Virus record (IMG/VR): IMGVR_UViG_3300045243_000021
Span: 1-64,000 of that record
Length of the DNA stretch: 64,000 nt
Direction: 5' to 3' (one strand)
DNA from: a virus
Every line of letters begins with the position of its first letter. Positions within the stretch are counted from its first letter, which is position 1. Shown in pieces: positions 1-64,000 of the stretch. The position numbers and the translations under genes are program-made. Below the pieces are notes generated by a model. The model had not been told where the DNA came from, made no database searches, and worked only from the letters and a program-made list of their open reading frames with translations.

Positions 1-155
1 CAGCTACGTCGTCCTTTGTCAGCGATGCGAGCAGAAAGCTATAGCGGAATGGAACGCCAGCGTGGCGCACCTGAAGCACAAGAACAGGCAACGGGTTCGC
101 GCGGCGCTGTCAAAAGGTAGGTCGATCCCCCGCTGACGCAGGGGTCGCTGGTGGG

Positions 156-380
156 CTAACGGGGCTCGTCCAAGTGGCGGCTCTGCTCTCGAATCGCCTT
201 GGCAAAGTCTCTTTCGATAACGTGACGGGCGGCGTCTGAAATGTACTCAGCAAGAACGAGGTCACGGAGATTGGCAACGACGCGGGCTTTCTTCAAAAGC
301 TGCCTGTCGAATCGCGTCATTTCGTCGTCACGCTTTGGCTTACGAGCCATGTCGGTTTCGTGTTCGGCTATTGCGCTCAT
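156..380 (-). CDS. ribbon-helix-helix-like DNA-binding protein, candidate repressor
   Basis: Small basic protein (TRFDRQLLKKARVVANLRDLVLAEYISDAAR), GGAG RBS before ATG 380, divergent from the early operon. Confidence 0.55.
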   Translation of the reverse strand: MSAIAEHETDMARKPKRDDEMTRFDRQLLKKARVVANLRDLVLAEYISDAARHVIERDFAKAIREQSRHLDEPR

Positions 381-404
381 GATTCTCCGGGACAACGATT
401 GGAA

Positions 405-506
405 CTAGACACCGTAACGTCTGCAAAGGGATTCTAAACGATTCCCTGAAAGTGTCAACAAATAGCTTGCTAGCGTGCTAGCCAGCTGACTAGAATACCG
501 TAACGT
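405..506. promoter_or_regulatory. back-to-back sigma70-like promoters with candidate operators
   Basis: Minus strand TTGACA(458-453)-N16-TAGAAT(436-431); plus strand TTGCTA(467-472)-N18-TAGAAT(491-496); ACCGTAACGT at 411-420 and 497-506; GCTAGC at 469 and 477. Confidence 0.6.
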
Positions 507-556
507 GCCCCCGGCTTTCTGGCCGTGCGGCTGGGCCGGGGGCAGGAGACAACGCA

Positions 557-811
557 ATGAGCAGCGTTCTGGTAGTAAGCGGCGGTGGCAGAAACTGTGC
601 CGAGTGCGGTGAGCCTGCGTGCTTGTCGCTGCTGGTAACGTCGAAAACGACTGAAGCTGGTTACTACCTTTGCGAGACTCACCTGGACGAACTGCGGGAT
701 GACTTGCAGTACGCCAAAGAGACTATTCGTGAGATACGTGCCCGCGGTCTTGCTCGGCTGGCGGGCAGAGCGTTAGCAATCGCTACACGCCGGACGAAGA
801 GAAGCTTGTGA
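557..811 (+). CDS. hypothetical protein, possible Zn finger
   Basis: AGGAG RBS; CAEC and CETH motifs. Confidence 0.5.
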   Translation: MSSVLVVSGGGRNCAECGEPACLSLLVTSKTTEAGYYLCETHLDELRDDLQYAKETIREIRARGLARLAGRALAIATRRTKRSL

Positions 812-1119
812 GTTAATTTCTTTTTGCGAGCCGCTTGAATCTTACCGGCTCGCGTTTGCCCGCTCCGCTCGTTGCGGGGCGGCGAATACAAGAGAGCGGA
901 ACTCCCCCGCTAACCCCGAGGGGAAAAAAGGCTGACTGACCTGGAGCTACACTTGTGGCCGCGCGGAAGCAAGTGGGGACTAGGCCGGGAAGGTGCTCAA
1001 GTATCGGGGAATGAACAAGCCCTTTCGTTCCGCTCTCTCTCATACGCCATGCACGCTCTCCGTCAGGGGCGAGACGGCAACCAAGGGCGTGCGTGGCGGT
1101 TCTTTGGAAGGGAAAACAG

Positions 1120-1374
1120 ATGGCCGAAGTTGTTGACGAAATGCCCGAGTTGAACCATGCGGGAAGAAAACAAAAATATCCAAACGAGTGGTTTGATGGT
1201 CGCGTTTGGAAACTGACGGCCGGAGTCGATTTCGAGGCTGCAAGGGCTATGAACGTGGAACACTATCTTCGTGCTAGAGCGCGTTCGATGGGTAAGAGAA
1301 TGTCCGCCAAGCGAGATGGTTCGTGTCTCTTTATTCAGGCGCACAATAGGGAAAAGCAAGCAGAAAAGGACTAG
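1120..1374 (+). CDS. hypothetical phage protein
   Basis: ORF with purine-rich RBS, co-oriented with the early operon. Confidence 0.5.
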   Translation: MAEVVDEMPELNHAGRKQKYPNEWFDGRVWKLTAGVDFEAARAMNVEHYLRARARSMGKRMSAKRDGSCLFIQAHNREKQAEKD

Positions 1375-1377
1375 GCC

Positions 1378-1533
1378 ATGCCGCTCCCACTCGCTGACCT
1401 GTTCGACGTGACGCCGGATGAGCCTGAGTCGCATTTCACCGTCGAGCCGGAGTGCCAGGCGGTGCTGGTGGCGTGGGAGGAAGACGACGACGATCCGTTC
1501 GAGGAATGGACTGAGCTGGGAGGCGAGTCATGA
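1378..1533 (+). CDS. small acidic hypothetical protein (51 aa)
   Basis: MPLPLADLFD...EEDDDDPFEEWTELGGES; AGGA RBS; ATGA overlap with the next gene; not in the ORF track. Confidence 0.5.
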   Translation: MPLPLADLFDVTPDEPESHFTVEPECQAVLVAWEEDDDDPFEEWTELGGES

Positions 1534-2654
1534 AAACCATTCGTTGCTCACGATTGCCGCTAGCGATTGCATGCCCACAAAGCCAAGATTCCGACGGCAT
1601 CGACATTGACGGAGCCGGGGAAGCCGCGGCGCTCGGGACCGCGGTTCACGAGGCACTAGCATCGTCCATCGAAGGCGAGTCGCCCAACGTCGCCATGATA
1701 GCTGCGAAACACGGCGTCGATTCCACGGAGTTATTCAAGCTCTACTCCTGGGGCATGAAGGCGTGGGCTCAAATAGGCCAGTGGTTCCCGGATCGCGTCA
1801 CCGAGGAGCCGATGGCGGCCGGGATTCTGACGGGCACGTGCGACGTGCTCAGTCCGGGCGACGGCACCGACGCCGAAATCAACATCGCCGACTTCAAGAG
1901 TGGCTGGCTTGATGCCGATTGCACGCACCAGGTCAAGGGCTACGCCTGGCTCGCCTTGCAGCAGGTTCCCGAAGCTCAGTTTGCCTTCGTCTGCGTCGTG
2001 CGCATCCGCGATGGCGTGGTGGACCGCGAACGCTACACGCGGGGTGAGCTGGAGCAGTGGTATCTCTGGATGGCGAAGCGGCTGGCGGAGCGAAGCTACA
2101 ACCCTGGCTCGCACTGTTCCGGCTGTCCGCGGCGGGCGACGTGCCCAGCGATTGACGCCTACCTGGAGCGGGCCGGTAACGCCTTGGTGTTGAACGCCGA
2201 AAGCACGAACCTACTTGACCCGTCCAGCGTCGTGCGGATCTACGCCGCGGCGAAGCAGATGGAGCAGCTAATTGAGATCGTGAAGACGGGCGTCAAAGCC
2301 CGCGTGGCGGCCGCGGGCGGCATGCTGACGACGGACGCGGGCACGCTGGTCATTACCGAGAGCCACCAAAGGAAGCTGGTGCCGATTGAGGCGTTACCGG
2401 TGCTTCGTGGCTACCTGTCGGAAGACGAACTAACTGAGTGCATCGACCTGAAAAAAACGAAGGTGGAAGAGGCGATTAAGGCCAAGGCTCCGCGCGGCCT
2501 AAAGTCCTCGCTCGTCATGGACGCCATGAAGAAGCTGGACGCCGCCGGAGCCATACGAATCCAAACCATCGAGAAATTGGAGAGACGCAATGTCAGAGCC
2601 AGTACAGGGGCAGCTAGTAGTCAGCTCGCAATCGAATCGGCTGGTGTCCCATGA
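1530..2654 (+). CDS. PD-(D/E)XK Cas4-like exonuclease (DUF2800-like)
   Basis: GTAVHE, GTCDV, IADFKSG, QxxGY and HCSGCPRRATCP; upstream of RecT. Confidence 0.75.
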   Translation: MKTIRCSRLPLAIACPQSQDSDGIDIDGAGEAAALGTAVHEALASSIEGESPNVAMIAAKHGVDSTELFKLYSWGMKAWAQIGQWFPDRVTEEPMAAGILTGTCDVLSPGDGTDAEINIADFKSGWLDADCTHQVKGYAWLALQQVPEAQFAFVCVVRIRDGVVDRERYTRGELEQWYLWMAKRLAERSYNPGSHCSGCPRRATCPAIDAYLERAGNALVLNAESTNLLDPSSVVRIYAAAKQMEQLIEIVKTGVKARVAAAGGMLTTDAGTLVITESHQRKLVPIEALPVLRGYLSEDELTECIDLKKTKVEEAIKAKAPRGLKSSLVMDAMKKLDAAGAIRIQTIEKLERRNVRASTGAASSQLAIESAGVP

Positions 2655-3567
2655 CGAGGGGCCGCTAGCCCATCTCTTCGACACCGCCCGTTTCGAGCAG
2701 CTACAGCGCGTCGCCAATGCCATGGCGTTCTCTACCTTCCTGCCGGCGCACCTGAAGACCGGGACCAAGGAAGAGACCGTCAGCAATTGCCTGCGGGTGT
2801 TGAACCAGGCGTTTCGATGGGGCATGGACCCGTTTGCTGTGGTGGATGAAACGTACGTGGTGCGCGGCAAGCTGGCATACCAAGGCAAGCTGGTGGCGGC
2901 CATCGTCAACGCCAAGGCGAACCTGACGGAGCGGCTAAAGTTCTCCTTCGCTGGCTCCGGCGACAAACGCACTGTTACCGTCTCGGGCACGTTTACCGGA
3001 GAGCAAGAGCCGCGGACGGTGGAAGTGGAACTGGGCAAGGTAAAGACCGACAACCAGATGTGGGCGAAAGACCCCGACCAAAAGCTTTGCTACAACGGCG
3101 CCATCAAGTGGGCGCGGCGGCATTGCCCTGAACTCATCCTCGGCGTCATCACCGAAGACGACCCCATCCCGCAAGCTGACGACCCGCAACCGGCCACGAA
3201 AGAGACGGGGCGGCTTAGTGTCCGGAAGAACGGCCACGCTACCGTAAACCGCATCGCCGGGGCCTTGCCGGCCGAACCGGAGAAACAACCAGAGATTGAA
3301 GCGGAACCGGAAATCGTCCCGGAACTGCCCACCGCTCCTGATGAAAACCTGGACGCCGAAGACTGCCTTAACGACATCACGGGCAAGCTCAAGCTTTGCA
3401 TGAGCGTCCGCGAATTGAAAAAGGCTGGGGAATACATCGTTGAGAGCACCGAACGCCTTGGCGGGCCAGAAAGCCGCTACTACAAGCGTGCGTCGGAAGA
3501 GTTCACCAGGGCCAGCGTAGACTTGAAGGCCATCGGGGTAACGCTACCGGTTAAGGCAAGCAAGTAG
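2590..3567 (+). CDS. RecT/Redbeta-like single-strand annealing protein
   Basis: FLPAHLK...QAFRWGMDPFAV..TYVVRGKLAYQGKLVAA and W..DPDQKLCY...WARRHCPELILGV. Confidence 0.8.
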   Translation: MSEPVQGQLVVSSQSNRLVSHDEGPLAHLFDTARFEQLQRVANAMAFSTFLPAHLKTGTKEETVSNCLRVLNQAFRWGMDPFAVVDETYVVRGKLAYQGKLVAAIVNAKANLTERLKFSFAGSGDKRTVTVSGTFTGEQEPRTVEVELGKVKTDNQMWAKDPDQKLCYNGAIKWARRHCPELILGVITEDDPIPQADDPQPATKETGRLSVRKNGHATVNRIAGALPAEPEKQPEIEAEPEIVPELPTAPDENLDAEDCLNDITGKLKLCMSVRELKKAGEYIVESTERLGGPESRYYKRASEEFTRASVDLKAIGVTLPVKASK

Positions 3568-3658
3568 CACGGGGTGTGCTACGGGGCCGGGCCGGGGGCG
3601 CGTTGCTCCCGGCCTATTCTTGAACCGTTGACATGAACGCAACGCGGGATTTGCAACC

Positions 3659-4627
3659 ATGGAAGATGCGTTGGTTAGAAGGGTAGATGGCGAATTATGC
3701 GTATCGAATATCACGCTAAGCAAGACAGGGGCCTTCATTCCGGCCGATACGACTGAGGATGAATGGGAGCGGGCATGGACGTTTCTACGTCGCGCTGAAG
3801 GATCAGTGATGTGGTGGCTTGGTGACATGCTGGTGGCGGCGGATGACCGCTGGCATGACGCGTATGACAGAGCTAAGAAGGATAGTGGGTTCGCTGATGA
3901 AACTCTTAGAAATGCCGAATGGGTAAGTAGTTCCGTCGATCCTGTTATCCGGATAACGGAATTAAGCTGGCGACATCACCAAGTAGTTGCGCCAATGCCT
4001 GCGCGCCAGCAAAAGAAGTGGCTCGCCAAAGCTTTAAGCGAAGGTTGGTCGGTAGCTGAACTAAAAAAAGCCATTCGCGAGTCATTGCTAGATGAAGCCG
4101 CCGAAGCCAACCCGATCCCTGAAGGCAAATACCGAGTCATCTACGCCGACCCGCCATGGTTCTACAACGACCAACGGACCGGAACTAGCGGGAGTGGTGG
4201 TGCCGCATCGCAATATTTGACCATGGAGACTGAGAAGATCTGCGAGTTGCCAATCAGAGAAAAAGCGCACGATTCGTCAGTCCTGTTTCTCTGGGCCACG
4301 GCACCATGCCTACCTGATGCCTTGCAAGTGATCGAGGCGTGGGGATTCTCCTACAAGGCTCAATTCGTGTGGGACAAGGTCCGCGGCTTCAATGGTCATT
4401 ACAACGACGTTTGCCATGAGCTGCTACTGATAGCCACCAAGGGCTCATGCCTGCCAAAGACTACGCAGCTTCGTAAGAGCGTTATTACCGTCGAGAAGAC
4501 GAAGCACTCCCGGAAGCCAGACGACTTCTACGAATTGATCGAGGAGTTGTACGACGGCCCTTACGCCGAGCTTTTCGCCAGGCGTGAACGAACAGGATGG
4601 ACACCGTGGGGTAATGAGATCAAATAG
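3659..4627 (+). CDS. MT-A70 family N6-adenine methyltransferase with N-terminal extension
   Basis: IYADPPW, LFLWAT, WGFSYK, HSRKP, ELFARR..GW..WGNE. Confidence 0.9.
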   Translation: MEDALVRRVDGELCVSNITLSKTGAFIPADTTEDEWERAWTFLRRAEGSVMWWLGDMLVAADDRWHDAYDRAKKDSGFADETLRNAEWVSSSVDPVIRITELSWRHHQVVAPMPARQQKKWLAKALSEGWSVAELKKAIRESLLDEAAEANPIPEGKYRVIYADPPWFYNDQRTGTSGSGGAASQYLTMETEKICELPIREKAHDSSVLFLWATAPCLPDALQVIEAWGFSYKAQFVWDKVRGFNGHYNDVCHELLLIATKGSCLPKTTQLRKSVITVEKTKHSRKPDDFYELIEELYDGPYAELFARRERTGWTPWGNEIK

Positions 4628-4629
4628 CC

Positions 4630-5175
4630 ATGGCTCAGCAACACGCCGACTACCAGCCGAATTTGGAAGCAGCTAGAGAGTTTGAGGACTACGTTTCCGA
4701 TGTCCTCAACGACCGGTTAGGATTGGTGGTCTACGTCTATCGCAGCCGCCGTTACCAGTCGAGTAAAGGGGAGAGCCGCTGCGGCCTTGAAATCAAATTT
4801 GACAGGAAGTTCAGGGACACAGGAAATCTCTTTATAGAGACGGCTGAGCGATGGAGCGAAGACGTGGCCATGAAGCCGGCCGGGATATACGGGAGCAATT
4901 GGCTCTACGCCATTGGTGACTACACGACATTCTGGGTTTTCGGCACTGCGATACTGAGGTTGCACCAGGAAGCGTGCGAAGCAAAGAAAACAGACACTGC
5001 GGAAGGATTCGTTCTCGCCTTAGACAAAGCCGACAAGTGGTGCCTGCACAAGATAGAAGCTGGTAGCGGCGAGAAGCGCCCGCAAGTCGTGAAGAAGAAG
5101 CCCGAGCAGCCTAAGGCGGCGACCATTGACGTTATGACGCAACCCTATGGCAACGACATGATGATTCCGTTCTAA
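4630..5175 (+). CDS. putative PD-(D/E)XK endonuclease-like protein
   Basis: EFEDYV...GLEIKFDRKFRDTGNLFIE motif; adjacent to the methyltransferase. Confidence 0.5.
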   Translation: MAQQHADYQPNLEAAREFEDYVSDVLNDRLGLVVYVYRSRRYQSSKGESRCGLEIKFDRKFRDTGNLFIETAERWSEDVAMKPAGIYGSNWLYAIGDYTTFWVFGTAILRLHQEACEAKKTDTAEGFVLALDKADKWCLHKIEAGSGEKRPQVVKKKPEQPKAATIDVMTQPYGNDMMIPF

Positions 5176-5236
5176 TTGTCGATCCCACGCCCAACCGATT
5201 TTCCGTTGCCAAGACAGCAGCGTGGAGACATCCGCA

Positions 5237-6208
5237 ATGAAGCGCGGCACCCCAAATCATCCCAAGACTCGCGCCCTAGCGAAACGGCTTGGTATCCCAA
5301 TATATTCGGCGGTAGGCATCTTGGAAATGCTCTGGCATACCACGGCAGTATTTACTCCTCAGGGGAACATCGGCAAGATTTCTGACCAAGAAATTGCCAA
5401 CGAGATTGGATTCCCAGAGGAACGCGCATCGGAGTTAATCGAAGCTTTCTTGTCATGCGGGTGGCTGGACAAAGACCCAACGTATCGACTGATTATTCAT
5501 GACTGGCACGAGCACGCCGACGGGATAGTCCGTCGCATCCTGAGAAACAAAAAACTTGAGTTTCTCGTGTCTTCAGGAAACTCTAAACATGAGTGGGTGT
5601 ATTTCATTTTGGCCAAAAAAAGCAAGGCTATAAAGATCGGCACAACACAACGCCTTGTGTCCCAGCGGTTCAGCGAACTACGATCTAACTCGGCGGAAGA
5701 ACTTGAACTCATAGGTTACATACCCGGAAGCCACGTTGCCGAGGTCAATTTGCACGCCCAATTTAAGCATTTGAAAATAAAATCTGAGTGGTTTAAGGAT
5801 ACTCCTCAACTTAGAGCAACTATTAAGGCTCTAATTTCTTTACATGGTACTACAGAAGAAGTTACGGAAAGCAGCTTTTCCGGTTCTCTGGCATCGGCCG
5901 GCGAGTCTGTCGAGGTCTTGCCTTCCAAGCCAAGCCAAGCCATAGCCAAGCCAAGCCGTAGCCGTGGCGCTGCTGCTTTGGTTTTCCTGAACGGTGACGA
6001 GGAGAAAATCAGGTGGGCGGCTCACGTTCTTTGGGCAAAAGGAAAATTCGAGTTACCGGAAGACGCATTTGTCGCTGATGTTCTCAAACGACCAGCGCGG
6101 TATCACTTCAAACTTCAACCTGACGGTCATTGGCTTCCACCGGAAGACGGCATTGACTTTCAGGAACTCGTGCGCAGTTTCGGCAAAATTCCGGGGGGTG
6201 AAAAGTGA
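5237..6208 (+). CDS. replication initiator-like protein with internal GIY-YIG (T5orf172-type) domain
   Basis: N-terminal HPKT..LA..LGI...AVGILEMLW...IHDWHEH; internal VYFI..IKIG.T..R..L..E..LH.QF....IKSEWF. Confidence 0.65.
   Translation: MKRGTPNHPKTRALAKRLGIPIYSAVGILEMLWHTTAVFTPQGNIGKISDQEIANEIGFPEERASELIEAFLSCGWLDKDPTYRLIIHDWHEHADGIVRRILRNKKLEFLVSSGNSKHEWVYFILAKKSKAIKIGTTQRLVSQRFSELRSNSAEELELIGYIPGSHVAEVNLHAQFKHLKIKSEWFKDTPQLRATIKALISLHGTTEEVTESSFSGSLASAGESVEVLPSKPSQAIAKPSRSRGAAALVFLNGDEEKIRWAAHVLWAKGKFELPEDAFVADVLKRPARYHFKLQPDGHWLPPEDGIDFQELVRSFGKIPGGEK
5925..5967 (+). repeat. CCAAG/CCRTAG tandem microrepeat, candidate origin iterons
   Basis: ccaag ccaag ccaag ccatag ccaag ccaag ccgtag ccgtgg inside the initiator gene. 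Confidence 0.5.
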
Positions 6209-6540
6209 TTCCAGTCTGGTACGTCGAATGGTCTGCTCGCCACGCTTCGCGGTTCAATCTGCGGTCAAAAGCAAACGCCCAGGCGGTAGCTGAGTGGTTC
6301 AGTCATTTCGCGAATATGGCGGCCACGCCGGAAGAATTGGAAGCGACCTCGGTCGAGCTGATGCCGAGCCCACCGGCCAAAATCACGGACCACTTGCCGG
6401 CGCTACGGCGGTTGATTTACGCGGCTCGGGCCAAAGCCGTGACCAAAACCGAGCAGTCGAAATACGACCCCGCCGAATGGTCGAAAGCCAAAGCCCTGCT
6501 TCGCGAACACCTCGCGTCACGCAAGAAGGTGAAAACGTAA
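6205..6540 (+). CDS. hypothetical protein (helicase-loader position)
   Basis: GTGA overlap with the initiator. Confidence 0.5.
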   Translation: MIPVWYVEWSARHASRFNLRSKANAQAVAEWFSHFANMAATPEELEATSVELMPSPPAKITDHLPALRRLIYAARAKAVTKTEQSKYDPAEWSKAKALLREHLASRKKVKT

Positions 6541-6749
6541 TGCGCTACAAGCGACCCGGACGCACCGGCTCCTGGACCGACAACGCCATCGCAATGGCGA
6601 AGGTGCTGGAGTACGCGGACAACGGAATCGAGGTCGGCACGATTCTTTGCCCGGTGTGCGGCAAGGATAAACTGGATTTCGCGGTGACTCGGCAACGCGG
6701 TGTCTGGGTTCGGTGTCGGCAAAGCGGGTGCGTGAGGTTTTTGAAATGA
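6540..6749 (+). CDS. small Zn-ribbon protein
   Basis: TAATG coupling; CPVC...CRQSGC. Confidence 0.55.
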   Translation: MRYKRPGRTGSWTDNAIAMAKVLEYADNGIEVGTILCPVCGKDKLDFAVTRQRGVWVRCRQSGCVRFLK

Positions 6750-7231
6750 TGATTCTCGCCATCGACCCAGGCCCAAAGAAAAGCGCTTGGATGCTCGTCA
6801 GCGTCGAACTCGGCAAGCCAATCGACATCATCGAGAAGCGTATCGAAATCAACGAAGCCGTCCTCAACGAGTGCTTCCCGCGGTTCGGAAGCAACCATCA
6901 CCTGGCAATCGAAATGGTCGAGTCGTTTGGCATGGCGGTTGGTAAGGAAGTTTTTGAGACGGTGTTCTGGATCGGTCGATTCGTCCAGCACTGGGGTGGG
7001 CACAACTTTACGCGGATTTACCGTAAGGAATGTAAGCTGCACTTATGCGGTAACTGCCGTGCGAAAGACCCGAACATTCGCCAAGCTCTTTTAGACAAAA
7101 TCGGGCCACAAGGCACGAAGAAGGCGAAGGGGCCGACGTACGGCGTAAGCAAGGATCTGTGGAGTGCGTTGGCGGTGTGCGTCACTTACGTGGAGACGAA
7201 GCTAGGCGCACCGTGTTCAACACCAAGCTAG
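6746..7231 (+). CDS. RuvC-like Holliday junction resolvase
   Basis: ILAIDPG, LAIEM, KDLWSALAV (RNase H-fold acidic motifs). Confidence 0.7.
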   Translation: MMILAIDPGPKKSAWMLVSVELGKPIDIIEKRIEINEAVLNECFPRFGSNHHLAIEMVESFGMAVGKEVFETVFWIGRFVQHWGGHNFTRIYRKECKLHLCGNCRAKDPNIRQALLDKIGPQGTKKAKGPTYGVSKDLWSALAVCVTYVETKLGAPCSTPS

Positions 7232-7269
7232 CCGCCCTCGGTCGAACGGTGACGAAGGGAGCAAACTAA

Positions 7270-8055
7270 ATGACAATGGTTTTGACAGAACGTCTTGAGG
7301 CAGTGAAGGCCAAGCCACTTAGCTACGGCTCGCACGAGTCCTTTGAGGACGGCGCGTGCATCATGGAGGCGGTGGGGTACGTCGCCGGTGAGCCTTGGAG
7401 CGACCACCCCAAATGCGCCTGTCCGGTTATCTCGGCATTCCTGCGGTCGTGGAACGATGGCTTGCCAGACGACGAGAGCCGGACGCTGCTGCTGTCGCCG
7501 TTCATTCCGCGATTGGTTGGCACCAAGGCTACGTCTGAGATTGAGGCCAGGCGGTCGTTCATGGCCTTGGATTGGTTGATTCGGGTGCATACGCCTGCGT
7601 GGTTGGACCTGCGACCGGAATTAGCTTCCCACGCATCGGCGTTGCGTGCACTGCCGGAAATCGTGGACATGGACTCGGCTATTAAGGCGGGCGAAGTGGT
7701 GCGAACCGCTAGGGCCGCCGCTAGGGCCGCCGCTAGGGACGCCGCTAGGGCCGCCGCTTGGGCCGCCGCTTGGGCCGCCGCTTGGGCCGCCGCTTGGGCC
7801 GCCGCTTGGGCCGCCGCTTGGGCCGCCGCTAGGGACGCCGCTGGGGCCGCCGCTTGGGCCGCCGCTAGGGCCGCCGCTTGGGCCGCCGCTAGGGACGCCG
7901 CTGGGGCCGCCGCTGGGGACGCCGCTGGGGACGCCGCTTGGGACGCCGCTAGGGACGCCGCTTGGGACGTTCTTAAGCCAACCGTCGCCACGCTTCAGGC
8001 GTCGGCAGTGAAGTTGGTTGACCGGATGATAGGGGCGGTGACGAAGGGGGGATGA
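7270..8055 (+). CDS. phage hypothetical protein with AAWA/AARD repeats
   Basis: ACIMEAV...WSDHPKCACPVI...WNDGLPD head followed by a low-complexity repeat. Confidence 0.7.
   Translation: MTMVLTERLEAVKAKPLSYGSHESFEDGACIMEAVGYVAGEPWSDHPKCACPVISAFLRSWNDGLPDDESRTLLLSPFIPRLVGTKATSEIEARRSFMALDWLIRVHTPAWLDLRPELASHASALRALPEIVDMDSAIKAGEVVRTARAAARAAARDAARAAAWAAAWAAAWAAAWAAAWAAAWAAARDAAGAAAWAAARAAAWAAARDAAGAAAGDAAGDAAWDAARDAAWDVLKPTVATLQASAVKLVDRMIGAVTKGG
7705..7968 (+). repeat. about 22 x 12-bp tandem repeat GCCGCT(A/T/G)GGG(C/A)C
   Basis: Directly visible; encodes AA(R/W/G)(A/D). Confidence 0.95.
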
Positions 8056-8768
8056 CGATGGACGCAACAGTAGCCAGGCTCGAATGGTTGGAACGGGCGT
8101 TATTCAAGCGGCTCGATAGGCTCATGGAGAGCGATCCTGTCCACGACGACTGCACTGAGTTGATCCTGGAGCAGATAGCGTTTGTGCAAATGTGTCTGAT
8201 GGGTTTGAAAGGCCAAGCCGCCGTGTCCTACGGTGAAGGGGGGATGACGAGAATGGGCGTATCAACTGACGCAATCGTGTTTTGGGGTTACTGCTGGTCG
8301 GAGGAGACGGAGCTATTCGACTTCAGGGCAGAATTTGGCGACAGAGATATCGAATGGCCCGAAGCGATTCTGCGTCGGCGCGGCAAGAGCAATCCATGGG
8401 ATAACGCCCCGGCAGACCTGGACCGCTACTTGCCAGGCGAGCGCTATGAGCAGAAGGAAGCTCGCGTCAAGGCGTGGACCGATGCCAACCGGGCCGCGTT
8501 GGACGAATGGTACAAGGCTGGCCGCGACATTGAAGAGGAGTTCGGCATTGAGCTGCGATTCCACTGTTCTGACGAATGCAGCATGCCATACCTGACGCTA
8601 GCGACGGCGAGGCATTTGTCGCATCGCGGCTACCCGCAAGAGTTGGACCCCGCTGCGTTGGTGCCTGCGCCGGATTGGGCGGCAAAGCTCGACCGCTTCC
8701 TTGCTGAGTTTGGCATTGAGAAGCCGCACGAGCAACCGCGTTGGTGGCTTGTGAGCTATTGGGGTTAG
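8052..8768 (+). CDS. hypothetical protein, possibly two modules fused (second start near 8244-8253)
   Basis: ORF track; internal duplicated RBS GAAGGGGGGATG. Confidence 0.55.
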   Translation: MTMDATVARLEWLERALFKRLDRLMESDPVHDDCTELILEQIAFVQMCLMGLKGQAAVSYGEGGMTRMGVSTDAIVFWGYCWSEETELFDFRAEFGDRDIEWPEAILRRRGKSNPWDNAPADLDRYLPGERYEQKEARVKAWTDANRAALDEWYKAGRDIEEEFGIELRFHCSDECSMPYLTLATARHLSHRGYPQELDPAALVPAPDWAAKLDRFLAEFGIEKPHEQPRWWLVSYWG

Positions 8769-8833
8769 CCCGCCATGGGATATTAAACGAGTTTGGCCGG
8801 TGCCGTTCGGGCGGGAGATGGGTGGGAGGCTGA

Positions 8834-9133
8834 GTGGGCAAAGGAACGTGGGTTGCGGGAGGCCAAGCCGTGAAGCTGAAACGGTGGACGATTCTGGATG
8901 TTGACGAAGGGCTAGGCGCGAAGTGGAGGCCAGACCCTAACGGCGAGCATATGTACGCCTCGGACGTGATTCCCATTCTCGCGGCGGCGCGGGAGGCGCT
9001 GCGGGAGGCAAGAGTGGTTGTCACCAAATGGACAAGCGCACAAATCTGCAAAGAACCAAACTGCCAAGCCAGGCCATGCGTTACGCTTCGCGACATTGAC
9101 GCCGCCCTGGCCCTGCTGGAGGACGTGGGATGA
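8834..9133 (+). CDS. hypothetical protein
   Basis: GGAGG RBS; coupled to the next ORF. Confidence 0.45.
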   Translation: MGKGTWVAGGQAVKLKRWTILDVDEGLGAKWRPDPNGEHMYASDVIPILAAAREALREARVVVTKWTSAQICKEPNCQARPCVTLRDIDAALALLEDVG

Positions 9134-9528
9134 ACTACCGTTGGGGATTCTGCAAGGTGGACGACGGCTACATGGTTTGCGAGCCTCCGCCAGCAGAACG
9201 ACTGCAAGCGGTTCGCGACATGATAGCCGGTAAACGAAACGGCGTTGGCGTGACCACTCGACGCATTGCCATCGTCGAGACGAGTCATTACATGGGCGAC
9301 GAGGAGGCGGCAAAGATCGCTGCTCTACTTGGCGCGGCTCCCGACTACGCACTGCTCTTGGCTGGCATCATGTCGGGCTTCGTCGACGTTAGCGGGCCTG
9401 ACGTGGTTGTCAAAGGAATGTACTACGTCGTTGATTACGATGAATTCGGCTGCCCGATTTTGACGGACAAGCTGCGTGCCGCCATCGCGCCCCCGCGCGG
9501 CCAGGGGAGGGGGAGCCACAGCCGATGA
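9130..9528 (+). CDS. hypothetical protein
   Basis: ATGA overlaps at both ends. Confidence 0.5.
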   Translation: MNYRWGFCKVDDGYMVCEPPPAERLQAVRDMIAGKRNGVGVTTRRIAIVETSHYMGDEEAAKIAALLGAAPDYALLLAGIMSGFVDVSGPDVVVKGMYYVVDYDEFGCPILTDKLRAAIAPPRGQGRGSHSR

Positions 9529-10262
9529 AGATGGACAGTGAGAAGCCATTAACGCTACTCAACCCCGATATGGGAAATCTCATAATGGCCCCTGCCCCCG
9601 CCGGCCAGTATCGGGCGCGGGCTGAACGGCTGGAAAAAGCCTACGGCGACCTGTATCAGAAGTACCTTGCCAAAGGTGCGCGTCAGTCGATCGCTATTGC
9701 TGATGAGGCCACGCAACGCTCTCGTCAGACTGCCCTGCTCCAGCGGGCGGCGGAGGCGTTGGTAGAGGCAATGGACGTGGCAATAGCTGACGATGACCGT
9801 GTGTATGGCATGCTCCCCATGGACGATTCGCAAATGTCGCCTGAGTTCAAGGCGAAGGTGGATCGTTGGCGTGCCCTGCTGGCGGAACTGCGGGTAGTGG
9901 GCCAACTTCGTGTTGATCCCGCTATCCATTCTGTTTTAGAGAGGGTAGTGCAAATGACAGACCAAGAGGCAGCAGAGCTAGAAATCGTGGACATGTTGCC
10001 GAACTACTTTGACTCAAGCAAAGGTGAAGACATTCCGCCGGAACTTATTGGAGCAACCATTCTGCGTATTGGCACGCCTGCTAAGCAGGGGGCGGTTTCG
10101 GGGGGTGGGTTGGTGATTGATTTTTTGCCCTCTGGGCGGCCTCAAGCCCTGCGAATAGTCCTGGGGCTAAACGAGCTAGGGTCGTGGATTGAACATATGA
10201 CGATACTAAACTCTTCCAGCCCGGTTTGCGCCGAAGGATTGCTTGCTGCAAGACAAGGATAA
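9525..10262 (+). CDS. hypothetical protein, possibly chimeric
   Basis: ATGA overlap; second half AT-richer with an internal RBS and ATG near 9955. Confidence 0.45.
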   Translation: MKMDSEKPLTLLNPDMGNLIMAPAPAGQYRARAERLEKAYGDLYQKYLAKGARQSIAIADEATQRSRQTALLQRAAEALVEAMDVAIADDDRVYGMLPMDDSQMSPEFKAKVDRWRALLAELRVVGQLRVDPAIHSVLERVVQMTDQEAAELEIVDMLPNYFDSSKGEDIPPELIGATILRIGTPAKQGAVSGGGLVIDFLPSGRPQALRIVLGLNELGSWIEHMTILNSSSPVCAEGLLAARQG

Positions 10263-10335
10263 TGCCTTGATTGGCCGTACCGAACTGCGGGTACAATAGG
10301 GACATGGACGAACGTGGAAAGCTACAATTGCAGCG

Positions 10336-10776
10336 ATGATTACTCCAGAGCAGAAAGAACGGTTCTTGGCGATATTAGCTGATACGGCCAACGTATTTAG
10401 GTCAGCACGTCGGGCCGGGCTCAATCGTCAACACCTGTACCGGTTGCGACGAACAGATGAGGAGTTTGCCAAGTTATGGGATGAGGCCGTTGAGCTTGGC
10501 ACTTGTGCGCTCGAGGACGAGGCGGTGCGACGGAGCTACCAAGGCTGCCTCAAGCCGACGAAGTATGGCATGGTGCGGGAGTTCAGCGATACGCTACTAG
10601 TGCTGCTGCTTAAGGCGCGGCGCAGGGCCGTCTATGGCGATAAGGTGGATTCAAACGTCAACCTCTCTGGTACTATCGACTGGACGGCCACGGCGGAACG
10701 CCTTAACGGCAATCGCAATGAGGTGGAACGTTTGCTGGAAGCCAAGGCGGCAGGCCTTGATAAACCGAAGCCATGA
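10336..10776 (+). CDS. terminase small subunit
   Basis: FL..LA.TANV..SAR.AG..R..LY..R..D.EFA..WDEA...LEDEA.RR...SD.LL..LLKA; directly upstream of TerL. Confidence 0.85.
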   Translation: MITPEQKERFLAILADTANVFRSARRAGLNRQHLYRLRRTDEEFAKLWDEAVELGTCALEDEAVRRSYQGCLKPTKYGMVREFSDTLLVLLLKARRRAVYGDKVDSNVNLSGTIDWTATAERLNGNRNEVERLLEAKAAGLDKPKP

Positions 10777-12359
10777 TCATTCCTGACGACATAGCGCGTC
10801 GCATCATTGCCGATCCGTTTGCCTTCCTCAAATTCTTCTGGTCCGACGTCAAGTTTTACGACAAGCAATGGGACATCATCGATTCGGTGGAGCGGAACGT
10901 GAAGACGTTCGTTCCGGCCGGCAACAAGCTCGGCAAGGACTTTGTCGGGGCATTCATCGTTTTGCGTTGGTGGATGCGTGCTTTCCTGGAAAACAAAACA
11001 TGCCGTATCCTTACGACGTCCGTGGCTGATGAGCATATGGATGTGCTTTGGGGTGAGATCGGGCGATTCCTGGCGACCAGCGAATTCCCATGGAACGTGG
11101 AAAAAGGTGGTCCGTTCGCTGTCAACTTTCAAGAAATCCGTCGTGCCAGCGAGGTCAAGGACAAGAACCCACTGTCGGCCGTCAAAGGTCAGGTGGCGAA
11201 GAAGGGTGAAAAGCTAGCCGGGCGTCATGCCGACTACACCATGCTTCTCGGCGACGAAGCCTCGGGCCTCGAGGATCAGGTAGACGACCAGGGCAATGGC
11301 TGGGCCAAGCGGTTCCTGTATCCGGGAAATTGTAACGAAGGGTGCAACAACTTCTTTGCGAAGGCGACGGATACGGACTTGTATCCAGACGCTGGCGACG
11401 TGCCTGCGCCGGATGGTACGTTCTACCGCAAGGTCATTCGCATCACCGCAGAAGACTCGCCGAATATCCGTTGGGCACGCGAACAACAAGCGAAAGGCAT
11501 TGAGCCGGACGATGAGACAATCGTTGATGGGGTGCTCTCGTGGTCTGAGTACCAGTTGCGGAGGGCGACGTGGAACATCAAGAGGCAAACCGTTGGCCTC
11601 GACGCCAAGTTCTATCATGGCGCCGAGGTCATGCTCTTCCCCGTCGAGTACCTCAACCGCGCTGAGGAGATTGTCGTGGGCGAACGGCGTAGGGCCGAGG
11701 CGGGCGGCTGCGATCCGGCAGAAGGCGGGGACCGTACGAGCATGGTGGCGGTGGATCGGTTCGGCGTAATCGAGGTCGTCTCGAAGAAAACGCCGGACAC
11801 GAACGTTATCACGTTCGATGCGCTGGCCTTCATGCGCCGGCACAACATACCGCCCGAGAACTTCGTCTTTGACCGTGGCGGTGGTGGCAAGCAGCATGCG
11901 GACAGGCTTCGGGCCATGGACTATCCGGTGCGGACGGTGATGTTTGGTGAATCACCGACGGTGGAACTGAAGCGGGGCATGACGACGTTCGGGGAGCGCA
12001 AGGAAGCGGTTGAGGACCGCGGGGCGTACAAGAACCGCCGGGCCGAAATGTACGGCGAACTGGCGGACCTGCTCGACCCGCACCTGAACCCGAAGGGCTT
12101 TGCGTTGCCGCGTGGTGAATGCCGAAAGGCTGAGCCGGGTCGAAAAAGCTTGCGGGAGCAGCTCCAGGTGGTGCCAAGGGAATATGATGAAGGCAAGCTG
12201 AGCATTCGGTCGAAGTCACGGAAGCCGGGGCAGGAAGAGAATAAGCTTAAGACGTTGACGGAGTTGGTTTCGCATTCGCCCGATGAACTTGATGCGTTGG
12301 TGTTGGCATGCTACGGGATGCTTCATCGGCAGGTGCGGCAGGTAGCGGGGGCGGTGTAA
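10773..12359 (+). CDS. terminase large subunit
   Basis: Walker A AGNKLGKD, Walker B LLGDEASG, nuclease GCDPAEGGD and SPDELDAL. Confidence 0.9.
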   Translation: MIIPDDIARRIIADPFAFLKFFWSDVKFYDKQWDIIDSVERNVKTFVPAGNKLGKDFVGAFIVLRWWMRAFLENKTCRILTTSVADEHMDVLWGEIGRFLATSEFPWNVEKGGPFAVNFQEIRRASEVKDKNPLSAVKGQVAKKGEKLAGRHADYTMLLGDEASGLEDQVDDQGNGWAKRFLYPGNCNEGCNNFFAKATDTDLYPDAGDVPAPDGTFYRKVIRITAEDSPNIRWAREQQAKGIEPDDETIVDGVLSWSEYQLRRATWNIKRQTVGLDAKFYHGAEVMLFPVEYLNRAEEIVVGERRRAEAGGCDPAEGGDRTSMVAVDRFGVIEVVSKKTPDTNVITFDALAFMRRHNIPPENFVFDRGGGGKQHADRLRAMDYPVRTVMFGESPTVELKRGMTTFGERKEAVEDRGAYKNRRAEMYGELADLLDPHLNPKGFALPRGECRKAEPGRKSLREQLQVVPREYDEGKLSIRSKSRKPGQEENKLKTLTELVSHSPDELDALVLACYGMLHRQVRQVAGAV

Positions 12360-12707
12360 ATGATCGAAGTAATAGTTCCGGTCGGTATTGCCAAGATAAA
12401 CAATCACTTCTGCGGGTGTGGTGATGCAGCATTGGCTTGGCAGGAAATCCACGACGAACTAAAGCGGTGCGCGCTAGAAAGTAAGCCGCTCATTGATGAG
12501 AAGGGTGGGCTCTGGTATATCATGGCCTATCTACTAGATCATTGCGGATTGACGGAGCACGGCACTAGCGTGCATTACCCTTGGCTGACGGCGGAAGGCG
12601 AAAAGGCGTTGGAGTTTCTTAATCAGTGGACTGCTGACTGGAAAGGGACACCAGACGTCGATTTTGTGTCGCCGGACGGTGCATTGCTTCACATGCCGAA
12701 GGATTAG
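12360..12707 (+). CDS. hypothetical protein
   Basis: TAAATG coupling; LD.CGLTEHGTSV..PWLT..G motif. Confidence 0.55.
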   Translation: MIEVIVPVGIAKINNHFCGCGDAALAWQEIHDELKRCALESKPLIDEKGGLWYIMAYLLDHCGLTEHGTSVHYPWLTAEGEKALEFLNQWTADWKGTPDVDFVSPDGALLHMPKD

Positions 12708-12728
12708 GTAGACCCACCATCACAAGAA

Positions 12729-13265
12729 ATGAACATCCCCGACATCAACCTCGAGCCGGAACCGCAGCCACGCGGGTACAATTGGCAGCTCTACTTCTAC
12801 GAGTTCTGCGAAAAGCATGGCCGTCCGATGCAGCTGTGGGGCGTGCAGGTTTTCCCGGACGGGTTCACCTATTCCGCGACCGACTACGCAGGGCCGGAGT
12901 GGCGACCGCCGAACGATCCGCACGAACTACGGAAGCTGCTCCTGGGCTACTGGTCCAAGCTGGCATCGCTCTGCAAGATCGAGCTGAAGAAGGCCGAACG
13001 CGAGCTGGCCAACATAGAATTGACGCAGGCTGAGCGTGCGGCACCATTGCAGCATGAGTGGGGCGAATGGGACGCCGCGGCTGGTTGCTATCGGGCCAAA
13101 CGTGGCGAGCTGGATCTGGGCGGCTTTCAGGTGCGCGTGACTGATCGGCGTATGGAGTACGAGTACGCGGCCAGCAACGTGGAACGCCTGAAGCATGGCG
13201 AGTGGGCGTTGTCGATGATGGAATGGCAAGACCTGCGTAAGCAGCAAGAAGACGAGGCGGCATGA
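12729..13265 (+). CDS. hypothetical protein
   Basis: Co-oriented ORF with phage-like codon usage. Confidence 0.55.
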   Translation: MNIPDINLEPEPQPRGYNWQLYFYEFCEKHGRPMQLWGVQVFPDGFTYSATDYAGPEWRPPNDPHELRKLLLGYWSKLASLCKIELKKAERELANIELTQAERAAPLQHEWGEWDAAAGCYRAKRGELDLGGFQVRVTDRRMEYEYAASNVERLKHGEWALSMMEWQDLRKQQEDEAA

Positions 13266-13377
13266 ACGGTGATCGAGCGTTTGCCATGGATTGGCCTGGC
13301 GCTGATTATTGGGAAGGCCATCCGGAGCAAGTGGACCCCGAAGTCGATGAGCCTACCATCGTGGAGAAGAAGCCAAC

Positions 13378-13689
13378 GTGAAAACCCGCGATCAAATCCT
13401 GTCCGCCAAGCACCGCCTCGCCCTCCATGCGCACGCCGCCAAGTTTGAACGTACAGACCTCCAGCTCGGAGCCTTGATGGGCATGGTGGCGGCCCTCGAC
13501 TGGGCCATGCAAATCGGTGGGCACAACAACCCGGTTGACGTCGTGCTGGCGGGTCTACCGTTGGCTCGGGGCGTGCAGCGGGCGAACGGGCTCAGGCTGG
13601 TGTACGTGAACGCCGACAGCGACAACGAGCAGGCGTACGAGATTACGTACGGGCAGGCGGTGGAAGATGGCGGGCTTATCCTGCCGTAG
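13378..13689 (+). CDS. hypothetical protein
   Basis: Co-oriented ORF. Confidence 0.45.
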   Translation: MKTRDQILSAKHRLALHAHAAKFERTDLQLGALMGMVAALDWAMQIGGHNNPVDVVLAGLPLARGVQRANGLRLVYVNADSDNEQAYEITYGQAVEDGGLILP

Positions 13690-13777
13690 ACTTTGAAGCC
13701 ACATTCACGACTGCACCTCAAACCGGAAGATCAGATAATCGCTGCGTCCACTTTCTTCGGCACGAACACCATCATGG

Positions 13778-13984
13778 TCATCGTTCCTTGGTTGTCGTCA
13801 ATCGTAACCCCACCACTCGGCATATCTTTGCCGCCGACGCCAACGACAGCCCTCTCTCGCCAGCAAGGAACCGCGAAATCTGTGCGTGACTGACGCCGGC
13901 CTGCTTGGCCAAATCGCGCTGGGCCAATCCGCTTGCAAGAATGGCTTTCCTGATTTGCTCTTCCATGCTGACGATTTTAGCCAT
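13778..13984 (-). CDS. XRE-family helix-turn-helix regulator
   Basis: SGLAQRDLAKQAGVSHAQISRFLAGERGLSLASAAKIC. Confidence 0.85.
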   Translation of the reverse strand: MAKIVSMEEQIRKAILASGLAQRDLAKQAGVSHAQISRFLAGERGLSLASAAKICRVVGLRLTTTKER

Positions 13985-13991
13985 TTGCCTA

Positions 13992-14020
13992 TTGACACCG
14001 CAAGAGAAGTTCCGCATAAT
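13992..14020 (+). promoter_or_regulatory. sigma70-like promoter of a moron
   Basis: TTGACA-N17-CATAAT followed by a GAGGCCGG...CCGGCCTC hairpin and a GGGAGG RBS. Confidence 0.7.
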
Positions 14021-14096
14021 TGCTGACGTAACAAGTGAGGCCGGCGCTGCTGGAAACAGCCCGGCCTCTGGGCAACCCTATTTGGGAGGGCTACCG

Positions 14097-14564
14097 ATGT
14101 CCGTTCTATCTGCTCAGCCCCGTCTAGCCAACCGCGAACCATTTACCCGTCTGGCCGTCCAGTACCGCGACGGTATGCGTGAAATCGTTTCCGTGCCGTT
14201 TCGGGCCGCACTGGGCCAGTTGATTCGTCTTGATGACGATGACGTCGTGCGCGTCATTGGGCGCGGCTTCTACGGGCACTTGGCAGGCCAAGTGCTGCAC
14301 CTGAAGGACGTGCGGACAGCACCGGATGCTGAGTTGTTGCTGAGCCATGGTGACCTTGACGCCTTTCTCGACCGGCATACCAAAATAACAACGGTTATCG
14401 TTTACGACCGGCGTACGCCGTACGGTTGCAATCTGGCCGAGTTCAAGGCGAAGCACAGTCGGACATTGTGGGGTGAACGGCCCAAGGATGCGGTGATGAG
14501 CGAGACGTGCGAGACGTGTGGCGGGGTTGATGGTTTGTGGCACGATTGCCGGGGGAAGGAGTAA
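14097..14564 (+). CDS. hypothetical moron protein with C-terminal CxxC...HxC
   Basis: RBS GGGAGGG before ATG 14097. Confidence 0.55.
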   Translation: MSVLSAQPRLANREPFTRLAVQYRDGMREIVSVPFRAALGQLIRLDDDDVVRVIGRGFYGHLAGQVLHLKDVRTAPDAELLLSHGDLDAFLDRHTKITTVIVYDRRTPYGCNLAEFKAKHSRTLWGERPKDAVMSETCETCGGVDGLWHDCRGKE

Positions 14565-14569
14565 TTTCG

Positions 14570-14794
14570 ATGAAAATACAGATCAACTACCTATTACCGA
14601 ACGGCAAAACTGTCCGCTATCAAAGCAAGCACTTGCCTAGACCTGGTTCTAAGCTGACGTTTGAAGGCAAGACTTACTTGGTCCTCGACCACCACTTTCA
14701 CTATCGCAGCAAGCAAGACATCAACAATGCTTCGTACACGAGGTCCAACGACGAGCCAGTCGATCACGTGGACGTATCTCTGCTTGACGAGTAA
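14570..14794 (+). CDS. hypothetical protein
   Basis: AAGGAG RBS; AT-richer. Confidence 0.5.
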   Translation: MKIQINYLLPNGKTVRYQSKHLPRPGSKLTFEGKTYLVLDHHFHYRSKQDINNASYTRSNDEPVDHVDVSLLDE

Positions 14795-14852
14795 GACGTC
14801 GGGGGAAGTAATGCTCGTGACGGGTAAGTAGGACCGCCGGGGTTCTACTTTT

Positions 14853-14893
14853 GGGCCAGCCACTTCCTGCGACGGGGTGGTCTGGCCTTTTTT
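14853..14893 (+). terminator. intrinsic terminator
   Basis: GGGCCAG-CCAC...GTGG-T-CTGGCC followed by TTTTTT. Confidence 0.7.
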
Positions 14894-14958
14894 CGTTGAC
14901 TGGCATCGCATTTCGGGCAAAGGTGCTAAAATTGGGGGGAACGAAAGGAGCAACCGAC

Positions 14959-15207
14959 ATGATCGAAGAACAGGCCAAGGCTCTTGGTATTCCGCCGCTC
15001 GTCTTCACGCCGCCGACTGATGAGACGCTTTCGGCGGTAATGGCGCAGCACGATGAGGAGAGGCTGAAGCATTTACGAGCGAAGCTCGCTGCCGGGGTTA
15101 TCAAGCAGGCACTCGACGAATATGGTGGCAAAGGGAATTCTTCCGGAGCCCGAGAGCGACGTAGACGTAAGATTCTAGGGGCCGCTGCTAACCGTGGCGG
15201 CACTTGA
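14959..15207 (+). CDS. hypothetical protein
   Basis: AAAGGAG RBS; TGCTAAAAT extended -10 upstream. Confidence 0.55.
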   Translation: MIEEQAKALGIPPLVFTPPTDETLSAVMAQHDEERLKHLRAKLAAGVIKQALDEYGGKGNSSGARERRRRKILGAAANRGGT

Positions 15208-15208
15208 T

Positions 15209-15304
15209 AGGCCGGAGCCGGACTGATCCCCCGGTGAATCGGCTCAGACCGATGCAGCCTTCTGAGGGGCCTGCTGCGGAGACGCACGGCCCCTTTTTCG
15301 TTTC
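15209..15304 (+). promoter_or_regulatory. structured RNA leader with terminator, copy 1 (before portal)
   Basis: GCCGG/CCGGT hairpin, CTCAGA/TCTGAG hairpin, GGGGCC...GGCCCC plus U-tract. Confidence 0.6.
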
Positions 15305-15316
15305 AGGAGGCATTGC

Positions 15317-17293
15317 ATGTCAAGCCTTAACGGACACGCCCCCTGGGGGCATCCTGACCCAATCGCTCTCAACCGTCTGCAAGCCGCCGTCGAGAATCTC
15401 TCCACCTCTCTGCCTCGCGACCTCATCCGCGGATTCCAAAATATCGATCCGCGCCGCAACCTGGACGATGAGTGCGGCTATCCGCCGTCCAGTACGCTCA
15501 ACGCCCAGCTCTATCGCGACCTCTACGACCGCGAACCATTAGCTACGCGCACGGTGCAGCTGCTACCCGAAGAGGCATGGCAGGTTCAGCCGAACGTGAC
15601 GGAGGACGACTCAGCAGAGAATGTCACGCCATTCGAGGAAGCCTGGGACGCCTTATCGCGGCAACTGGCTGGGCCGGCCGGCAATGGATCGTGGTATCAG
15701 GATGAGGACGGTTCTTCCATTTGGCAGCACCTGAAGCGTGCTGACACGCTCTCGGGTATCGGGCATTACGGCATCCTGTTGTTCGGCATCGACGATGGCA
15801 AGGAACTGTGGGAGCCGGTGGATGGCGTGGTCGAGTTCGTAGCGAATGGTTGGCTGGATTCGCCCATCACGCCTGCGGAAGAGATTTGTTTGCTGACGCC
15901 AACGCCGCAAAAGACGTGGAACGGCAAGCGTCGTGAAGTGGTCGTGAATGGCAAGGTGCAATGGGAGTTTGAGTTCTACGATCACCAGCCGCCGACGATG
16001 AATGACGAAGAGGCGATGGTCTTTAACGGCTGGAAGGAGAATAGCGAACTCGTTACTAACGCCATCCAGCAACGCAAAACCCAGATGCAGACGCCGCAGT
16101 CGCTGGGCATTGTCGGGACTGACCAGCAGTATGACGGCGTGGTGGGTAGCCAAACCACCTATGGCCCGTCTGATATGTTCAAGGACGGTCCGAAGCTGCC
16201 AAAGGTTGCCAAGCGGCGCTTGCTTTTCCTGCGGGCATTCGACGAGAGCCTGGTGCAGGTCGTGCGTTACGAGCGGAACATGCACAACCCGCGCTTCGGT
16301 CAGCCGGTGATGTACCGGGTGACGCTGAACGACCCGCGTGAGCAGCATTCGGGCATCGGTCTGCCGCTGGCCACGGTGTTTGTTCATTGGTCCCGTGTGC
16401 AGCACTTGAACGACGTGGGCTGCGTGGCGGGTGCAAGTGAAATCTTCTCACCGCCGCGCATGCGTTCGCCGCTCAACGACATCCTCAACGGCCGTAAGGT
16501 GCGTGGCTCAGGCGCCGAAGGCTACTATAAATCGTGCTTCACGGCCTACTCGTTCGAGACGAATCCGCAACTGGGCGGCGACGTCCTCATTAACAAGACC
16601 GATCTCTTGAATCAGTGGGAGAACTTCCAGAACGGCTTGCAGCGGGCGATGATGCTCTCGGGTCTGTCGATGAAGAGCCAGGCCCCGACGGTCGTGGACC
16701 CGACGCCGCACGTGGACAAAGCCATCGAGGCCATTTGTATCGTGCTCGGTTGTCCGGTGCGGGTATTCAAGGGGAGCGAGCGTGGCGAGCTAGCGTCGAG
16801 TCAGGACGATTCGAGCTGGAATGACCGGATGAAAGCGCGGCAGAACTACTACATCACGCCACGTATCATCGTGCCGTTTATCGACCGGTTGATAACGCTA
16901 GGCGTACTGCCCGAGCCAAAGGGCTATAGCGTGCGTTGGCCTGACCTGGACAGCAACACGGACAAGGACAAGGCGACGATTCTCCTGACGCGGACGCAGG
17001 CGTATGCGGCGTACGTGCAGGGTGGCATCGAGGCGATGATCCCGAAGAAAGACTACATGACGAAATTCGACGACATGGATGAGGAAGAGGCGGAGGCGGT
17101 TATCATTGACGCCGAAGCCGCCGAAGAGCAGCAGATGCTGGAGGATCAGCAGATGGCTCAGGAGCAAGGCTTCGAGCCCGCGCCGCCGGAAGGGTTCCAG
17201 GCACCAGAGCCGGAGCCGCCAGCCACACCAATCAAGGTGAAGCCGGGCGAGAAGCTGGTACATCCGGCGAGTGTCAAGGCACCGGGGGGGTGA
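15317..17293 (+). CDS. portal protein (DUF1073-like) with internal insertion
   Basis: ECGYP, LY.R..LA...V..LPEEAW, AD.LSGIG.YG.L, PRFGQP.MY, VHWSRVQH, GSERGELASSQD...WN...ARQ; between terminase and MuF. Confidence 0.85.
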   Translation: MSSLNGHAPWGHPDPIALNRLQAAVENLSTSLPRDLIRGFQNIDPRRNLDDECGYPPSSTLNAQLYRDLYDREPLATRTVQLLPEEAWQVQPNVTEDDSAENVTPFEEAWDALSRQLAGPAGNGSWYQDEDGSSIWQHLKRADTLSGIGHYGILLFGIDDGKELWEPVDGVVEFVANGWLDSPITPAEEICLLTPTPQKTWNGKRREVVVNGKVQWEFEFYDHQPPTMNDEEAMVFNGWKENSELVTNAIQQRKTQMQTPQSLGIVGTDQQYDGVVGSQTTYGPSDMFKDGPKLPKVAKRRLLFLRAFDESLVQVVRYERNMHNPRFGQPVMYRVTLNDPREQHSGIGLPLATVFVHWSRVQHLNDVGCVAGASEIFSPPRMRSPLNDILNGRKVRGSGAEGYYKSCFTAYSFETNPQLGGDVLINKTDLLNQWENFQNGLQRAMMLSGLSMKSQAPTVVDPTPHVDKAIEAICIVLGCPVRVFKGSERGELASSQDDSSWNDRMKARQNYYITPRIIVPFIDRLITLGVLPEPKGYSVRWPDLDSNTDKDKATILLTRTQAYAAYVQGGIEAMIPKKDYMTKFDDMDEEEAEAVIIDAEAAEEQQMLEDQQMAQEQGFEPAPPEGFQAPEPEPPATPIKVKPGEKLVHPASVKAPGG

Positions 17294-17294
17294 A

Positions 17295-17756
17295 GTGGAA
17301 AGTTTTAAGTTTCGTAGTCCAGAAAATGACGACTGGCAAATTGGCTTTGTTGTCAAGGACGTTCTTGGCGCCATCGACTACCTGTATGCCAAAGAAGTCT
17401 ATGGCCCATTTACACTAGTGATGGGTCGATACTGGATTGCGTTCTTGTTGGCGATTTACGTCGCGCCTAACGTCACTGCCGAACGGCTTGTGCAGGCGGC
17501 TAAACGCGGTGGTCTTAGGCCGCTCAAAGATCGGCTTGAATTCATCGAAATGATTAGGGCGGTACTTATCAATCCTTCAAAGAGCGACGACGGGTATGCC
17601 GTTGAGTTGGTCAAGAACGGCAAGGCATTTACGTTCACGGTAGATAAGCCGGTAATGCTCACCAAGGAGCAGTTGCAGGACAGCCTTCGCGACCTTACGG
17701 CGTTGCCGGTAGACATCGCTAGCGAGAATCTACGGCGGCAGTTTGCGGGGGAGTAA
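17295..17756 (+). CDS. hypothetical protein
   Basis: Co-oriented ORF between portal and MuF. Confidence 0.45.
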   Translation: MESFKFRSPENDDWQIGFVVKDVLGAIDYLYAKEVYGPFTLVMGRYWIAFLLAIYVAPNVTAERLVQAAKRGGLRPLKDRLEFIEMIRAVLINPSKSDDGYAVELVKNGKAFTFTVDKPVMLTKEQLQDSLRDLTALPVDIASENLRRQFAGE

Positions 17757-17759
17757 TCC

Positions 17760-19994
17760 GTGCCATTCGTCTCGACCGCTCAAGAACGTGCCTGCTTTGC
17801 TGGTGCCATGCCAGGAGTGGACTGCCACGAATGGGCGCGTAAGAGCAAAGGCAAGAAGCTCCCCAGGCACGTTCGCAACGCCGCATCCGTCTGGCGGCGC
17901 AAGCGGAAGCTGATGCGCAACGGCTCACCCAACGCACAAGGCAACGGCTTCGGTAATAGTCTCAAGAAGCGTGTGACTACCAACCGTCGTCGCTCTACTG
18001 ATCCCACACAGTCCATCACGCTCCGTGGCGCAATGGCTGCCGAACTCAAGCGGCGGTTTGCACGGCTCAAGCTGGACCTGTACGACCTGATCGTTCGGGA
18101 TGATGCGTTCGGGCCGGCGCACGTGGCGTTGAATGCGTTCTGTCCGACGGGTGAAGGGGGTGGACAGGATAACTCGTGTTCGTCGCATGAAGGCGGCGCG
18201 CCTGCTGGTGATGCGGTTCATGGATACGTGCAAGGCTTTGCTGATGGCAAAGGAACCGCAGAAGACTTTCGGCAGGCGAACCGCGAACTCAAGGAAGATG
18301 GTAGTAAGTATCGGTTGGTTCCGACTGCTGACGGCAAGGCTCAGCCGATGCACGTTCGCGATATTGTCGATCAGTACGGCCCACGGTGGTCGGTAGCCGT
18401 TAATCCGTTGACTGGCAAGCTTGACGCTGGTGATGCTGACTGGTTCAGGGAGGCGGCCAAGTTTTCTGGCGACAAAGAAACACGTTCTTACCTACATGCC
18501 TTCAATGACCCAAAGCAAATAGGAACCGAGGCGGACGCCAAGCAAGCGAACAAAGAACTAGCCGAATCTGGTAACGCGCATCGCATCCAGTGGAGTAAGG
18601 AACAAGGTTTGTGGGTCGCAACGAAAGCCACGCACAACGAACGCTTCGCCTACGCCTCATCGCCGCAAAAACTAGCTGCCTTCAAACGCTGGCTCAAAGG
18701 CCAGATAGACCTGCGCATCGGCACCGAGTATGACGCCATCTGGGAACGCTACGTCGAGAGCGGGTTCCGCAAGGGCATCCTGAACGCCTTCCGGTCGATG
18801 AATCCGGGTCGGCCGGTTAACGAGTTTTATTTGGGCGGCAAAGAGCAATTCTTGCGGATGATGGAAGGCCGCCAGGTCACGGTGCAGAAGCTGAAGGTGC
18901 TGGCGGCGCGGACGTGGGCCGACATTGAAGGCGTGACGCAGCAGATGGGCGCGAAGATGACGCGCATCCTGGCTGACGGTTTTGTGCAAGAGCTACCCAA
19001 GGAGAAGATAGCCCAGCGCATGAGTGTGGAGCTGGGCATTGCTCTCAAGAAGTCGTTAGGCATCGTCCATAACGAGTTCGTGCATGCTCATGCGGAAGGG
19101 CAACTGGATGCGGTGGAAGAACTGGGCGGTACGCACGTGACGGCAGACGTGGCGTGGGAAACGGCTGGCGAGAACGTGTGTCCGTATTGTGAGGGCATGG
19201 AAGGAGTCGTGTTCACGGTGAAGGAAGCACGGGGGCGCATTCCAGCGCACATTGGTTGCAAATGTGGATGGCATGTGGTGCCGATGGCCATGAACGCTTT
19301 CTGTTCGACTGGTCCCGGTGGTGGCATCGACCCAACGTGCGGTCATGGCTCTGGAGTCTCGAAAAAGCTGCCATCACCCAAAGTTCAAGCGCATCCCAAT
19401 CATGGCGCTGGCGACAAATCGAAGTTTGTTGGCCAAATCGTCGGCAAGGCTGAGCACGAGCATGCCGCTAACGTCGAGAAGCACGTCGCCAAGGTATTGG
19501 GTGGGCGATGGGAAGAGGACAATCAATTCTTTGACGTGCAAGCGGGTAAGAATTACGTGGAAGTGAAGTCCATGCTGAAGGGCCAGAAGACAGCTATCTC
19601 TGTTCATGCCGACGCTTTGATTCGTAAGGTTGACGGTATTCGCCAGACGGGCGGCCAATTCCATACGGTTGTATTCGATGAGCGCGGCACGTACCAGGGT
19701 GGATCGCACAAAGAAAACTTTTCCGGCCACCAAATCTACTACAAGCGTGGCAGCGGCCGATATAGCTTAGGGCAAATGCACCCGGTAGCGGATGAAGCCG
19801 AACTTAAAAAGTTGATTACCATGGACCCGAAAGCGCTGCCAGAAAAAGCACGCGGGTCGTTGCCATCTGGGAAACTTGTGACGTTGCTGCGCCAATCGGC
19901 TGAGCGAGCGCATGAATCAAGGTTGGCCAAGGATCGCAATCGGAAGGAACGTCTGAAGGCCGAAGGCAAATCTGCTTATGAGAGGCAGACGTAA
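17760..19994 (+). CDS. MuF/SPP1 gp7-like minor head protein with inserted domain and C-terminal nuclease-like extension
   Basis: DPTQS..LR, E..HAHAEGQLD, W.TAGE.VCPYC...G...IPAH.GCKCGW; C-terminal FDV...YVEVKS. Confidence 0.85.
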   Translation: MPFVSTAQERACFAGAMPGVDCHEWARKSKGKKLPRHVRNAASVWRRKRKLMRNGSPNAQGNGFGNSLKKRVTTNRRRSTDPTQSITLRGAMAAELKRRFARLKLDLYDLIVRDDAFGPAHVALNAFCPTGEGGGQDNSCSSHEGGAPAGDAVHGYVQGFADGKGTAEDFRQANRELKEDGSKYRLVPTADGKAQPMHVRDIVDQYGPRWSVAVNPLTGKLDAGDADWFREAAKFSGDKETRSYLHAFNDPKQIGTEADAKQANKELAESGNAHRIQWSKEQGLWVATKATHNERFAYASSPQKLAAFKRWLKGQIDLRIGTEYDAIWERYVESGFRKGILNAFRSMNPGRPVNEFYLGGKEQFLRMMEGRQVTVQKLKVLAARTWADIEGVTQQMGAKMTRILADGFVQELPKEKIAQRMSVELGIALKKSLGIVHNEFVHAHAEGQLDAVEELGGTHVTADVAWETAGENVCPYCEGMEGVVFTVKEARGRIPAHIGCKCGWHVVPMAMNAFCSTGPGGGIDPTCGHGSGVSKKLPSPKVQAHPNHGAGDKSKFVGQIVGKAEHEHAANVEKHVAKVLGGRWEEDNQFFDVQAGKNYVEVKSMLKGQKTAISVHADALIRKVDGIRQTGGQFHTVVFDERGTYQGGSHKENFSGHQIYYKRGSGRYSLGQMHPVADEAELKKLITMDPKALPEKARGSLPSGKLVTLLRQSAERAHESRLAKDRNRKERLKAEGKSAYERQT

Positions 19995-20282
19995 ATGGCA
20001 TTGCACGTGACTTTTTCAGGGGCTCGTGATGGCGATGACGGGCCGTTTCAATTGGCATCGGCATCCGGTTGGCAAGCGGCCATGAAGACAGCTAGCGGCG
20101 CGGGCAAAGCGATTGATGCGCTGTTCGCTGATGGTGCGGTCACCAATAGCACAAAGCTAGCTAAGGATTTGGATAAGGCTCTTGCCATGAAACTGCCCAA
20201 GGACGTGCATGATACCCTTGCCCAACTAAGGGAATTAGTTGGTAGCGGCGACGAGCAAGAGACAGTTAGCGTCATTGACTGA
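19995..20282 (+). CDS. candidate immunity protein for the MuF C-terminal domain
   Basis: TAAATG coupling directly after the MuF extension; 95 aa. Confidence 0.4.
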   Translation: MALHVTFSGARDGDDGPFQLASASGWQAAMKTASGAGKAIDALFADGAVTNSTKLAKDLDKALAMKLPKDVHDTLAQLRELVGSGDEQETVSVID

Positions 20283-20289
20283 GGCTGGC

Positions 20290-20508
20290 ATGCCTAAATA
20301 CTCAACCGCCAACGACGACCGCGGGCTCGTGTTCGACGCTGCCGGTAACGAACTGAAGTACGTCTACGAATGCGACACGGAGACGGGCTGGGTGAAGGAA
20401 TGCGTCATGGAGGACGGCGTGGCAAAGATCGTGGGCGGCGAGTTCGTATACCGTCAGCGGCGGTATCCGGCTCCGCTGCGGTTCATCCGGATTGTGGAGG
20501 GTGATTAG
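20290..20508 (+). CDS. hypothetical protein
   Basis: GAGG RBS; V.ECDTETGWV motif. Confidence 0.55.
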   Translation: MPKYSTANDDRGLVFDAAGNELKYVYECDTETGWVKECVMEDGVAKIVGGEFVYRQRRYPAPLRFIRIVEGD

Positions 20509-20509
20509 C

Positions 20510-20737
20510 GTGGCGCATGAAGTGGAGCGACTGAATGGCAAATACGTAATTGCCTACAAGGAATGGCTCGAAGCTCATCATGCGGCAGAGAATGATGGTC
20601 GTACTGGGTGTCTTGCGTTCATGTTTGTTCTGCTGGTGGTAGCTGCGACTTATGGCGTGATTAGATTTGAGGGTTTCTACAAGGCCAAGGTTGCCGATAT
20701 TGAGCAACGTCTGGAGGCTCTGGAGGCAACGAAGTGA
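20510..20737 (+). CDS. small membrane protein
   Basis: One hydrophobic helix; GGAGG RBS. Confidence 0.45.
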   Translation: MAHEVERLNGKYVIAYKEWLEAHHAAENDGRTGCLAFMFVLLVVAATYGVIRFEGFYKAKVADIEQRLEALEATK

Positions 20738-20958
20738 ACCTGACGCCGACGGAGCGACGTTTACTTGCCCTGCTATCGGATGGCTGCCCGCATCGGCGGG
20801 AGGAACTCTTGGCTTGCCTCTACGATGACTACTCGCCAAGCGTGCTAACCTTGAATGTCCATCTCTGTAATCTCAGGAAGAAACTTGCCGTCGATGAGCG
20901 TGTCGTAGTCAGAAAGACGGCTCATTATCTACTCGAAACCGCCGGGTCAGCGTCTTAA
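20734..20958 (+). CDS. winged-helix (OmpR C-terminal-like) regulator
   Basis: LTPTERRLLALL...REELL.....TLNVHLCNLRKKL. Confidence 0.8.
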   Translation: MNLTPTERRLLALLSDGCPHRREELLACLYDDYSPSVLTLNVHLCNLRKKLAVDERVVVRKTAHYLLETAGSAS

Positions 20959-21066
20959 TTGAACTATTAAACCCACTTCTAAGCATCTAACACACAATCA
21001 CTTATCCATCTACCATTGCTGCAACGGGTGGCTCTGTAGCCGCTCCTTCCTTTGGCAAGCAATGGC

Positions 21067-22596
21067 ATGGACGGCATCGCCGAGCAAATCCTCGAACTCG
21101 TTCAGGTAGCCAACCTCGCTGCCTCTATTCGTCGCGTCCAGCAAGGCGGGCGGGAATGGATCGTCGCCCCTGCCACTTCCATAGTGCCCGGTGTCTTGAA
21201 CGGTTCGCAAGGCGCACTTTTCTATCCAGCCGATGAAGTCGAGAACACACACAAGCTGTGGGATGGCATTCCCATCACACTCTTCCACCCCATCGCGCCT
21301 ACCGGTGGCCACGTCAGTGCGCATTCACCGGGCATCTTGAAGACGCAGGGCATTGGCGTTCTGCAGAATTCGGCGTTCAAGGGCAAGCTGACGCATGAGA
21401 TGTGGTTTGACGTTGCCCGCACACGCGAAGCCGACAAGCGGCATGGCACGGACGTGCTGAACCGCCTCGAACGCGGCGAACCGATTGAGCTGTCCACCGG
21501 GCTCTACACCGAGAACGAACCGGCCAAGCCCGGCGCGAATCACAACGGGCGTGGATACGAGTACGTGGCACGCAAGCACAAGCCGGATCATCTGGCCGTG
21601 CTGCCGAACGCCAAGGGCGCATGTTCACTGGATGATGGTTGCGGCGTACTCGTGAACTGCCTGGAGTGTGGGAAGCAGGAGTGCCTCTGTGAAAACACCT
21701 GGACGGACGAGGCGCGTGAAGCTTCCGCGTTGGCTCGTCAGGGCAGCCACAACTCGCCTGCCCATTCGCACACGGACGCTGCCCACGCGGCGTCAAACCA
21801 CCCGGCGTTAGAGAAGGGGCCGCACCAAACCTTTGCCCGCCAGGCGCAGGCCGACGTCGAGGCCGCCACTCACCTCGTGGGCAAGGCGGCCAACCCAGCG
21901 GCCGTCAAAGCCAAGATCAAATCAATCGCCAAGCGCAAGGGCCTGTCGGTCCCCGACGCCTGGAAAACCACTGACAACAAGGAGACCGCCATGCCAACGC
22001 GCGACGACAACGTGCAATTCCTCGTGGCCAACTGCGACTGTTTCAAGGGCCGTGACGACCTCTTGGCGAACGAAGACGCCTATCCGGACGACCTGCTGGA
22101 GAATCTCGTCAGCAACACCAAGCGGACGCAGGAACTCGTGACCAACGCCGCGAAGCCAGTGGTCAACGCTAAGGCTGCGGACTGCGATGACGACGAAGCG
22201 AAGGACAAGCCCATGGCCAAGAACGCCTTAACGGAATGGGAAAAGTCGATGCCGGCCGAAGCGCTCGAAGTGTGGAACGCCGCCAAGAAAGTCGCCGCTG
22301 GCCACAAGGGTAACCTCATCGAACGCCTGACCGCCAACGTCCAAGGCGACGAGGCCAAGCAAGCCGCCGCGGCAGTTTACAACGCGATGAAACCCGAACA
22401 GCTCGAAGCGCTCGCCGCGACGTTGCCGGTGCAGGCCGTGACGTTCAATCGGCCGCTGCCCAGCTATCTCGGGGCATCGGGTGGGCCGGTGGCCAAGCCA
22501 GCGCAAAACAAGGCCGGCGATCAGGATGACGTGCTGCCGATCCCAACGTGGAACTACGGCACGGAGCGCAACAAGGAATTCATCAAGGCGTCGTAA
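21067..22596 (+). CDS. DUF2213-type prohead protease-scaffold
   Basis: IVPGVLNG, WDGIPITLFHP, IELSTG, PDHLAVLP..KGACS.DDGCG; low-complexity scaffold tail. Confidence 0.85.
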   Translation: MDGIAEQILELVQVANLAASIRRVQQGGREWIVAPATSIVPGVLNGSQGALFYPADEVENTHKLWDGIPITLFHPIAPTGGHVSAHSPGILKTQGIGVLQNSAFKGKLTHEMWFDVARTREADKRHGTDVLNRLERGEPIELSTGLYTENEPAKPGANHNGRGYEYVARKHKPDHLAVLPNAKGACSLDDGCGVLVNCLECGKQECLCENTWTDEAREASALARQGSHNSPAHSHTDAAHAASNHPALEKGPHQTFARQAQADVEAATHLVGKAANPAAVKAKIKSIAKRKGLSVPDAWKTTDNKETAMPTRDDNVQFLVANCDCFKGRDDLLANEDAYPDDLLENLVSNTKRTQELVTNAAKPVVNAKAADCDDDEAKDKPMAKNALTEWEKSMPAEALEVWNAAKKVAAGHKGNLIERLTANVQGDEAKQAAAAVYNAMKPEQLEALAATLPVQAVTFNRPLPSYLGASGGPVAKPAQNKAGDQDDVLPIPTWNYGTERNKEFIKAS

Positions 22597-22638
22597 GGGC
22601 GGTTTCACAACGAATCAATCGGAACAGGAGAGATACCA

Positions 22639-23136
22639 ATGAAGGGCAGCGAAATCGTCCTGACGCCATGGTTAGGAGCCAAGTACGAGGGCATCATCAG
22701 CGGCACGCCCAAGCCAGGCGTCGCCATGGAAGTCAAGAACGCCACGCCAGTCAGTGGCCGCGTTACTTGGCAACCTTACGCGCCGGCTGGCGACGGCTTG
22801 CCGAAGCTCATTGCGGTTCTCGACAAGGATAAGCAGCAGGGCTTCAACTACACCGCCGCCTACGTTTCCGGCACCAACGGCTTCCTGTGGCTGCCGGGCT
22901 ACGGCTGTGAATTCAACATGCGCAAGGCTGACATCGCCGGCACTGGCACGGCGACGGAGGATTTGACCGTCGGGCAAAAGCTCTTGCTCGTCTCTGGCAC
23001 GGGTTACATCAGCCCGGTAGCCATCGGTCTTGCATCCTCAACCACCAATTATCCATTCACCGCCCTTGAAGCACTCACCGATCAGCTCACCGAAACCCTC
23101 GTGCATTGCATGTGGAGTGGTTGGGGCGTTCCGTAG
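22639..23136 (+). CDS. head decoration/cement protein
   Basis: Between protease and major capsid genes; beta-rich 165 aa. Confidence 0.6.
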   Translation: MKGSEIVLTPWLGAKYEGIISGTPKPGVAMEVKNATPVSGRVTWQPYAPAGDGLPKLIAVLDKDKQQGFNYTAAYVSGTNGFLWLPGYGCEFNMRKADIAGTGTATEDLTVGQKLLLVSGTGYISPVAIGLASSTTNYPFTALEALTDQLTETLVHCMWSGWGVP

Positions 23137-23181
23137 CGAACCGGACGAAGTTTTACCAAAACGAACAAAGGAGAGGCAGCA

Positions 23182-24504
23182 ATGTTTGTCACCGAGAACT
23201 TCATCCGGAGTTGTGGCACGCCGCTCGTTGGCCAGACGCATCAGGTCGCCAACGAAATCTTCGGCGGTTCCGGCGAAGTGTCAGGCCGGACCTATTGGGA
23301 TCCCGGCCTGCGTCGTCCTTATTTCGACAAGAACGGCAAGGCCGCCGTCAGCATCAATCGCGGCCGCACCACGCTCGTCAAGGGCGAACAGGTGCCCATC
23401 CGCGAACACGTTACCTGCGCCGACATGGTGGCCAACGGCCTATTCATGCCGGTCTGGAATGCCACCACGCTCTCAAAGGAACAATGGCTCCGCCTTGACG
23501 AAGCCGTGCTGCGCGCCGCTCGTTACCGTTTGCGCCTGACAGAAGACATCGCCAGCTTGAGCGGAACGTACGGCGGCTTTGACGGCATGGCGACGATGGT
23601 CCTCGAGCATCAGACCATGAGCGATCCGGGCGAAGCTATCGTGGACATGACTGGCCTGACCATGGGCCGCACGGATCAGCCGCAGTTCCAACTCGAAGGC
23701 TTGCCGCTGCCCATCACCCACAGTGATTTTGCTTTCGATTCCCGCACCTTGGCTGCTTCGCGGAACAAGGGCCAGCCGCTGGACGTGTCGCAGGGCGAAG
23801 CGTCGTCCCGGCGCGTTGCCGAGTCCATCGAAAAGCAAACCATCGGTGTCAACACCGGCGTCATTTACGGCGGTGCCTCGACCTATGCCGGCGGATACGG
23901 ACGCACGAGCCAGGTGTATGGCCTGACGACGTTCCCGACGCGCTTGACGTACACATCCATCACGGCCCCGACAAGCACGAACCAGGCAACCATCTTGGCG
24001 AACGTGCTGGCCATGAAGGATCGGCTGACGGCCAACAAGTTCTATGGCCCGTTCATGGTGTACACCAGCAACGACTGGGATCAGTACATGGACGGCGACT
24101 ACATCCTGTCTGGTGGCAACGTGGCAACGCAAACGCTGCGTCAACGCATCAAGGCCATCGAAGGCATTCTTGACGTTCGCCGTCTCGACATGCTCTTCAG
24201 CGCCAATATCCAGACCGATCCGACCATCAACACCACAACCATTGTCGGTACGACCGGCGTGCCGCGTTACACGGGTCCGGGTGGTGAAGGTTTCGTAGCG
24301 TCGGCCACCAGCCCGGCCACGCTGCTCATGGTGCAGATGACGCCGGACGTCATTCGCATGGTGAACGGTATGGGCATCACGACCGTCCAGTGGGAAACCG
24401 TGGGCGGCATGCAACAGAACTTCAAGGTCATGGGCATCCAGGTTCCGCAAATCCGGGCAGACTTTTACGGGAACTGTGGACTTTTGCACGGAACCACGGC
24501 CTAA
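23182..24504 (+). CDS. major capsid protein (HK97 fold, encapsulin/linocin-like)
   Basis: TL...QW..LD.AV, LPLPITHSDF....R.LAASR..G.PLD, RRVAE.IE, YGLT.FP.R, FYGPF. Confidence 0.85.
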   Translation: MFVTENFIRSCGTPLVGQTHQVANEIFGGSGEVSGRTYWDPGLRRPYFDKNGKAAVSINRGRTTLVKGEQVPIREHVTCADMVANGLFMPVWNATTLSKEQWLRLDEAVLRAARYRLRLTEDIASLSGTYGGFDGMATMVLEHQTMSDPGEAIVDMTGLTMGRTDQPQFQLEGLPLPITHSDFAFDSRTLAASRNKGQPLDVSQGEASSRRVAESIEKQTIGVNTGVIYGGASTYAGGYGRTSQVYGLTTFPTRLTYTSITAPTSTNQATILANVLAMKDRLTANKFYGPFMVYTSNDWDQYMDGDYILSGGNVATQTLRQRIKAIEGILDVRRLDMLFSANIQTDPTINTTTIVGTTGVPRYTGPGGEGFVASATSPATLLMVQMTPDVIRMVNGMGITTVQWETVGGMQQNFKVMGIQVPQIRADFYGNCGLLHGTTA

Positions 24505-24573
24505 GCATCCCGCGCCGCTGGGCTGGGGTAGGTGTCGCGACCGCCCCAGCCATTTTTGAAAGGAGCAACGCAC

Positions 24574-24906
24574 GTGAATCAAATCTTCCGTTACCGCCTG
24601 ACGCTGGGCCAGCATTTCGAGAAGGACACGACAGGTAGCGATCATCTCTATGACGCATCGAAGGGGCCAGTCGAATTCGATTCGATGAACCCCAATCTGG
24701 AACGCTTCAATGGTGGGCCTGGGCTCGTTCCCAAGTTCGTGCGTCTCGACCGCGATGCTTCCATCGATCCGGTGGCCCAGCTGCCGGGCGAAGCACAGCC
24801 GACGTACATCGCACGCATGAACGAGCTGCGCAACCGCATCGGCAACGCCATCGAAGCTGCCAAGAAGCAACAGCCCGCACAGAAAGAACTCATCGCCGCC
24901 AAGTAA
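24574..24906 (+). CDS. hypothetical virion-associated protein
   Basis: AAGGAG RBS, GTG start after the capsid gene. Confidence 0.55.
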   Translation: MNQIFRYRLTLGQHFEKDTTGSDHLYDASKGPVEFDSMNPNLERFNGGPGLVPKFVRLDRDASIDPVAQLPGEAQPTYIARMNELRNRIGNAIEAAKKQQPAQKELIAAK

Positions 24907-24914
24907 GGTGACGC

Positions 24915-25352
24915 ATGGCACGCACGACAGCCTTAGCGGTGGCTAGCGTCCTGGTGGATTCCTCGCTTTCACCCAACGGACAAGGCGACTACGACGGCAC
25001 TACCGACCTGACGCCGTACATTGTCTCGGCTTCATCGGTCGTGGATCGTGTGGCAACGGCCGCGTCCGACATCAAAGGCATCACACTATCGACGACTGAG
25101 CTGGAGCTAATCGAGCGGTGGTTGGCTGCCCACTTCTACACCAAGATGGACCCGACGTACCTGACGAAGACGACGGGCAAGGCCGTGGTATCGTTCGCAC
25201 GTAATCCCAAGGTGCCCGAGCCGTACAAGGACGTGGCGATTGCCATGGACTACAGCGGCATGCTGAACGCCATTCTCAATCGACAATCGGCAGGTGGGTT
25301 CTGGATGGGCAAAACCGTTCCTGACCAGTTGTCGTACACGGATAGGAACTGA
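24915..25352 (+). CDS. head-tail adaptor
   Basis: L..IERWLAAHFY and A..MDYSG.L motifs; position. Confidence 0.7.
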   Translation: MARTTALAVASVLVDSSLSPNGQGDYDGTTDLTPYIVSASSVVDRVATAASDIKGITLSTTELELIERWLAAHFYTKMDPTYLTKTTGKAVVSFARNPKVPEPYKDVAIAMDYSGMLNAILNRQSAGGFWMGKTVPDQLSYTDRN

Positions 25353-25362
25353 GGAGCAACTA

Positions 25363-25623
25363 ATGGCGGACGTGTCGCGGCGAGGAAAGGTATTGGCAAG
25401 TTCTTGGGAAGTCTATTGTTGGCCAGAATTCAAAGCATTTGCTGAGCGACTGGGTATTGCCTACGACGCACCAACTGTTCGCTTAGTAGTAGTTCTTGGT
25501 GAGCCTAATGAGCCAGTGAAGATTGAGCATTCGTACGCTGGGTCTGACGCACAACCGCTGGCTCCGTTCGACGGCGGTCCTGACATGGCTTGCGAGGTCA
25601 CGGCATGCCAGCCCAGGAACTAG
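25363..25623 (+). CDS. hypothetical protein
   Basis: GAGGAG RBS. Confidence 0.45.
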   Translation: MADVSRRGKVLASSWEVYCWPEFKAFAERLGIAYDAPTVRLVVVLGEPNEPVKIEHSYAGSDAQPLAPFDGGPDMACEVTACQPRN

Positions 25624-25994
25624 CTTTTCGGCGACAACGGGCCATTCTGTGGCCGCTACTAACGCCAGCGAGCGCCGGACGACAGAAGTTCAACGAACCG
25701 CTGAAGGGTGACCCGGTTGAGTTGAGTGTGCGGTGGGACGATCAGCAAAAGGAGATTCTGGGCAGTAATGGCACGCCGGTACGGGTCGATGCCGTGGTGA
25801 TTGTGGACCGGCGCATAGCCATTGACAGTTTGATGGTGAAAGGCACGCTAAGTGAGTGGTTAGGTACGGGTTCGGCAACGGCGCAAGACCCAACGGTGAT
25901 GCAGGTGATTGTGTTTAACGAGGTGCCGGACATAAAAAACCGTGTGTCGTATCGCGAAGTTGGGCTCATACGCTTCCGGAGTTCACTACCATAA
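25605..25994 (+). CDS. head closure/stopper protein
   Basis: Q.A..W......G......PVEL.VRW; position. Confidence 0.65.
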   Translation: MPAQELAFRRQRAILWPLLTPASAGRQKFNEPLKGDPVELSVRWDDQQKEILGSNGTPVRVDAVVIVDRRIAIDSLMVKGTLSEWLGTGSATAQDPTVMQVIVFNEVPDIKNRVSYREVGLIRFRSSLP

Positions 25995-26350
25995 TGGGAA
26001 TAGAAGGCGTAGATAAGGTGATAGTGGCTCTCAATTCCAAACTCGCCCGCAAGGGCAAGTATGGAAATGCCGTCATCAACGTTGGTTACCGCGCGTACTA
26101 TGCCATCTATGTGCATGAGAACCTGGAGGCGTATCACCCAATAGGTCAGGCCAAGTTCCTGGAGACACCGTTAAGGCGGAACAGAGAGAAGTATGCCCGC
26201 ATGGTGCGCAGTGCCATGGCACGGGGTGAATCATTGGGTTCTGCATTGGCCATTGCAGGGCAGGAGCTACTGGAAGACTCTCAGGCGCTAGTGCCCTACG
26301 ACACGGGGTTTTTGCATGATTCGGGATTTGTGAGTGTAGCGGCAAAGTGA
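25994..26350 (+). CDS. HK97 gp10-like neck/tail completion protein
   Basis: YA.YVHE, GQAKFLE.P, SQ.LVP.DTG.L..S. Confidence 0.75.
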   Translation: MGIEGVDKVIVALNSKLARKGKYGNAVINVGYRAYYAIYVHENLEAYHPIGQAKFLETPLRRNREKYARMVRSAMARGESLGSALAIAGQELLEDSQALVPYDTGFLHDSGFVSVAAK

Positions 26351-26351
26351 G

Positions 26352-26762
26352 GTGGCTATGGACTGCGAAGCGTCGCACGACCTGCTTCGGGAAAGTGCCA
26401 AGGTGAAGCCATCGCTGGCCTGGGGGCTCGTGATCCTGCTCGGCATCGCCATCGTCTGGCTTGCGTTGCTCAAGTTCTCTTCTCATCCATCCCAGCCTGC
26501 ACAAGCCGTCATGGCCCAGCCCAAGCCCATTCACGACGAGTTTCCGCCGCCGGTGCGCTACGAAGGCGACCGGCAAAAGGAATTCGCGGCACGCTGGCGG
26601 AAAGTGGTAACTGAGGCAGGCCCGCCGCCACGCTCGGATTGTTACCCGGTGTTAGCCCATGCGACACGCACGGGCATTTACGTCAAGGCCCACTGGCGGA
26701 GCATGCCGGACAACGACCTGACGAACAACTTGCGGTCTCGACAAGACGACGAGGCCGATTAG
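26352..26762 (+). CDS. membrane-anchored hypothetical protein
   Basis: TM helix; GIYVKAHWRSMPD..TNN tail. Confidence 0.5.
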   Translation: MAMDCEASHDLLRESAKVKPSLAWGLVILLGIAIVWLALLKFSSHPSQPAQAVMAQPKPIHDEFPPPVRYEGDRQKEFAARWRKVVTEAGPPPRSDCYPVLAHATRTGIYVKAHWRSMPDNDLTNNLRSRQDDEAD

Positions 26763-26808
26763 AGCGGTTCCCGATGGAACGATTGGCAACAACGAGCTGG
26801 AGATCAAA

Positions 26809-27228
26809 ATGGACCCCAATGTCGTTTTTACCGCAATCGTTAATAACGGCTTTGGGCCTGTCTGTGCGGCGGCCATTCTGATTTTCGCCTGGCTCCGGGA
26901 GACGAAAACAATCCCGAAGATGATGGAGACGTTCCAGGCCGTGAACAAGGAAACGCAAGAAGCATTCTCGAAGCGCAATGACGATGCGTTACAGACGTTT
27001 GCCACGTTGACGCGGGAAGAGCGCACGACGTATCAGAAATGGCATGAGGAGAACCGAGACCGGCTGGACCGCATGTTCCTGGAGCAGAAGGAAGGTCGGC
27101 ACATCATGCTGAACCTCGCTCATCAGCTCGGGCTACGGCAAGCGGTGGAAGAGAAGATGCGGGAAGAGAGGGCGGCACGACACAATGCTAGTGAGGATTC
27201 ATCGGCGGTTCCGCCGCGGAAGGTCTGA
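26809..27228 (+). CDS. membrane-anchored coiled-coil protein (holin/hemolysin-like position)
   Basis: N-terminal TM helix then coiled coil. Confidence 0.5.
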   Translation: MDPNVVFTAIVNNGFGPVCAAAILIFAWLRETKTIPKMMETFQAVNKETQEAFSKRNDDALQTFATLTREERTTYQKWHEENRDRLDRMFLEQKEGRHIMLNLAHQLGLRQAVEEKMREERAARHNASEDSSAVPPRKV

Positions 27229-27338
27229 GTGTCCAAGATCGTCCGGCGGTTGCGTAGGCTCGACTGCCAGGCGCACCTGCGGGCGCAGGGCATCGACGTG
27301 ACGCTGGAAGAGATGAGGAAACTGTAAGGGGGTGGAAG

Positions 27339-27548
27339 GTGATAAGCATTCAAGGCGCAGTCCTCGTTGTTATCTACCTCATCGTGGGTGGATTCATCTT
27401 TGGTTTGTTGTGGTGGCTGGTTGGTTACGTTGGCTTGCCAGAACCGTTCAATAAGTTCGTGCGCGGCGTGCTGGCCATTCTCGCGGTGCTGGTCATCATC
27501 GGCATTCTGCTGACCATGATCGGCGGTGTGCAGATATTCCGGGCATAA
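27339..27548 (+). CDS. small two-TM membrane protein, holin candidate
   Basis: Two hydrophobic helices around LPEPFNK. Confidence 0.5.
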   Translation: MISIQGAVLVVIYLIVGGFIFGLLWWLVGYVGLPEPFNKFVRGVLAILAVLVIIGILLTMIGGVQIFRA

Positions 27549-27560
27549 GGAGGATCGGCC

Positions 27561-28061
27561 ATGTTCGCCGACGCCGTGACTATCGACCCGATGACGCAAT
27601 GGGCAGGCGCGATAACCGCGCTTGCCGTGACCATTGGCCTCATCTCGCAAATTGTGCTCCAGGTGCTCGCCAAGATCGAGGCGGCCAAGAAGGCCAAGGT
27701 TGATGCCGAAGTAGCACGGCAAGCGAAGGCCGACGCCGAGAAAGCTCAGAACGCCGCGGCATCGGCTGCTCTGGAAGCATTGAAGGCAAAGACACAGGTT
27801 GCGGAAGTCGCTCAGACGCTAAGCGACACGCACTCGGCTACGTCGGACAAGCTGGACGATCTGGCGAAAGTGACGGACACCATCCACACTTTGACGAACA
27901 ATGCGATGGGCGTTCAGTTGCGGTTAAATGCCGACTTGTCGCGGTGGAAGGCCAACGAAACCAAAGATCCGGCCGACGTGAGGGCCGCTGACCTGGCGGC
28001 AATGTTGTTAAACGAGCACAACGCTAAGCAAGCGACGGCTGACTCGGGAGGCGGCAAGTGA
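27561..28061 (+). CDS. membrane-anchored coiled-coil protein
   Basis: AGGAGG RBS; TM plus Ala/Lys coil; IHTLTN. Confidence 0.55.
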   Translation: MFADAVTIDPMTQWAGAITALAVTIGLISQIVLQVLAKIEAAKKAKVDAEVARQAKADAEKAQNAAASAALEALKAKTQVAEVAQTLSDTHSATSDKLDDLAKVTDTIHTLTNNAMGVQLRLNADLSRWKANETKDPADVRAADLAAMLLNEHNAKQATADSGGGK

Positions 28062-28155
28062 GCTGGGACATCACGCTCGCCTCGAGGTGGGACTACCGCA
28101 AGGCCGCGGCACGGATGCATTCTTTGGACGGCATGTTTGACGATGGGGACGACGT

Positions 28156-28350
28156 ATGAAGTTGTTCCAAATCAACGATGACGACTTAAGCGAACTGGAG
28201 AGGATTCTCCCGCAGCTCGCCCAAGCGGTGATGCCAGTGCTAACGCCATTGCTGCGTACCCGATTGCGACGTTGCCAAAATATCTTGTCTGACGTTCGAT
28301 GGAACTACGGACCACCGGAAGAAGTCAGCAGCGTTTCTGAGGACGAATAA
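28156..28350 (+). CDS. hypothetical protein
   Basis: Coupled (TAATG) to the next gene. Confidence 0.45.
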   Translation: MKLFQINDDDLSELERILPQLAQAVMPVLTPLLRTRLRRCQNILSDVRWNYGPPEEVSSVSEDE

Positions 28351-29159
28351 TGCTAGACATCACCCGCAAGTCGCTTCAGATAATTTACTGCGTCGTTACG
28401 CTCTCCGCGTTGCTCTTGCACCAGCCCACGAAGGACGCGGCCAAGGTCGAGGGCCTGGAACTCACGGCCACGCTCAAAGGCGCACCCGTGAAGAGCGGCG
28501 ATGCCTTGCCCTCGTGCAAGCAACTCATCATCGTTGCCAAAACGACGGATGAGAAGGCAGAGGTCAGGTGGCTTGTGTTTGGTGCCACCAGCGACCCGGA
28601 CTTCGAGGTATCGGGGCCGACGCTCGTTGTCGTCACGCCGCCGGACGGCGGGCGTATCGACGTCTTCGCGTTGGCGAGCAATGCGGGGAAGCTCACCGAG
28701 TTCGCGACATTCTCAGTTAACGGGAAGGGTTCACCTCCCGTGCCACCGGTCAATCCTCCGGTGAATCCTCCCGTTAACCCCCCTGTCACGCCACCGGTGA
28801 CACCGCCCGTGGGGCCGGTGACGGTCACGCAACCGCTGCACGTCATGATCGTGGACGACCCGAGCACGCGCACGCCCGAGACGGCGGCCATCATCGCCTC
28901 GCAGACGTTCCGGGCGGCTCTCGCTGGTGCTCAGTTCCGCTTGTACGCGGCCAACGATCCAAGCTTGGCGAACGGTGGCATCAGCGTGGTGAGTGGCCAG
29001 CTGACGGCCAAGACTAAGGCCGGCGCGGTTGTGGGACAAGCGACGATACCGGCGCTCATCGCCGTGGACGCGAAGGGCGTGCTGCACTTGTGTAAGTCGT
29101 TGCCGCGAACGGAAGCGGAAGCCATCCAAATGCTCAAGCCGCTGCTGGGGGGGAAGTGA
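28350..29159 (+). CDS. exported protein with PPVN/PPVT linker, partner of the C1 peptidase
   Basis: N-terminal hydrophobic segment, Pro-rich repeat at about 28735-28815, GTGA overlap with the peptidase. Confidence 0.6.
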   Translation: MLDITRKSLQIIYCVVTLSALLLHQPTKDAAKVEGLELTATLKGAPVKSGDALPSCKQLIIVAKTTDEKAEVRWLVFGATSDPDFEVSGPTLVVVTPPDGGRIDVFALASNAGKLTEFATFSVNGKGSPPVPPVNPPVNPPVNPPVTPPVTPPVGPVTVTQPLHVMIVDDPSTRTPETAAIIASQTFRAALAGAQFRLYAANDPSLANGGISVVSGQLTAKTKAGAVVGQATIPALIAVDAKGVLHLCKSLPRTEAEAIQMLKPLLGGK

Positions 29160-31138
29160 AGATGCCTGACATCAAAGTCTTTAACGACGCGAATGGTACG
29201 CGGCTTATCGAGGCCAAGGGCCAACCACCGCGGGCCATGGGCTGCTGGGCACCCAAGCCGCATTGCGCCTTGCCGGGCATCGAACAACTCGCCGCTGGCA
29301 TCCTGCCGCAAAGCCAGTGGCAAGAACTAACTTTGGGGCAATTTGCCTGCGAAGTTCAAGACCAAGGTCAGACCAGCAGTTGCTTCCCGGCTGGAACGCA
29401 TATCCGAATGGAGGACGGCTCCGAACGCAAGATCGAAGACGTTCGGTTGCTGGATAAGGTTCTGACGGCTGAAGGGAACATCGGGACCGTCACGCGGCTG
29501 ATGGTTCGCCATGAGCCAAACGCCTTGCTGCGTCTTTGCCTTTGGGGACATCGGCATCTACGCATGACGGCAGAGCATCCAGTTCTGACGAAGCGTGGTT
29601 ACGTTCCTGCCTGCGAACTGAGAGTAAGCAAAGCCAGATGGCACGGTGGCGAAGAATGTGATTGGGTGGCTATGCCGCGATATGCGCCACAGCTAAGGAC
29701 AAGCATTCACGTTGACGATCACGTTGATACGTATCGGACGTTTATTCGTCGCGAGCGCGTGAGCAAAATTCATAGCGTATCGTCGCGTGGAACGGTGCTA
29801 ATCACTAAATATCCATTGCCAGATTTCTTCACGCTCACGCCGGGTGTTGGCAGAATCTTTGGCCTGTTCCTGGCTGAAGGAAGCACAACGTCAACGTATG
29901 TCATGTGGACATTCAACATCAAAGAGAAAGAAACGCTTGCCGCCGAATTGATCGACTTACTGAAAGCCGAGTTCGGCATCGAAGGAAGACTTCGGACGCG
30001 GCCAAACAATACCTGCAACGTACAGGTTCACGGCACCGGATGGGCAAGATTGTTTGAGGCATTGTTTAAGACCGGTGCCGGACGCAAGCGTATTCCGTCA
30101 GACATTGCTTCTGGACCAAAGGATTTCTTGGAAGCGCTTTTCACCGGATGGCTTGATGGTGATGGACATGCCAGGCGCAATGGTATTGGTGGCGTTAGCA
30201 TCTCCCGCGATCTCGCTCTAGGGATGTTCGACATCGCCCACGCGCTGGGCAAGCTTCCGGCAATCAGTCGCAGGGAAGGCAAGCCGAACAAAGGCGCGCT
30301 GGTTCGTCAAGCAAGTTGGGAAGTTCATTGCCAGAATGATCCGCCCGAAAAGGTGTTCCGTTCTCAACAGGACGACAAGCACGTCTGGCGGCGAATGGCT
30401 GGTATCGAAATGGAGGAGTTTTCTGGGCCGGTTTACAACATGGAAGTCGAAGGCGACAACAGCTACGTCGCGGAAGGAATCGGCGTCCATAACTGCACCG
30501 GCTTCGGGACGCGGACGCTCATGCGGCGATTCCGGTTGCTCTCCGGGCAAACCATGCCACCCACGGATTTTAGCCCGTGGGGGATTTATGAGATGGTGAA
30601 CCATGGAGCCGATGGCGGGGCCGATCCGGAAGAGGTCATGACGGCCTTGATCAAACGTGGGTGCCCGCTGATGGGTAGTCTCACGACTGGCGGCGTGCCT
30701 GACAAGCTGTTCTTGGCTCCGTCCATCGACGGCCAAAAAGCGGTATGGGACACGGCTGCCCGGTACAAGCTGGCGCAAGCCTATTCGTTCCGCACGTGGG
30801 ACGGACTTTGCACGGCCTTGACGCTCGGCAAGAACTGCGGACTTGGCATCCCCGTGCGAAGTGACTTCATGCACGGGAAATTAGACGACGAAGGTGTGGT
30901 GCCGTGGACGGGTCAGATGCTCGGTTGGCACTGGGTTGAGGTACATTCATTAGAAAAGTCCAAGAAATACGGCTGGAAAGCACGCATGCAAAATCAATGG
31001 GGCATGTGGGGCGACAAGGGCTTCGCTTACATCGTAGAACAGCACCTTGATCCGACAATGAGTCTTGGATTCGCGCCCGAGGCGCAAGTGGACGACCCGA
31101 ACGTGGACACGAGCGATTTCCCGGCGGTCACGGGGTAG
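29156..31138 (+). CDS. papain-like C1 cysteine peptidase interrupted by an intein
   Basis: QDQGQTSS|C(TGFG), GWHWV, QNQWG.WGDKGF catalytic motifs. Confidence 0.85.
   Translation: MKMPDIKVFNDANGTRLIEAKGQPPRAMGCWAPKPHCALPGIEQLAAGILPQSQWQELTLGQFACEVQDQGQTSSCFPAGTHIRMEDGSERKIEDVRLLDKVLTAEGNIGTVTRLMVRHEPNALLRLCLWGHRHLRMTAEHPVLTKRGYVPACELRVSKARWHGGEECDWVAMPRYAPQLRTSIHVDDHVDTYRTFIRRERVSKIHSVSSRGTVLITKYPLPDFFTLTPGVGRIFGLFLAEGSTTSTYVMWTFNIKEKETLAAELIDLLKAEFGIEGRLRTRPNNTCNVQVHGTGWARLFEALFKTGAGRKRIPSDIASGPKDFLEALFTGWLDGDGHARRNGIGGVSISRDLALGMFDIAHALGKLPAISRREGKPNKGALVRQASWEVHCQNDPPEKVFRSQQDDKHVWRRMAGIEMEEFSGPVYNMEVEGDNSYVAEGIGVHNCTGFGTRTLMRRFRLLSGQTMPPTDFSPWGIYEMVNHGADGGADPEEVMTALIKRGCPLMGSLTTGGVPDKLFLAPSIDGQKAVWDTAARYKLAQAYSFRTWDGLCTALTLGKNCGLGIPVRSDFMHGKLDDEGVVPWTGQMLGWHWVEVHSLEKSKKYGWKARMQNQWGMWGDKGFAYIVEQHLDPTMSLGFAPEAQVDDPNVDTSDFPAVTG
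29381..30493 (+). mobile_element. intein with LAGLIDADG endonuclease (371 aa)
   Basis: CFPAG start, TAEHP block B, GLFLAEGS and GWLDGDG, VYNMEV...VHN|C end. Confidence 0.92.
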
Positions 31139-31149
31139 AGAACCAGAGC

Positions 31150-32742
31150 ATGAAACTGGCAGCAGCGGTCGCATTGATGATGATTGGCATGGCAGCAATG
31201 AGTCCGGTAAAAAAGGCGACGTTCAAACCTGAGATGGTGCAGGAACAATTGCCCATCTTGAACGGCTACGAATGCCTGCGGCTGGCCAATCTCGACCTGC
31301 ACACGCTGCCACCCAAACGCCAGCGATACGCGCGTTATTTGACCGCTGGACACGAGCCGTTGGCGGCCGAGCGGCTGAAGCTGTACCAGGGCGTGAACTG
31401 GCTGATCCATCACTTGACGTTCAAGCTTGGCTTCTATCCTCCCTTCGTCGTGGAGAACTCGAATGGCACGGTGTTCAGGATTCTACTGGATGATTACAAC
31501 ATTGACCCCAAGGCGTGGGACAGCCTTGCTGAAAATGGGAGTGGCCCAGTCGCCGAAGCCAAAACTCCCGACGGCTATTACCACTTGTACGCCGAACAAG
31601 CCATCTATAAAGACGTTGAAAAAGAAATCGACTGTCCGCCGTACCAACACGAAGGCAAGACGTACACCCGCAAAAGGGTCACGGAAAAGGTCTTTGACAA
31701 GCGGGTGACGCAGTTCATAAGCCTGCCAAGTTTGGCGGTAGATGGTGGGGCGCTCATTGCGGACACGATCCAATGCACGGGCAGCAAGAGCCCGATCCTG
31801 CGGACGGATTGGTTTATCTATTGGGCGAGCCAGGCTCCGGCGTACTACGACTTTTTGGGGTTGGGCAAGACGCTAAAGGACATTGAAGAGCAGGCGGGGG
31901 TGGACGTGAAGAAGGCGGAAGCGAAGGGGGCAGCGGTTTATGCGATTGTTTTGGATTCCAACGTCGCTTTTCACAATCGCCAGCTTCGCGGCTACCGTGT
32001 CGTCGTTGGACCTAACGGCGGGTGGTTCTGGATTTCGGACGACGTTCTTGCTTCAACCAACCAGCGTGACTTCCTGGGCAATCTGCTGAACGTCAACCCC
32101 GACGCGCACGAGATTATCTTTTCCCTCCCCAACGGCCTACAGGCCTACGCCATCACCGACGGACAAGGAAAGCGGCTGGACGTTGTGAACAGTGAAATAG
32201 CGTTGGACCGCGAGACGAAGCTGCGGGACAAGAACCTTGGCATCCGGAACTGCATGCTCTGTCATCTCGCCGGCATGAGAGACATCAACGACGAGGTGCG
32301 GGCGCTGGGCAAACTTACGGTGAATCTGCCGGAAGACGGCGTACTGGCTGGCCGGATTCGGGACTTGTTTTTCGCCGTCGATGTCGGCCAGGTCACGAAG
32401 CGGGACTCTGAGGCGTTCCGTTTGGCCAGCATGGCCGGCACCGGCATCGAGGCGGCTGCGAATGGGAGCAACTTGGAAGCGATATTCCGCCGCTATTGGG
32501 ATGAGCCCGTGACGTTGGAACGCTTGGCCAACGAGGTTGGCTGTGAGCCGGATCGTCTCCAGGCGGCGGTGCAACGCCCTGCCGCGGTGGGAAGCCAACT
32601 CGGGACCAGCAACGTGGAAATCCAGCTCGACGGGCTCACGCGGACTCAGTCGCGGCCCATGCAACGCTCGCAGGTCGAGAAAGCCTTCGCGAATGCATCT
32701 CTGCTAGTGACGCAGGGTGTGCCGATAAGGGGGAACAAATGA
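31150..32742 (+). CDS. exported protein with a CxxCH heme-binding motif
   Basis: Signal-peptide-like N-terminus; HEIIFSLPNGLQAY...NCMLCH. Confidence 0.6.
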   Translation: MKLAAAVALMMIGMAAMSPVKKATFKPEMVQEQLPILNGYECLRLANLDLHTLPPKRQRYARYLTAGHEPLAAERLKLYQGVNWLIHHLTFKLGFYPPFVVENSNGTVFRILLDDYNIDPKAWDSLAENGSGPVAEAKTPDGYYHLYAEQAIYKDVEKEIDCPPYQHEGKTYTRKRVTEKVFDKRVTQFISLPSLAVDGGALIADTIQCTGSKSPILRTDWFIYWASQAPAYYDFLGLGKTLKDIEEQAGVDVKKAEAKGAAVYAIVLDSNVAFHNRQLRGYRVVVGPNGGWFWISDDVLASTNQRDFLGNLLNVNPDAHEIIFSLPNGLQAYAITDGQGKRLDVVNSEIALDRETKLRDKNLGIRNCMLCHLAGMRDINDEVRALGKLTVNLPEDGVLAGRIRDLFFAVDVGQVTKRDSEAFRLASMAGTGIEAAANGSNLEAIFRRYWDEPVTLERLANEVGCEPDRLQAAVQRPAAVGSQLGTSNVEIQLDGLTRTQSRPMQRSQVEKAFANASLLVTQGVPIRGNK

Positions 32743-33455
32743 GGCCAGCCTTGGCATTGTTCGTCTTGTGCGTGCTGACTGTCTCCGTCGAGGCACAGTG
32801 CCGCACCGTCTACTCATCGCCGACTTATGCCGGGGCGTGCCAGCAATGTGCTCCTCCTCGCGCCTATGCTGCATCCCCGGCGTACTATCACGAGTCGTAC
32901 GCGCCGTTCACCTTTGAATTCCGCCCGATCTACGCGCCGGTTTTGGCTCTGCCTGGCTTAAACAATTTGCTGCCGAACTATTACAGCTACCCGCAAGCAC
33001 CAGCTGGAATGGCCGGATTGGTTGGAACTGGGCTTCTCTATGACGAGAGGACCGGCAATCTCAGTGGCATCATGAATCAGCAAGGCCAACTGGTGGCTGC
33101 GTTCGACTCCAGGAATCCCGTCCAGGCTGGATCGTTTCCGGCCATTACCGGGGCCGGCGATGGTAGTTCACAACTCCTGACCGCCGGTCCTGGTTTATCC
33201 AACGAGCCACAGAAGCCCACGCGGGCGCAGGTGCAGGCGTTGATCGGTGCGAGATGCGCCGCTTGTCACTCTGGAATTGGCAAGGACGGCGTTCACTTCT
33301 TTAACCCCGTTGGCGTCTGGAATCCAAACGTGGATCGCAACGACGTGCTCAGGGTGACGACTGGGGCGCGGCGCAAAATGCCACCGGATGGCGCGTTACC
33401 TATTACGGAACAGAATCTGATCGCGGCGTGGGCTGCGTATGGAACGAGTGATTGA
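32739..33455 (+). CDS. exported protein with C-terminal c-type cytochrome domain
   Basis: Signal peptide; RCAACHSG...KMPP...L...E..LI.AW. Confidence 0.7.
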   Translation: MRPALALFVLCVLTVSVEAQCRTVYSSPTYAGACQQCAPPRAYAASPAYYHESYAPFTFEFRPIYAPVLALPGLNNLLPNYYSYPQAPAGMAGLVGTGLLYDERTGNLSGIMNQQGQLVAAFDSRNPVQAGSFPAITGAGDGSSQLLTAGPGLSNEPQKPTRAQVQALIGARCAACHSGIGKDGVHFFNPVGVWNPNVDRNDVLRVTTGARRKMPPDGALPITEQNLIAAWAAYGTSD

Positions 33456-33579
33456 TGTACTGGGTGAATGTCATTCGAGGTTGACACCAGGAAAATGGCG
33501 TTCACCGGTTGGCGGGCGAGGCATCCATGAGTTGCTGTTGACCCCGCCATCTTTGGGACACTTTTGAAGGAGGTTCATC

Positions 33580-34200
33580 ATGAAGAAGTTCGCACTAGCT
33601 CTTGTTGCCGCACTGGCCTTTGTCGGGCTGGCGCAGGCAGGGCATGGTTTTGCTGTTGGCACCTGTCACGTTGGCGTTGGCTACGGCACCTGCGGCACCG
33701 GGCTCGGCTACGGCGTGGGCTATGGAGCTGGCTACGGCTATCCGGTGCAGATCGGGCTGCCGGTGTACAGCTTGGGCTACCCGCTGACCGGCTACAGTTT
33801 GCCGGGCTACGGTTACAACCTGGGCTATGGGGCTGGTTACGGTTACGGATACGGCCAAAATTACGGGGCCAATTATGGTACGCCGCAGAGCACGACCACG
33901 ACCGTGACGACCACAAGCTACGCGCCGCCGGCGCAGGCGAGTTATCAGGCACCGCAATACCAAGCTCCGGCACCGCAATACCAGGCACCGGCCCCAACGT
34001 ACTCGCTGCCACCGCCCATTTACTCCGCGCCTAACTATCTGTTGGCTTTCGCGGCTCCGCCGATCTACTACGCGGCAAACACTTGCAACTGCTACGGGTT
34101 CGCGCGGCCGTTCGGCGTGGGTTATGGAACCTGCGGCAATAACGCTCTGGTTGGCTTCAACCGTGGATTCAATGGTGCGGTGGGATTCCGCCGTCGGTAA
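33580..34200 (+). CDS. secreted Gly/Tyr-rich low-complexity protein
   Basis: MKKFALALVAALAFVGLAQA signal; GYG and YQAP repeats. Confidence 0.7.
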   Translation: MKKFALALVAALAFVGLAQAGHGFAVGTCHVGVGYGTCGTGLGYGVGYGAGYGYPVQIGLPVYSLGYPLTGYSLPGYGYNLGYGAGYGYGYGQNYGANYGTPQSTTTTVTTTSYAPPAQASYQAPQYQAPAPQYQAPAPTYSLPPPIYSAPNYLLAFAAPPIYYAANTCNCYGFARPFGVGYGTCGNNALVGFNRGFNGAVGFRRR

Positions 34201-34280
34201 ACGCTACCTGGGAACGGTGGGCTCTGGACGGTCACAAGCAAGGCGGCCCAGGGCTCACCACTTTTGATTAGGAGATAGCG

Positions 34281-34505
34281 ATGGACGACAAACTGAAGGC
34301 CAAGTTCGCGGCGGCCAGCATCGACGTTGATCAGGTGATTACCGTTATCACCAGCTTCAACTGGCTGGAGTTCTTCGCGTTCATCAAGCAGCTGGTGGCG
34401 CTGTTCAAAGGCACGCCAGCAGCATCGCGGACGTTTGCAGTGGCGACGGATGCAGCGGACGCCAAGGAAGCGGCTTTGCTCGAAATCGAAAAGTGCGGGA
34501 CGTAA
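34281..34505 (+). CDS. hypothetical protein
   Basis: AGGAG RBS. Confidence 0.55.
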   Translation: MDDKLKAKFAAASIDVDQVITVITSFNWLEFFAFIKQLVALFKGTPAASRTFAVATDAADAKEAALLEIEKCGT

Positions 34506-34517
34506 GGGAGGTGGATT

Positions 34518-34949
34518 ATGCAGCGTCGATACCGTGATATTGTGATACCGCACGTGGCTCTCCTGATCCTCACCTTCGCCGTTATCGGCATGGTCTGCAT
34601 GTTTAATGAGCTAACAGCCCAACAGCCACCACGCCAAGGCCCGCCGCCAGTTCAGCAACAGCAAGGGCGCGTGGTGCTGCACAACCGGGACGCTTTGCAG
34701 AAGCCAGCGCAGCCCATGCCCAAGCCGCCGGGCAACCAGCCCAACGCTCCGCAGCGGGAAGGATTTCATCTTGGTTGGCATGGGGATTATCACCGCTGGT
34801 TCTACGTGCCGAACACGGTAGTGCTTCTACCGGGCAACGTCATTCCGGCGACGTACCAGCTACCGGTGGAGGTGGCGTATTACGAGCAGGGCGTGGCAAC
34901 TTGCAGGTGTCCGCATTGCGGCTGGGAACTAGAACTCGTTGCCAAGTAG
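34518..34949 (+). CDS. membrane-anchored Pro/Gln-rich protein with C-terminal CxCPHC
   Basis: GGAGG RBS; TM helix. Confidence 0.55.
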   Translation: MQRRYRDIVIPHVALLILTFAVIGMVCMFNELTAQQPPRQGPPPVQQQQGRVVLHNRDALQKPAQPMPKPPGNQPNAPQREGFHLGWHGDYHRWFYVPNTVVLLPGNVIPATYQLPVEVAYYEQGVATCRCPHCGWELELVAK

Positions 34950-34958
34950 GAGGCAGCT

Positions 34959-35180
34959 GTGTCCCTAGTACAGGAACTGAGTGCGTTGCGTGCGGCAATC
35001 GACGCCAACACCGTTGAGGTGAAGAAGCTCAGCGTGGCTGGACTTCCCGAGTCGGTGGCCGCGCTCAACGTTAACGTGACCGAATTAAACGCCAACATCA
35101 AGAAGCTGATTGAGACACTGAACGACCCAATCGAAGGGTTGGATGCCGAACTTGATAAACCGACCACTCACAACCCATGA
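34959..35180 (+). CDS. coiled-coil hypothetical protein
   Basis: AGGAGG RBS. Confidence 0.5.
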   Translation: MSLVQELSALRAAIDANTVEVKKLSVAGLPESVAALNVNVTELNANIKKLIETLNDPIEGLDAELDKPTTHNP

Positions 35181-35204
35181 TTTTCGCCCCAAAAGGAGAT
35201 TCGC

Positions 35205-35621
35205 ATGAAGGCAGGAACTCTCAACATCGTGAAAAAGGTAAGCTTTGCAGCGGCCAGCGTGGCGAAAGCCACCAAGGCCGACTTCAAAGCAGGCACGCCG
35301 GTTCCGTTCGACATCATGGACAACGGGGACCAGTCTTACACGCTGTTCGGTCGCTCAGCGGCTGGCAATCGTGTGGACATCACCGGCTTGGTCACGGTCA
35401 CGGCCGTAAGCGACAACACCGCGGCGTTGACGGTCGATCCGCCGACTGGCCCGAAAGTCCAGACGCACGCCATCGGCCCGGTGGGCACGGCGAACGTCGC
35501 CAACGTAGTGACGTGGAATGACGGCAGCGTGGGGCCGTTCAGTATCGACCTCGTTGCCACCATCAAGGCGGGTGCCGCGACCGGTTTGGATGTGGTGTTC
35601 GATCAGCCAACCACACATTGA
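35205..35621 (+). CDS. Ig-like beta-sandwich protein
   Basis: AAGGAG RBS; SDN.AA.TV...GPVGTANV pattern. Confidence 0.55.
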   Translation: MKAGTLNIVKKVSFAAASVAKATKADFKAGTPVPFDIMDNGDQSYTLFGRSAAGNRVDITGLVTVTAVSDNTAALTVDPPTGPKVQTHAIGPVGTANVANVVTWNDGSVGPFSIDLVATIKAGAATGLDVVFDQPTTH

Positions 35622-35741
35622 ACTGATGCCACCCTTGGCTTGTGGCCCAGCGTCGAGGTTGGCTTTTATTGAACCTTGGAAGAGGGGACGCCTCCGGTGT
35701 GTTGCGACCGCGCCGCCGGGGGCGGACTTTTAGGAGAAGAG

Positions 35742-36023
35742 ATGGCTCAACAAACTCTACACGTCGTTGGCGGGACTCTAATAGTCGAGACCGTCGGCCT
35801 CACGTTCCAGTGGGCCACGTTCCCGATTCTGAAACCTAACGTCGCGATGGCTCCGACCCCAATCGGGACGCCGGGTGGTGGCATCGGCCCGTACACGTAC
35901 GCCAACCCCGTCGGGTTCCCACCGGGCCTGTCGCTCTCGCCGGCCGGAGTACTCAGCGGGACGCCGACGACGGTGGGCGCGTACACGAACATGGGCTTCG
36001 ATCTGGGCGACGGGACGCCATAG
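35742..36023 (+). CDS. putative Ig-domain (He_PIG-like) protein
   Basis: GG.GPYTY....G.PPGLSLSP.GVLSGTPT..G.YT. Confidence 0.7.
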   Translation: MAQQTLHVVGGTLIVETVGLTFQWATFPILKPNVAMAPTPIGTPGGGIGPYTYANPVGFPPGLSLSPAGVLSGTPTTVGAYTNMGFDLGDGTP

Positions 36024-36024
36024 C

Positions 36025-38238
36025 ATGCCGCAGATCTTGCACGTGAGCGGTGGAATCCTGACCGTGGATGGTGGCTCCGTGCCCACCATCAACACGCCGT
36101 GGGATTCCATCCCCAATTTCGGAGCCAATCCCACCAACAAGAGCATGCGGGATGGGGTATGGTCCGATCCAAGCATGTGGTCGCATGGGGTGCCCAAGGC
36201 AGGCGATGTGGTTTCCATGGGCCACATCGTTCTCTACGACGTGGTGAGCAACCAACTACTGAACACGGTTGCCGTCCAGCCGGGTGGATTGATGAGGTTC
36301 CGGCCAGACAAGTTCACTTTCCTGCATCTGCAAACTTGGTTGGTGATGCAAGGCGGGGCTGTGGAGCTTGGCAGTGTCATTAGTCCAATCAAGTACGACC
36401 CAACGTCAACCCACTTCCTGGGAGCTGAGATCGTTATTGCTGACGTGGCTCCCAACGATACTAACCAGTGGGGGACTGGACTCGTCTGCTTGGGCAAGTT
36501 CACTGCTTGCGGAATGCAAAAGCCATCCTTTCTGCGCCTGGCCGCCGATCCGCTCAAAGGTCAAACCACGACGGTGCTTCAACTCGCTCAGCCTGCCACC
36601 GGCTGGAACTTTGGCGACGTGGTGTTGATACCCGACACGCGGCAACTGGCCGGCAGCGAGCGGTGGGGAGCCTACGTCAGTCAGGACGAGATCGCCCTCA
36701 TCACTGTCATCTCCGCCGACGAGATGAGCTTGACCGTGCAGAAGATTACGAGCGTCGTTCCTGACCCGGGCCAAGGACCGGACGGCAGCATGGGCAGCCA
36801 CCCGGTGCTCTCGCCCTCGCTGGCTTACGACCACAAGGGGGCGCTGAACCCGGACGGCTCACGATTCTGCTATTGCCACGTCGGCAATCTGACCCGCTCG
36901 GCGATCATCCGTTCGGCCAGCCACCTTGGCACGCGCGGGCATGCGTGCTTCACCTATCGGGCCGAAGTGGACGTGTCATACATCGGCTTCCACGGATTGG
37001 GCCGAACGACGAACGCCGCGATCGGCACCGCCAATCTGGCCGGACGGCATCCGGTCTACCTGCGGCACCTGATGGGACCAGCGGTTCCGCGCGCGAGCGG
37101 CCGTCAGTACGAGTTCAAGGGCTGCGCGATCTTTGATAACGACGTGCCCAAATCAACGCGCCGCTGGGCCGTGGCGCTGAACGATTCGTGCGACGGTTTG
37201 CTTCAGGGCAGCGTGCTCTACAACTGGGCCGGCGCCGGCGTGGTGACTGAGGATTATGCCTGCGTTCGCAACCTATTCGACGGCAACTTCATCTGTGGCA
37301 TTCACGGCGATCACTCCGGGCGCGACAACTCGTTTGGTTCTCGTGGTCTAGACGGCACCGGCATCTGGATGAGCAACGTACGCAACGAGGTCACGAACAA
37401 CGTCGCGGCCAACTGCGCCCTGACGATCCAAGAGCAAGTTTCCGGGACCGGATTCAAATACTTCATATCGCCGGACAACTCGCAAGCTGCCGTCAGCATC
37501 TCGGCCCATCCAGGTGCTGACACGTCGATTCCTGCTCAGTGCGTTGTCGTCAACATGAAGGTTGATGGTCTGGCTCACAACGAGGGCAACGAGGCTTACG
37601 GTTGCGGTGGTGGCATCACGGCTTGGCAGATCGGCACGGACGGCTATGCGATATTTCCCAACGTGCCAATCTCGACGATCAAGAACTTCGTGGCGTGGCA
37701 CTGCTGGCAACAAGGGTTTTTCGGCTACCCGACCAACAACTTCTGCCTTGACGGGTTCACGTATCGCGGCGACATGAGGTTCTTTACCGATCAAGATCAG
37801 GGTGCCTACGCTTTGGAGTGGGGTGATTACCGCTGTGCCAACACAATGATAACCAATGCCGACATTCAGGGTGCGCGGCGTGGGTTCTCGAACACGACCG
37901 ACACGCCGGGCACGCTGACGATCCAGGACAGCTTTTTTGAGTGTGGGGTGTCGGCTCTCGACCTGACCAACCAGACTTCGCCGGGCGCGCGGGCAACTAT
38001 CCGCGACCGTGCCATCACGATCCGGAACGTTCGCTATGGCCCACGGACGCCGACGACCATCTACCGACCGTGGGTGGCCACCGGTGAGACGCCGACACCA
38101 GTAGATACCTGCCAGGTGATTGACCACAACGGCGTGAGCGGCGACAACTTCAGCGTCTACTTATTGAATGCTCCGTCGCCGTACGTGGCACCGGTGGACG
38201 CGGTGACGAGAGCGGGGATTGTGGGGCTGGTGAAATGA
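36025..38238 (+). CDS. G8-domain protein with parallel beta-helix (candidate depolymerase/adhesin)
   Basis: G.WSDP..WS.G.VP.AGD.V, H.GA, VGNLTRS..IRS, GRHPVY.RH and beta-helix repeats. Confidence 0.75.
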   Translation: MPQILHVSGGILTVDGGSVPTINTPWDSIPNFGANPTNKSMRDGVWSDPSMWSHGVPKAGDVVSMGHIVLYDVVSNQLLNTVAVQPGGLMRFRPDKFTFLHLQTWLVMQGGAVELGSVISPIKYDPTSTHFLGAEIVIADVAPNDTNQWGTGLVCLGKFTACGMQKPSFLRLAADPLKGQTTTVLQLAQPATGWNFGDVVLIPDTRQLAGSERWGAYVSQDEIALITVISADEMSLTVQKITSVVPDPGQGPDGSMGSHPVLSPSLAYDHKGALNPDGSRFCYCHVGNLTRSAIIRSASHLGTRGHACFTYRAEVDVSYIGFHGLGRTTNAAIGTANLAGRHPVYLRHLMGPAVPRASGRQYEFKGCAIFDNDVPKSTRRWAVALNDSCDGLLQGSVLYNWAGAGVVTEDYACVRNLFDGNFICGIHGDHSGRDNSFGSRGLDGTGIWMSNVRNEVTNNVAANCALTIQEQVSGTGFKYFISPDNSQAAVSISAHPGADTSIPAQCVVVNMKVDGLAHNEGNEAYGCGGGITAWQIGTDGYAIFPNVPISTIKNFVAWHCWQQGFFGYPTNNFCLDGFTYRGDMRFFTDQDQGAYALEWGDYRCANTMITNADIQGARRGFSNTTDTPGTLTIQDSFFECGVSALDLTNQTSPGARATIRDRAITIRNVRYGPRTPTTIYRPWVATGETPTPVDTCQVIDHNGVSGDNFSVYLLNAPSPYVAPVDAVTRAGIVGLVK

Positions 38239-38323
38239 GGCAGTGTTGTTACTGTCCAAAAGAAGGATACCTGTTAGTCAAGCTTGCGGCCGAAAAGATA
38301 AATAAGGGCGGGAGGGTTGAGAC

Positions 38324-38584
38324 GTGAGTGAATTTCAGGGCAAGGCTTGGCGGGGTGGCGAAGAGATTCCAGTTGATGCACCAACGCCAGACTATCCGAC
38401 GTTAGCGGACATGATGGGAGACGAGCCAACGATGCTCATGTTCGGCGAGGTGGTGCATGGTTACGATCCTGATGAGCTTGAGGAACGGTTACGGCGTTTC
38501 GTCAAACTCGGTGGGCAGTTCACCTACAGCGAAACGTGCCAGAAGCGAGTCAGCGTGATTGGACCAATTGTGGTTAGCTACTAG
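38324..38584 (+). CDS. hypothetical protein
   Basis: GGGAGG RBS. Confidence 0.45.
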   Translation: MSEFQGKAWRGGEEIPVDAPTPDYPTLADMMGDEPTMLMFGEVVHGYDPDELEERLRRFVKLGGQFTYSETCQKRVSVIGPIVVSY

Positions 38585-38624
38585 GGAGTAACCTTTTACG
38601 GGACCGGCGGCACAAGTCGCTGGG

Positions 38625-38730
38625 TACAATCAATTGGCTGAAACCGGGCTTGCAATCCGGTAGAGGCGTCAACTCTCGCTTAGCCCGTTGACGGGGCCTT
38701 GCGACCTAGGGTCGTTCGGTCCCGTTTTTT
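38625..38730 (+). promoter_or_regulatory. TACAAT -10 plus structured RNA leader with terminator, copy 2
   Basis: GGCTGAA-ACCGG/CCGGT hairpin-AGAGG-CGTCAAC/GTTGACG hairpin-GGGGCC...GGTCCC-TTTTTT. Confidence 0.65.
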
Positions 38731-38744
38731 ATTTGGGCTAAGCC

Positions 38745-40793
38745 GTGGCGAATGTCTCTAGTCAAGTGTTCTCGACGGACACCTGTTGGACGTGGTTCAA
38801 CGGTCGCCGCGCCGTTTGGGACGCTGCCAATCAGAAGTGCTACGTCGCCGGCACCCGCAATGACGGCGTGTTGGACGTGCGCTCCTTCTGGAATCGCAGC
38901 ACCTACGACTATTACGACCTGGGCTTGCCCAACGGCTCTTCGGTGTTCGAGATCGAGGACCACGACAACCCCGGCCTGTGCTTGCTAAACAATGGCGAAC
39001 TGTTTGCGGGCTTCTCCAAGCATGCCGTAACCGACGAATCCTACGTGGCACGCGCCAACGGAGCCGGTCAGGTCAGGAATTGGAACGCACGGGTCAAGGT
39101 CAGTGCCGGGGCCAAGAATTCCTACAGCGAGATTATCCCGCTCGGCGACAGCAACAACACGCTGGTACGTTTCTATCGCGACGACGACGACGCCTCCAAG
39201 CGCAAGTTCCGCACGTCCACGGATCACGGCGACACGTGGAGCAGCGCCAACACGCTCGTCAACGTGCCGGCCGGCGGTGCGCGTCCCTACCCGCAGTATG
39301 AAAAAAATGGCAGCCTGCGCGTCGATTTTTTCTTCAGCGAGGACGGGCCGGGCGAGACGCTGACTCACTGCTCGCTCTACGCGGGTTACTTGCTGTTCAA
39401 CTCCGACGCCACAAGCTGGACGTGGCACCAGTTGGATGGGTCCGTTGTGGCTGGACCGACCACCGTCGATCAGTTCACGCTGGTCTACAACGGGGCCACC
39501 AATTTCGGCTGGTGCTGGGATTTGAAGATCATCAATGGCCAGCCGCACTACGCATTCGTGCATTTTGAAACCTCTTTCACCAAGCACGTCCTGCACTGGG
39601 CGCGGTGGAACGGCTCTTCCATAGACACTGAGGTCGTGGCCAACGTCGGCGACGGCACGGCGGATTACATCGGCGACGGCTCCAGCAAGCCATACGCGGC
39701 CGGCATCGCGCTCGACCCAAACAACGAGGGCATCGTCTACCCGTGCATCAAGTACGGGGCCAATGATTTCCGCCTGGAGAACTGGACGCACAGCGGCTCC
39801 TACGGCAGCGGATCGTGGGCCAAATCTGCTGACGTGAGCGGCAATACCGGCACCATCAACGCTCGCCCGTTCTCGCTCGACTGCTCAGGCACGACGCGCG
39901 TTTTCTGGTGGGAAGGCACGTACGCAACCTACACGAACTTTTCCACGCGGGGGCGGTGCTCGCCTGCGTTCGTCAAGAAGAACGCCAAGCCAACCACGCC
40001 GGTCTACACGTCCGCGTACGCACCCAGCGGCATCAAGGCGTGGTTCCTGATCACTGAGGGCAACGGGGCACCGGGCGACTTGACTGGCAACGGCTACGGC
40101 GGGGCATTGGTCGGTGCGCCGACGTGGAACACGGGTGGCGGCTCCGACTTCGGTAAGTTCCTTAACGGCTTCTCTACTAGCAACTACGTCAGCTTGAACA
40201 CGTTGGCGGCGGCCATTGCCTTCACGTCCTACGATTTCTGGACGCTGCTGCTGTTCAAGACGACCAGCGCCAGCACGACAAGCCAATGGTCGGCAGGATT
40301 CGGGCGTAACGCTTCCGCCAACCCCATCATTACGGTCGGCAACCACAACAACGGCAGCACGCATCAGGTAGAGATGCTGGACCGCGACGACGTGCCAAAC
40401 AGCGACGACATCATCACAACCGGCACTGGGGCTAACGGCGGGTTTCAGAACGACGGGGCCTATCACGTCATATTCACGCGGCGCACGGCCGCTAACGCCT
40501 TCGCCATGTTTTTCGATGGCACGTCGCGTGGTACGGGGACGGTATCGCTGGGGACGACGACTCTTGACCGCGGGGCCATTGGTTGCCTGGTCCGCACGTC
40601 GGCTGGGTCGGCCTTCGCTGGCGAAGTACATGCAATGGCAATCGGCTGGGGGGCAACGGTGCAGGACCGTTGTTGGATGTGCGAGGACTGGCTTTTCGGG
40701 CAGTTCAGCGGGTCGTTTGATCCGAATGCGGGGGCGACTGGACTTAGCATGGTGCCGGAACGACGAAGAAACCGAACACTTGTGAGGATGTAG
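38745..40793 (+). CDS. BNR-4/sialidase-like propeller plus LamG lectin domain protein (receptor-binding candidate)
   Basis: WTWFN..RA, DHDNP.L, STDHGDTWS Asp-box, RPY; C-terminal NDG.YHV..R...MFFDG...IG. Confidence 0.75.
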   Translation: MANVSSQVFSTDTCWTWFNGRRAVWDAANQKCYVAGTRNDGVLDVRSFWNRSTYDYYDLGLPNGSSVFEIEDHDNPGLCLLNNGELFAGFSKHAVTDESYVARANGAGQVRNWNARVKVSAGAKNSYSEIIPLGDSNNTLVRFYRDDDDASKRKFRTSTDHGDTWSSANTLVNVPAGGARPYPQYEKNGSLRVDFFFSEDGPGETLTHCSLYAGYLLFNSDATSWTWHQLDGSVVAGPTTVDQFTLVYNGATNFGWCWDLKIINGQPHYAFVHFETSFTKHVLHWARWNGSSIDTEVVANVGDGTADYIGDGSSKPYAAGIALDPNNEGIVYPCIKYGANDFRLENWTHSGSYGSGSWAKSADVSGNTGTINARPFSLDCSGTTRVFWWEGTYATYTNFSTRGRCSPAFVKKNAKPTTPVYTSAYAPSGIKAWFLITEGNGAPGDLTGNGYGGALVGAPTWNTGGGSDFGKFLNGFSTSNYVSLNTLAAAIAFTSYDFWTLLLFKTTSASTTSQWSAGFGRNASANPIITVGNHNNGSTHQVEMLDRDDVPNSDDIITTGTGANGGFQNDGAYHVIFTRRTAANAFAMFFDGTSRGTGTVSLGTTTLDRGAIGCLVRTSAGSAFAGEVHAMAIGWGATVQDRCWMCEDWLFGQFSGSFDPNAGATGLSMVPERRRNRTLVRM

Positions 40794-40796
40794 AGC

Positions 40797-41285
40797 ATGG
40801 GACGCATTTACTCCATACCGCTGACTAACTCGGCAGGCGTAGCTGGTACTGGGGCAACTCTCATAGAGGATGCCTTTGAGATAACCGCCGCCAGCGGCAA
40901 GCCATTCTGGTTGCACGAAGTCGTTATCGGTCAGACTTCTGACTTCGGCGACGCCCAGGCCGAAGGGCTTCCATTCATCGTCAAGAAAGGCATCGGCCAT
41001 ACTGCCGGTTCTGGCGGTCAGTCCGTGACGCCAGCCAAGCACCTAACCAATGATGCGGCGGCAGGAGCGACGGCCAAAATCTGCAACACGACGCAGGCCG
41101 TAGTTGGCGCTGGGTCACTCACGACGATACGCGGCGATGGATGGAACGTGCAAGGCGGCGAACAATACCTGCCAACACCTGAGACGCGCATCCTGTTTTT
41201 GCCTGCCGAAGCGTGCGTGATCTCGCTGGCGGCTCCTGCGGATGCCCTGACACTCATTGGCACCGCAGTCATCGAAGAACTCTAA
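40797..41285 (+). CDS. virion structural protein (jelly-roll-like)
   Basis: WNV.GG..YLPTPE.RI; position in the fibre module. Confidence 0.55.
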   Translation: MGRIYSIPLTNSAGVAGTGATLIEDAFEITAASGKPFWLHEVVIGQTSDFGDAQAEGLPFIVKKGIGHTAGSGGQSVTPAKHLTNDAAAGATAKICNTTQAVVGAGSLTTIRGDGWNVQGGEQYLPTPETRILFLPAEACVISLAAPADALTLIGTAVIEEL

Positions 41286-41303
41286 GAATGGAGGGCAGCT
41301 AGC

Positions 41304-41726
41304 GTGGCGAATCTTTACAAAATCGGCACCACTATGCGAAATGCCGCCTGCAACGGCATTGTGCAGGCTATTGACGGCGGCACTCCGCCCGGACGTCTAG
41401 AGCACCGTACCGGCGCACAGCCAACGAACGTCAGCGATGCCAGTTCAGGCACGTTGCTGGGAACGAATACCTTCAGCAACCCTGCGTTTGGTAGTGCGTC
41501 AGTTGGCGTCTGCACGGCGAATGCCATCAGCAGCGACACGAGCGCTGACAACAGTGGAACGGCCGGCTACTTCCGTGTTTACACTGGGGCCGGTGGTGAC
41601 ACGGCGGCATTGTGCCAAGGGAATAGCGGTACATCAGGCACTGACATGATCTTTGATAACAATGTAATTGTTGCTGGCGGGACCATAGCCATAACTTCCT
41701 TCACGGTCACTATGCCTTCAAACTAA
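41304..41726 (+). CDS. minor tail/collar fibre-associated protein
   Basis: RNA...I.......L...TGAQP......GTLL......PAFG.AS.G......ISSD..A..SGTAGYFR. Confidence 0.65.
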   Translation: MANLYKIGTTMRNAACNGIVQAIDGGTPPGRLEHRTGAQPTNVSDASSGTLLGTNTFSNPAFGSASVGVCTANAISSDTSADNSGTAGYFRVYTGAGGDTAALCQGNSGTSGTDMIFDNNVIVAGGTIAITSFTVTMPSN

Positions 41727-41736
41727 GGAGCCCCTA

Positions 41737-42159
41737 ATGGCCAAAATGTACGTAGGCGACAGTATGCACGTAGGCGGCAGTTTTGCCCCGCCACTTACTG
41801 ACGACGCTCTTGAACGCTACCGTGGGCTTGCGGCTGGCCTGCCAAAGAACTCGCGCATACGCAGCATCATGGACGACATGCTTGCGTGTTGTGACAAGTG
41901 GTGGGATTTACCCGAATCCAATGGCACTGGTAAGCCGCACGCTACCGGACTTGGCACGGTTGTGACGCTCAGTGCTGACAATGCCAAGGCTCTCGACTCA
42001 CATATTCCGTGGGATGATGAGCTGGAGACGTGGAAGCGTGTTCTTGACGGCATTGATGCTGAGACGAACAAGGAATTGCGTGACGCTGCCCATCACTTGT
42101 TGTGGCACGTCTGTGAACTATCGTTAGGTCGTGAACCGCTGACGGCTGACAAGCTGTAG
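41737..42159 (+). CDS. hypothetical protein
   Basis: AAGGAG RBS. Confidence 0.55.
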   Translation: MAKMYVGDSMHVGGSFAPPLTDDALERYRGLAAGLPKNSRIRSIMDDMLACCDKWWDLPESNGTGKPHATGLGTVVTLSADNAKALDSHIPWDDELETWKRVLDGIDAETNKELRDAAHHLLWHVCELSLGREPLTADKL

Positions 42160-42167
42160 GGCAAGCA

Positions 42168-43208
42168 ATGCCTGGCAAAGGCGTATTCCGCAGACTATTG
42201 AGGCCGTACTGGCCACCACGTCGCCGATGGCGCAAAGGCCTAACCGCTCACCAAGTGGTGTCGGCGGCTGGCGCTTGCAGCATCGGTGCCGCTACCGCGC
42301 TAGCACAAGCTACGTTTACGCCGCCGGTGTACCACGGCTCGGCAGCGGTTAACGTTGGGGCGGCGACCGCCAGCGCCCAGGCTACCTTCACGACGCCAAC
42401 CTATCATGGCTTGGCATCCGTGGCTGTGGGGCATGCCACCGCTGCTGCCAATGCGACGTTCACCGTACCGACCTATCATGGTTCCGCTGCCGTCACTATC
42501 GGGCCAGCGACCGCGGCGGCGACTGCTCTGGCATTCACGGGTTACGCAGGCCATGCAGCTCCTACTATCGGACCAGCAACGGCACTGGCTCATGCCACGT
42601 TTGTGGCACCAGTCTTTACCGGCTCGGCGGCCGTCACGATTGGGCATGCCACTGGTTCCGCTACGGCCATCTTTACCGCCCACGTCTATTTGGGTGTTGG
42701 TAGAGCAACAGTTGGACCTGCGACGGCAGCGGCTACGGCAACCTTTGTTGCCAGCACGGCGTCCATACCCCGTTACCTGAACCACAGCCCCGCTGAAATC
42801 ACCGCCAAGATGATGGCGGACATGGGCATCACGGAGGCATTCGACGGCGACAACTGGCCAACGCTCGTGAACTCGGAGCCGAACCTGCCGGACAACTGCA
42901 TCACAGTCTACGACACGACGCCGCGGGTGGACGCCCGATTCATGACGAACGGTGCCTGGGGTCGGCACCACGGCATACAGATTCGCGTACGCGGCACGAC
43001 GTCGCCGGTGGCATGGACAAGGCTTAACGCCATCTATGAGCAATTGGACCGGGACGCCTACACGGAGACGGTAGCTCTGGACAGCAACACGTACGAGGTG
43101 CATGCGTTCCATGGTTCGGTGCCGACGTTCATGGGGAAGGACGTACCGGGCGGGAAGCGGACGTTCTGGGTGCTCAACGGCACGATAACGATACGACCAT
43201 TAACTTAG
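42168..43208 (+). CDS. tail terminator-like protein with N-terminal 24-aa beta repeats
   Basis: About 7 repeats YHGSAAV.IG.ATA.A.ATF; C-terminal HSPA....EP..PD..ITVYDT...GIQIRVRG. Confidence 0.65.
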   Translation: MPGKGVFRRLLRPYWPPRRRWRKGLTAHQVVSAAGACSIGAATALAQATFTPPVYHGSAAVNVGAATASAQATFTTPTYHGLASVAVGHATAAANATFTVPTYHGSAAVTIGPATAAATALAFTGYAGHAAPTIGPATALAHATFVAPVFTGSAAVTIGHATGSATAIFTAHVYLGVGRATVGPATAAATATFVASTASIPRYLNHSPAEITAKMMADMGITEAFDGDNWPTLVNSEPNLPDNCITVYDTTPRVDARFMTNGAWGRHHGIQIRVRGTTSPVAWTRLNAIYEQLDRDAYTETVALDSNTYEVHAFHGSVPTFMGKDVPGGKRTFWVLNGTITIRPLT

Positions 43209-43243
43209 GAGAGGCAATGGGGCCGGCGTCTTGAGTCGTCGGT

Positions 43244-43346
43244 TACAATTAGACGGGCTGAAGGCGGAGTAGCTACCGCCGAGAGGCCATAACCTTCGCT
43301 GTCCGTTATGGGGCCTGCGACGAGAGTCGTCGGCCCCATTTTTTTC
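43244..43346 (+). promoter_or_regulatory. TACAAT -10 plus structured RNA leader with terminator, copy 3
   Basis: GGCTGAA-GGCGG/CCGCC hairpin-GAGAGG-CCATAAC/GTTATGG hairpin-GGGGCC...GGCCCC-ATTTTTTT. Confidence 0.65.
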
Positions 43347-43363
43347 GGAAACGGAGGACGCTC

Positions 43364-43906
43364 ATGATTCTGGCCATCGGTATTGTTGTTGTCCTTATCC
43401 TGCTCGCCTTGCTTACGCTCAAAGCCGCGCCGCCCACAACGGCGCGTAGCGATCCATCGAGCGCCACCGTTATCAAACTCCTGGACGGGTTTAGCTCGAC
43501 CATCGGTTGTGCGGCCAACACGGCGCTCAAGTTCTGGGAAATCACGCCCAAGCCGCCGGGCATCGATGGCGGCGACAAGATCAACACGACCACCATGCTC
43601 AACACGGCATGGCGTACGTTCGTGCCGCGGCACCTGAAGACGCTCACGACGATGACGATTCAGGCGGCATACGACCCGGACGTGTTCAACCAGATTTATG
43701 CCGTCATCAACACCACGACTGGTTGGACCTTCCACTTCCCCGACGGCTCAACGCTCGACTTCTGGGGCGCGCTTACGAAGTTTGAACCCGGCGAAATGAA
43801 GGAAGGCGAGATGCCGGTTGCGACGATCACGATTGAACCGGGCAACTACGATAACGTCAATCGCGTGGAAGCTGCGCCCGTTCTTACGAGCGTGTCCGGG
43901 ACGTAG
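43364..43906 (+). CDS. major tail tube protein
   Basis: PPGIDGGD.I.TTTM.N..WRTF.PR.L, YDP, FPDGS...FWG.L..FEP....G..P.AT.TI; precedes the chaperone and TMP. Confidence 0.75.
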   Translation: MILAIGIVVVLILLALLTLKAAPPTTARSDPSSATVIKLLDGFSSTIGCAANTALKFWEITPKPPGIDGGDKINTTTMLNTAWRTFVPRHLKTLTTMTIQAAYDPDVFNQIYAVINTTTGWTFHFPDGSTLDFWGALTKFEPGEMKEGEMPVATITIEPGNYDNVNRVEAAPVLTSVSGT

Positions 43907-44080
43907 CCCGTTCGCGTGCTTCCTGGATGAGTTGGCTGGCAAGTATGCCAAGGCCGACCAGGAAGGTGATGGAGGTGATGATGACCAGTACGAGGTCAAC
44001 GTAGAAGAAAAATGGTTGGTTGCTCATGCCTCGAATGTAACGCATGGGCCAGCCACAAGGCAACAAAAAAGGAGCAACCT

Positions 44081-44515
44081 TTGGACATCAGCGAAATCGA
44101 CATCAACCCCAGGCAATCGCGTCAGCGCATCGACGGCAAGCTCTACGTCCTCCAAGAAGCCACCGTCGGTGCCATGGCACGATTCCGCAACATCCTTCGC
44201 AGCGGCAGCGACAAGAAAGCCGACGCGGAAGTGGCGTTGGTGTCGGAGTCTCTCCTTGAAACGAATGACGATGGCAGCGTGAAGCTCGGCAAGAACGGCC
44301 TACCGCTCTGCGTTTCCGAAACGGTAGTCCGTTTGTGGCCGAACGTGGCCATTGTCAAGCTCTTCAACGAACTCGTTGACATCACCCGCGACTTCTTCCC
44401 CGGCAAAGATTCCGAGGAGCATCTAGAGAGCGTCATTGCCGATGCGCAGAAGAAGCTGGACGTCTTGCAGGCTGCCAAGAAGCTGGGGGCGGAGACGGAC
44501 CAAGCAAAAAACTAG
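44081..44515 (+). CDS. tail assembly chaperone (G-like)
   Basis: AAGGAG then TTG; ends GCA AAA AAC TAG slippery site. Confidence 0.7.
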   Translation: MDISEIDINPRQSRQRIDGKLYVLQEATVGAMARFRNILRSGSDKKADAEVALVSESLLETNDDGSVKLGKNGLPLCVSETVVRLWPNVAIVKLFNELVDITRDFFPGKDSEEHLESVIADAQKKLDVLQAAKKLGAETDQAKN

Positions 44516-44799
44516 CGTTCCAGCTCTACGGCCATCTGCTCGTGGCCATGGAGCTGGGGCTGCATTGGCGGACGTACCTGGCAACGCATACGGAGTTTGA
44601 GCATCGCGTGTGGCTGGAGTTCCTGATTCTGAAGAACAATCCCGACACGCTGAAGCAGGCCCAATTAAAGGCGGCGCGGGCGCGAGCGGAACCGGGAACC
44701 GACATGCCACCAATCGTCACAAAGGAAATGATCGAGCGGTTTAACAAGACACGCTGGGAAATGGGACTCAAGAAAGATGCCGGTTCAAGGGCCAGTTAA
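44506..44799 (+). CDS. -1 frameshift extension (GT-like chaperone)
   Basis: A AAA AAC heptamer at 44506-44512; the -1 frame is open and continuous with ORF 44542-44799. Confidence 0.7.
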   Translation, partial: KKLAFQLYGHLLVAMELGLHWRTYLATHTEFEHRVWLEFLILKNNPDTLKQAQLKAARARAEPGTDMPPIVTKEMIERFNKTRWEMGLKKDAGSRAS

Positions 44800-46876
44800 C
44801 GCAACGGTGCTGGAGCAGATGGTGGTCAATCTGCTTGGCAACTCCGCGCCCTACGAGCAGATGCTCGAAAAGGCCGTGGCGATTACCAAGAGCCATACCG
44901 TCTCATTGGGCAATGAGGCGAACAAGCTGGCGGCCGAAGGCCAGCGCATCACGGAAGCGATGCGCACGCCATTCGAGGCGTACAACCGCCAGATTAGCAA
45001 GCTTGACGATCTGCTCCGCTCTGGGGCCATCTCGCAACAGACCTACGGCCGGGCTGCACAACAGGCCAGCGACCAGCTTGGCAAACTAACGATGTCGGCG
45101 CAACAGAGTTCCGACGCACTCGGGAACGTCGCATCATCTTTGCTGGGTTCGCTTGCGCCGCTGGCGGCGGCTGGCTTTGCCATCCAGAAGACCAGGCAAT
45201 TCCTGGACGAAAGCTTCGTCGCGTACGGCAACTTCCAAAAGGCCAATATCGTCCTTGACGCCACCCTGACAGCCAACAACCGCAACGTGGCCATGGCTAG
45301 CGCATCCTATGCACAGTGGGCCGATGCCGTCCAGCATTCCACCACCGTGGGGCGATTGCAAGCTATCACGCTCGTGACACAGAGTGAGCAGTTTGGTTTA
45401 ACTGGTGATCAGGCCAAGAAGGCGGCAGAGGACGCCATATCTCTGGGAGCGGCGACGGGACGCTCCGCCGATTCCATGATCCGGCTCACGCAGGCCATGG
45501 CCGAAGGCGACGTAACCGCTGCTCGCATGTTTCAGCGCATGGTCCCATCGTTACGGTCGGCCAAGACGGAATCGGAATTCCTGGCTCGCTACAGTCAACT
45601 CGTGGCGGCAGGTCAGCAAGCCATGGGCCGGGAAACCGAAACGGCAGCCGGTAAGGCTAAACAGGCGAGCAATGCCTGGGATCAGCTGGAACAGAATGTC
45701 GGCAAATCCCTGGGCGGTCGAGTTTACCAGGAATCGAAACTAGGCATCTTTGAAGCCATCAATTCACTCCTCGAAGGCAAGCTGGCGCACGGCACCGGGC
45801 CAATGAAGGGCGGCAGCGACCATCCACGCGGCGTTGCCGAAGTCGAGTTGGGACCAACGCAGACTGCTCTTGCCGCTGCCGAGAAGTTGAACGAGGAACT
45901 GGACAAGCAAATCACGTTGCTGACCCGCGGCGCTCATGCTGCCGAGATGGACGCCTTGGCCAAAGGACGTTTGACCGAAGAGCAGTTATCGGAGATTCGC
46001 GCCAAGCAGGCCCAGCTGGATTTGCTCAAAGCGGAAGAGGAAGAGGAAAAGAAAGCCGCCGAAGCCTACGCACAATCCGAAGCCAAGATCAAGCACCTGA
46101 CTGAAGCTCTTGAGGAAGAGGCCGCCACGCTGGGCTTGACGGCTGACCAAATCAAGATGCATCAGCTCCAAATGGAAGCGGCGACGCAGGCTGAGTTGGA
46201 TCATGCCGAAGCACTGTCACGCGAAAAGGAAGAGTTCGATGCCAACGCCAAGTTAATGGTCCGGGTCGCTGCTTTGCGCAAAGAGATCATGACGGACGAA
46301 GAGAAACGGGACGCCGCCGTCGCTAACGCCGCCGACCTCTGGAAGCGTGGGGTCATTGGCATTGACGAGTACAACCGGGCCGTCGAGTTGGCCAACGAGA
46401 AGCTCAACAAGCATCACGACGTTGTAAAGCGCGTTTCCGACGTTCACCGCCAACTTCACCAGGAACTCGTCGGCAGTGCGGCTGCTAGCACGGCAATCTC
46501 GGACTACTTGCTGTCCATCGGCTCACCCGACGGCGGCAAACGCAAGAAGCCTGCCCCACGCAACGAACTGGCCGACCGCTTTGCCGAGATTCAAGTAGGA
46601 GCCGACCGTCAGAAGGAATTCAACCTGGACATGGCCGCCGTGAAGTTGTGGGACGCCACCCGCAAGGGCCTCGACTTCAACCCCATCGATGCCCGCATCA
46701 ATGCCGCCGCGAACGAAGGCAAGGTTGACCCGCGGCTATTGCTGCCGGGCAACAACGGCGGGCCTGGGGCTATCGAATTGCCGGCAACGAATGAACTGCT
46801 CAAGGGCATCTTGGAACAACTGCAACAGCAGCAAGCTAATGCCATCGTCATCGAAGGAGCGGGGTTGAACGCCTAA
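44777..46876 (+). CDS. tape measure protein
   Basis: Long Ala/Glu/Gln helical protein after the chaperones; RTP.E.Y......L..L...GAI..QTY.RA. Confidence 0.85.
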   Translation: MPVQGPVNATVLEQMVVNLLGNSAPYEQMLEKAVAITKSHTVSLGNEANKLAAEGQRITEAMRTPFEAYNRQISKLDDLLRSGAISQQTYGRAAQQASDQLGKLTMSAQQSSDALGNVASSLLGSLAPLAAAGFAIQKTRQFLDESFVAYGNFQKANIVLDATLTANNRNVAMASASYAQWADAVQHSTTVGRLQAITLVTQSEQFGLTGDQAKKAAEDAISLGAATGRSADSMIRLTQAMAEGDVTAARMFQRMVPSLRSAKTESEFLARYSQLVAAGQQAMGRETETAAGKAKQASNAWDQLEQNVGKSLGGRVYQESKLGIFEAINSLLEGKLAHGTGPMKGGSDHPRGVAEVELGPTQTALAAAEKLNEELDKQITLLTRGAHAAEMDALAKGRLTEEQLSEIRAKQAQLDLLKAEEEEEKKAAEAYAQSEAKIKHLTEALEEEAATLGLTADQIKMHQLQMEAATQAELDHAEALSREKEEFDANAKLMVRVAALRKEIMTDEEKRDAAVANAADLWKRGVIGIDEYNRAVELANEKLNKHHDVVKRVSDVHRQLHQELVGSAAASTAISDYLLSIGSPDGGKRKKPAPRNELADRFAEIQVGADRQKEFNLDMAAVKLWDATRKGLDFNPIDARINAAANEGKVDPRLLLPGNNGGPGAIELPATNELLKGILEQLQQQQANAIVIEGAGLNA

Positions 46877-47874
46877 TGGCACGCACAGAGTTATTCCTGG
46901 GTGACGGACGCCGCTCGTGGTCGCTGTCGCGCGACGATACGGGCTACCGCACCTACAAAATCAAGTTCCTCGTGCATTCCAAGATCGACGGCGTGTTCCC
47001 CGGCCCGGCGGAAGTCTCGAATACGCCCGGCCTACCGGTCATCGGCTCAACGTGGCTCTACGGCGGCGACATCGACGTATGGGTATGGTGCCATGCCAAG
47101 GCTGACGTCAAGCCGTTGTGGAACGACGAGCCATGCGATTGGTGGGAATGCGAATACGAGTTCTCCAACAAGCCAGTATCGAATGACCGCTGCCAGGACA
47201 ACCCGATTCAGGACCCGTTGTTGGAACCGCAGCACGTCAGCGGTAGCTTCGTCAAATACGTCAAGGAAGCCGCCTACGACCGCTTCGGCACGCCGTTAAC
47301 GACGTCGGCACGGGAACAGCTCAGAGGCCCCCAGGTCGAGTTCGACTACAACCGCCCGCAGATTGTGATTGAGCAGAATGTCGGCGTACTCAATCTGCCG
47401 CTGTGTGCGTCGATGGTGGACACGGTGAATGCGTCGGCCATTTGGGGCGTGTCGCCGCGGTGTGTGAAGCTATCCGACTTCACCTGGGAACGGAAGGTGT
47501 ACGGGTCGTGCTACTACTACTACACCCGCCGCTTCACGTTTGACATCGACTTCAACACGTTCGACCGGGACTTGCTGGACCAGGGAACGATTTGCCTGCG
47601 GGGTGCGTGGGCAACTCGGGCAGACGATCCATTATTTGGTGATTGGGTGCTTGATTCACAAGTACCAAAGCGGGTAGGCAGCACCACCAAACCGAGCGCC
47701 CTAATTCGGTTCACCGATTGGCATGGCAATCCATCGTCTGTGATTTTGAACGGCCACGGCTTGCCGTGGAACCCCGATCCGGCCGGTACAGGTGACGATA
47801 CAGCAGGCAGCATCCACGTGGAGCATTACGACGAAAGTGACTTTACGCTTTTGTCGATCCCGTTGGTATTTTAG
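46876..47874 (+). CDS. distal tail/baseplate hub-like protein
   Basis: TAATG coupling after TMP. Confidence 0.55.
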   Translation: MARTELFLGDGRRSWSLSRDDTGYRTYKIKFLVHSKIDGVFPGPAEVSNTPGLPVIGSTWLYGGDIDVWVWCHAKADVKPLWNDEPCDWWECEYEFSNKPVSNDRCQDNPIQDPLLEPQHVSGSFVKYVKEAAYDRFGTPLTTSAREQLRGPQVEFDYNRPQIVIEQNVGVLNLPLCASMVDTVNASAIWGVSPRCVKLSDFTWERKVYGSCYYYYTRRFTFDIDFNTFDRDLLDQGTICLRGAWATRADDPLFGDWVLDSQVPKRVGSTTKPSALIRFTDWHGNPSSVILNGHGLPWNPDPAGTGDDTAGSIHVEHYDESDFTLLSIPLVF

Positions 47875-47886
47875 TTTGGAGCAACC

Positions 47887-48342
47887 ATGGCCAATGAGAT
47901 TGCGGTGAGTGCAAGGCTTACCATTGCCAGTGGGACGCTGAATTACAATAGCGCACCAACCACCTATCAGGCCGATATGGCTGGCCTCAAAGGGCCGGCC
48001 CCTGGTGCCATCAGTGTGCCGCTTGGGTTTGGTGTGGACGTGGACTTTAGCCAGTTCACCAACTACGGCCTCGCTCCCGGCTGGGGCACGGCCCAGAACC
48101 TTTCGACCGATACCGGCAACAACTACGTGGACATCGGCATCTATGAGCCAGCCACCGGCATCTTCTATCCGTTGTTGGAACTACTGCCCGGCCAGATTCT
48201 TCCACTTCAGCTGAGCCGTAACTTGTTTGAAGAGTTCATCGGCACGATTACCGGAACAGGCACAACGGCCACGAACAATACGCTCCGCGTGCGTGCCCAC
48301 GGGTCGAGCTGTGACGTGGTGTTCAACTTCTTTGCCAAGTAA
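47887..48342 (+). CDS. tail-tip structural protein
   Basis: MANEI.V start, beta-rich. Confidence 0.55.
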   Translation: MANEIAVSARLTIASGTLNYNSAPTTYQADMAGLKGPAPGAISVPLGFGVDVDFSQFTNYGLAPGWGTAQNLSTDTGNNYVDIGIYEPATGIFYPLLELLPGQILPLQLSRNLFEEFIGTITGTGTTATNNTLRVRAHGSSCDVVFNFFAK

Positions 48343-48345
48343 TTC

Positions 48346-48936
48346 ATGGAGGAGCAACCCATGACGCAAGGTGAGATTCTCAAGCTCAAGACGCAGACCC
48401 GCGAGAGACTCGCACGCCTTGATGGGCCTTTGCCATCCATGCAACTAGCGCCGGTCCCCATCCCTAAGGGGCGGCTTACCCTCGTCGAGCAAATCTGCCA
48501 CCGTGCCCCGAATGCCGAGCCCGCTTCCGCTGACAATCACTGGGGCATAGAGATGAGTACGGATGCCCAGCCCTACCAGCGCCGGCTGACGATAGGGCCG
48601 GAGTGGACATCGCTCGATTGCGGCTGGGCGGACGAATGGCGGGTGCCTGGCGGCATTCTGTCCCTCTGCAACCATTACCCCGTCTGGCAAGTTCTCCCCA
48701 CGGACGAAGAGAAAGCCCGCGCCGATGCCCGGATCGTGTGGGTGTGCTTCCTGCCTCCGCAGACCGAAGAAGGCCAACGGACGCAGTTCAGTCCAGTCCA
48801 AATAGCCCCATGGGAAGCTCATGCTTTGCGGCCTGGCGAATCGTTACGCATTCCGGTGATGGACCTGGGGCGCGTGCGGGTGAAGTGCGCGACGGACCAG
48901 ACGAAAGCCACGGTGACGATCTTCCCACGAGGTTAG
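48346..48936 (+). CDS. hypothetical tail-associated protein
   Basis: Co-oriented ORF in the tail module. Confidence 0.5.
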   Translation: MEEQPMTQGEILKLKTQTRERLARLDGPLPSMQLAPVPIPKGRLTLVEQICHRAPNAEPASADNHWGIEMSTDAQPYQRRLTIGPEWTSLDCGWADEWRVPGGILSLCNHYPVWQVLPTDEEKARADARIVWVCFLPPQTEEGQRTQFSPVQIAPWEAHALRPGESLRIPVMDLGRVRVKCATDQTKATVTIFPRG

Positions 48937-48937
48937 C

Positions 48938-49837
48938 GTGGCCGACAAGATTTACGCACTATCCGAGAAGGACCACCAGATACTACAGGAGTTCCTGCGG
49001 TATCAGCGGAAGCTGCGCGTCAATCCGTTGCATTACCCGACCGTCAAGGATGACATGCAAACTCCGGACATATACGTGGCCCAAGCTCCTAGTGGTGGGT
49101 TGGCGCAAATTAAGCCAGAAGAGGAAAGCGGTTTTACTGGTACGGGGTTTGAGGCTGGTGCAGCTGATTGCCAAATCTATCGCGTGGTGCTCGACGACAA
49201 CAGCAATCCGCATCTAGAAGCTGTCTCAGCCTTGATCCGTACCGTCTACAACGTAAGTGGCCGTGACATCCTGGAGCACGCCTACTTTCCCGTAGTACGC
49301 GACAAATGGGGGTCGTGGCTGGCGGCCGCTACTGGACCGAGCGACGTACTTATCGTTCGTGCACCATTTACCGGCATCCCTGCACTTACAGAGCAACCAG
49401 GAACGGAATTCTCAGAGGATCAATCGAACAATGCCGTTTGCAATGTCTACCACATGGCAGACGATGGCCGTATACGTCCAAGCAATTACAGTATCACCGT
49501 TTGGAACGTCAACCAGACGCCTATATTTGGTAATCAGTGGCTCGTAGTCGTTCGCTCACGTGACGAACATTGGCTGGCTATCAATCCGCGTATCATCGTC
49601 AAAGGGGTCATGACGTCGCTCTTGCAAGCTGGCGGACTAGGAACAATGGATGTATACGACTGGGATCAGCAGCACACAGGAACCGGAACGAGCGACACGG
49701 AAGAAAGCCCGACTGGCGGCACGCTTACCGTGTACGATTGGCTCTTACGTAGCGGACAAACGATAACGAGCGGCACGCGCGTGATTGTGGCATGGATTGG
49801 CGGGCGATGGTACGTCATTGCGGCCCAGTGTCCATAG
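48938..49837 (+). CDS. tail-tip protein with three repeated beta domains
   Basis: Repeated C.IY/VYN......R...G.W units; ends W.GGRWYV.AAQCP. Confidence 0.55.
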   Translation: MADKIYALSEKDHQILQEFLRYQRKLRVNPLHYPTVKDDMQTPDIYVAQAPSGGLAQIKPEEESGFTGTGFEAGAADCQIYRVVLDDNSNPHLEAVSALIRTVYNVSGRDILEHAYFPVVRDKWGSWLAAATGPSDVLIVRAPFTGIPALTEQPGTEFSEDQSNNAVCNVYHMADDGRIRPSNYSITVWNVNQTPIFGNQWLVVVRSRDEHWLAINPRIIVKGVMTSLLQAGGLGTMDVYDWDQQHTGTGTSDTEESPTGGTLTVYDWLLRSGQTITSGTRVIVAWIGGRWYVIAAQCP

Positions 49838-49844
49838 GAGTTGC

Positions 49845-50432
49845 ATGCGCTTCGCGCCAGGATGTACTTGTTGTGGTCCCACGGGCACCGGAACATTCGG
49901 GACCGGTACAGTTGTCACTGACAAATGCTGCCCAAACAGCCTGGTATACACCAACCAGTATCAAGTCATCGTGCCCATCCTGAGCCCATGGAACCAGCCA
50001 TGCAATAACCCGCCTATATTTCCTGCGGTGTGCTATGGCGACGGCACGTGGGTGATGACCAATATCGGTCCTGATGCTGGTGGCAACTTTAGATGTATAT
50101 GGACTGCGGATGACCGCCTGCTTGGGATCGCGTGCGACGGCAGCACGTTGACTAGTCACGCCATTCTGCAAATAGGCGGGGCTGTGTTTTGGCCGCCGGG
50201 CGTCTGGGACACCACGCCGCTAGGCGTACAACTCAGCATACCGGTCCAAGTGGCCAACAACAGCGTACCCCAGTTCCTGCGCTACGTGGTCCCATGCGCC
50301 CAGGTCAGCACCGGGACCGGTACGCTAACGGCGCAGTTCAACCCGCTGGGGTCATCCATTCTATACTTAGACAATCACATAGCTGTTAATTGCACTGGAG
50401 CGCCGCTGACTCTACAACTGGATGCAATATGA
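49845..50432 (+). CDS. Cys-rich tail-tip protein
   Basis: AGGAG RBS; MRFAPGCTCCG start. Confidence 0.55.
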   Translation: MRFAPGCTCCGPTGTGTFGTGTVVTDKCCPNSLVYTNQYQVIVPILSPWNQPCNNPPIFPAVCYGDGTWVMTNIGPDAGGNFRCIWTADDRLLGIACDGSTLTSHAILQIGGAVFWPPGVWDTTPLGVQLSIPVQVANNSVPQFLRYVVPCAQVSTGTGTLTAQFNPLGSSILYLDNHIAVNCTGAPLTLQLDAI

Positions 50433-51565
50433 ACATGGAGCTACCAGCATGCCAGCATCGGGAGGTAATTAATGACCAAGAGTGTATCTGTCATTCTGAA
50501 CGATTGGTATTCCCCAGTGGACGGCACATTCAGAATGACCTTTGCCGTTACACGTGTCCGGAACGCTATCGGATCACGCCGAATGTCGGACCCGAACGCT
50601 TGCAACAGCAAGCCCGCGAAATCATGCGGCTTGTACCTTGTCGGCATCTCGGCACGCACGTGCGCAACGAAGTCTGCCCTACGTGCAATGGGCACGTCGA
50701 AATCAAGGTGTTTGGGTGCCCCATCAAAGGCGAATGCACACGGGCCAGATCGGTGTCAGGCGTTTCAACGCAGTGCGTTCGATGCGAAGCGTACGAGCCA
50801 CGTTTGCAGCCAGTAACGCGACCTATCACGGAGGCTAGAGGCATGAAGTGGCAGGCCGGGATTACGACCGTCCCGTCTCGCAAGAAAGACCTGTTGCCGC
50901 GCACCATCGCTTCCTTGAAGGCCGGCGGGTTCACGAACATGCGGCTATTTGTGGACGGCGACAACACGCCCCACGAATGGGAAGACGAGTACGGCTTACC
51001 GACGACGTGCCGTGATCCGGCTCTCAGGACCGCTGGCAACTGGGTAATGAGCCTATATGAACTATGGGTCAGGGACACCGGGGCCGACCTCTACGCCATC
51101 TTCCAGGACGATTGCGTCTGCTCGCTGAACTTGAAACCCTACCTCGATGCGCTGGCCCATAAACGCTATCCGGGGAACGGACTCTACAAGGAATACTGGA
51201 ATCTTTACACCTTCCCGCAGAATCAGAATCTTGCACCGAAAAGTGCCGCGGGTGGAACAGAATACGGTTTTTTCCGGGCCAACCAGCTAGGTAAGGGAGC
51301 CGTAGGGCTCGTGCTGCCCACGGATGCGGTGTTGGATCTGCTCGGGGACCGGTCTTTTGTGGAACGTCACCGCGATCCGGCACGAGGACACAAGAGTATC
51401 GACGGCGGGATTGTGACGTGCCTTAAAAAGCATGGCTGGACGGAGTTGTGCCATCATCCGTCGCTGTTGCAGCACACGGGAGAGCAGAGTTCTATGGGCA
51501 ATGCCAAGCATCGGTTGGCGGAAAACTTCAAAGGTGAGGACTTCGATTTACTAACCTTGCTGTAG
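50429..51565 (+). CDS. Cys-rich domain fused to a GT-A-like glycosyltransferase
   Basis: N-terminal Cys cluster; GITTVP.R...L..TI.SL..GGF, IFQDD, PSLLQHTG..SS. Confidence 0.65.
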   Translation: MNMELPACQHREVINDQECICHSERLVFPSGRHIQNDLCRYTCPERYRITPNVGPERLQQQAREIMRLVPCRHLGTHVRNEVCPTCNGHVEIKVFGCPIKGECTRARSVSGVSTQCVRCEAYEPRLQPVTRPITEARGMKWQAGITTVPSRKKDLLPRTIASLKAGGFTNMRLFVDGDNTPHEWEDEYGLPTTCRDPALRTAGNWVMSLYELWVRDTGADLYAIFQDDCVCSLNLKPYLDALAHKRYPGNGLYKEYWNLYTFPQNQNLAPKSAAGGTEYGFFRANQLGKGAVGLVLPTDAVLDLLGDRSFVERHRDPARGHKSIDGGIVTCLKKHGWTELCHHPSLLQHTGEQSSMGNAKHRLAENFKGEDFDLLTLL

Positions 51566-51571
51566 GGCACC

Positions 51572-51787
51572 ATGGGATTCGGTGACGGCATACACGCGGC
51601 ATTGGAGATGGTAGGCGTCACGGAAGAACGGGTGCGGAAGTGGCTGGGCCATGCGTGCCAAGGATGCAAGGAACGGCGGGACCGCCTCAACGCGCTCGGC
51701 TGGTGGGCACGACGGGTACTGACAGGCAAGACAGCGGATGCGGTGAAGCACTTGGATAACCTGATGGAGGAGCAACCAGATGAGTGA
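51572..51787 (+). CDS. small CxxC protein
   Basis: GFGD.I...L..VGV...CQGCKERRDRLN. Confidence 0.6.
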   Translation: MGFGDGIHAALEMVGVTEERVRKWLGHACQGCKERRDRLNALGWWARRVLTGKTADAVKHLDNLMEEQPDE

Positions 51788-54431
51788 AAGCGGGCCAGTT
51801 CTTACGTCAGTTCCAGTCTGCAACGCAACTACGTTACCCAAAGACCAGTGGCTAAAACTGCCTGACGGAAAGCTGGACGGCATGAAAGCTGTACCATGGC
51901 CTAATGTTACCGCTACCGCCTGCCGAGCCTGTGGTCACGTCGGCTTCACGTCGCTTTACTCGCTCGGTGAGCACGCCGTCAACGATTTCCCCACGAAGGA
52001 ACAGCTAGGCAAGGGGCCGCGGTGTCCTATCGACATAGTGCTATGTCCGAACTGCTCGCTCGTGCAACAGCGGCACACGGCACCGCAGGAGTTGCTGTAC
52101 ACGCGGCGTTACTGGTATCGCTCGGGGCAAACACAGACCATGGTTCAGGAGTTGACGGCACTGGCCCACGAAATTCAATCGCGGGTGCCGTTCACCGAAG
52201 ACGACGTGGTGCTTGACATCGGTTGCCTACCAGACGGATTCGTCTATGGCGACGCCTTTGTTCAGCGTGACATCAGGGAAGTTAAGACCGGAGACATGGT
52301 GCTCGGTCGCTCTGGATTCGTGCGCGTCACAAACACGTTCATGCGTGAGTACGATGGTGAATTAGTGGCTGTGCGGCTTTTAGGCGACCCGCGCGTATTG
52401 CGACTGACGCCGCATCATAAGGTGCTTGTGGTGCCGCACGCTACCGGGAGCAATCTAACGGCTGAGCGTGCTGCGTCGTATTATGCGGCGGCAATGCCAC
52501 AATGGAGAGCAGCCGAAGCGTTACGCGAGGGCGACTACTGCCTGATGCCGCCATGCGAAACGAGTGCGCCGTTAATCACCGAGATTTTCATGTCGGCCAC
52601 CGTGCAATGCGAGACAGACGGTGACACGGCATATGCACAACAACGCCACGGTGCAACTGGAGCTATTCAGCGTGCCTCAAATCAGAATCCGGTTCCTGAG
52701 CGGTATCCGTTAACAGAGGCGTTCGGACGATTACTCGGTTATTACATCGCTGAAGGTAGTGGCGACGGAGTAACCTGCGAAGCATTTTCGTTCTCGTTCC
52801 ACACCAAAGAAACGGAATATGTGGCTGACGTTCAGCAGCTTGTAGCGAGCGTGTTCGGCCTAAAAACAACGCTATCCGCTGGCAATGGCCAAACGGCCGT
52901 GGTGAGTGTGTCGTCCGCCTTGGTGAAGCGATTCATGCAAGCATTGGTAGGCAGCGGCGCGGCCAACAAGCGTTTGCCACCTTTTGTGTTTGCCGCCCCC
53001 GTGGAATTCGTGACTGGGTTGCTGACTGGCATGTTTCGTGGAGACGGAAGCTTCACGGCGGGCATGGCCAAATACGACACCGTATCTGAGGTGCTCGCAT
53101 ACCATGTGAAGGCATTGCTTCTGCGTTTCGGCGTCAACAGCTCAGTTATGCCAAACAAGCCGAATGGGTTCGGCAAGGCAAATGGCAAAACGCTATTGTC
53201 GGTGCGCATTTTCGGTAAGGCTGACCTTGGCGTGTTGTCGCGGCTGGTCGGTGAAGTGATACCGTGCCAATCAAACAAATCTCAAGTTAATTGGCCGCAG
53301 TGCCGTGGCATGACGCTCGTCCGAATTGTATCGGCTGTGCGGGAGCAGTATGCTGGACCAGTCTACAACTTGGAGACGACGGACAATAGTTATGTCGCGT
53401 CATCGGCGATAGTTCACAACTCAAATGACGGCACGTTTCTGCGGGCCTTTACTAAGCCGTGCACCAAGGTGGGCGTTGAACCAGCCACGAACCTGCACGA
53501 CGAAGGCGCACGCGGTATCGACATGCTCATCAGGGATTTCTGGGACGTGGACGTTGACAGGCCGCCGTATCTGTTTGGCGATTCGTCGTGCCTTGCTAAG
53601 CGGGCCAAAGTCATTACTGCTTTGGGCATGTTCTACGATCTCGACAACCCCGGCCAGTTCATCGCCGACGTTGCCAAGGTGCTTGCTCCTGATGGCGTCT
53701 TCGTAGCCCAGTTCATGGGCCTCAAGCAGATGATGGCCACCAACGACATCGGCAATCTATGCCACGAGCATATCGAATTTTGGACACTCAAGAGCTTGTC
53801 GCGATTGCTCGATAAGTGCGGCCTCGAAATCTTCGACGTGGCAGAGAACAAGGTAAACGGCGGCTCGTATCGGCTGTGGATACGGCACAAATCTGACGCA
53901 TTTTGTTCCATTAACGACCATGAGTATGACTTCAAAGAGAATCGGCTGGTTAGGCGAGAATCTGCCACATTTCCATCGTTTTCTGTGGAAGCATACGACC
54001 GAGTTACTGCCGCCTTCAAGGCCGAAGCGCATCTAGACTCACCAGAGTACCACCGCGAATGGTTCCGGCGGCTGGAGTTAGACAAGGAACGCATTGTCAG
54101 CTTCATCCGCGATGCCGTGCTAGAACATCGCAAAGCATGGTGCTTCGGTGCCTCGACCAAAGGTAACACAATCCTCCAGTGGCTCGGGCTGAACGCAAAC
54201 ATGATCGAGGCCGCCGTGGACAAGTCGGCGGAGAAGGTGGGCCGGTATACCGTCAACGGCATTCCCATTCGCTCAGAGGAAGAGTTCAGGAAGGCGAACC
54301 CGCATTTTGCGCTCATCTTGCCCTATGCCTTCGTGGATGAGTTCGTGGAACGGGAGAAGGCGTGGCTAAAGCGTGGCGGTAAATTCATCGTGCCGTTGCC
54401 CAAATTCCATGTCATTGAGAACATGCCATGA
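51780..54431 (+). CDS. NDP-sugar C-methyltransferase (TcaB9/NovU-like) interrupted by an intein
   Basis: CRACG and CPNCSLVQ Zn site, Y.YRS, VLDIG|SNDG, CHEH, NGGS.R, FGASTKGNT. Confidence 0.88.
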   Translation: MSESGPVLTSVPVCNATTLPKDQWLKLPDGKLDGMKAVPWPNVTATACRACGHVGFTSLYSLGEHAVNDFPTKEQLGKGPRCPIDIVLCPNCSLVQQRHTAPQELLYTRRYWYRSGQTQTMVQELTALAHEIQSRVPFTEDDVVLDIGCLPDGFVYGDAFVQRDIREVKTGDMVLGRSGFVRVTNTFMREYDGELVAVRLLGDPRVLRLTPHHKVLVVPHATGSNLTAERAASYYAAAMPQWRAAEALREGDYCLMPPCETSAPLITEIFMSATVQCETDGDTAYAQQRHGATGAIQRASNQNPVPERYPLTEAFGRLLGYYIAEGSGDGVTCEAFSFSFHTKETEYVADVQQLVASVFGLKTTLSAGNGQTAVVSVSSALVKRFMQALVGSGAANKRLPPFVFAAPVEFVTGLLTGMFRGDGSFTAGMAKYDTVSEVLAYHVKALLLRFGVNSSVMPNKPNGFGKANGKTLLSVRIFGKADLGVLSRLVGEVIPCQSNKSQVNWPQCRGMTLVRIVSAVREQYAGPVYNLETTDNSYVASSAIVHNSNDGTFLRAFTKPCTKVGVEPATNLHDEGARGIDMLIRDFWDVDVDRPPYLFGDSSCLAKRAKVITALGMFYDLDNPGQFIADVAKVLAPDGVFVAQFMGLKQMMATNDIGNLCHEHIEFWTLKSLSRLLDKCGLEIFDVAENKVNGGSYRLWIRHKSDAFCSINDHEYDFKENRLVRRESATFPSFSVEAYDRVTAAFKAEAHLDSPEYHREWFRRLELDKERIVSFIRDAVLEHRKAWCFGASTKGNTILQWLGLNANMIEAAVDKSAEKVGRYTVNGIPIRSEEEFRKANPHFALILPYAFVDEFVEREKAWLKRGGKFIVPLPKFHVIENMP
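52224..53420 (+). mobile_element. intein with LAGLIDADG endonuclease (399 aa)
   Basis: CLPDG start, TPHH, GYYIAEGS and GMFRGDG, VYNLET...VHN|S end. Confidence 0.9.
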
Positions 54432-54487
54432 GCGAACGGAAACGCTCTCTAATACTCGGCATCGGTGGGCAAGAGGAATCAATCTAA
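54428..54487 (+). pseudogene. orphaned 5' end of the gmd-like gene
   Basis: MSERKRSLILGIGGQ-EESI* matches MSATKRSLILGVGGM of ORF 55113. Confidence 0.7.
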
Positions 54488-55116
54488 TGCCAGCAAAAAT
54501 GTACTTAAAGGACAAAAAGTGCGTCGTCTGCAAGAGGGCGTTCAATCGCACACTACGACCCAATGGCGACCTGGAAGCTCCGACGCATTACGCCGCTCGT
54601 GTGTATTGCTCCATGTCATGTTGTGCGTATTACCGTCGTGTAATATGTCCAGCACCAGCGATCAGACAGATGGATAAATTGACTAGCGAGCAATGGGCAT
54701 ATTTGGCTGGCATATTCGATGGTGAAGGCTCAGTGTATCTGCGACGCGCATACAACCGCTATGGTCCTCGTCGCACGTTTAGCCTATCAGTGACAGTTGT
54801 ATGCGGATGTCATCGCAATGCGATTGCACGCATCAACAGAATGATTGGCACCAAAACTCTCGAAAAGATTAACGGCACAGGCAACAAAAGAACGGCGTGG
54901 CGCATTCGTCTGCACGGCTCTCAAGCTACTCGTTTCTTGGAAGGCGTTCAGCCATTCGTGTTAATGAAAACACGCCAAATTAAAATTGCCATTGCATTCC
55001 AGAAAGCAAAGCCGAGTCGCGGCATGCATCCTTTGTCCGAAACGCATGTTCAATTTGAACAGAAATGTAAGGATGAACTTACGATTCTCAATCAACGCGG
55101 AGTACAGCACGAATGA
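54487..55116 (+). CDS. free-standing LAGLIDADG homing endonuclease with Zn-finger N-terminus
   Basis: CVVC...YCSMSC; WAYLAGIFDGEGSV; FL..V.PF...K..Q. Confidence 0.85.
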   Translation: MPAKMYLKDKKCVVCKRAFNRTLRPNGDLEAPTHYAARVYCSMSCCAYYRRVICPAPAIRQMDKLTSEQWAYLAGIFDGEGSVYLRRAYNRYGPRRTFSLSVTVVCGCHRNAIARINRMIGTKTLEKINGTGNKRTAWRIRLHGSQATRFLEGVQPFVLMKTRQIKIAIAFQKAKPSRGMHPLSETHVQFEQKCKDELTILNQRGVQHE

Positions 55117-56108
55117 GCGCCACAAAACGGTCTCTCATTCTTGGCGTGGGCGGAATGGATGGAAGCCATCTCGCCGACCTGCTCCTTGGTCGCGGTCATG
55201 ACGTCCATGGCATGCACCGGCATTCTTCCGTGGACAACCTTGGCCGGATCGCCCACGTCCGCTCCTGCGTGACACTACACCGTGGTGACTTACTTGACCT
55301 GACGAGCATACGCCGGATTCTCCAGGACGTGCAACCTGACGAGTTGTTCAATGTCGCTGACCAAGACAACGTCGAGTGGTCCCATGCCCAGGTGGGGCTG
55401 TCCATGGACGTGACGGCTGGTGCCGTGGGCAAGCTCCTGGAGATAGTGCGGCAGACATGCCCCAAGGCGCGGGTCTTCCAACCGCTCTCCGTCACCATGT
55501 TCGGCATGATGCCGCCACCGCAGGGCAAGACCACCGCCTTTGACCCGCTATCCCCTTATGCCTGTGCCAAGGTGGCCAGTTTTTATCTGTGTCGCATGTA
55601 TCGCCGGGTGCATGGTCTGCACGTCGTTACGGGCGTGATGGCGAACCACGATAGCCCGCGACGGTCGGATGGGTATCTGTTGCAGAAGATCGCCCGCGGG
55701 GCCGTTGGGTGTGCCTGGGGACGGCAGAAGGAACTAAGGCTTGGGGCGCTGGCGGCACGGGTGGACGTGGGCTGTGCTCGTGAGTTCATGGAATGCGTCA
55801 TCAAGGCCATGGAGTACGACGAGGCCGACGATTGGATTATCGGCAGCGGAAAGGCCCACACCATCCAGGAGATTGCCAAGGCGGCGTTCGTGAAGGTGGG
55901 GCGGGACTGGCGGCATTTCGTGCGTGAGGATGCGACGTTACTTAGGCCGGGGCCGATGCCGCACTACTGCACGGACATAAGCGACACGCAGAAGCGGCTG
56001 GGCTGGCGTCCGCAGAAGGATTCGCTGGACGTGGTGCGGGAGTTGGTGAGCCATTTCGAGCGGCAAGTGAACCTGGAACATGGGCAGGCGTGGAGGGATC
56101 ACGGGTGA
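55113..56108 (+). CDS. gmd: GDP-mannose 4,6-dehydratase-like SDR
   Basis: LILGVGGMDGSHLA..LL, GDL.D, SPYACAK, NHDSPRR, LG.L...VD.G. Confidence 0.75.
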   Translation: MSATKRSLILGVGGMDGSHLADLLLGRGHDVHGMHRHSSVDNLGRIAHVRSCVTLHRGDLLDLTSIRRILQDVQPDELFNVADQDNVEWSHAQVGLSMDVTAGAVGKLLEIVRQTCPKARVFQPLSVTMFGMMPPPQGKTTAFDPLSPYACAKVASFYLCRMYRRVHGLHVVTGVMANHDSPRRSDGYLLQKIARGAVGCAWGRQKELRLGALAARVDVGCAREFMECVIKAMEYDEADDWIIGSGKAHTIQEIAKAAFVKVGRDWRHFVREDATLLRPGPMPHYCTDISDTQKRLGWRPQKDSLDVVRELVSHFERQVNLEHGQAWRDHG

Positions 56109-57106
56109 AAGTAGGCACGTTTGCTTATCCGACGTCGCGCGGCCTAGGACATTTGGCAAAGGATTTCGCCGATCATGGTATTACGACCGATACGCTTGTT
56201 GTTGAGCATGCGTCTATCCCGAGCAATGCCGACTGGTATCCAAGTGCTCCCCGAACGAATGCAAGACGCCTTGACCGCAATCTAATGTTCGACTTCTGCC
56301 GTGGCAAAGACGCAATGTTGTTTTTTGAAACGCCATTTCTTTGGGACGTGATACCGCATTGCGCGGCAATCGGCGTTCGCACCTATTTACTCGTGATGCA
56401 TGAATGCACTCCGGCTGTTCACTCGCCACCGCATCGTTACCTCTGCCCTTCCTCGCTCGACATGCACTATTTCAAGGACCACGATGCCGTCTTTCTCCAG
56501 CTGCCCGTTGATCCGCAGAAGGTGCCATGGCGACAGCGAGAGAAGGCGGAACTCTACGTCCACCACGGCGGGTATCTCGGGCTCAGGGGCCGCGAAGGGA
56601 CAGCGCTGCTGATCGATGCCATGCGTTACGTAAAGAGTCCATTGAAGCTTCAGATACGGGTACAGGAAAACGTCGATGCCACACGGCAACGGCAGATGGC
56701 CCAGGATGCGCGTATCGAGTACCTCCCGCAAACGATTCCTTTTGCTGAACTATGGCAGGACGGCGACGTTTACGTTGCCCCGCAGAAATTCAATGGCTGC
56801 TCGCTTCCCCTTCAGGAAGCCTATGCTTCGGGCATGCTGGTCATGACCACCGACCGCTTTCCCATGAATACCTGGCTACCGCGTGAGCCGATGATTCCCA
56901 CCAAGGGCATACTGAAAGACGTACAGGTCGGCGGACCTTACCTGCCGTTCGACGAGTCGGTCATTGATCCTGAGGACATCGCCAGGACGATGGATGCGTG
57001 GCACGAACGGGATATTGCCGAGTGGTCAAGGCGTGGGCGGGCGTGGGCGGAAGCGAACTCGTGGGAGCAACTCAAGCCGCTGTGGATGGAGCAACTGAGT
57101 AAGTAA
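56105..57106 (+). CDS. GT-B (GT4-like) glycosyltransferase
   Basis: DVYVAP.KF.GCSLPLQEAYASGM.V.TTD..PMN. Confidence 0.8.
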   Translation: MKVGTFAYPTSRGLGHLAKDFADHGITTDTLVVEHASIPSNADWYPSAPRTNARRLDRNLMFDFCRGKDAMLFFETPFLWDVIPHCAAIGVRTYLLVMHECTPAVHSPPHRYLCPSSLDMHYFKDHDAVFLQLPVDPQKVPWRQREKAELYVHHGGYLGLRGREGTALLIDAMRYVKSPLKLQIRVQENVDATRQRQMAQDARIEYLPQTIPFAELWQDGDVYVAPQKFNGCSLPLQEAYASGMLVMTTDRFPMNTWLPREPMIPTKGILKDVQVGGPYLPFDESVIDPEDIARTMDAWHERDIAEWSRRGRAWAEANSWEQLKPLWMEQLSK

Positions 57107-57765
57107 TGGGCATTTGGGACCGTGATCTGACGGGCGCGAAACGTCAGCGACCAACGATGGACGAGGTTTATTCGCCGGGGCAGGTGAAGGTGCTCTGGCC
57201 GTTTCTGCGTCGTGACCCGTCGTGGTTTGTCCTGGGCGGCCCAGCCAACGGCGACGAGGCACAATGCTTCGCGCTTCGTTATCCGACCGATTGCCGCATA
57301 CTTGGCATCGAGCCATCGCTACGCATGCGCCGCCATCAACTGGAGCACAACTTCCCTGGCACGCTCATTGCCGCTGGCCTGGACAAACACGTCGGCGTAC
57401 GTCCGCTCCATTCGCCAGCGGGAGCGGAGAACTGTAGCTCGATGGTCCGCGATTGCGGCGGGGACGTGCATGAGGTGCCCACGACTACTCTCGATGCGAT
57501 AGACGCCGACTATCATTTTGCCAACGCCGTCCTGTGGCTGGACATCGAGGGCATGGAGTTGCCGGCGTTGCGTGGGGCGTCAGCGTGCTTGCGACGTGGT
57601 GCGTTTGAGCTGATCAACGTCGAGATACTGGTCGATGAACGGCCCGACGACCTGACCGGTATTGCCGACTTGCTGACGACGGCGGGTATGGAGTTGGTCC
57701 ACGAATGGGACTGGCAAATGGCATGGCGTAACCAGATTTGGCGGCTGAAGGAGCAACCGACGTGA
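57106..57765 (+). CDS. FkbM-family methyltransferase
   Basis: GIEP, VPTTTLD, LWLDIEGME..ALRGA. Confidence 0.8.
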   Translation: MGIWDRDLTGAKRQRPTMDEVYSPGQVKVLWPFLRRDPSWFVLGGPANGDEAQCFALRYPTDCRILGIEPSLRMRRHQLEHNFPGTLIAAGLDKHVGVRPLHSPAGAENCSSMVRDCGGDVHEVPTTTLDAIDADYHFANAVLWLDIEGMELPALRGASACLRRGAFELINVEILVDERPDDLTGIADLLTTAGMELVHEWDWQMAWRNQIWRLKEQPT

Positions 57766-58742
57766 AAATCCTCTTCGTAGCCAAGCACGGCAACCACGAC
57801 AACGCCGACGAAGACGCAGTATCGTTTGCTTTGGAGCAACTCGGCCACACCGTCATTCGCGTGCAAGAGTACCGGCGACTGCGCGAAGATTCGCGGCCGA
57901 TAGAGGAGTGGATCGATACCGTCGAGGCCGACTTGTGCCTTTGCTTTAAGTGGGAAACTGTGTCCGAGATGATCGAAGTGGCGCAACGCATGCCTCTTTG
58001 TTTCTGGTATTTCGACCTCGTGTCATCCGAGTGTCCAACGCTAGCCGCTCGCATGCAAACGCGGCGCAACTGGATGCGTGACGTTGTGCCTAATTGCAAG
58101 GTCGGCTTCTGTACGGACGGGGATTGGGTGGAGAGCTTCAACGTCGAGCATTACGAGCGTGTGGCCGGTCCACTGGGATTGCGTCGCACGGAATGCCATG
58201 ACGCCTTGGTTCATCTCATGCAAGGCGCTGATGAACGTGTCGCTGGCTTCGGCGAACGCAACACGTCCTGTCCGCCCATCATCTTCACGGGCATGATTCA
58301 CCACGGAGCCAGGCGAGCGGAGCACGTTAGCCACTTGCAAGCGAAGTGGGGCGACCGCTTCGCCGTCATCGGCAACCGTGGACCACTCGGGCGGCGGCAT
58401 GGCCGTGAATTGGCCGACCTGTTTGCCAGCACATCCATTGTCGTGGCACCGGATGGGCCGGTAACTGACTCATACTGGTCGAACAGGCTTTGGCTTTCTT
58501 TGAGTCTTGGTGCGTTTCTCCTTCACCCTTATTGCGCGAAGATAGCCGACTATTACCGCATCGGTGAAGAGGTGATTTGCTACCGCTCGCGGGAAGAACT
58601 GGACGACCTGATCGGCTACTACCTGGATCGTCCGCAGAAGCGCGAAGAGATTCGCATGGCGGGATTCAAGGCGACGATTGATCGCAACCTTTACAGGCAT
58701 CGTGTTGCCGAACTCATCGCGGAAGTGGAGAGACGATTATGA
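57762..58742 (+). CDS. CgeB-like GT-B glycosyltransferase
   Basis: FWYFD, IFTG, YWSNR....L..GAFLLHP, YYL.....REEI...G......Y.HR. Confidence 0.8.
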   Translation: MKILFVAKHGNHDNADEDAVSFALEQLGHTVIRVQEYRRLREDSRPIEEWIDTVEADLCLCFKWETVSEMIEVAQRMPLCFWYFDLVSSECPTLAARMQTRRNWMRDVVPNCKVGFCTDGDWVESFNVEHYERVAGPLGLRRTECHDALVHLMQGADERVAGFGERNTSCPPIIFTGMIHHGARRAEHVSHLQAKWGDRFAVIGNRGPLGRRHGRELADLFASTSIVVAPDGPVTDSYWSNRLWLSLSLGAFLLHPYCAKIADYYRIGEEVICYRSREELDDLIGYYLDRPQKREEIRMAGFKATIDRNLYRHRVAELIAEVERRL

Positions 58743-59002
58743 GCGTTGACATTCGCAAAGGCGAGCACATGCCACCAGATGTCATGGAGCCCATTTCGCC
58801 AGGTCATCTCGGCAGTATGCCAAGTGTGCCATTCGAGATTGCGCCCAACGACTGGCATGAGAATGGAGTTCCGTATGGAGCGTGGTGCAAGTGCCAAACG
58901 TGTGGAGTCGTTGGCCGAAGCACGATGGCATTCGACTTCTACACGAGCGGTCCAGGAATGCCATACGATTGCGAAGATTGCGCACAGAAGAAACTAAAAT
59001 GA
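58739..59002 (+). CDS. small Zn-ribbon protein
   Basis: CKCQTC and CEDC; ATGA overlap at its start. Confidence 0.5.
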   Translation: MSVDIRKGEHMPPDVMEPISPGHLGSMPSVPFEIAPNDWHENGVPYGAWCKCQTCGVVGRSTMAFDFYTSGPGMPYDCEDCAQKKLK

Positions 59003-59475
59003 GCAATCCGATCAGCGATCGCAACTGGTGGCGCAATCGCCTGCACGAGTGCCGGGGCGAACTGCACCGCTCTATCTGCGAGTGCTCGATTGATCGCTGG
59101 CTGGAGATGCAGGCCGAACACCAGCGGACACTGGCCAAGGAAATCCGACCTACCGACGTCATTCTGGACGTGGGCTGTGCATGGGGGCGGATCGTCGGAC
59201 TCTTGCCCTGCACGTTCAAGGGTATGTACGTTGGCGTCGATTCGTCGCCCGAGATGATAACGCTGGCCCAAATGCTCAACCCGCCCTGGTGTACGTTCTA
59301 CGTCCAGGACGTGCGGTGCATGACATTCGATCCTGGGACGTTCACCGTGGCCATAGCTTGCGGCATGCGAGGCATGTTCCAGCGGAACCGCATGGGAGAC
59401 GCATGGCTGGCCGTTCAGAACGAGATGAACCGGGTGGCGATGCGGCAACTGGTGCTGCCCATGCTGGATGAGTGA
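58999..59475 (+). CDS. class I SAM-dependent methyltransferase
   Basis: ILDVGCAWGR, YVGVDSSPEMI. Confidence 0.85.
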   Translation: MSNPISDRNWWRNRLHECRGELHRSICECSIDRWLEMQAEHQRTLAKEIRPTDVILDVGCAWGRIVGLLPCTFKGMYVGVDSSPEMITLAQMLNPPWCTFYVQDVRCMTFDPGTFTVAIACGMRGMFQRNRMGDAWLAVQNEMNRVAMRQLVLPMLDE

Positions 59476-59869
59476 GACAATGACCAAGCAAATCCATGAT
59501 GCCGATGGCATGCTGTTGGCCGTGCTCGTGCAAGGGCCATGGGATGCGGGCGTGACGTTCCACACGCTGGGAACCATGCCGCTGCAACTGGCGACGATGG
59601 AGCGGAAGGCGGGTGAGCACGTCAAGGCCCACACGCACCGCCCGGAGTTGCGGACCATCGACGTGACGGCGGAAGTGCTGCTCATCCGCAAGGGGCGGGT
59701 ATCGGTGCAGATATTCGACAACGCCAAGCGGCTTTGTGCCGACGTCACGCTGCGAGCCAACGACGGGCTTCTGCTGGTGGCGGGCGGGCATGCCATGACG
59801 GTGCTTGAGGACACGCAGTTAGCCGAAATCAAACAAGGCCCATTCCAGGACGACAAGGTGCCATTGTGA
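59468..59869 (+). CDS. cupin-fold protein of sugar clusters
   Basis: AHTH, E.L.IRKG.V, GGH, EIKQGP. Confidence 0.75.
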   Translation: MSETMTKQIHDADGMLLAVLVQGPWDAGVTFHTLGTMPLQLATMERKAGEHVKAHTHRPELRTIDVTAEVLLIRKGRVSVQIFDNAKRLCADVTLRANDGLLLVAGGHAMTVLEDTQLAEIKQGPFQDDKVPL

Positions 59870-59886
59870 TGCAAGCGTACGAACAG

Positions 59887-60153
59887 CTATCGGGCCGCTG
59901 GGGTCGTCAGTGCTTTCTCCAGCGTCCATCGTCTAAGTCTGAACGCCAGCGTCTTTGGGCATACGCCAAGAGTGCGAGCCCAATCGGTAATAGTTCGCGA
60001 CGCCCCCCTGAAAGTAATCACTCTATTCGTGCGTTTGTTTCGATCTTGAGTATGACGTTGAGCCCAAATGCAGTTGCTCGGCAAGACGGTCAATTCCCCA
60101 AATACCTGACCGTTGAGATTGCGGCGCAAACGTATTATCGTAGTCTGAGGCAT
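59887..60153 (-). pseudogene. internally deleted HNH-type homing endonuclease remnant
   Basis: NLNGQVFGELTV joined directly to PSNCIWA...Q.RNKRTN..ITF.G...TITDWA; own AGGAGG RBS. Confidence 0.65.
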
Positions 60154-60242
60154 GCTATGGCCCTCCTACGGCCAAAGTGTGTTTGGACGCCATGTAGCCG
60201 AAATCTGCATGGCGTTCTTTATTTTACGGGGCAGTAGTAAAC

Positions 60243-61220
60243 ATGGAAGCATATGAGCAGCTTGAATTTGAATTCGCTGAATGGAACGGCCTTGATCCTA
60301 GTGGCATGGTGGCCTGCAACTCGGGCACCAGTGCGATCCACCTGGCGCTCGAGGCAATGCGGCTGCCGGCTGGCTCTGAGGTCGTTACTCCGGATTTTGG
60401 AATGATTGCGTGTCCGCGGGCCGTGACGCTGGCGGGCATGGTGCCGGTGTTTGTGGATTGCGATGAGCAACTGTTGCTCGACAAAGATGAGTTTGCACGT
60501 CAAAGAAACTCAACCCCTGAAGTTGTTATGACCGTTCACGTACATGGCCGACAAATTCACGAAGACGTGTTCTACCATGCAGGCCAATATAACTGGTACG
60601 TCATCGAAGACCTTGCCGAAGCCCACGGCATCCGCCCGCACTCCAACACCGACGCCGCTTGCTGGTCATTCCAAAGCTCCAAGGTCATCCACGCCGAAGA
60701 AGGCGGGGCCGCCTGGTTCCGCGACAAGGACGCCGCCAAGCTGGCCCGCAGCCTGCGGACGATGGGGTTTACGGAAGAATGGGATTACATGCACCTGAGA
60801 GGCGGGATTAACGGCCGCATGAGCAACGCCCACGCCACGATGATTCTCGATTCGCTCCACGCCTTCGACGCGAACATGCTGAAACGCCGGGCCATGGAAG
60901 CCGCCTACAACGCGCACTGTCCCAACGAATGGCGCATGCCCGAGCGTGCCAGCCCGTGGATATACGACGCGAGAATACCTGGCCTGACTGCCGACCGCCA
61001 GCGTAGCATCATCCGTGAATTGCAGGCACAGGGCGTGCCGGCCCGTTTCCCGTTTCGCCCGATGCACGTTCAGGAGGAGTACGAGGATTGCCGGCGCGTG
61101 GGCGGAGAGATTGCCGAGCGGATGAGCCGGGAACTGATTTGCCTGCCGTTGTCGCCGGAGCGAACGACAGCGGCGATGCCGGAGAAGGCGTTCAGGATTA
61201 TCCGAGCGATGACGGATTGA
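60243..61220 (+). CDS. DegT/DnrJ/EryC1/StrS sugar aminotransferase
   Basis: NSGTSAIHLAL, PVFVD, IEDLAEAHG, SFQSSK...EEGG, NGRMSN. Confidence 0.9.
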   Translation: MEAYEQLEFEFAEWNGLDPSGMVACNSGTSAIHLALEAMRLPAGSEVVTPDFGMIACPRAVTLAGMVPVFVDCDEQLLLDKDEFARQRNSTPEVVMTVHVHGRQIHEDVFYHAGQYNWYVIEDLAEAHGIRPHSNTDAACWSFQSSKVIHAEEGGAAWFRDKDAAKLARSLRTMGFTEEWDYMHLRGGINGRMSNAHATMILDSLHAFDANMLKRRAMEAAYNAHCPNEWRMPERASPWIYDARIPGLTADRQRSIIRELQAQGVPARFPFRPMHVQEEYEDCRRVGGEIAERMSRELICLPLSPERTTAAMPEKAFRIIRAMTD

Positions 61221-61357
61221 CGCCGCGTCCTCCCCGGTCGGGACTGGGTTGCTCCCCCGATGACAGGGGAGGCGCGGCTACCCGTCATACTACGACCCGC
61301 CTTCGGCAGCTGACGCCGCGGCGGCGGGAAATGCTCAACTTTGGCTGTTTTCAGCTA

Positions 61358-61386
61358 TTGCATTGATAGCATCTGTACAGTACCAT
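61358..61386 (+). promoter_or_regulatory. sigma70-like promoter pointing toward attP
   Basis: TTGCAT-N17-TACCAT. Confidence 0.45.
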
Positions 61387-61510
61387 TCTTTTTAGCCTGG
61401 CCGCCTAGCCGAGCGAATCGCGCCGCCCACCGGGCCGGTTGATCCAGGCAGGAATGGATTGTTTGGCCCTCCCGCGCTGGTAGAATACGCGGACGGAAGG
61501 GGGCAAGGAA

Positions 61511-61852
61511 GTGGCCAGTGCTGCACGGGTACCCCAGTATCTAATTCAACTCGCTGAACGCAACACCCGACTCCTTGAACGCATGGCCGAAATTGAATTG
61601 GCCGCGGCTTCCGGTACGCGCCCACCACTCCGCTCGCGGGAACGTCGCATCATCGCGGCTATCGGTGCTCAGGCCCTTGTCGCCAAGCAAATCGCTAAAC
61701 TCATCGACGTGGAGTTCAACAAAGGCTTGCAAGCGGTGCTGGCCGATATGGTACGTTGGGGACTGCTCACGCATGACGCTGAAGGGTATCGGGTGGGCGA
61801 AGGGTGGGCGGGGACGGTGGTAGAGGACGAGGCTGAAGACGATGCCACCTGA
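61511..61852 (+). CDS. winged-helix DNA-binding protein
   Basis: L...E..II.AI......AKQIAK.I........VLADMVRWGLL....GY. Confidence 0.55.
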   Translation: MASAARVPQYLIQLAERNTRLLERMAEIELAAASGTRPPLRSRERRIIAAIGAQALVAKQIAKLIDVEFNKGLQAVLADMVRWGLLTHDAEGYRVGEGWAGTVVEDEAEDDAT

Positions 61853-62000
61853 GTGCCACCTATCTCCGGCGGACAGAACCAGCAAAAACCCCTAGAAAAC
61901 AAGGGGGGACCGTAGCTCAACGGTCAGAGCAGGGGACTCATAAGACTTTGGCAAGTTAAGCAATCAGCCTGAAACAAGCCTGCCAGTGAAAGTGCCACCT
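61843..62000. other. attP region with arm-type repeats
   Basis: TGCCACCT at 61843, 61854 and 61993 flanking the tRNA fragment, next to the integrase. Confidence 0.7.
61906..61943 (+). tRNA. 5' half of tRNA-CAT (Ile2/Met), attP core; not a complete tRNA
   Basis: GGGACCG TA GCTC AACGGTCA GAGC A GGGGA CTCATAA; no 3' anticodon stem or T arm follows. Confidence 0.8.
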
Positions 62001-62031
62001 AAAAACTCACCAAAAAGGAGAGCCACGACCA

Positions 62032-62601
62032 ATGAAAGCGTGGGTAGCGAGGCGCAAAGGTACGCAGCTTTGGTGTGCTTACTGGAACGACCTGGATGGT
62101 AAGCGACGGCAGAAAGCATTTCGGGATGAGGCCGATGCGATTGCTTTTGCCAAAACCATTGACCGTGATCTTATCCACAACACTTACAGCGTCGTCAGCC
62201 GAAACGAATTTGCTATTCGTCCAATTGGGTTTGAAGCTTATCGCCAGTTCGCGGCGAAGGCCGTGTATTTCATCGAGGCTGTGGGGCTGGAGCGAGTCAA
62301 GATTGGCTATACAGAGGCGCTAGTAAGCAGGCTGGCTCATCTTCAAATATCGTCGCCAGTGCGACTTCGCGTTCTAGCGGTGGTGAAGGGCAACCGAGAA
62401 CTAGAAGCGAAGTTCCACAGTCGTTTTGCTGCACTTCGTTTGCACGGCGAGTGGTTCCAAATGGGCAAGGCGATACGGAAGCTTATTGATTACCTGCAAC
62501 GGCACGAACAGGTAACGAAGGCTCTGTTGGACAGGACGAAAGAACTGTCGGTGGAACAAACAACCTCCCCATCAACTCCTGCTGCTCAGCCAACGGGTTG
62601 A
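62032..62601 (+). CDS. integrase arm-binding-like domain fused to a GIY-YIG (T5orf172-type) domain
   Basis: N-terminus nearly identical to the integrase N-terminus; VYFI..VKIGYT..RL..LQ.SSP...E..FH.RF...RLHGEWF. Confidence 0.75.
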   Translation: MKAWVARRKGTQLWCAYWNDLDGKRRQKAFRDEADAIAFAKTIDRDLIHNTYSVVSRNEFAIRPIGFEAYRQFAAKAVYFIEAVGLERVKIGYTEALVSRLAHLQISSPVRLRVLAVVKGNRELEAKFHSRFAALRLHGEWFQMGKAIRKLIDYLQRHEQVTKALLDRTKELSVEQTTSPSTPAAQPTG

Positions 62602-63589
62602 CGTAATACCGCATCGTCGTTTCGATGCTCTCGTGTCGCATCAAGAGCTTGAGGCCCGAGGCACTGATCCGTGGGGCATTCATCGTCCCGAATGCCTTCC
62701 GGATGGCATGAAAACCATACTGGCGGCCAATGCCTGCCCGGTCCTGGATGGCGTGCCATTCGTCGTACAGGTACTCTTGGCACTCGTCCCACGCAAAGAA
62801 CCGCTCTGAGAAGCCGCGTAGCCTTTGCATATGCTCAACAGCGACAGGTAGTAGGCCGATAATTGCGTCCTGCTTGCCCTTGGTGTGTCGAATGATGGCA
62901 AAGCTCTTGTCCAGGTCAACGTCATCGCGGCGCAAGTTCAGTAGTTCCCCGATCCGCAAGCCGGTGACGTAGGCCGTCATGATGAGGGCCTGCCACCATT
63001 CGCAGGCGGTGTAGCCCGTGCTCTCGGGCCGTTTGGCGTGACGACATGCTTGGTAGATTGCGGCAAAATGTTCCGGCAGCATGTAATCGGGCAGCTTCTT
63101 GTCGCCTTTGAGGAATCGGAACTTTGGCAGCTTGGGCAGGTATTCCCAATCCGCGGCGACTTGGAGCACGGCCCGTAGATGACGCAGGTACTTGTTGACG
63201 GTGGGCAGTTCCATGCGAGAGCCCGGCTGCTTCCCACGCTCCTGAACTAACGCCGCGATGAACTTGGCTATCGTTTCGGACGTGATATTGCACACCTTGC
63301 CGGGTCGGATGAGCTTTTCAAATCTGTCGAGAGCGTTGCGCGTAACTCGGGCAGTCGAACCAATTGCCAATGACGTTTCGTGGTACTTGCGGCGGAACTC
63401 CTGCCAAGTAGCAGTGCCGTTGGTGGACTGGATGCCCAAGAGCAGTTCAGCATCTTTCTTTTTTCGGAACGTCATCGCTAAACCATGGGCGTAGTCGTCC
63501 GATCCGAACGACTTCTGCCGTCGCTTGCCGTCCGTGTCATTCCAGTAGCAAACCCACGTCGTACCACGCCGGGCAATCCATGCCTTCAT
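62483..63589 (-). CDS. int: tyrosine integrase
   Basis: TGLRIGELL.L, TKG, FHAIRK, LMRHESIETT.RYY; GGAGG RBS before ATG 63589. Confidence 0.92.
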   Translation of the reverse strand: MKAWIARRGTTWVCYWNDTDGKRRQKSFGSDDYAHGLAMTFRKKKDAELLLGIQSTNGTATWQEFRRKYHETSLAIGSTARVTRNALDRFEKLIRPGKVCNITSETIAKFIAALVQERGKQPGSRMELPTVNKYLRHLRAVLQVAADWEYLPKLPKFRFLKGDKKLPDYMLPEHFAAIYQACRHAKRPESTGYTACEWWQALIMTAYVTGLRIGELLNLRRDDVDLDKSFAIIRHTKGKQDAIIGLLPVAVEHMQRLRGFSERFFAWDECQEYLYDEWHAIQDRAGIGRQYGFHAIRKAFGTMNAPRISASGLKLLMRHESIETTMRYYVNPLAEQQELMGRLFVPPTVLSSCPTEPSLPVRAVAGNQ

Positions 63590-63812
63590 GACGGCCTCCG
63601 TGCCGAACGCATCGCAAACAGCACGGCTAATCATCTTGCGTATTTTGCGGCATGCAAGGTTGGTTTTGCGCATGCCAGCCAGTTGACCTTGACAGGCCAA
63701 GTGGCGGCACCAACTGAACGGCAACTAGACTTCTAGCTGGTACCCAACCGCCCCCACGTCGGCAAGAATCACCCTCACGCCGATGGCGGCGGCTCTTTGG
63801 AAAGGTGGGGAG

Positions 63813-64000
63813 CTAGTCGATGAAGTGGCGGCAGTCAGGGCACCAACCGTTGCTGTGCTTGTGCGAATGGCCGCAAGGCTCCGGCGGCTTCAGCTTGTCC
63901 AGCTCCGCCCGCAGCCCCTGGACCTCGCGGGCCAACCCCTTGAGTCCAGCAGCAATGCTGGCCGTATCGCCCTTGAGGAGAGTTATTTCGGTTTGCTGGC
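63813..64000 (-). CDS. partial hypothetical protein (3' end)
   Basis: Reads ...GLRAELDKLKPPEPCGHSHKHSNGWCPDCRHFID*; runs off the window. Confidence 0.4.
   Translation of the reverse strand, partial: QQTEITLLKGDTASIAAGLKGLAREVQGLRAELDKLKPPEPCGHSHKHSNGWCPDCRHFID

Follow-up and report, generated by a model that had tools for sequence, protein, structure and literature searches.

A covarying RNA element with its own terminator precedes virion genes in a soil phage and in other uncultured phages

The window analysed here comprises the first 64,000 nucleotides of the 72-kb soil phage record IMGVR_UViG_3300045243_000021 (IMG/VR). Three copies of a structured RNA element are found in it, each shortly ahead of a gene start. 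Copy 1 precedes the portal gene (PHROG 146; Pfam Phage_portal_3), copy 2 the gene of a 682-aa BNR_4-repeat protein (Pfam BNR_4), and copy 3 that of a 180-aa protein, hydrophobic at its N-terminus, for which neither PHROG nor Pfam gives a family. An earlier note on this DNA had called these products portal, fibre and tail tube; the first name is confirmed, while the other two give way to the descriptions above. The three-copy element itself is confirmed. A search of all 72,002 bases of the record with the covariance model R2, filters off, returns these three copies and no more, the next best match scoring 8.7 bits (E 0.82), and with the model R1 the next match after them has 12 bits. A degenerate pattern of the common architecture matches three times in the window versus 0.00 expected from 100 dinucleotide shuffles. 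Single-sequence folding of the segments delimited in the earlier note is only partly significant (z of -1.40, -2.99 and -3.83).

At its 5' end, the element opens with segment 'a' (GGGGCCG...) and hairpin P0. A spacer that varies between members leads to GGCUGAA and to hairpin P1, whose loop is self-complementary; GAGAAGCC and hairpin P2 (loop consensus CUUCGCUGCC(C/U)) come next, and a two-tier GC-rich hairpin with a U tract closes the element. The start codon follows 10–25 nt beyond. The positions in all three copies are collected in Table 1. The features named in the earlier note (GGCTGAA/GGCCGGA, a 5-bp stem with an 8–9 nt loop, the letter variants of P2, the two-tier terminator with its T run) lie where it had placed them, and in the window copies P2 overlaps the first G's of the terminator as described there. 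The conserved element begins about 35 nt further 5' than stated there and takes in the extra hairpin P0. The TACAAT that was thought to precede copies 2 and 3 is present, but it is part of the RNA itself and falls in the spacer that separates P0 from GGCUGAA, for which relatives show no conservation. This linker, from the P0 3' arm (a') to GGCUGAA, varies in length (6–13 nt) and in sequence. Besides P0, the earlier note had overlooked that the 5' arm of P0 competes for the terminator 3' arm, that the P1 loop is self-complementary and that the P2 loop pairs with the downstream start region.

Table 1. Positions of the three element copies and their parts in the window
Feature	Position	Strand	Details
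Copy 1, whole element (most divergent copy)	15176..15303	+	R1 72.4, R2 58.2 bits; ends 14 nt before portal start 15317
Copy 1, segment 'a' (GGGGCCGCTG) and P0 (GCCGCTG / TGGCGGC)	15178..15201	+	sequence; P0 covariation
Copy 1, GGCCGGA and P1 (GCCGG / CCGGT)	15210..15235	+	GGCCGGA 15210-15216; loop palindrome GATC 15225-15228
Copy 1, P2 (CTCAGA / TCTGAG)	15243..15266	+	loop CCGATGCAGCCT
Copy 1, terminator hairpin GGGGCC...GGCCCC and TTTTT	15266..15298	+	
Copy 1, start region GGAGGCATTGCATG	15306..15319	+	includes ATG at 15317
Copy 2, whole element	38598..38733	+	R1 86.5, R2 74.6 bits; 12 nt before GTG start 38745
Copy 2, segment 'a' (GGGACCGGCG) and P0 (CCGGCG / CGCTGG)	38600..38623	+	GGGACCG perfectly complements terminator 3' arm CGGTCCC (38717-38723)
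Copy 2, TACAAT	38625..38630	+	spacer P0-GGCTGAA; not conserved family-wide
Copy 2, GGCTGAA and P1 (ACCGG / CCGGT)	38636..38661	+	GGCTGAA 38636-38642; loop palindrome TTGCAA 38650-38655
Copy 2, P2 (CGTCAAC / GTTGACG)	38667..38693	+	loop TCTCGCTTAGCCC
Copy 2, terminator GGGGCC..GCGACC/GGTCGT..GGTCCC and T run	38693..38730	+	
Copy 2, GGGCTAAGC	38735..38743	+	perfect 9-nt complement of P2-loop GCTTAGCCC (38678-38686)
Copy 3, whole element	43217..43347	+	R1 102.8, R2 96.2 bits; 17 nt before ATG 43364
Copy 3, segment 'a' (GGGGCCGGCG) and P0 (CCGGCG / CGTCGG)	43219..43242	+	
Copy 3, TACAAT	43244..43249	+	in spacer
Copy 3, GGCTGAA and P1 (GGCGG / CCGCC)	43256..43280	+	GGCTGAA 43256-43262; loop palindrome TAGCTA 43270-43275
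Copy 3, P2 (CCATAAC / GTTATGG)	43287..43311	+	loop CTTCGCTGTCC
Copy 3, terminator hairpin GGGGCC...GGCCCC and TTTTTTT	43310..43345	+	

Pattern scans and the covariance model together brought up 62 distinct relatives on viral and metagenome contigs, which were aligned. The P0 columns are 97.8% paired with all six pairs covarying, P1 is 92.8% paired, P2 88.5%, and the terminator 95.6% in its outer and 93.0% in its inner tier. Changes on both sides are seen in 24 of 30 pairs. None of 500 shuffles equals the observed pairing and slid controls are 34–46% paired, although the shuffle statistics overstate the significance because the alignment had been built around the main helices and its members are related. 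G-U pairs are present in every stem, which places the fold on the + strand RNA. The covariation and these G-U pairs bear out the proposal of a covarying, strand-specific structured RNA. The pseudoknot suggested between the 5' end and the P2 loop is not supported as a family feature: the complementarities exist, but they come down to three GGC/GCC pairs that hardly vary and show no clear covariation, plus a fourth pair formed in 29 of the 62, and the same GGC can alternatively pair with the GCC of GAGAAGCC. At least five T are found in the 8 nt after the terminator stem in 59 of 62 members. The intrinsic-terminator-like hairpin with its U tract immediately before late genes, as noted for this phage, recurs in the relatives. 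In one relative (L167:46-183), P0, P1 and a hairpin resembling P2 are retained but there is no terminator.

Beyond this soil phage, the carriers are dozens of unrelated uncultured phages with 1–3 copies per genome. The element lies before late genes. The start codon follows the model end at a median of 14 nt, and of 56 downstream proteins 22 have a PHROG match, all of them head, packaging, connector or tail proteins (portal, capsid, protease, tail or terminase in 22/22 annotatable genes). No Rfam family is matched at the gathering threshold by the window copies or the relatives. The best sub-threshold match among the relatives is RF02353 BjrC68, a Bradyrhizobiaceae sRNA, with 28.0 and 19.9 bits versus a gathering threshold of 39; it shares the final GGGGCC...GGCCCC terminator, while the first hairpin of that model is unmatched, with non-canonical pairs in the alignment, and the window itself gives no match to it. 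We read each site as a copy of an uncatalogued, probably cis-acting leader RNA of ~125–135 nt, transcribed on the + strand and heading a virion-gene message.

The terminator 3' arm (b') has a second partner, namely the P0 5' arm 'a' (GGGGCCG). The a:b' duplex has a mean of -23.56 with the own partner versus -19.70 with non-cognate ones (0/2000 permutations), a gap as large as that of the terminator duplex itself (-24.71 versus -21.57). At column 6/185 of a:b', GC is found in 43 sequences and AU in nine, and the 5' GGG is conserved in 59–60 of 60 sequences although it is unpaired in P0. The pairing of a' with the terminator 5' arm (b) is the weakest, being 85.8% paired with -7.62 kcal/mol for own and -6.67 for non-cognate partners. 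The two-hairpin fold and the extended fold are near-isoenergetic (means of -58.6 and -57.1 kcal/mol); the former is favoured in 34 of 59 members, and the latter is the minimum-energy structure of all three window copies. Four segments a, a', b and b' with mutually exclusive neighbouring pairings, the last pair being the terminator, and folds of about equal energy recall the platform of attenuators and riboswitches, and trp-type attenuators follow such a 1:2 / 2:3 / 3:4 logic. Unlike in attenuators, a 60-nt conserved domain separates segments 2 and 3, conservation of a leader peptide is lacking, stop codons upstream being spread over -78 to +57, and the rival strand for the terminator 3' arm would likewise lie before the U tract. 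Since the a:b' helix directly precedes the U tract, the second fold may terminate equally, and the alternative pairing would then not be an antiterminator. In copy 3 the P0 3' arm GAGTCGTCGG recurs in the terminator 3' arm. The likeness between P0 and the terminator could alternatively stem from duplication or from a common binding partner.

The sequence of the P2 loop complements the start region of its own downstream gene. The duplex has a mean of -13.09 kcal/mol (n=57), whereas coding windows give -9.50, shuffles -8.65 and non-cognate partners -11.13 (Wilcoxon p of 4e-8, 9e-10 and 2e-4, respectively), and its strength is matched by 0/2000 permutations. The target has a median span of -12 to -2 from the start, and 44 of 59 duplexes reach -10 kcal/mol or lower. 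Variant loops are paired with matching variant targets, such as GCUUAGCCC/GGGCUAAGC in copy 2, where a 9-bp duplex of -18.3 kcal/mol ends 1 nt before the GTG. In copy 1, AGGC and TGCAT of the start region complement GCCT and ATGCA of the loop (10 bp, -12.0 kcal/mol, target -11 to +2). The P1 loop holds a palindrome of at least 4 nt in 58 of 62 members (shuffled mean 23.2, maximum 35) and of at least 6 nt in 35 (mean 4.1, maximum 11). Fifteen different palindromes occur, i.e. the letters vary and self-complementarity is kept; the remaining three loops show no palindrome excess in the same test. The kissing loop at the retroviral dimerisation initiation site of HIV-1 (DIS) has the same layout: the P1 loop has 7–9 nt, with one or two unpaired nucleotides ahead of a 6-nt palindrome of varying letters. 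Unlike the DIS, it belongs to a DNA phage leader with no RNA to package, and its dimerisation is putative.

Trans-acting factors were sought in the carriers. In an all-against-all BLASTP comparison of four carrier genomes, the integrase is the only protein common to all and the small terminase subunit is common to three, a comparison that a structurally conserved phage factor could escape. The candidate regulators proposed earlier (20734-20958, 61511-61852) have no BLASTP counterpart in the three other genomes. In the lambdoid late unit (PR', 6S RNA, tR', Q), a short leader with an intrinsic terminator likewise stands directly before virion and lysis genes, and its upstream promoter-like site is shared with some element loci. 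Q recognises DNA and the paused polymerase, not a folded RNA. Lambda Q reads through the intrinsic terminator (PMC9378689). Unlike that unit, the leader here is a conserved covarying structure in 1–3 copies, and none of five carrier records has a match to PF06530 or PF03589, the families of Q-type antiterminators.

We favour, with roughly even confidence, a cis-acting leader with two stable states, which would halt transcription and hide the start site as long as no signal refolds the RNA. By default, the RNA would fold into P0, a P1 lengthened by GGC:GCC, a short P2 and the terminator hairpin; most polymerases would then stop and release a short RNA. In any read-through message, the P2 loop would be free to pair with the Shine-Dalgarno/start region and block ribosome entry. 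In the second fold, predicted to be about equally stable, 'a' would pair with the terminator 3' arm and the P0 3' arm with the terminator 5' arm; P2 would gain two G-C pairs and the freed GGC could occupy its loop. The start region would then be released, so that this fold is presumably the 'on' state. A host component would be a likelier trigger than a phage protein, and so would the RNA's own concentration, acting via P1 loop-loop dimerisation. The interpretation of the earlier note is partly supported: the covarying RNA with a terminator before late genes is borne out, and a gate on late transcription through protein- or ligand-dependent antitermination is a conjecture.

Other readings have to be weighed. 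The terminated RNA of ~125 nt could itself be the product, a stable small RNA with paired 5' GGGG and 3' CCCC ends, dimerised at the P1 loop, repressing the neighbouring late-gene start region as an antisense RNA in trans on read-through messages. This is consistent with the cognate-specific end-to-end a:b' pairing, the strong terminator, the P2 loop complementary to the adjacent start region and the palindromic loops that differ between copies of one genome (GATC, TTGCAA and TAGCTA here). Furthermore, sigma-70-like promoters are found just upstream in 7/55 loci versus 0–2 in each of eight control windows, their -10 element ending 7–23 nt before GGGG. Such a product would resemble the c4 RNA of P1/P7 or the CI RNA of P4. 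In these operon-leader RNAs an exposed loop complements the ribosome-binding region downstream on the same transcript, and they are immunity elements, released by processing, that target early or antirepressor operons. The element shares the exposed leader loop complementary to a ribosome-binding region further down, but it stands before virion genes, has its own terminator and finds no Rfam match at the gathering threshold. We regard the small RNA as unlikely: no promoter is conserved across the family, and the gap between U tract and start (median 14 nt) is too small for a separate one. The element must therefore form the leader of the late message, which makes action in cis the simpler account. 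The conserved unpaired purines and two adjacent hairpins of the central GGCUGAA-P1-GAGAAGCC-P2 domain (~60 nt) could instead point to an RNA like HK022 put that binds host RNA polymerase and makes it terminator-resistant without a phage protein; properly started late transcripts would pass their own and later terminators. In the cited account, HK022 put RNAs are of ~70 nt with two stem-loops, occur in two copies and act via the beta' zinc-binding domain of the polymerase with no dedicated trans-acting protein (PMC9378689). The element, compared by description with putL and putR, is likewise a cis-acting phage RNA with two stem-loops and up to three copies per genome, and the four compared carriers share no protein by BLASTP but an integrase, with no Q family match in five carrier records. 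Put works on early operons, behind early promoters, with no terminator of its own and without a rival 5' arm, an anti-start loop or a palindromic loop. A constitutive antiterminator directly before its own terminator would explain neither the conservation of that terminator nor the a/b' competition nor the anti-start loop. This reading seems rather improbable to us.

A module that does not switch is very unlikely. Such a module would set the ratio of upstream to downstream late message, as a partial terminator or insulator, or silence prophage late genes, maybe with an RNase III-type processing or stability site on the long a:b' and a':b helix. All four compared carriers encode an integrase and are therefore taken as temperate, needing silent late genes; an upstream ORF ends 5–40 nt ahead of the element in many loci; and the extended helix, ~17–20 bp long and interrupted by an internal loop, matches RNase III substrates such as the T7 and lambda sites in size. 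For a passive terminator, however, the conserved 60-nt central domain, the palindromic loop and the cognate anti-start loop would be superfluous. A small-molecule riboswitch, its aptamer being the junction closed by a':b, is hardly credible. Unpaired conserved nucleotides do flank two covarying helices and an upstream strand can capture the terminator 5' arm, but a tight aptamer junction would not be expected to vary as the a'-GGCUGAA linker does, virion proteins and not metabolic or transport functions are encoded downstream, and no Rfam riboswitch is matched.

On the favoured reading of a bistable leader, a terminator and an anti-start loop stand ahead of the high-output capsid, portal and tail genes, a counter-intuitive arrangement, and the element probably controls when these phages read and translate their virion genes.

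Three copies of a folded leader RNA of about 125-135 nt are found on the + strand, each consisting, 5' to 3', of a segment a, a hairpin P0, a spacer, GGCUGAA, hairpins P1 and P2, a terminator hairpin, a U tract and the start codon. On direct reading of the sequence, the features that the earlier note had described in three stretches are all present. The copies lie where it had placed them, but its 5' boundary does not hold, as the element starts about 35 nt further upstream. Within the window a degenerate pattern of the common architecture has three matches, whereas 100 shuffles predict 0.00. The covariance model R1, built from 11 sequences, scores the copies at 102.8, 86.5 and 72.4 bits, with the next-best match at 12 bits. 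R2, built from 62 sequences and run with filters off over the entire 72-kb record, gives 96.2, 74.6 and 58.2 bits and at most 8.7 bits elsewhere. As this unfiltered scan returns the same three copies and no other above 8.7 bits, the copy number of three is exact for the record. Single-sequence folding at the coordinates of the earlier note yields z-scores of -1.40, -2.99 and -3.83; since this is only partly significant, the case is built on comparison with relatives and not on folding energy. The record, of which the window covers bases 1-64000, is 72,002 bp long, and the window has the gene content of a tailed, temperate phage (exonuclease, RecT, small terminase subunit, portal, head morphogenesis protein and integrase). 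Among the sequencing runs screened for the sequence of 38300-43700, two soil-metagenome DNA datasets contain it and the RNA datasets gave no match.

BLASTN in distant mode with 38300-46200 finds no similar DNA in the phage collection. The portal protein used as bait has no match among viral contigs; among genome contigs it has matches of 27-28% in two Poribacteria MAGs only, which were set aside. Because close portal relatives and similar phage DNA were both missing from these searches, relatives were sought by DNA pattern. Two patterns returned 29 and 34 stretches from viral contigs, of which 2 and 8 were genuine on reading, and a sharper one returned 33 stretches from viral contigs, 19 from genomes and 72 from metagenomes. 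Of the 24 viral loci submitted to R1, 23 were confirmed (the remaining nine of the 33 were contigs already in the set), as were 57 of the 72 metagenome loci and 3 of the 19 genome loci. The last three come from MAGs labelled Dehalococcoidia, Gemmatimonadota and Thermoguttaceae; as all of them lie on short contigs, the labels do not establish the host. Model scans of 150 other genomes in each phylum of two MAG carriers gave no convincing member, the sole match in each phylum being weak (33.2 and 36.7 bits). Among the other records, G001 (50 kb, with terminal repeats), G002 and G012 carry two copies each, and G010 and G003 one each. Membership was set by model matches, a T-run filter having lost genuine members such as L072, and removal of duplicates left 62 distinct elements, which were then aligned to the model (alignment A7). 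This model-based alignment was used in place of a MAFFT alignment of 11 sequences, which with RNAalifold put P1 and P2 out of register and gave only GGCU:AGCC and a long-range helix between segment a and the terminator 3' arm.

Positions of the element copies and of other genes in the window, and pairing of the element's helices in A7 (62 members)
Feature	Position	Paired	Pairs changed on both sides	Description
Copy 1	15176..15303			
Copy 2	38598..38733			
Copy 3	43217..43347			
P0		97.8%	6/6	
P1		92.8%	5/5	
P2		88.5%	5/5	
Terminator outer stem		95.6%	4/6	
Terminator inner stem		93.0%	4/4	
T5orf172/MUG113 protein	5222-6208			GIY-YIG-like domain; near replication genes
T5orf172/MUG113 protein	62032-62601			GIY-YIG-like domain; beside integrase
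ORF with intein-like insertion	29156-31138			660 aa; weak Hint/intein-splicing and LAGLIDADG_3 matches
C-methyltransferase	51780-54431			883 aa (Methyltransf_13/14/23); intein-like insertion, LAGLIDADG_3 domain interrupting at residues 409-483
Sugar-modification gene run, phage right end	51780-61220			C-methyltransferase, HNH endonuclease, nucleotide-sugar epimerase, methyltransferases, glycosyltransferase, aminotransferase; may form an auxiliary or surface/DNA-modification module

None of 500 shuffles reaches the pairing observed in A7, and slid controls are 34-46% paired; these values come from related sequences in an alignment fitted to the tested structure. G-U pairs occur in every stem, which fixes both the strand and the RNA level. 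GGCUGAA is kept in 54 of the 62 members, and the conserved unpaired letters include GAGAAGCC or a near variant and the P2 loop, with the consensus CUUCGCUGCC(C/U). Terminator loops are often GNRA-like (GAAA in 13, GAGA in 8), and at least five T are found within 8 nt 3' of the GC-rich terminator stem in 59/62. The pseudoknot proposed earlier, between the 5' GGC and a loop GCC, can indeed pair, but its pairs are near-invariant and a fourth pair exists in only 29/62. The GCC of GAGAAGCC is an alternative partner of the same GGC (97.8% paired), likewise invariant; either pairing is possible. The TACAAT box of copies 2 and 3 sits in the variable spacer within the RNA; it is ruled out as the promoter of the RNA, since P0, upstream of the box, covaries as RNA. 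Two divergent forms are also observed. In L167:46-183, P0, GGCUGAA, P1 (loop TAGCTA) and AAGAAGCC are retained, the P2 loop differs, the terminator is missing, and AGGAGG with a GTG start comes directly after; the contig also carries a full copy 600 nt further downstream. In the second copy of G012 (L221:1501-1628), GGCAUAA replaces GGCUGAA, the P1 loop has no palindrome, the 5'-end GAGGCC is matched by GGCCUC of the terminator 3' arm, and a promoter-like TTGACG-17-TAATCT lies about 25 nt upstream.

The element stands before virion genes. Of the 56 downstream proteins scanned in relatives, 22 have a PHROG match, without exception to a virion-morphogenesis family: six portal, four major head, four head protease, two major tail and two small terminase subunit proteins, and single cases of large terminase subunit, scaffold, head-tail adaptor and head decoration. 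The portal gene follows copy 1 in the window, as the earlier note had it, while its fibre and tail-tube labels stand only in part: the gene after copy 2 encodes a 682-aa BNR_4-repeat protein following a beta-helix protein, and that after copy 3 a protein of 180 aa, hydrophobic at its N-terminus and following a weak tail-terminator match. There is no space for a promoter between U tract and start codon, and the late message must therefore run through the element. An ungapped profile of the relatives has no conserved promoter motif upstream of P0. A sigma-70-like site is found in 7 of 55 loci, its -10 element ending 7-23 nt before GGGG; eight control windows give 0-2 each. In A7 members the stretch of 10-12 nt leading up to the element is rich in A and C and nearly G-free (G 0% at -1, 7-8% at -2 to -4). 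Ribosome-mediated attenuation was rejected as the family mechanism, as the stop of the longest upstream ORF is scattered from -78 to +57 relative to GGGG; such attenuation calls for a stop codon or leader ORF at a constant spacing that lets a ribosome cover segment 1. A mini-ORF, ATG GGG CCG GCG TCT TGA (43217-43234), follows AGGAGAGG and overlaps segment a of copy 3; an ATG directly before GGGG is also seen in a few relatives (e.g. L115, L150 and L165) and is absent from most.

The terminator 3' arm (b') has two partners. Segment a (GGGGCCGGCG), located before and within the P0 5' arm, resembles the terminator 5' arm (b) and is complementary to b'. The a:b' helix, first proposed by RNAalifold on the initial alignment, is 90.7% paired in A7. 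At column 6/185 it has 43 G-C and 9 A-U pairs, and the terminator's own pair there is G-C in 38, G-U in 7, A-U in 3 and unpaired in 12. In copy 2, GGGACCG (38600-38606) and CGGTCCC (38717-38723) are perfectly complementary, whereas the terminator's own arm pairs with the latter via G-U. Duplex energies average -23.56 for own a:b' pairs versus -19.70 for non-cognate ones, and -24.71 versus -21.57 for b:b', with 0 of 2000 permutations as good in either case; the cognate specificity of a:b' is of the same degree as that of the terminator itself. Row permutation of the aligned a:b' columns gives 87.7 +/- 0.6% against the observed 92.1%. In addition, the GGG at the 5' end is retained in 59-60 of 60 sequences though it has no partner in P0. 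The complementary exchange, between the P0 3' arm (a') and b, is weaker (85.8% paired; -7.62 vs -6.67 kcal/mol). Two folds are thus defined, a two-hairpin fold (a:a' with b:b') and an extended fold (a:b' with a':b). In constrained folding their means are -58.6 and -57.1 kcal/mol, the two-hairpin fold being favoured in 34/59, and the unconstrained minimum is the extended fold in all three window copies. Mutually exclusive pairings, one of them a terminator, are the mark of transcription attenuators and riboswitch expression platforms; they are present here, b' having both b and a as cognate partners, and the folds are near-isoenergetic. In such systems the alternative pairing blocks termination when a signal arrives.

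The P2 loop is complementary to its own start region. Over 57 elements, the loop's best duplex with the 36 nt that follow the U tract of the same element has a mean of -13.09 kcal/mol; coding windows give -9.50, shuffles -8.65 and the starts of other elements -11.13 (Wilcoxon p 4e-8, 9e-10 and 2e-4, respectively; 0 of 2000 permutations as good). When the search runs from the U tract to 12 nt past the start, the median target is at -12 to -2 from the start codon, a location partly set by the range; these restricted duplexes reach -10 kcal/mol or lower in 44/59 and at least 7 pairs in 50/59. Loop and target vary together: GCUUAGCCC with GGGCUAAGC in copy 2, ending 1 nt before GTG; GCCU and AUGCA with AGGC and UGCAU in copy 1, AUG included; GCUGUCCUG with CAGGACAGC in L127; and GCUGACCC with GGGUCAGC in L112. 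Copy 3 has the weakest such duplex in the window (-9.4 kcal/mol). The P1 loop is self-complementary. A palindrome of at least 4 nt is found in 58/62 loops (shuffled mean 23.2, maximum 35; 500 shuffles) and one of at least 6 nt in 35/62 (mean 4.1, maximum 11), with 15 distinct palindromes. Copies 1, 2 and 3 have GATC, TTGCAA and TAGCTA. The palindrome mostly adjoins the 3' arm, leaving 1-2 spare nucleotides on the 5' side, and the four loops without it are all (N)UCGCU(N). The control loops of P0, P2 and the terminator show no excess (7, 4 and 5 against 9.7, 17.1 and 3.8 expected). Self-complementary stretches of 4-6 nt kept through sequence change are characteristic of DIS-like kissing loops, and the RNA here may form dimers.

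We favour, with about even confidence, the reading of the element as a bistable cis-acting leader. The two-hairpin fold would be the default and would terminate transcription, its free P2 loop masking the start region of leak-through messages. In the extended fold a would re-pair with b' and a' with b, P2 would lengthen, and the 5' GGC may occupy the P2 loop, by which the start region would be freed. On this reading, all conserved complementarities join up into one series of mutually exclusive pairings. It is weakest where a:b' is concerned, since that helix likewise adjoins the U tract and might terminate too. That the terminated RNA should act in its own right as a small antisense regulator, its ends paired, is in our judgement unlikely. 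Leader antisense RNAs of the c4/CI type are excised by processing and serve immunity; their loop, complementary to the downstream ribosome-binding region, is matched by the cognate-specific P2 loop. We consider a metabolite riboswitch highly improbable and a passive insulator or processing site very unlikely.

A short, terminator-ended leader before late genes, as in the Q-dependent system of lambda, is present here, but a Q antiterminator gene was not found in the five carrier records: PF06530 and PF03589 match none of them, with E. coli controls matched, and Q is diverse enough that an unrecognised family is possible. When the naive ORF sets of four carriers (72, 50, 51 and 44 kb) are compared all against all by BLASTP, the integrase is the only protein common to all four, the small terminase subunit being common to three; BLASTP is blind to distant likeness and a structural homologue could escape this comparison. 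The regulators suggested in the earlier note (20734-20958 and 61511-61852) have no BLASTP counterpart in the other carriers. The former, inside the head-gene block and without a counterpart in the three other carriers, is a 74-aa Trans_reg_C protein (OmpR/PhoB-type winged helix; 29.5 bits against a cut-off of 26.2). A put-like modifier of the polymerase, which would act without a phage factor, seems unlikely. The put RNA of HK022 has about 70 nt with two stem-loops downstream of a promoter and makes the polymerase terminator-resistant via the beta' zinc-binding domain (PMC9378689). The central domain here has two covarying hairpins over about 60 nt, and promoter-like sites lie upstream in 7/55 loci. 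For the bistable leader, one unlikely extension is a gate for late genes made of RNA only, for which no phage protein would be required and in which terminated copies would flip the fold through P1-loop pairing. As they accumulate, these copies would use their palindromic P1 loop, which is specific to the locus, to bind nascent RNA from that locus, and the flip would raise read-through and start-codon release jointly past a threshold of RNA.

The element matches no known family in Rfam. The suggested Rfam check gave 0 matches in the 64-kb window with Rfam 15 at gathering thresholds, and the copy 1 region, scanned by E-value, only chance-level ones (best E 0.7). The best match among four relatives, to BjrC68 and carried by the terminator, scores 28.0 bits where the threshold is 39. 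Word searches of the open-access full-text literature for structured or dimerising phage leader RNAs brought up no paper on such an element. The element would give RNA catalogues a well-supported family, with 62 distinct sequences and covariation in most pairs, and would serve as a marker for late-operon starts in carrier phages. Within 130 nt it combines four devices: a terminator, a rival 5' arm, an anti-start loop and a self-complementary loop. To our knowledge, how virion genes are switched on is not known for most uncultured temperate phages. Conservation of the element exceeds that of any carrier protein, with more than 100 bits between phages that have only the integrase in common by BLASTP, which points to a common control principle, probably directed at the host. 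If true, the RNA-only gate would be a self-timed, concentration-sensing riboregulator common to otherwise unrelated temperate phages.
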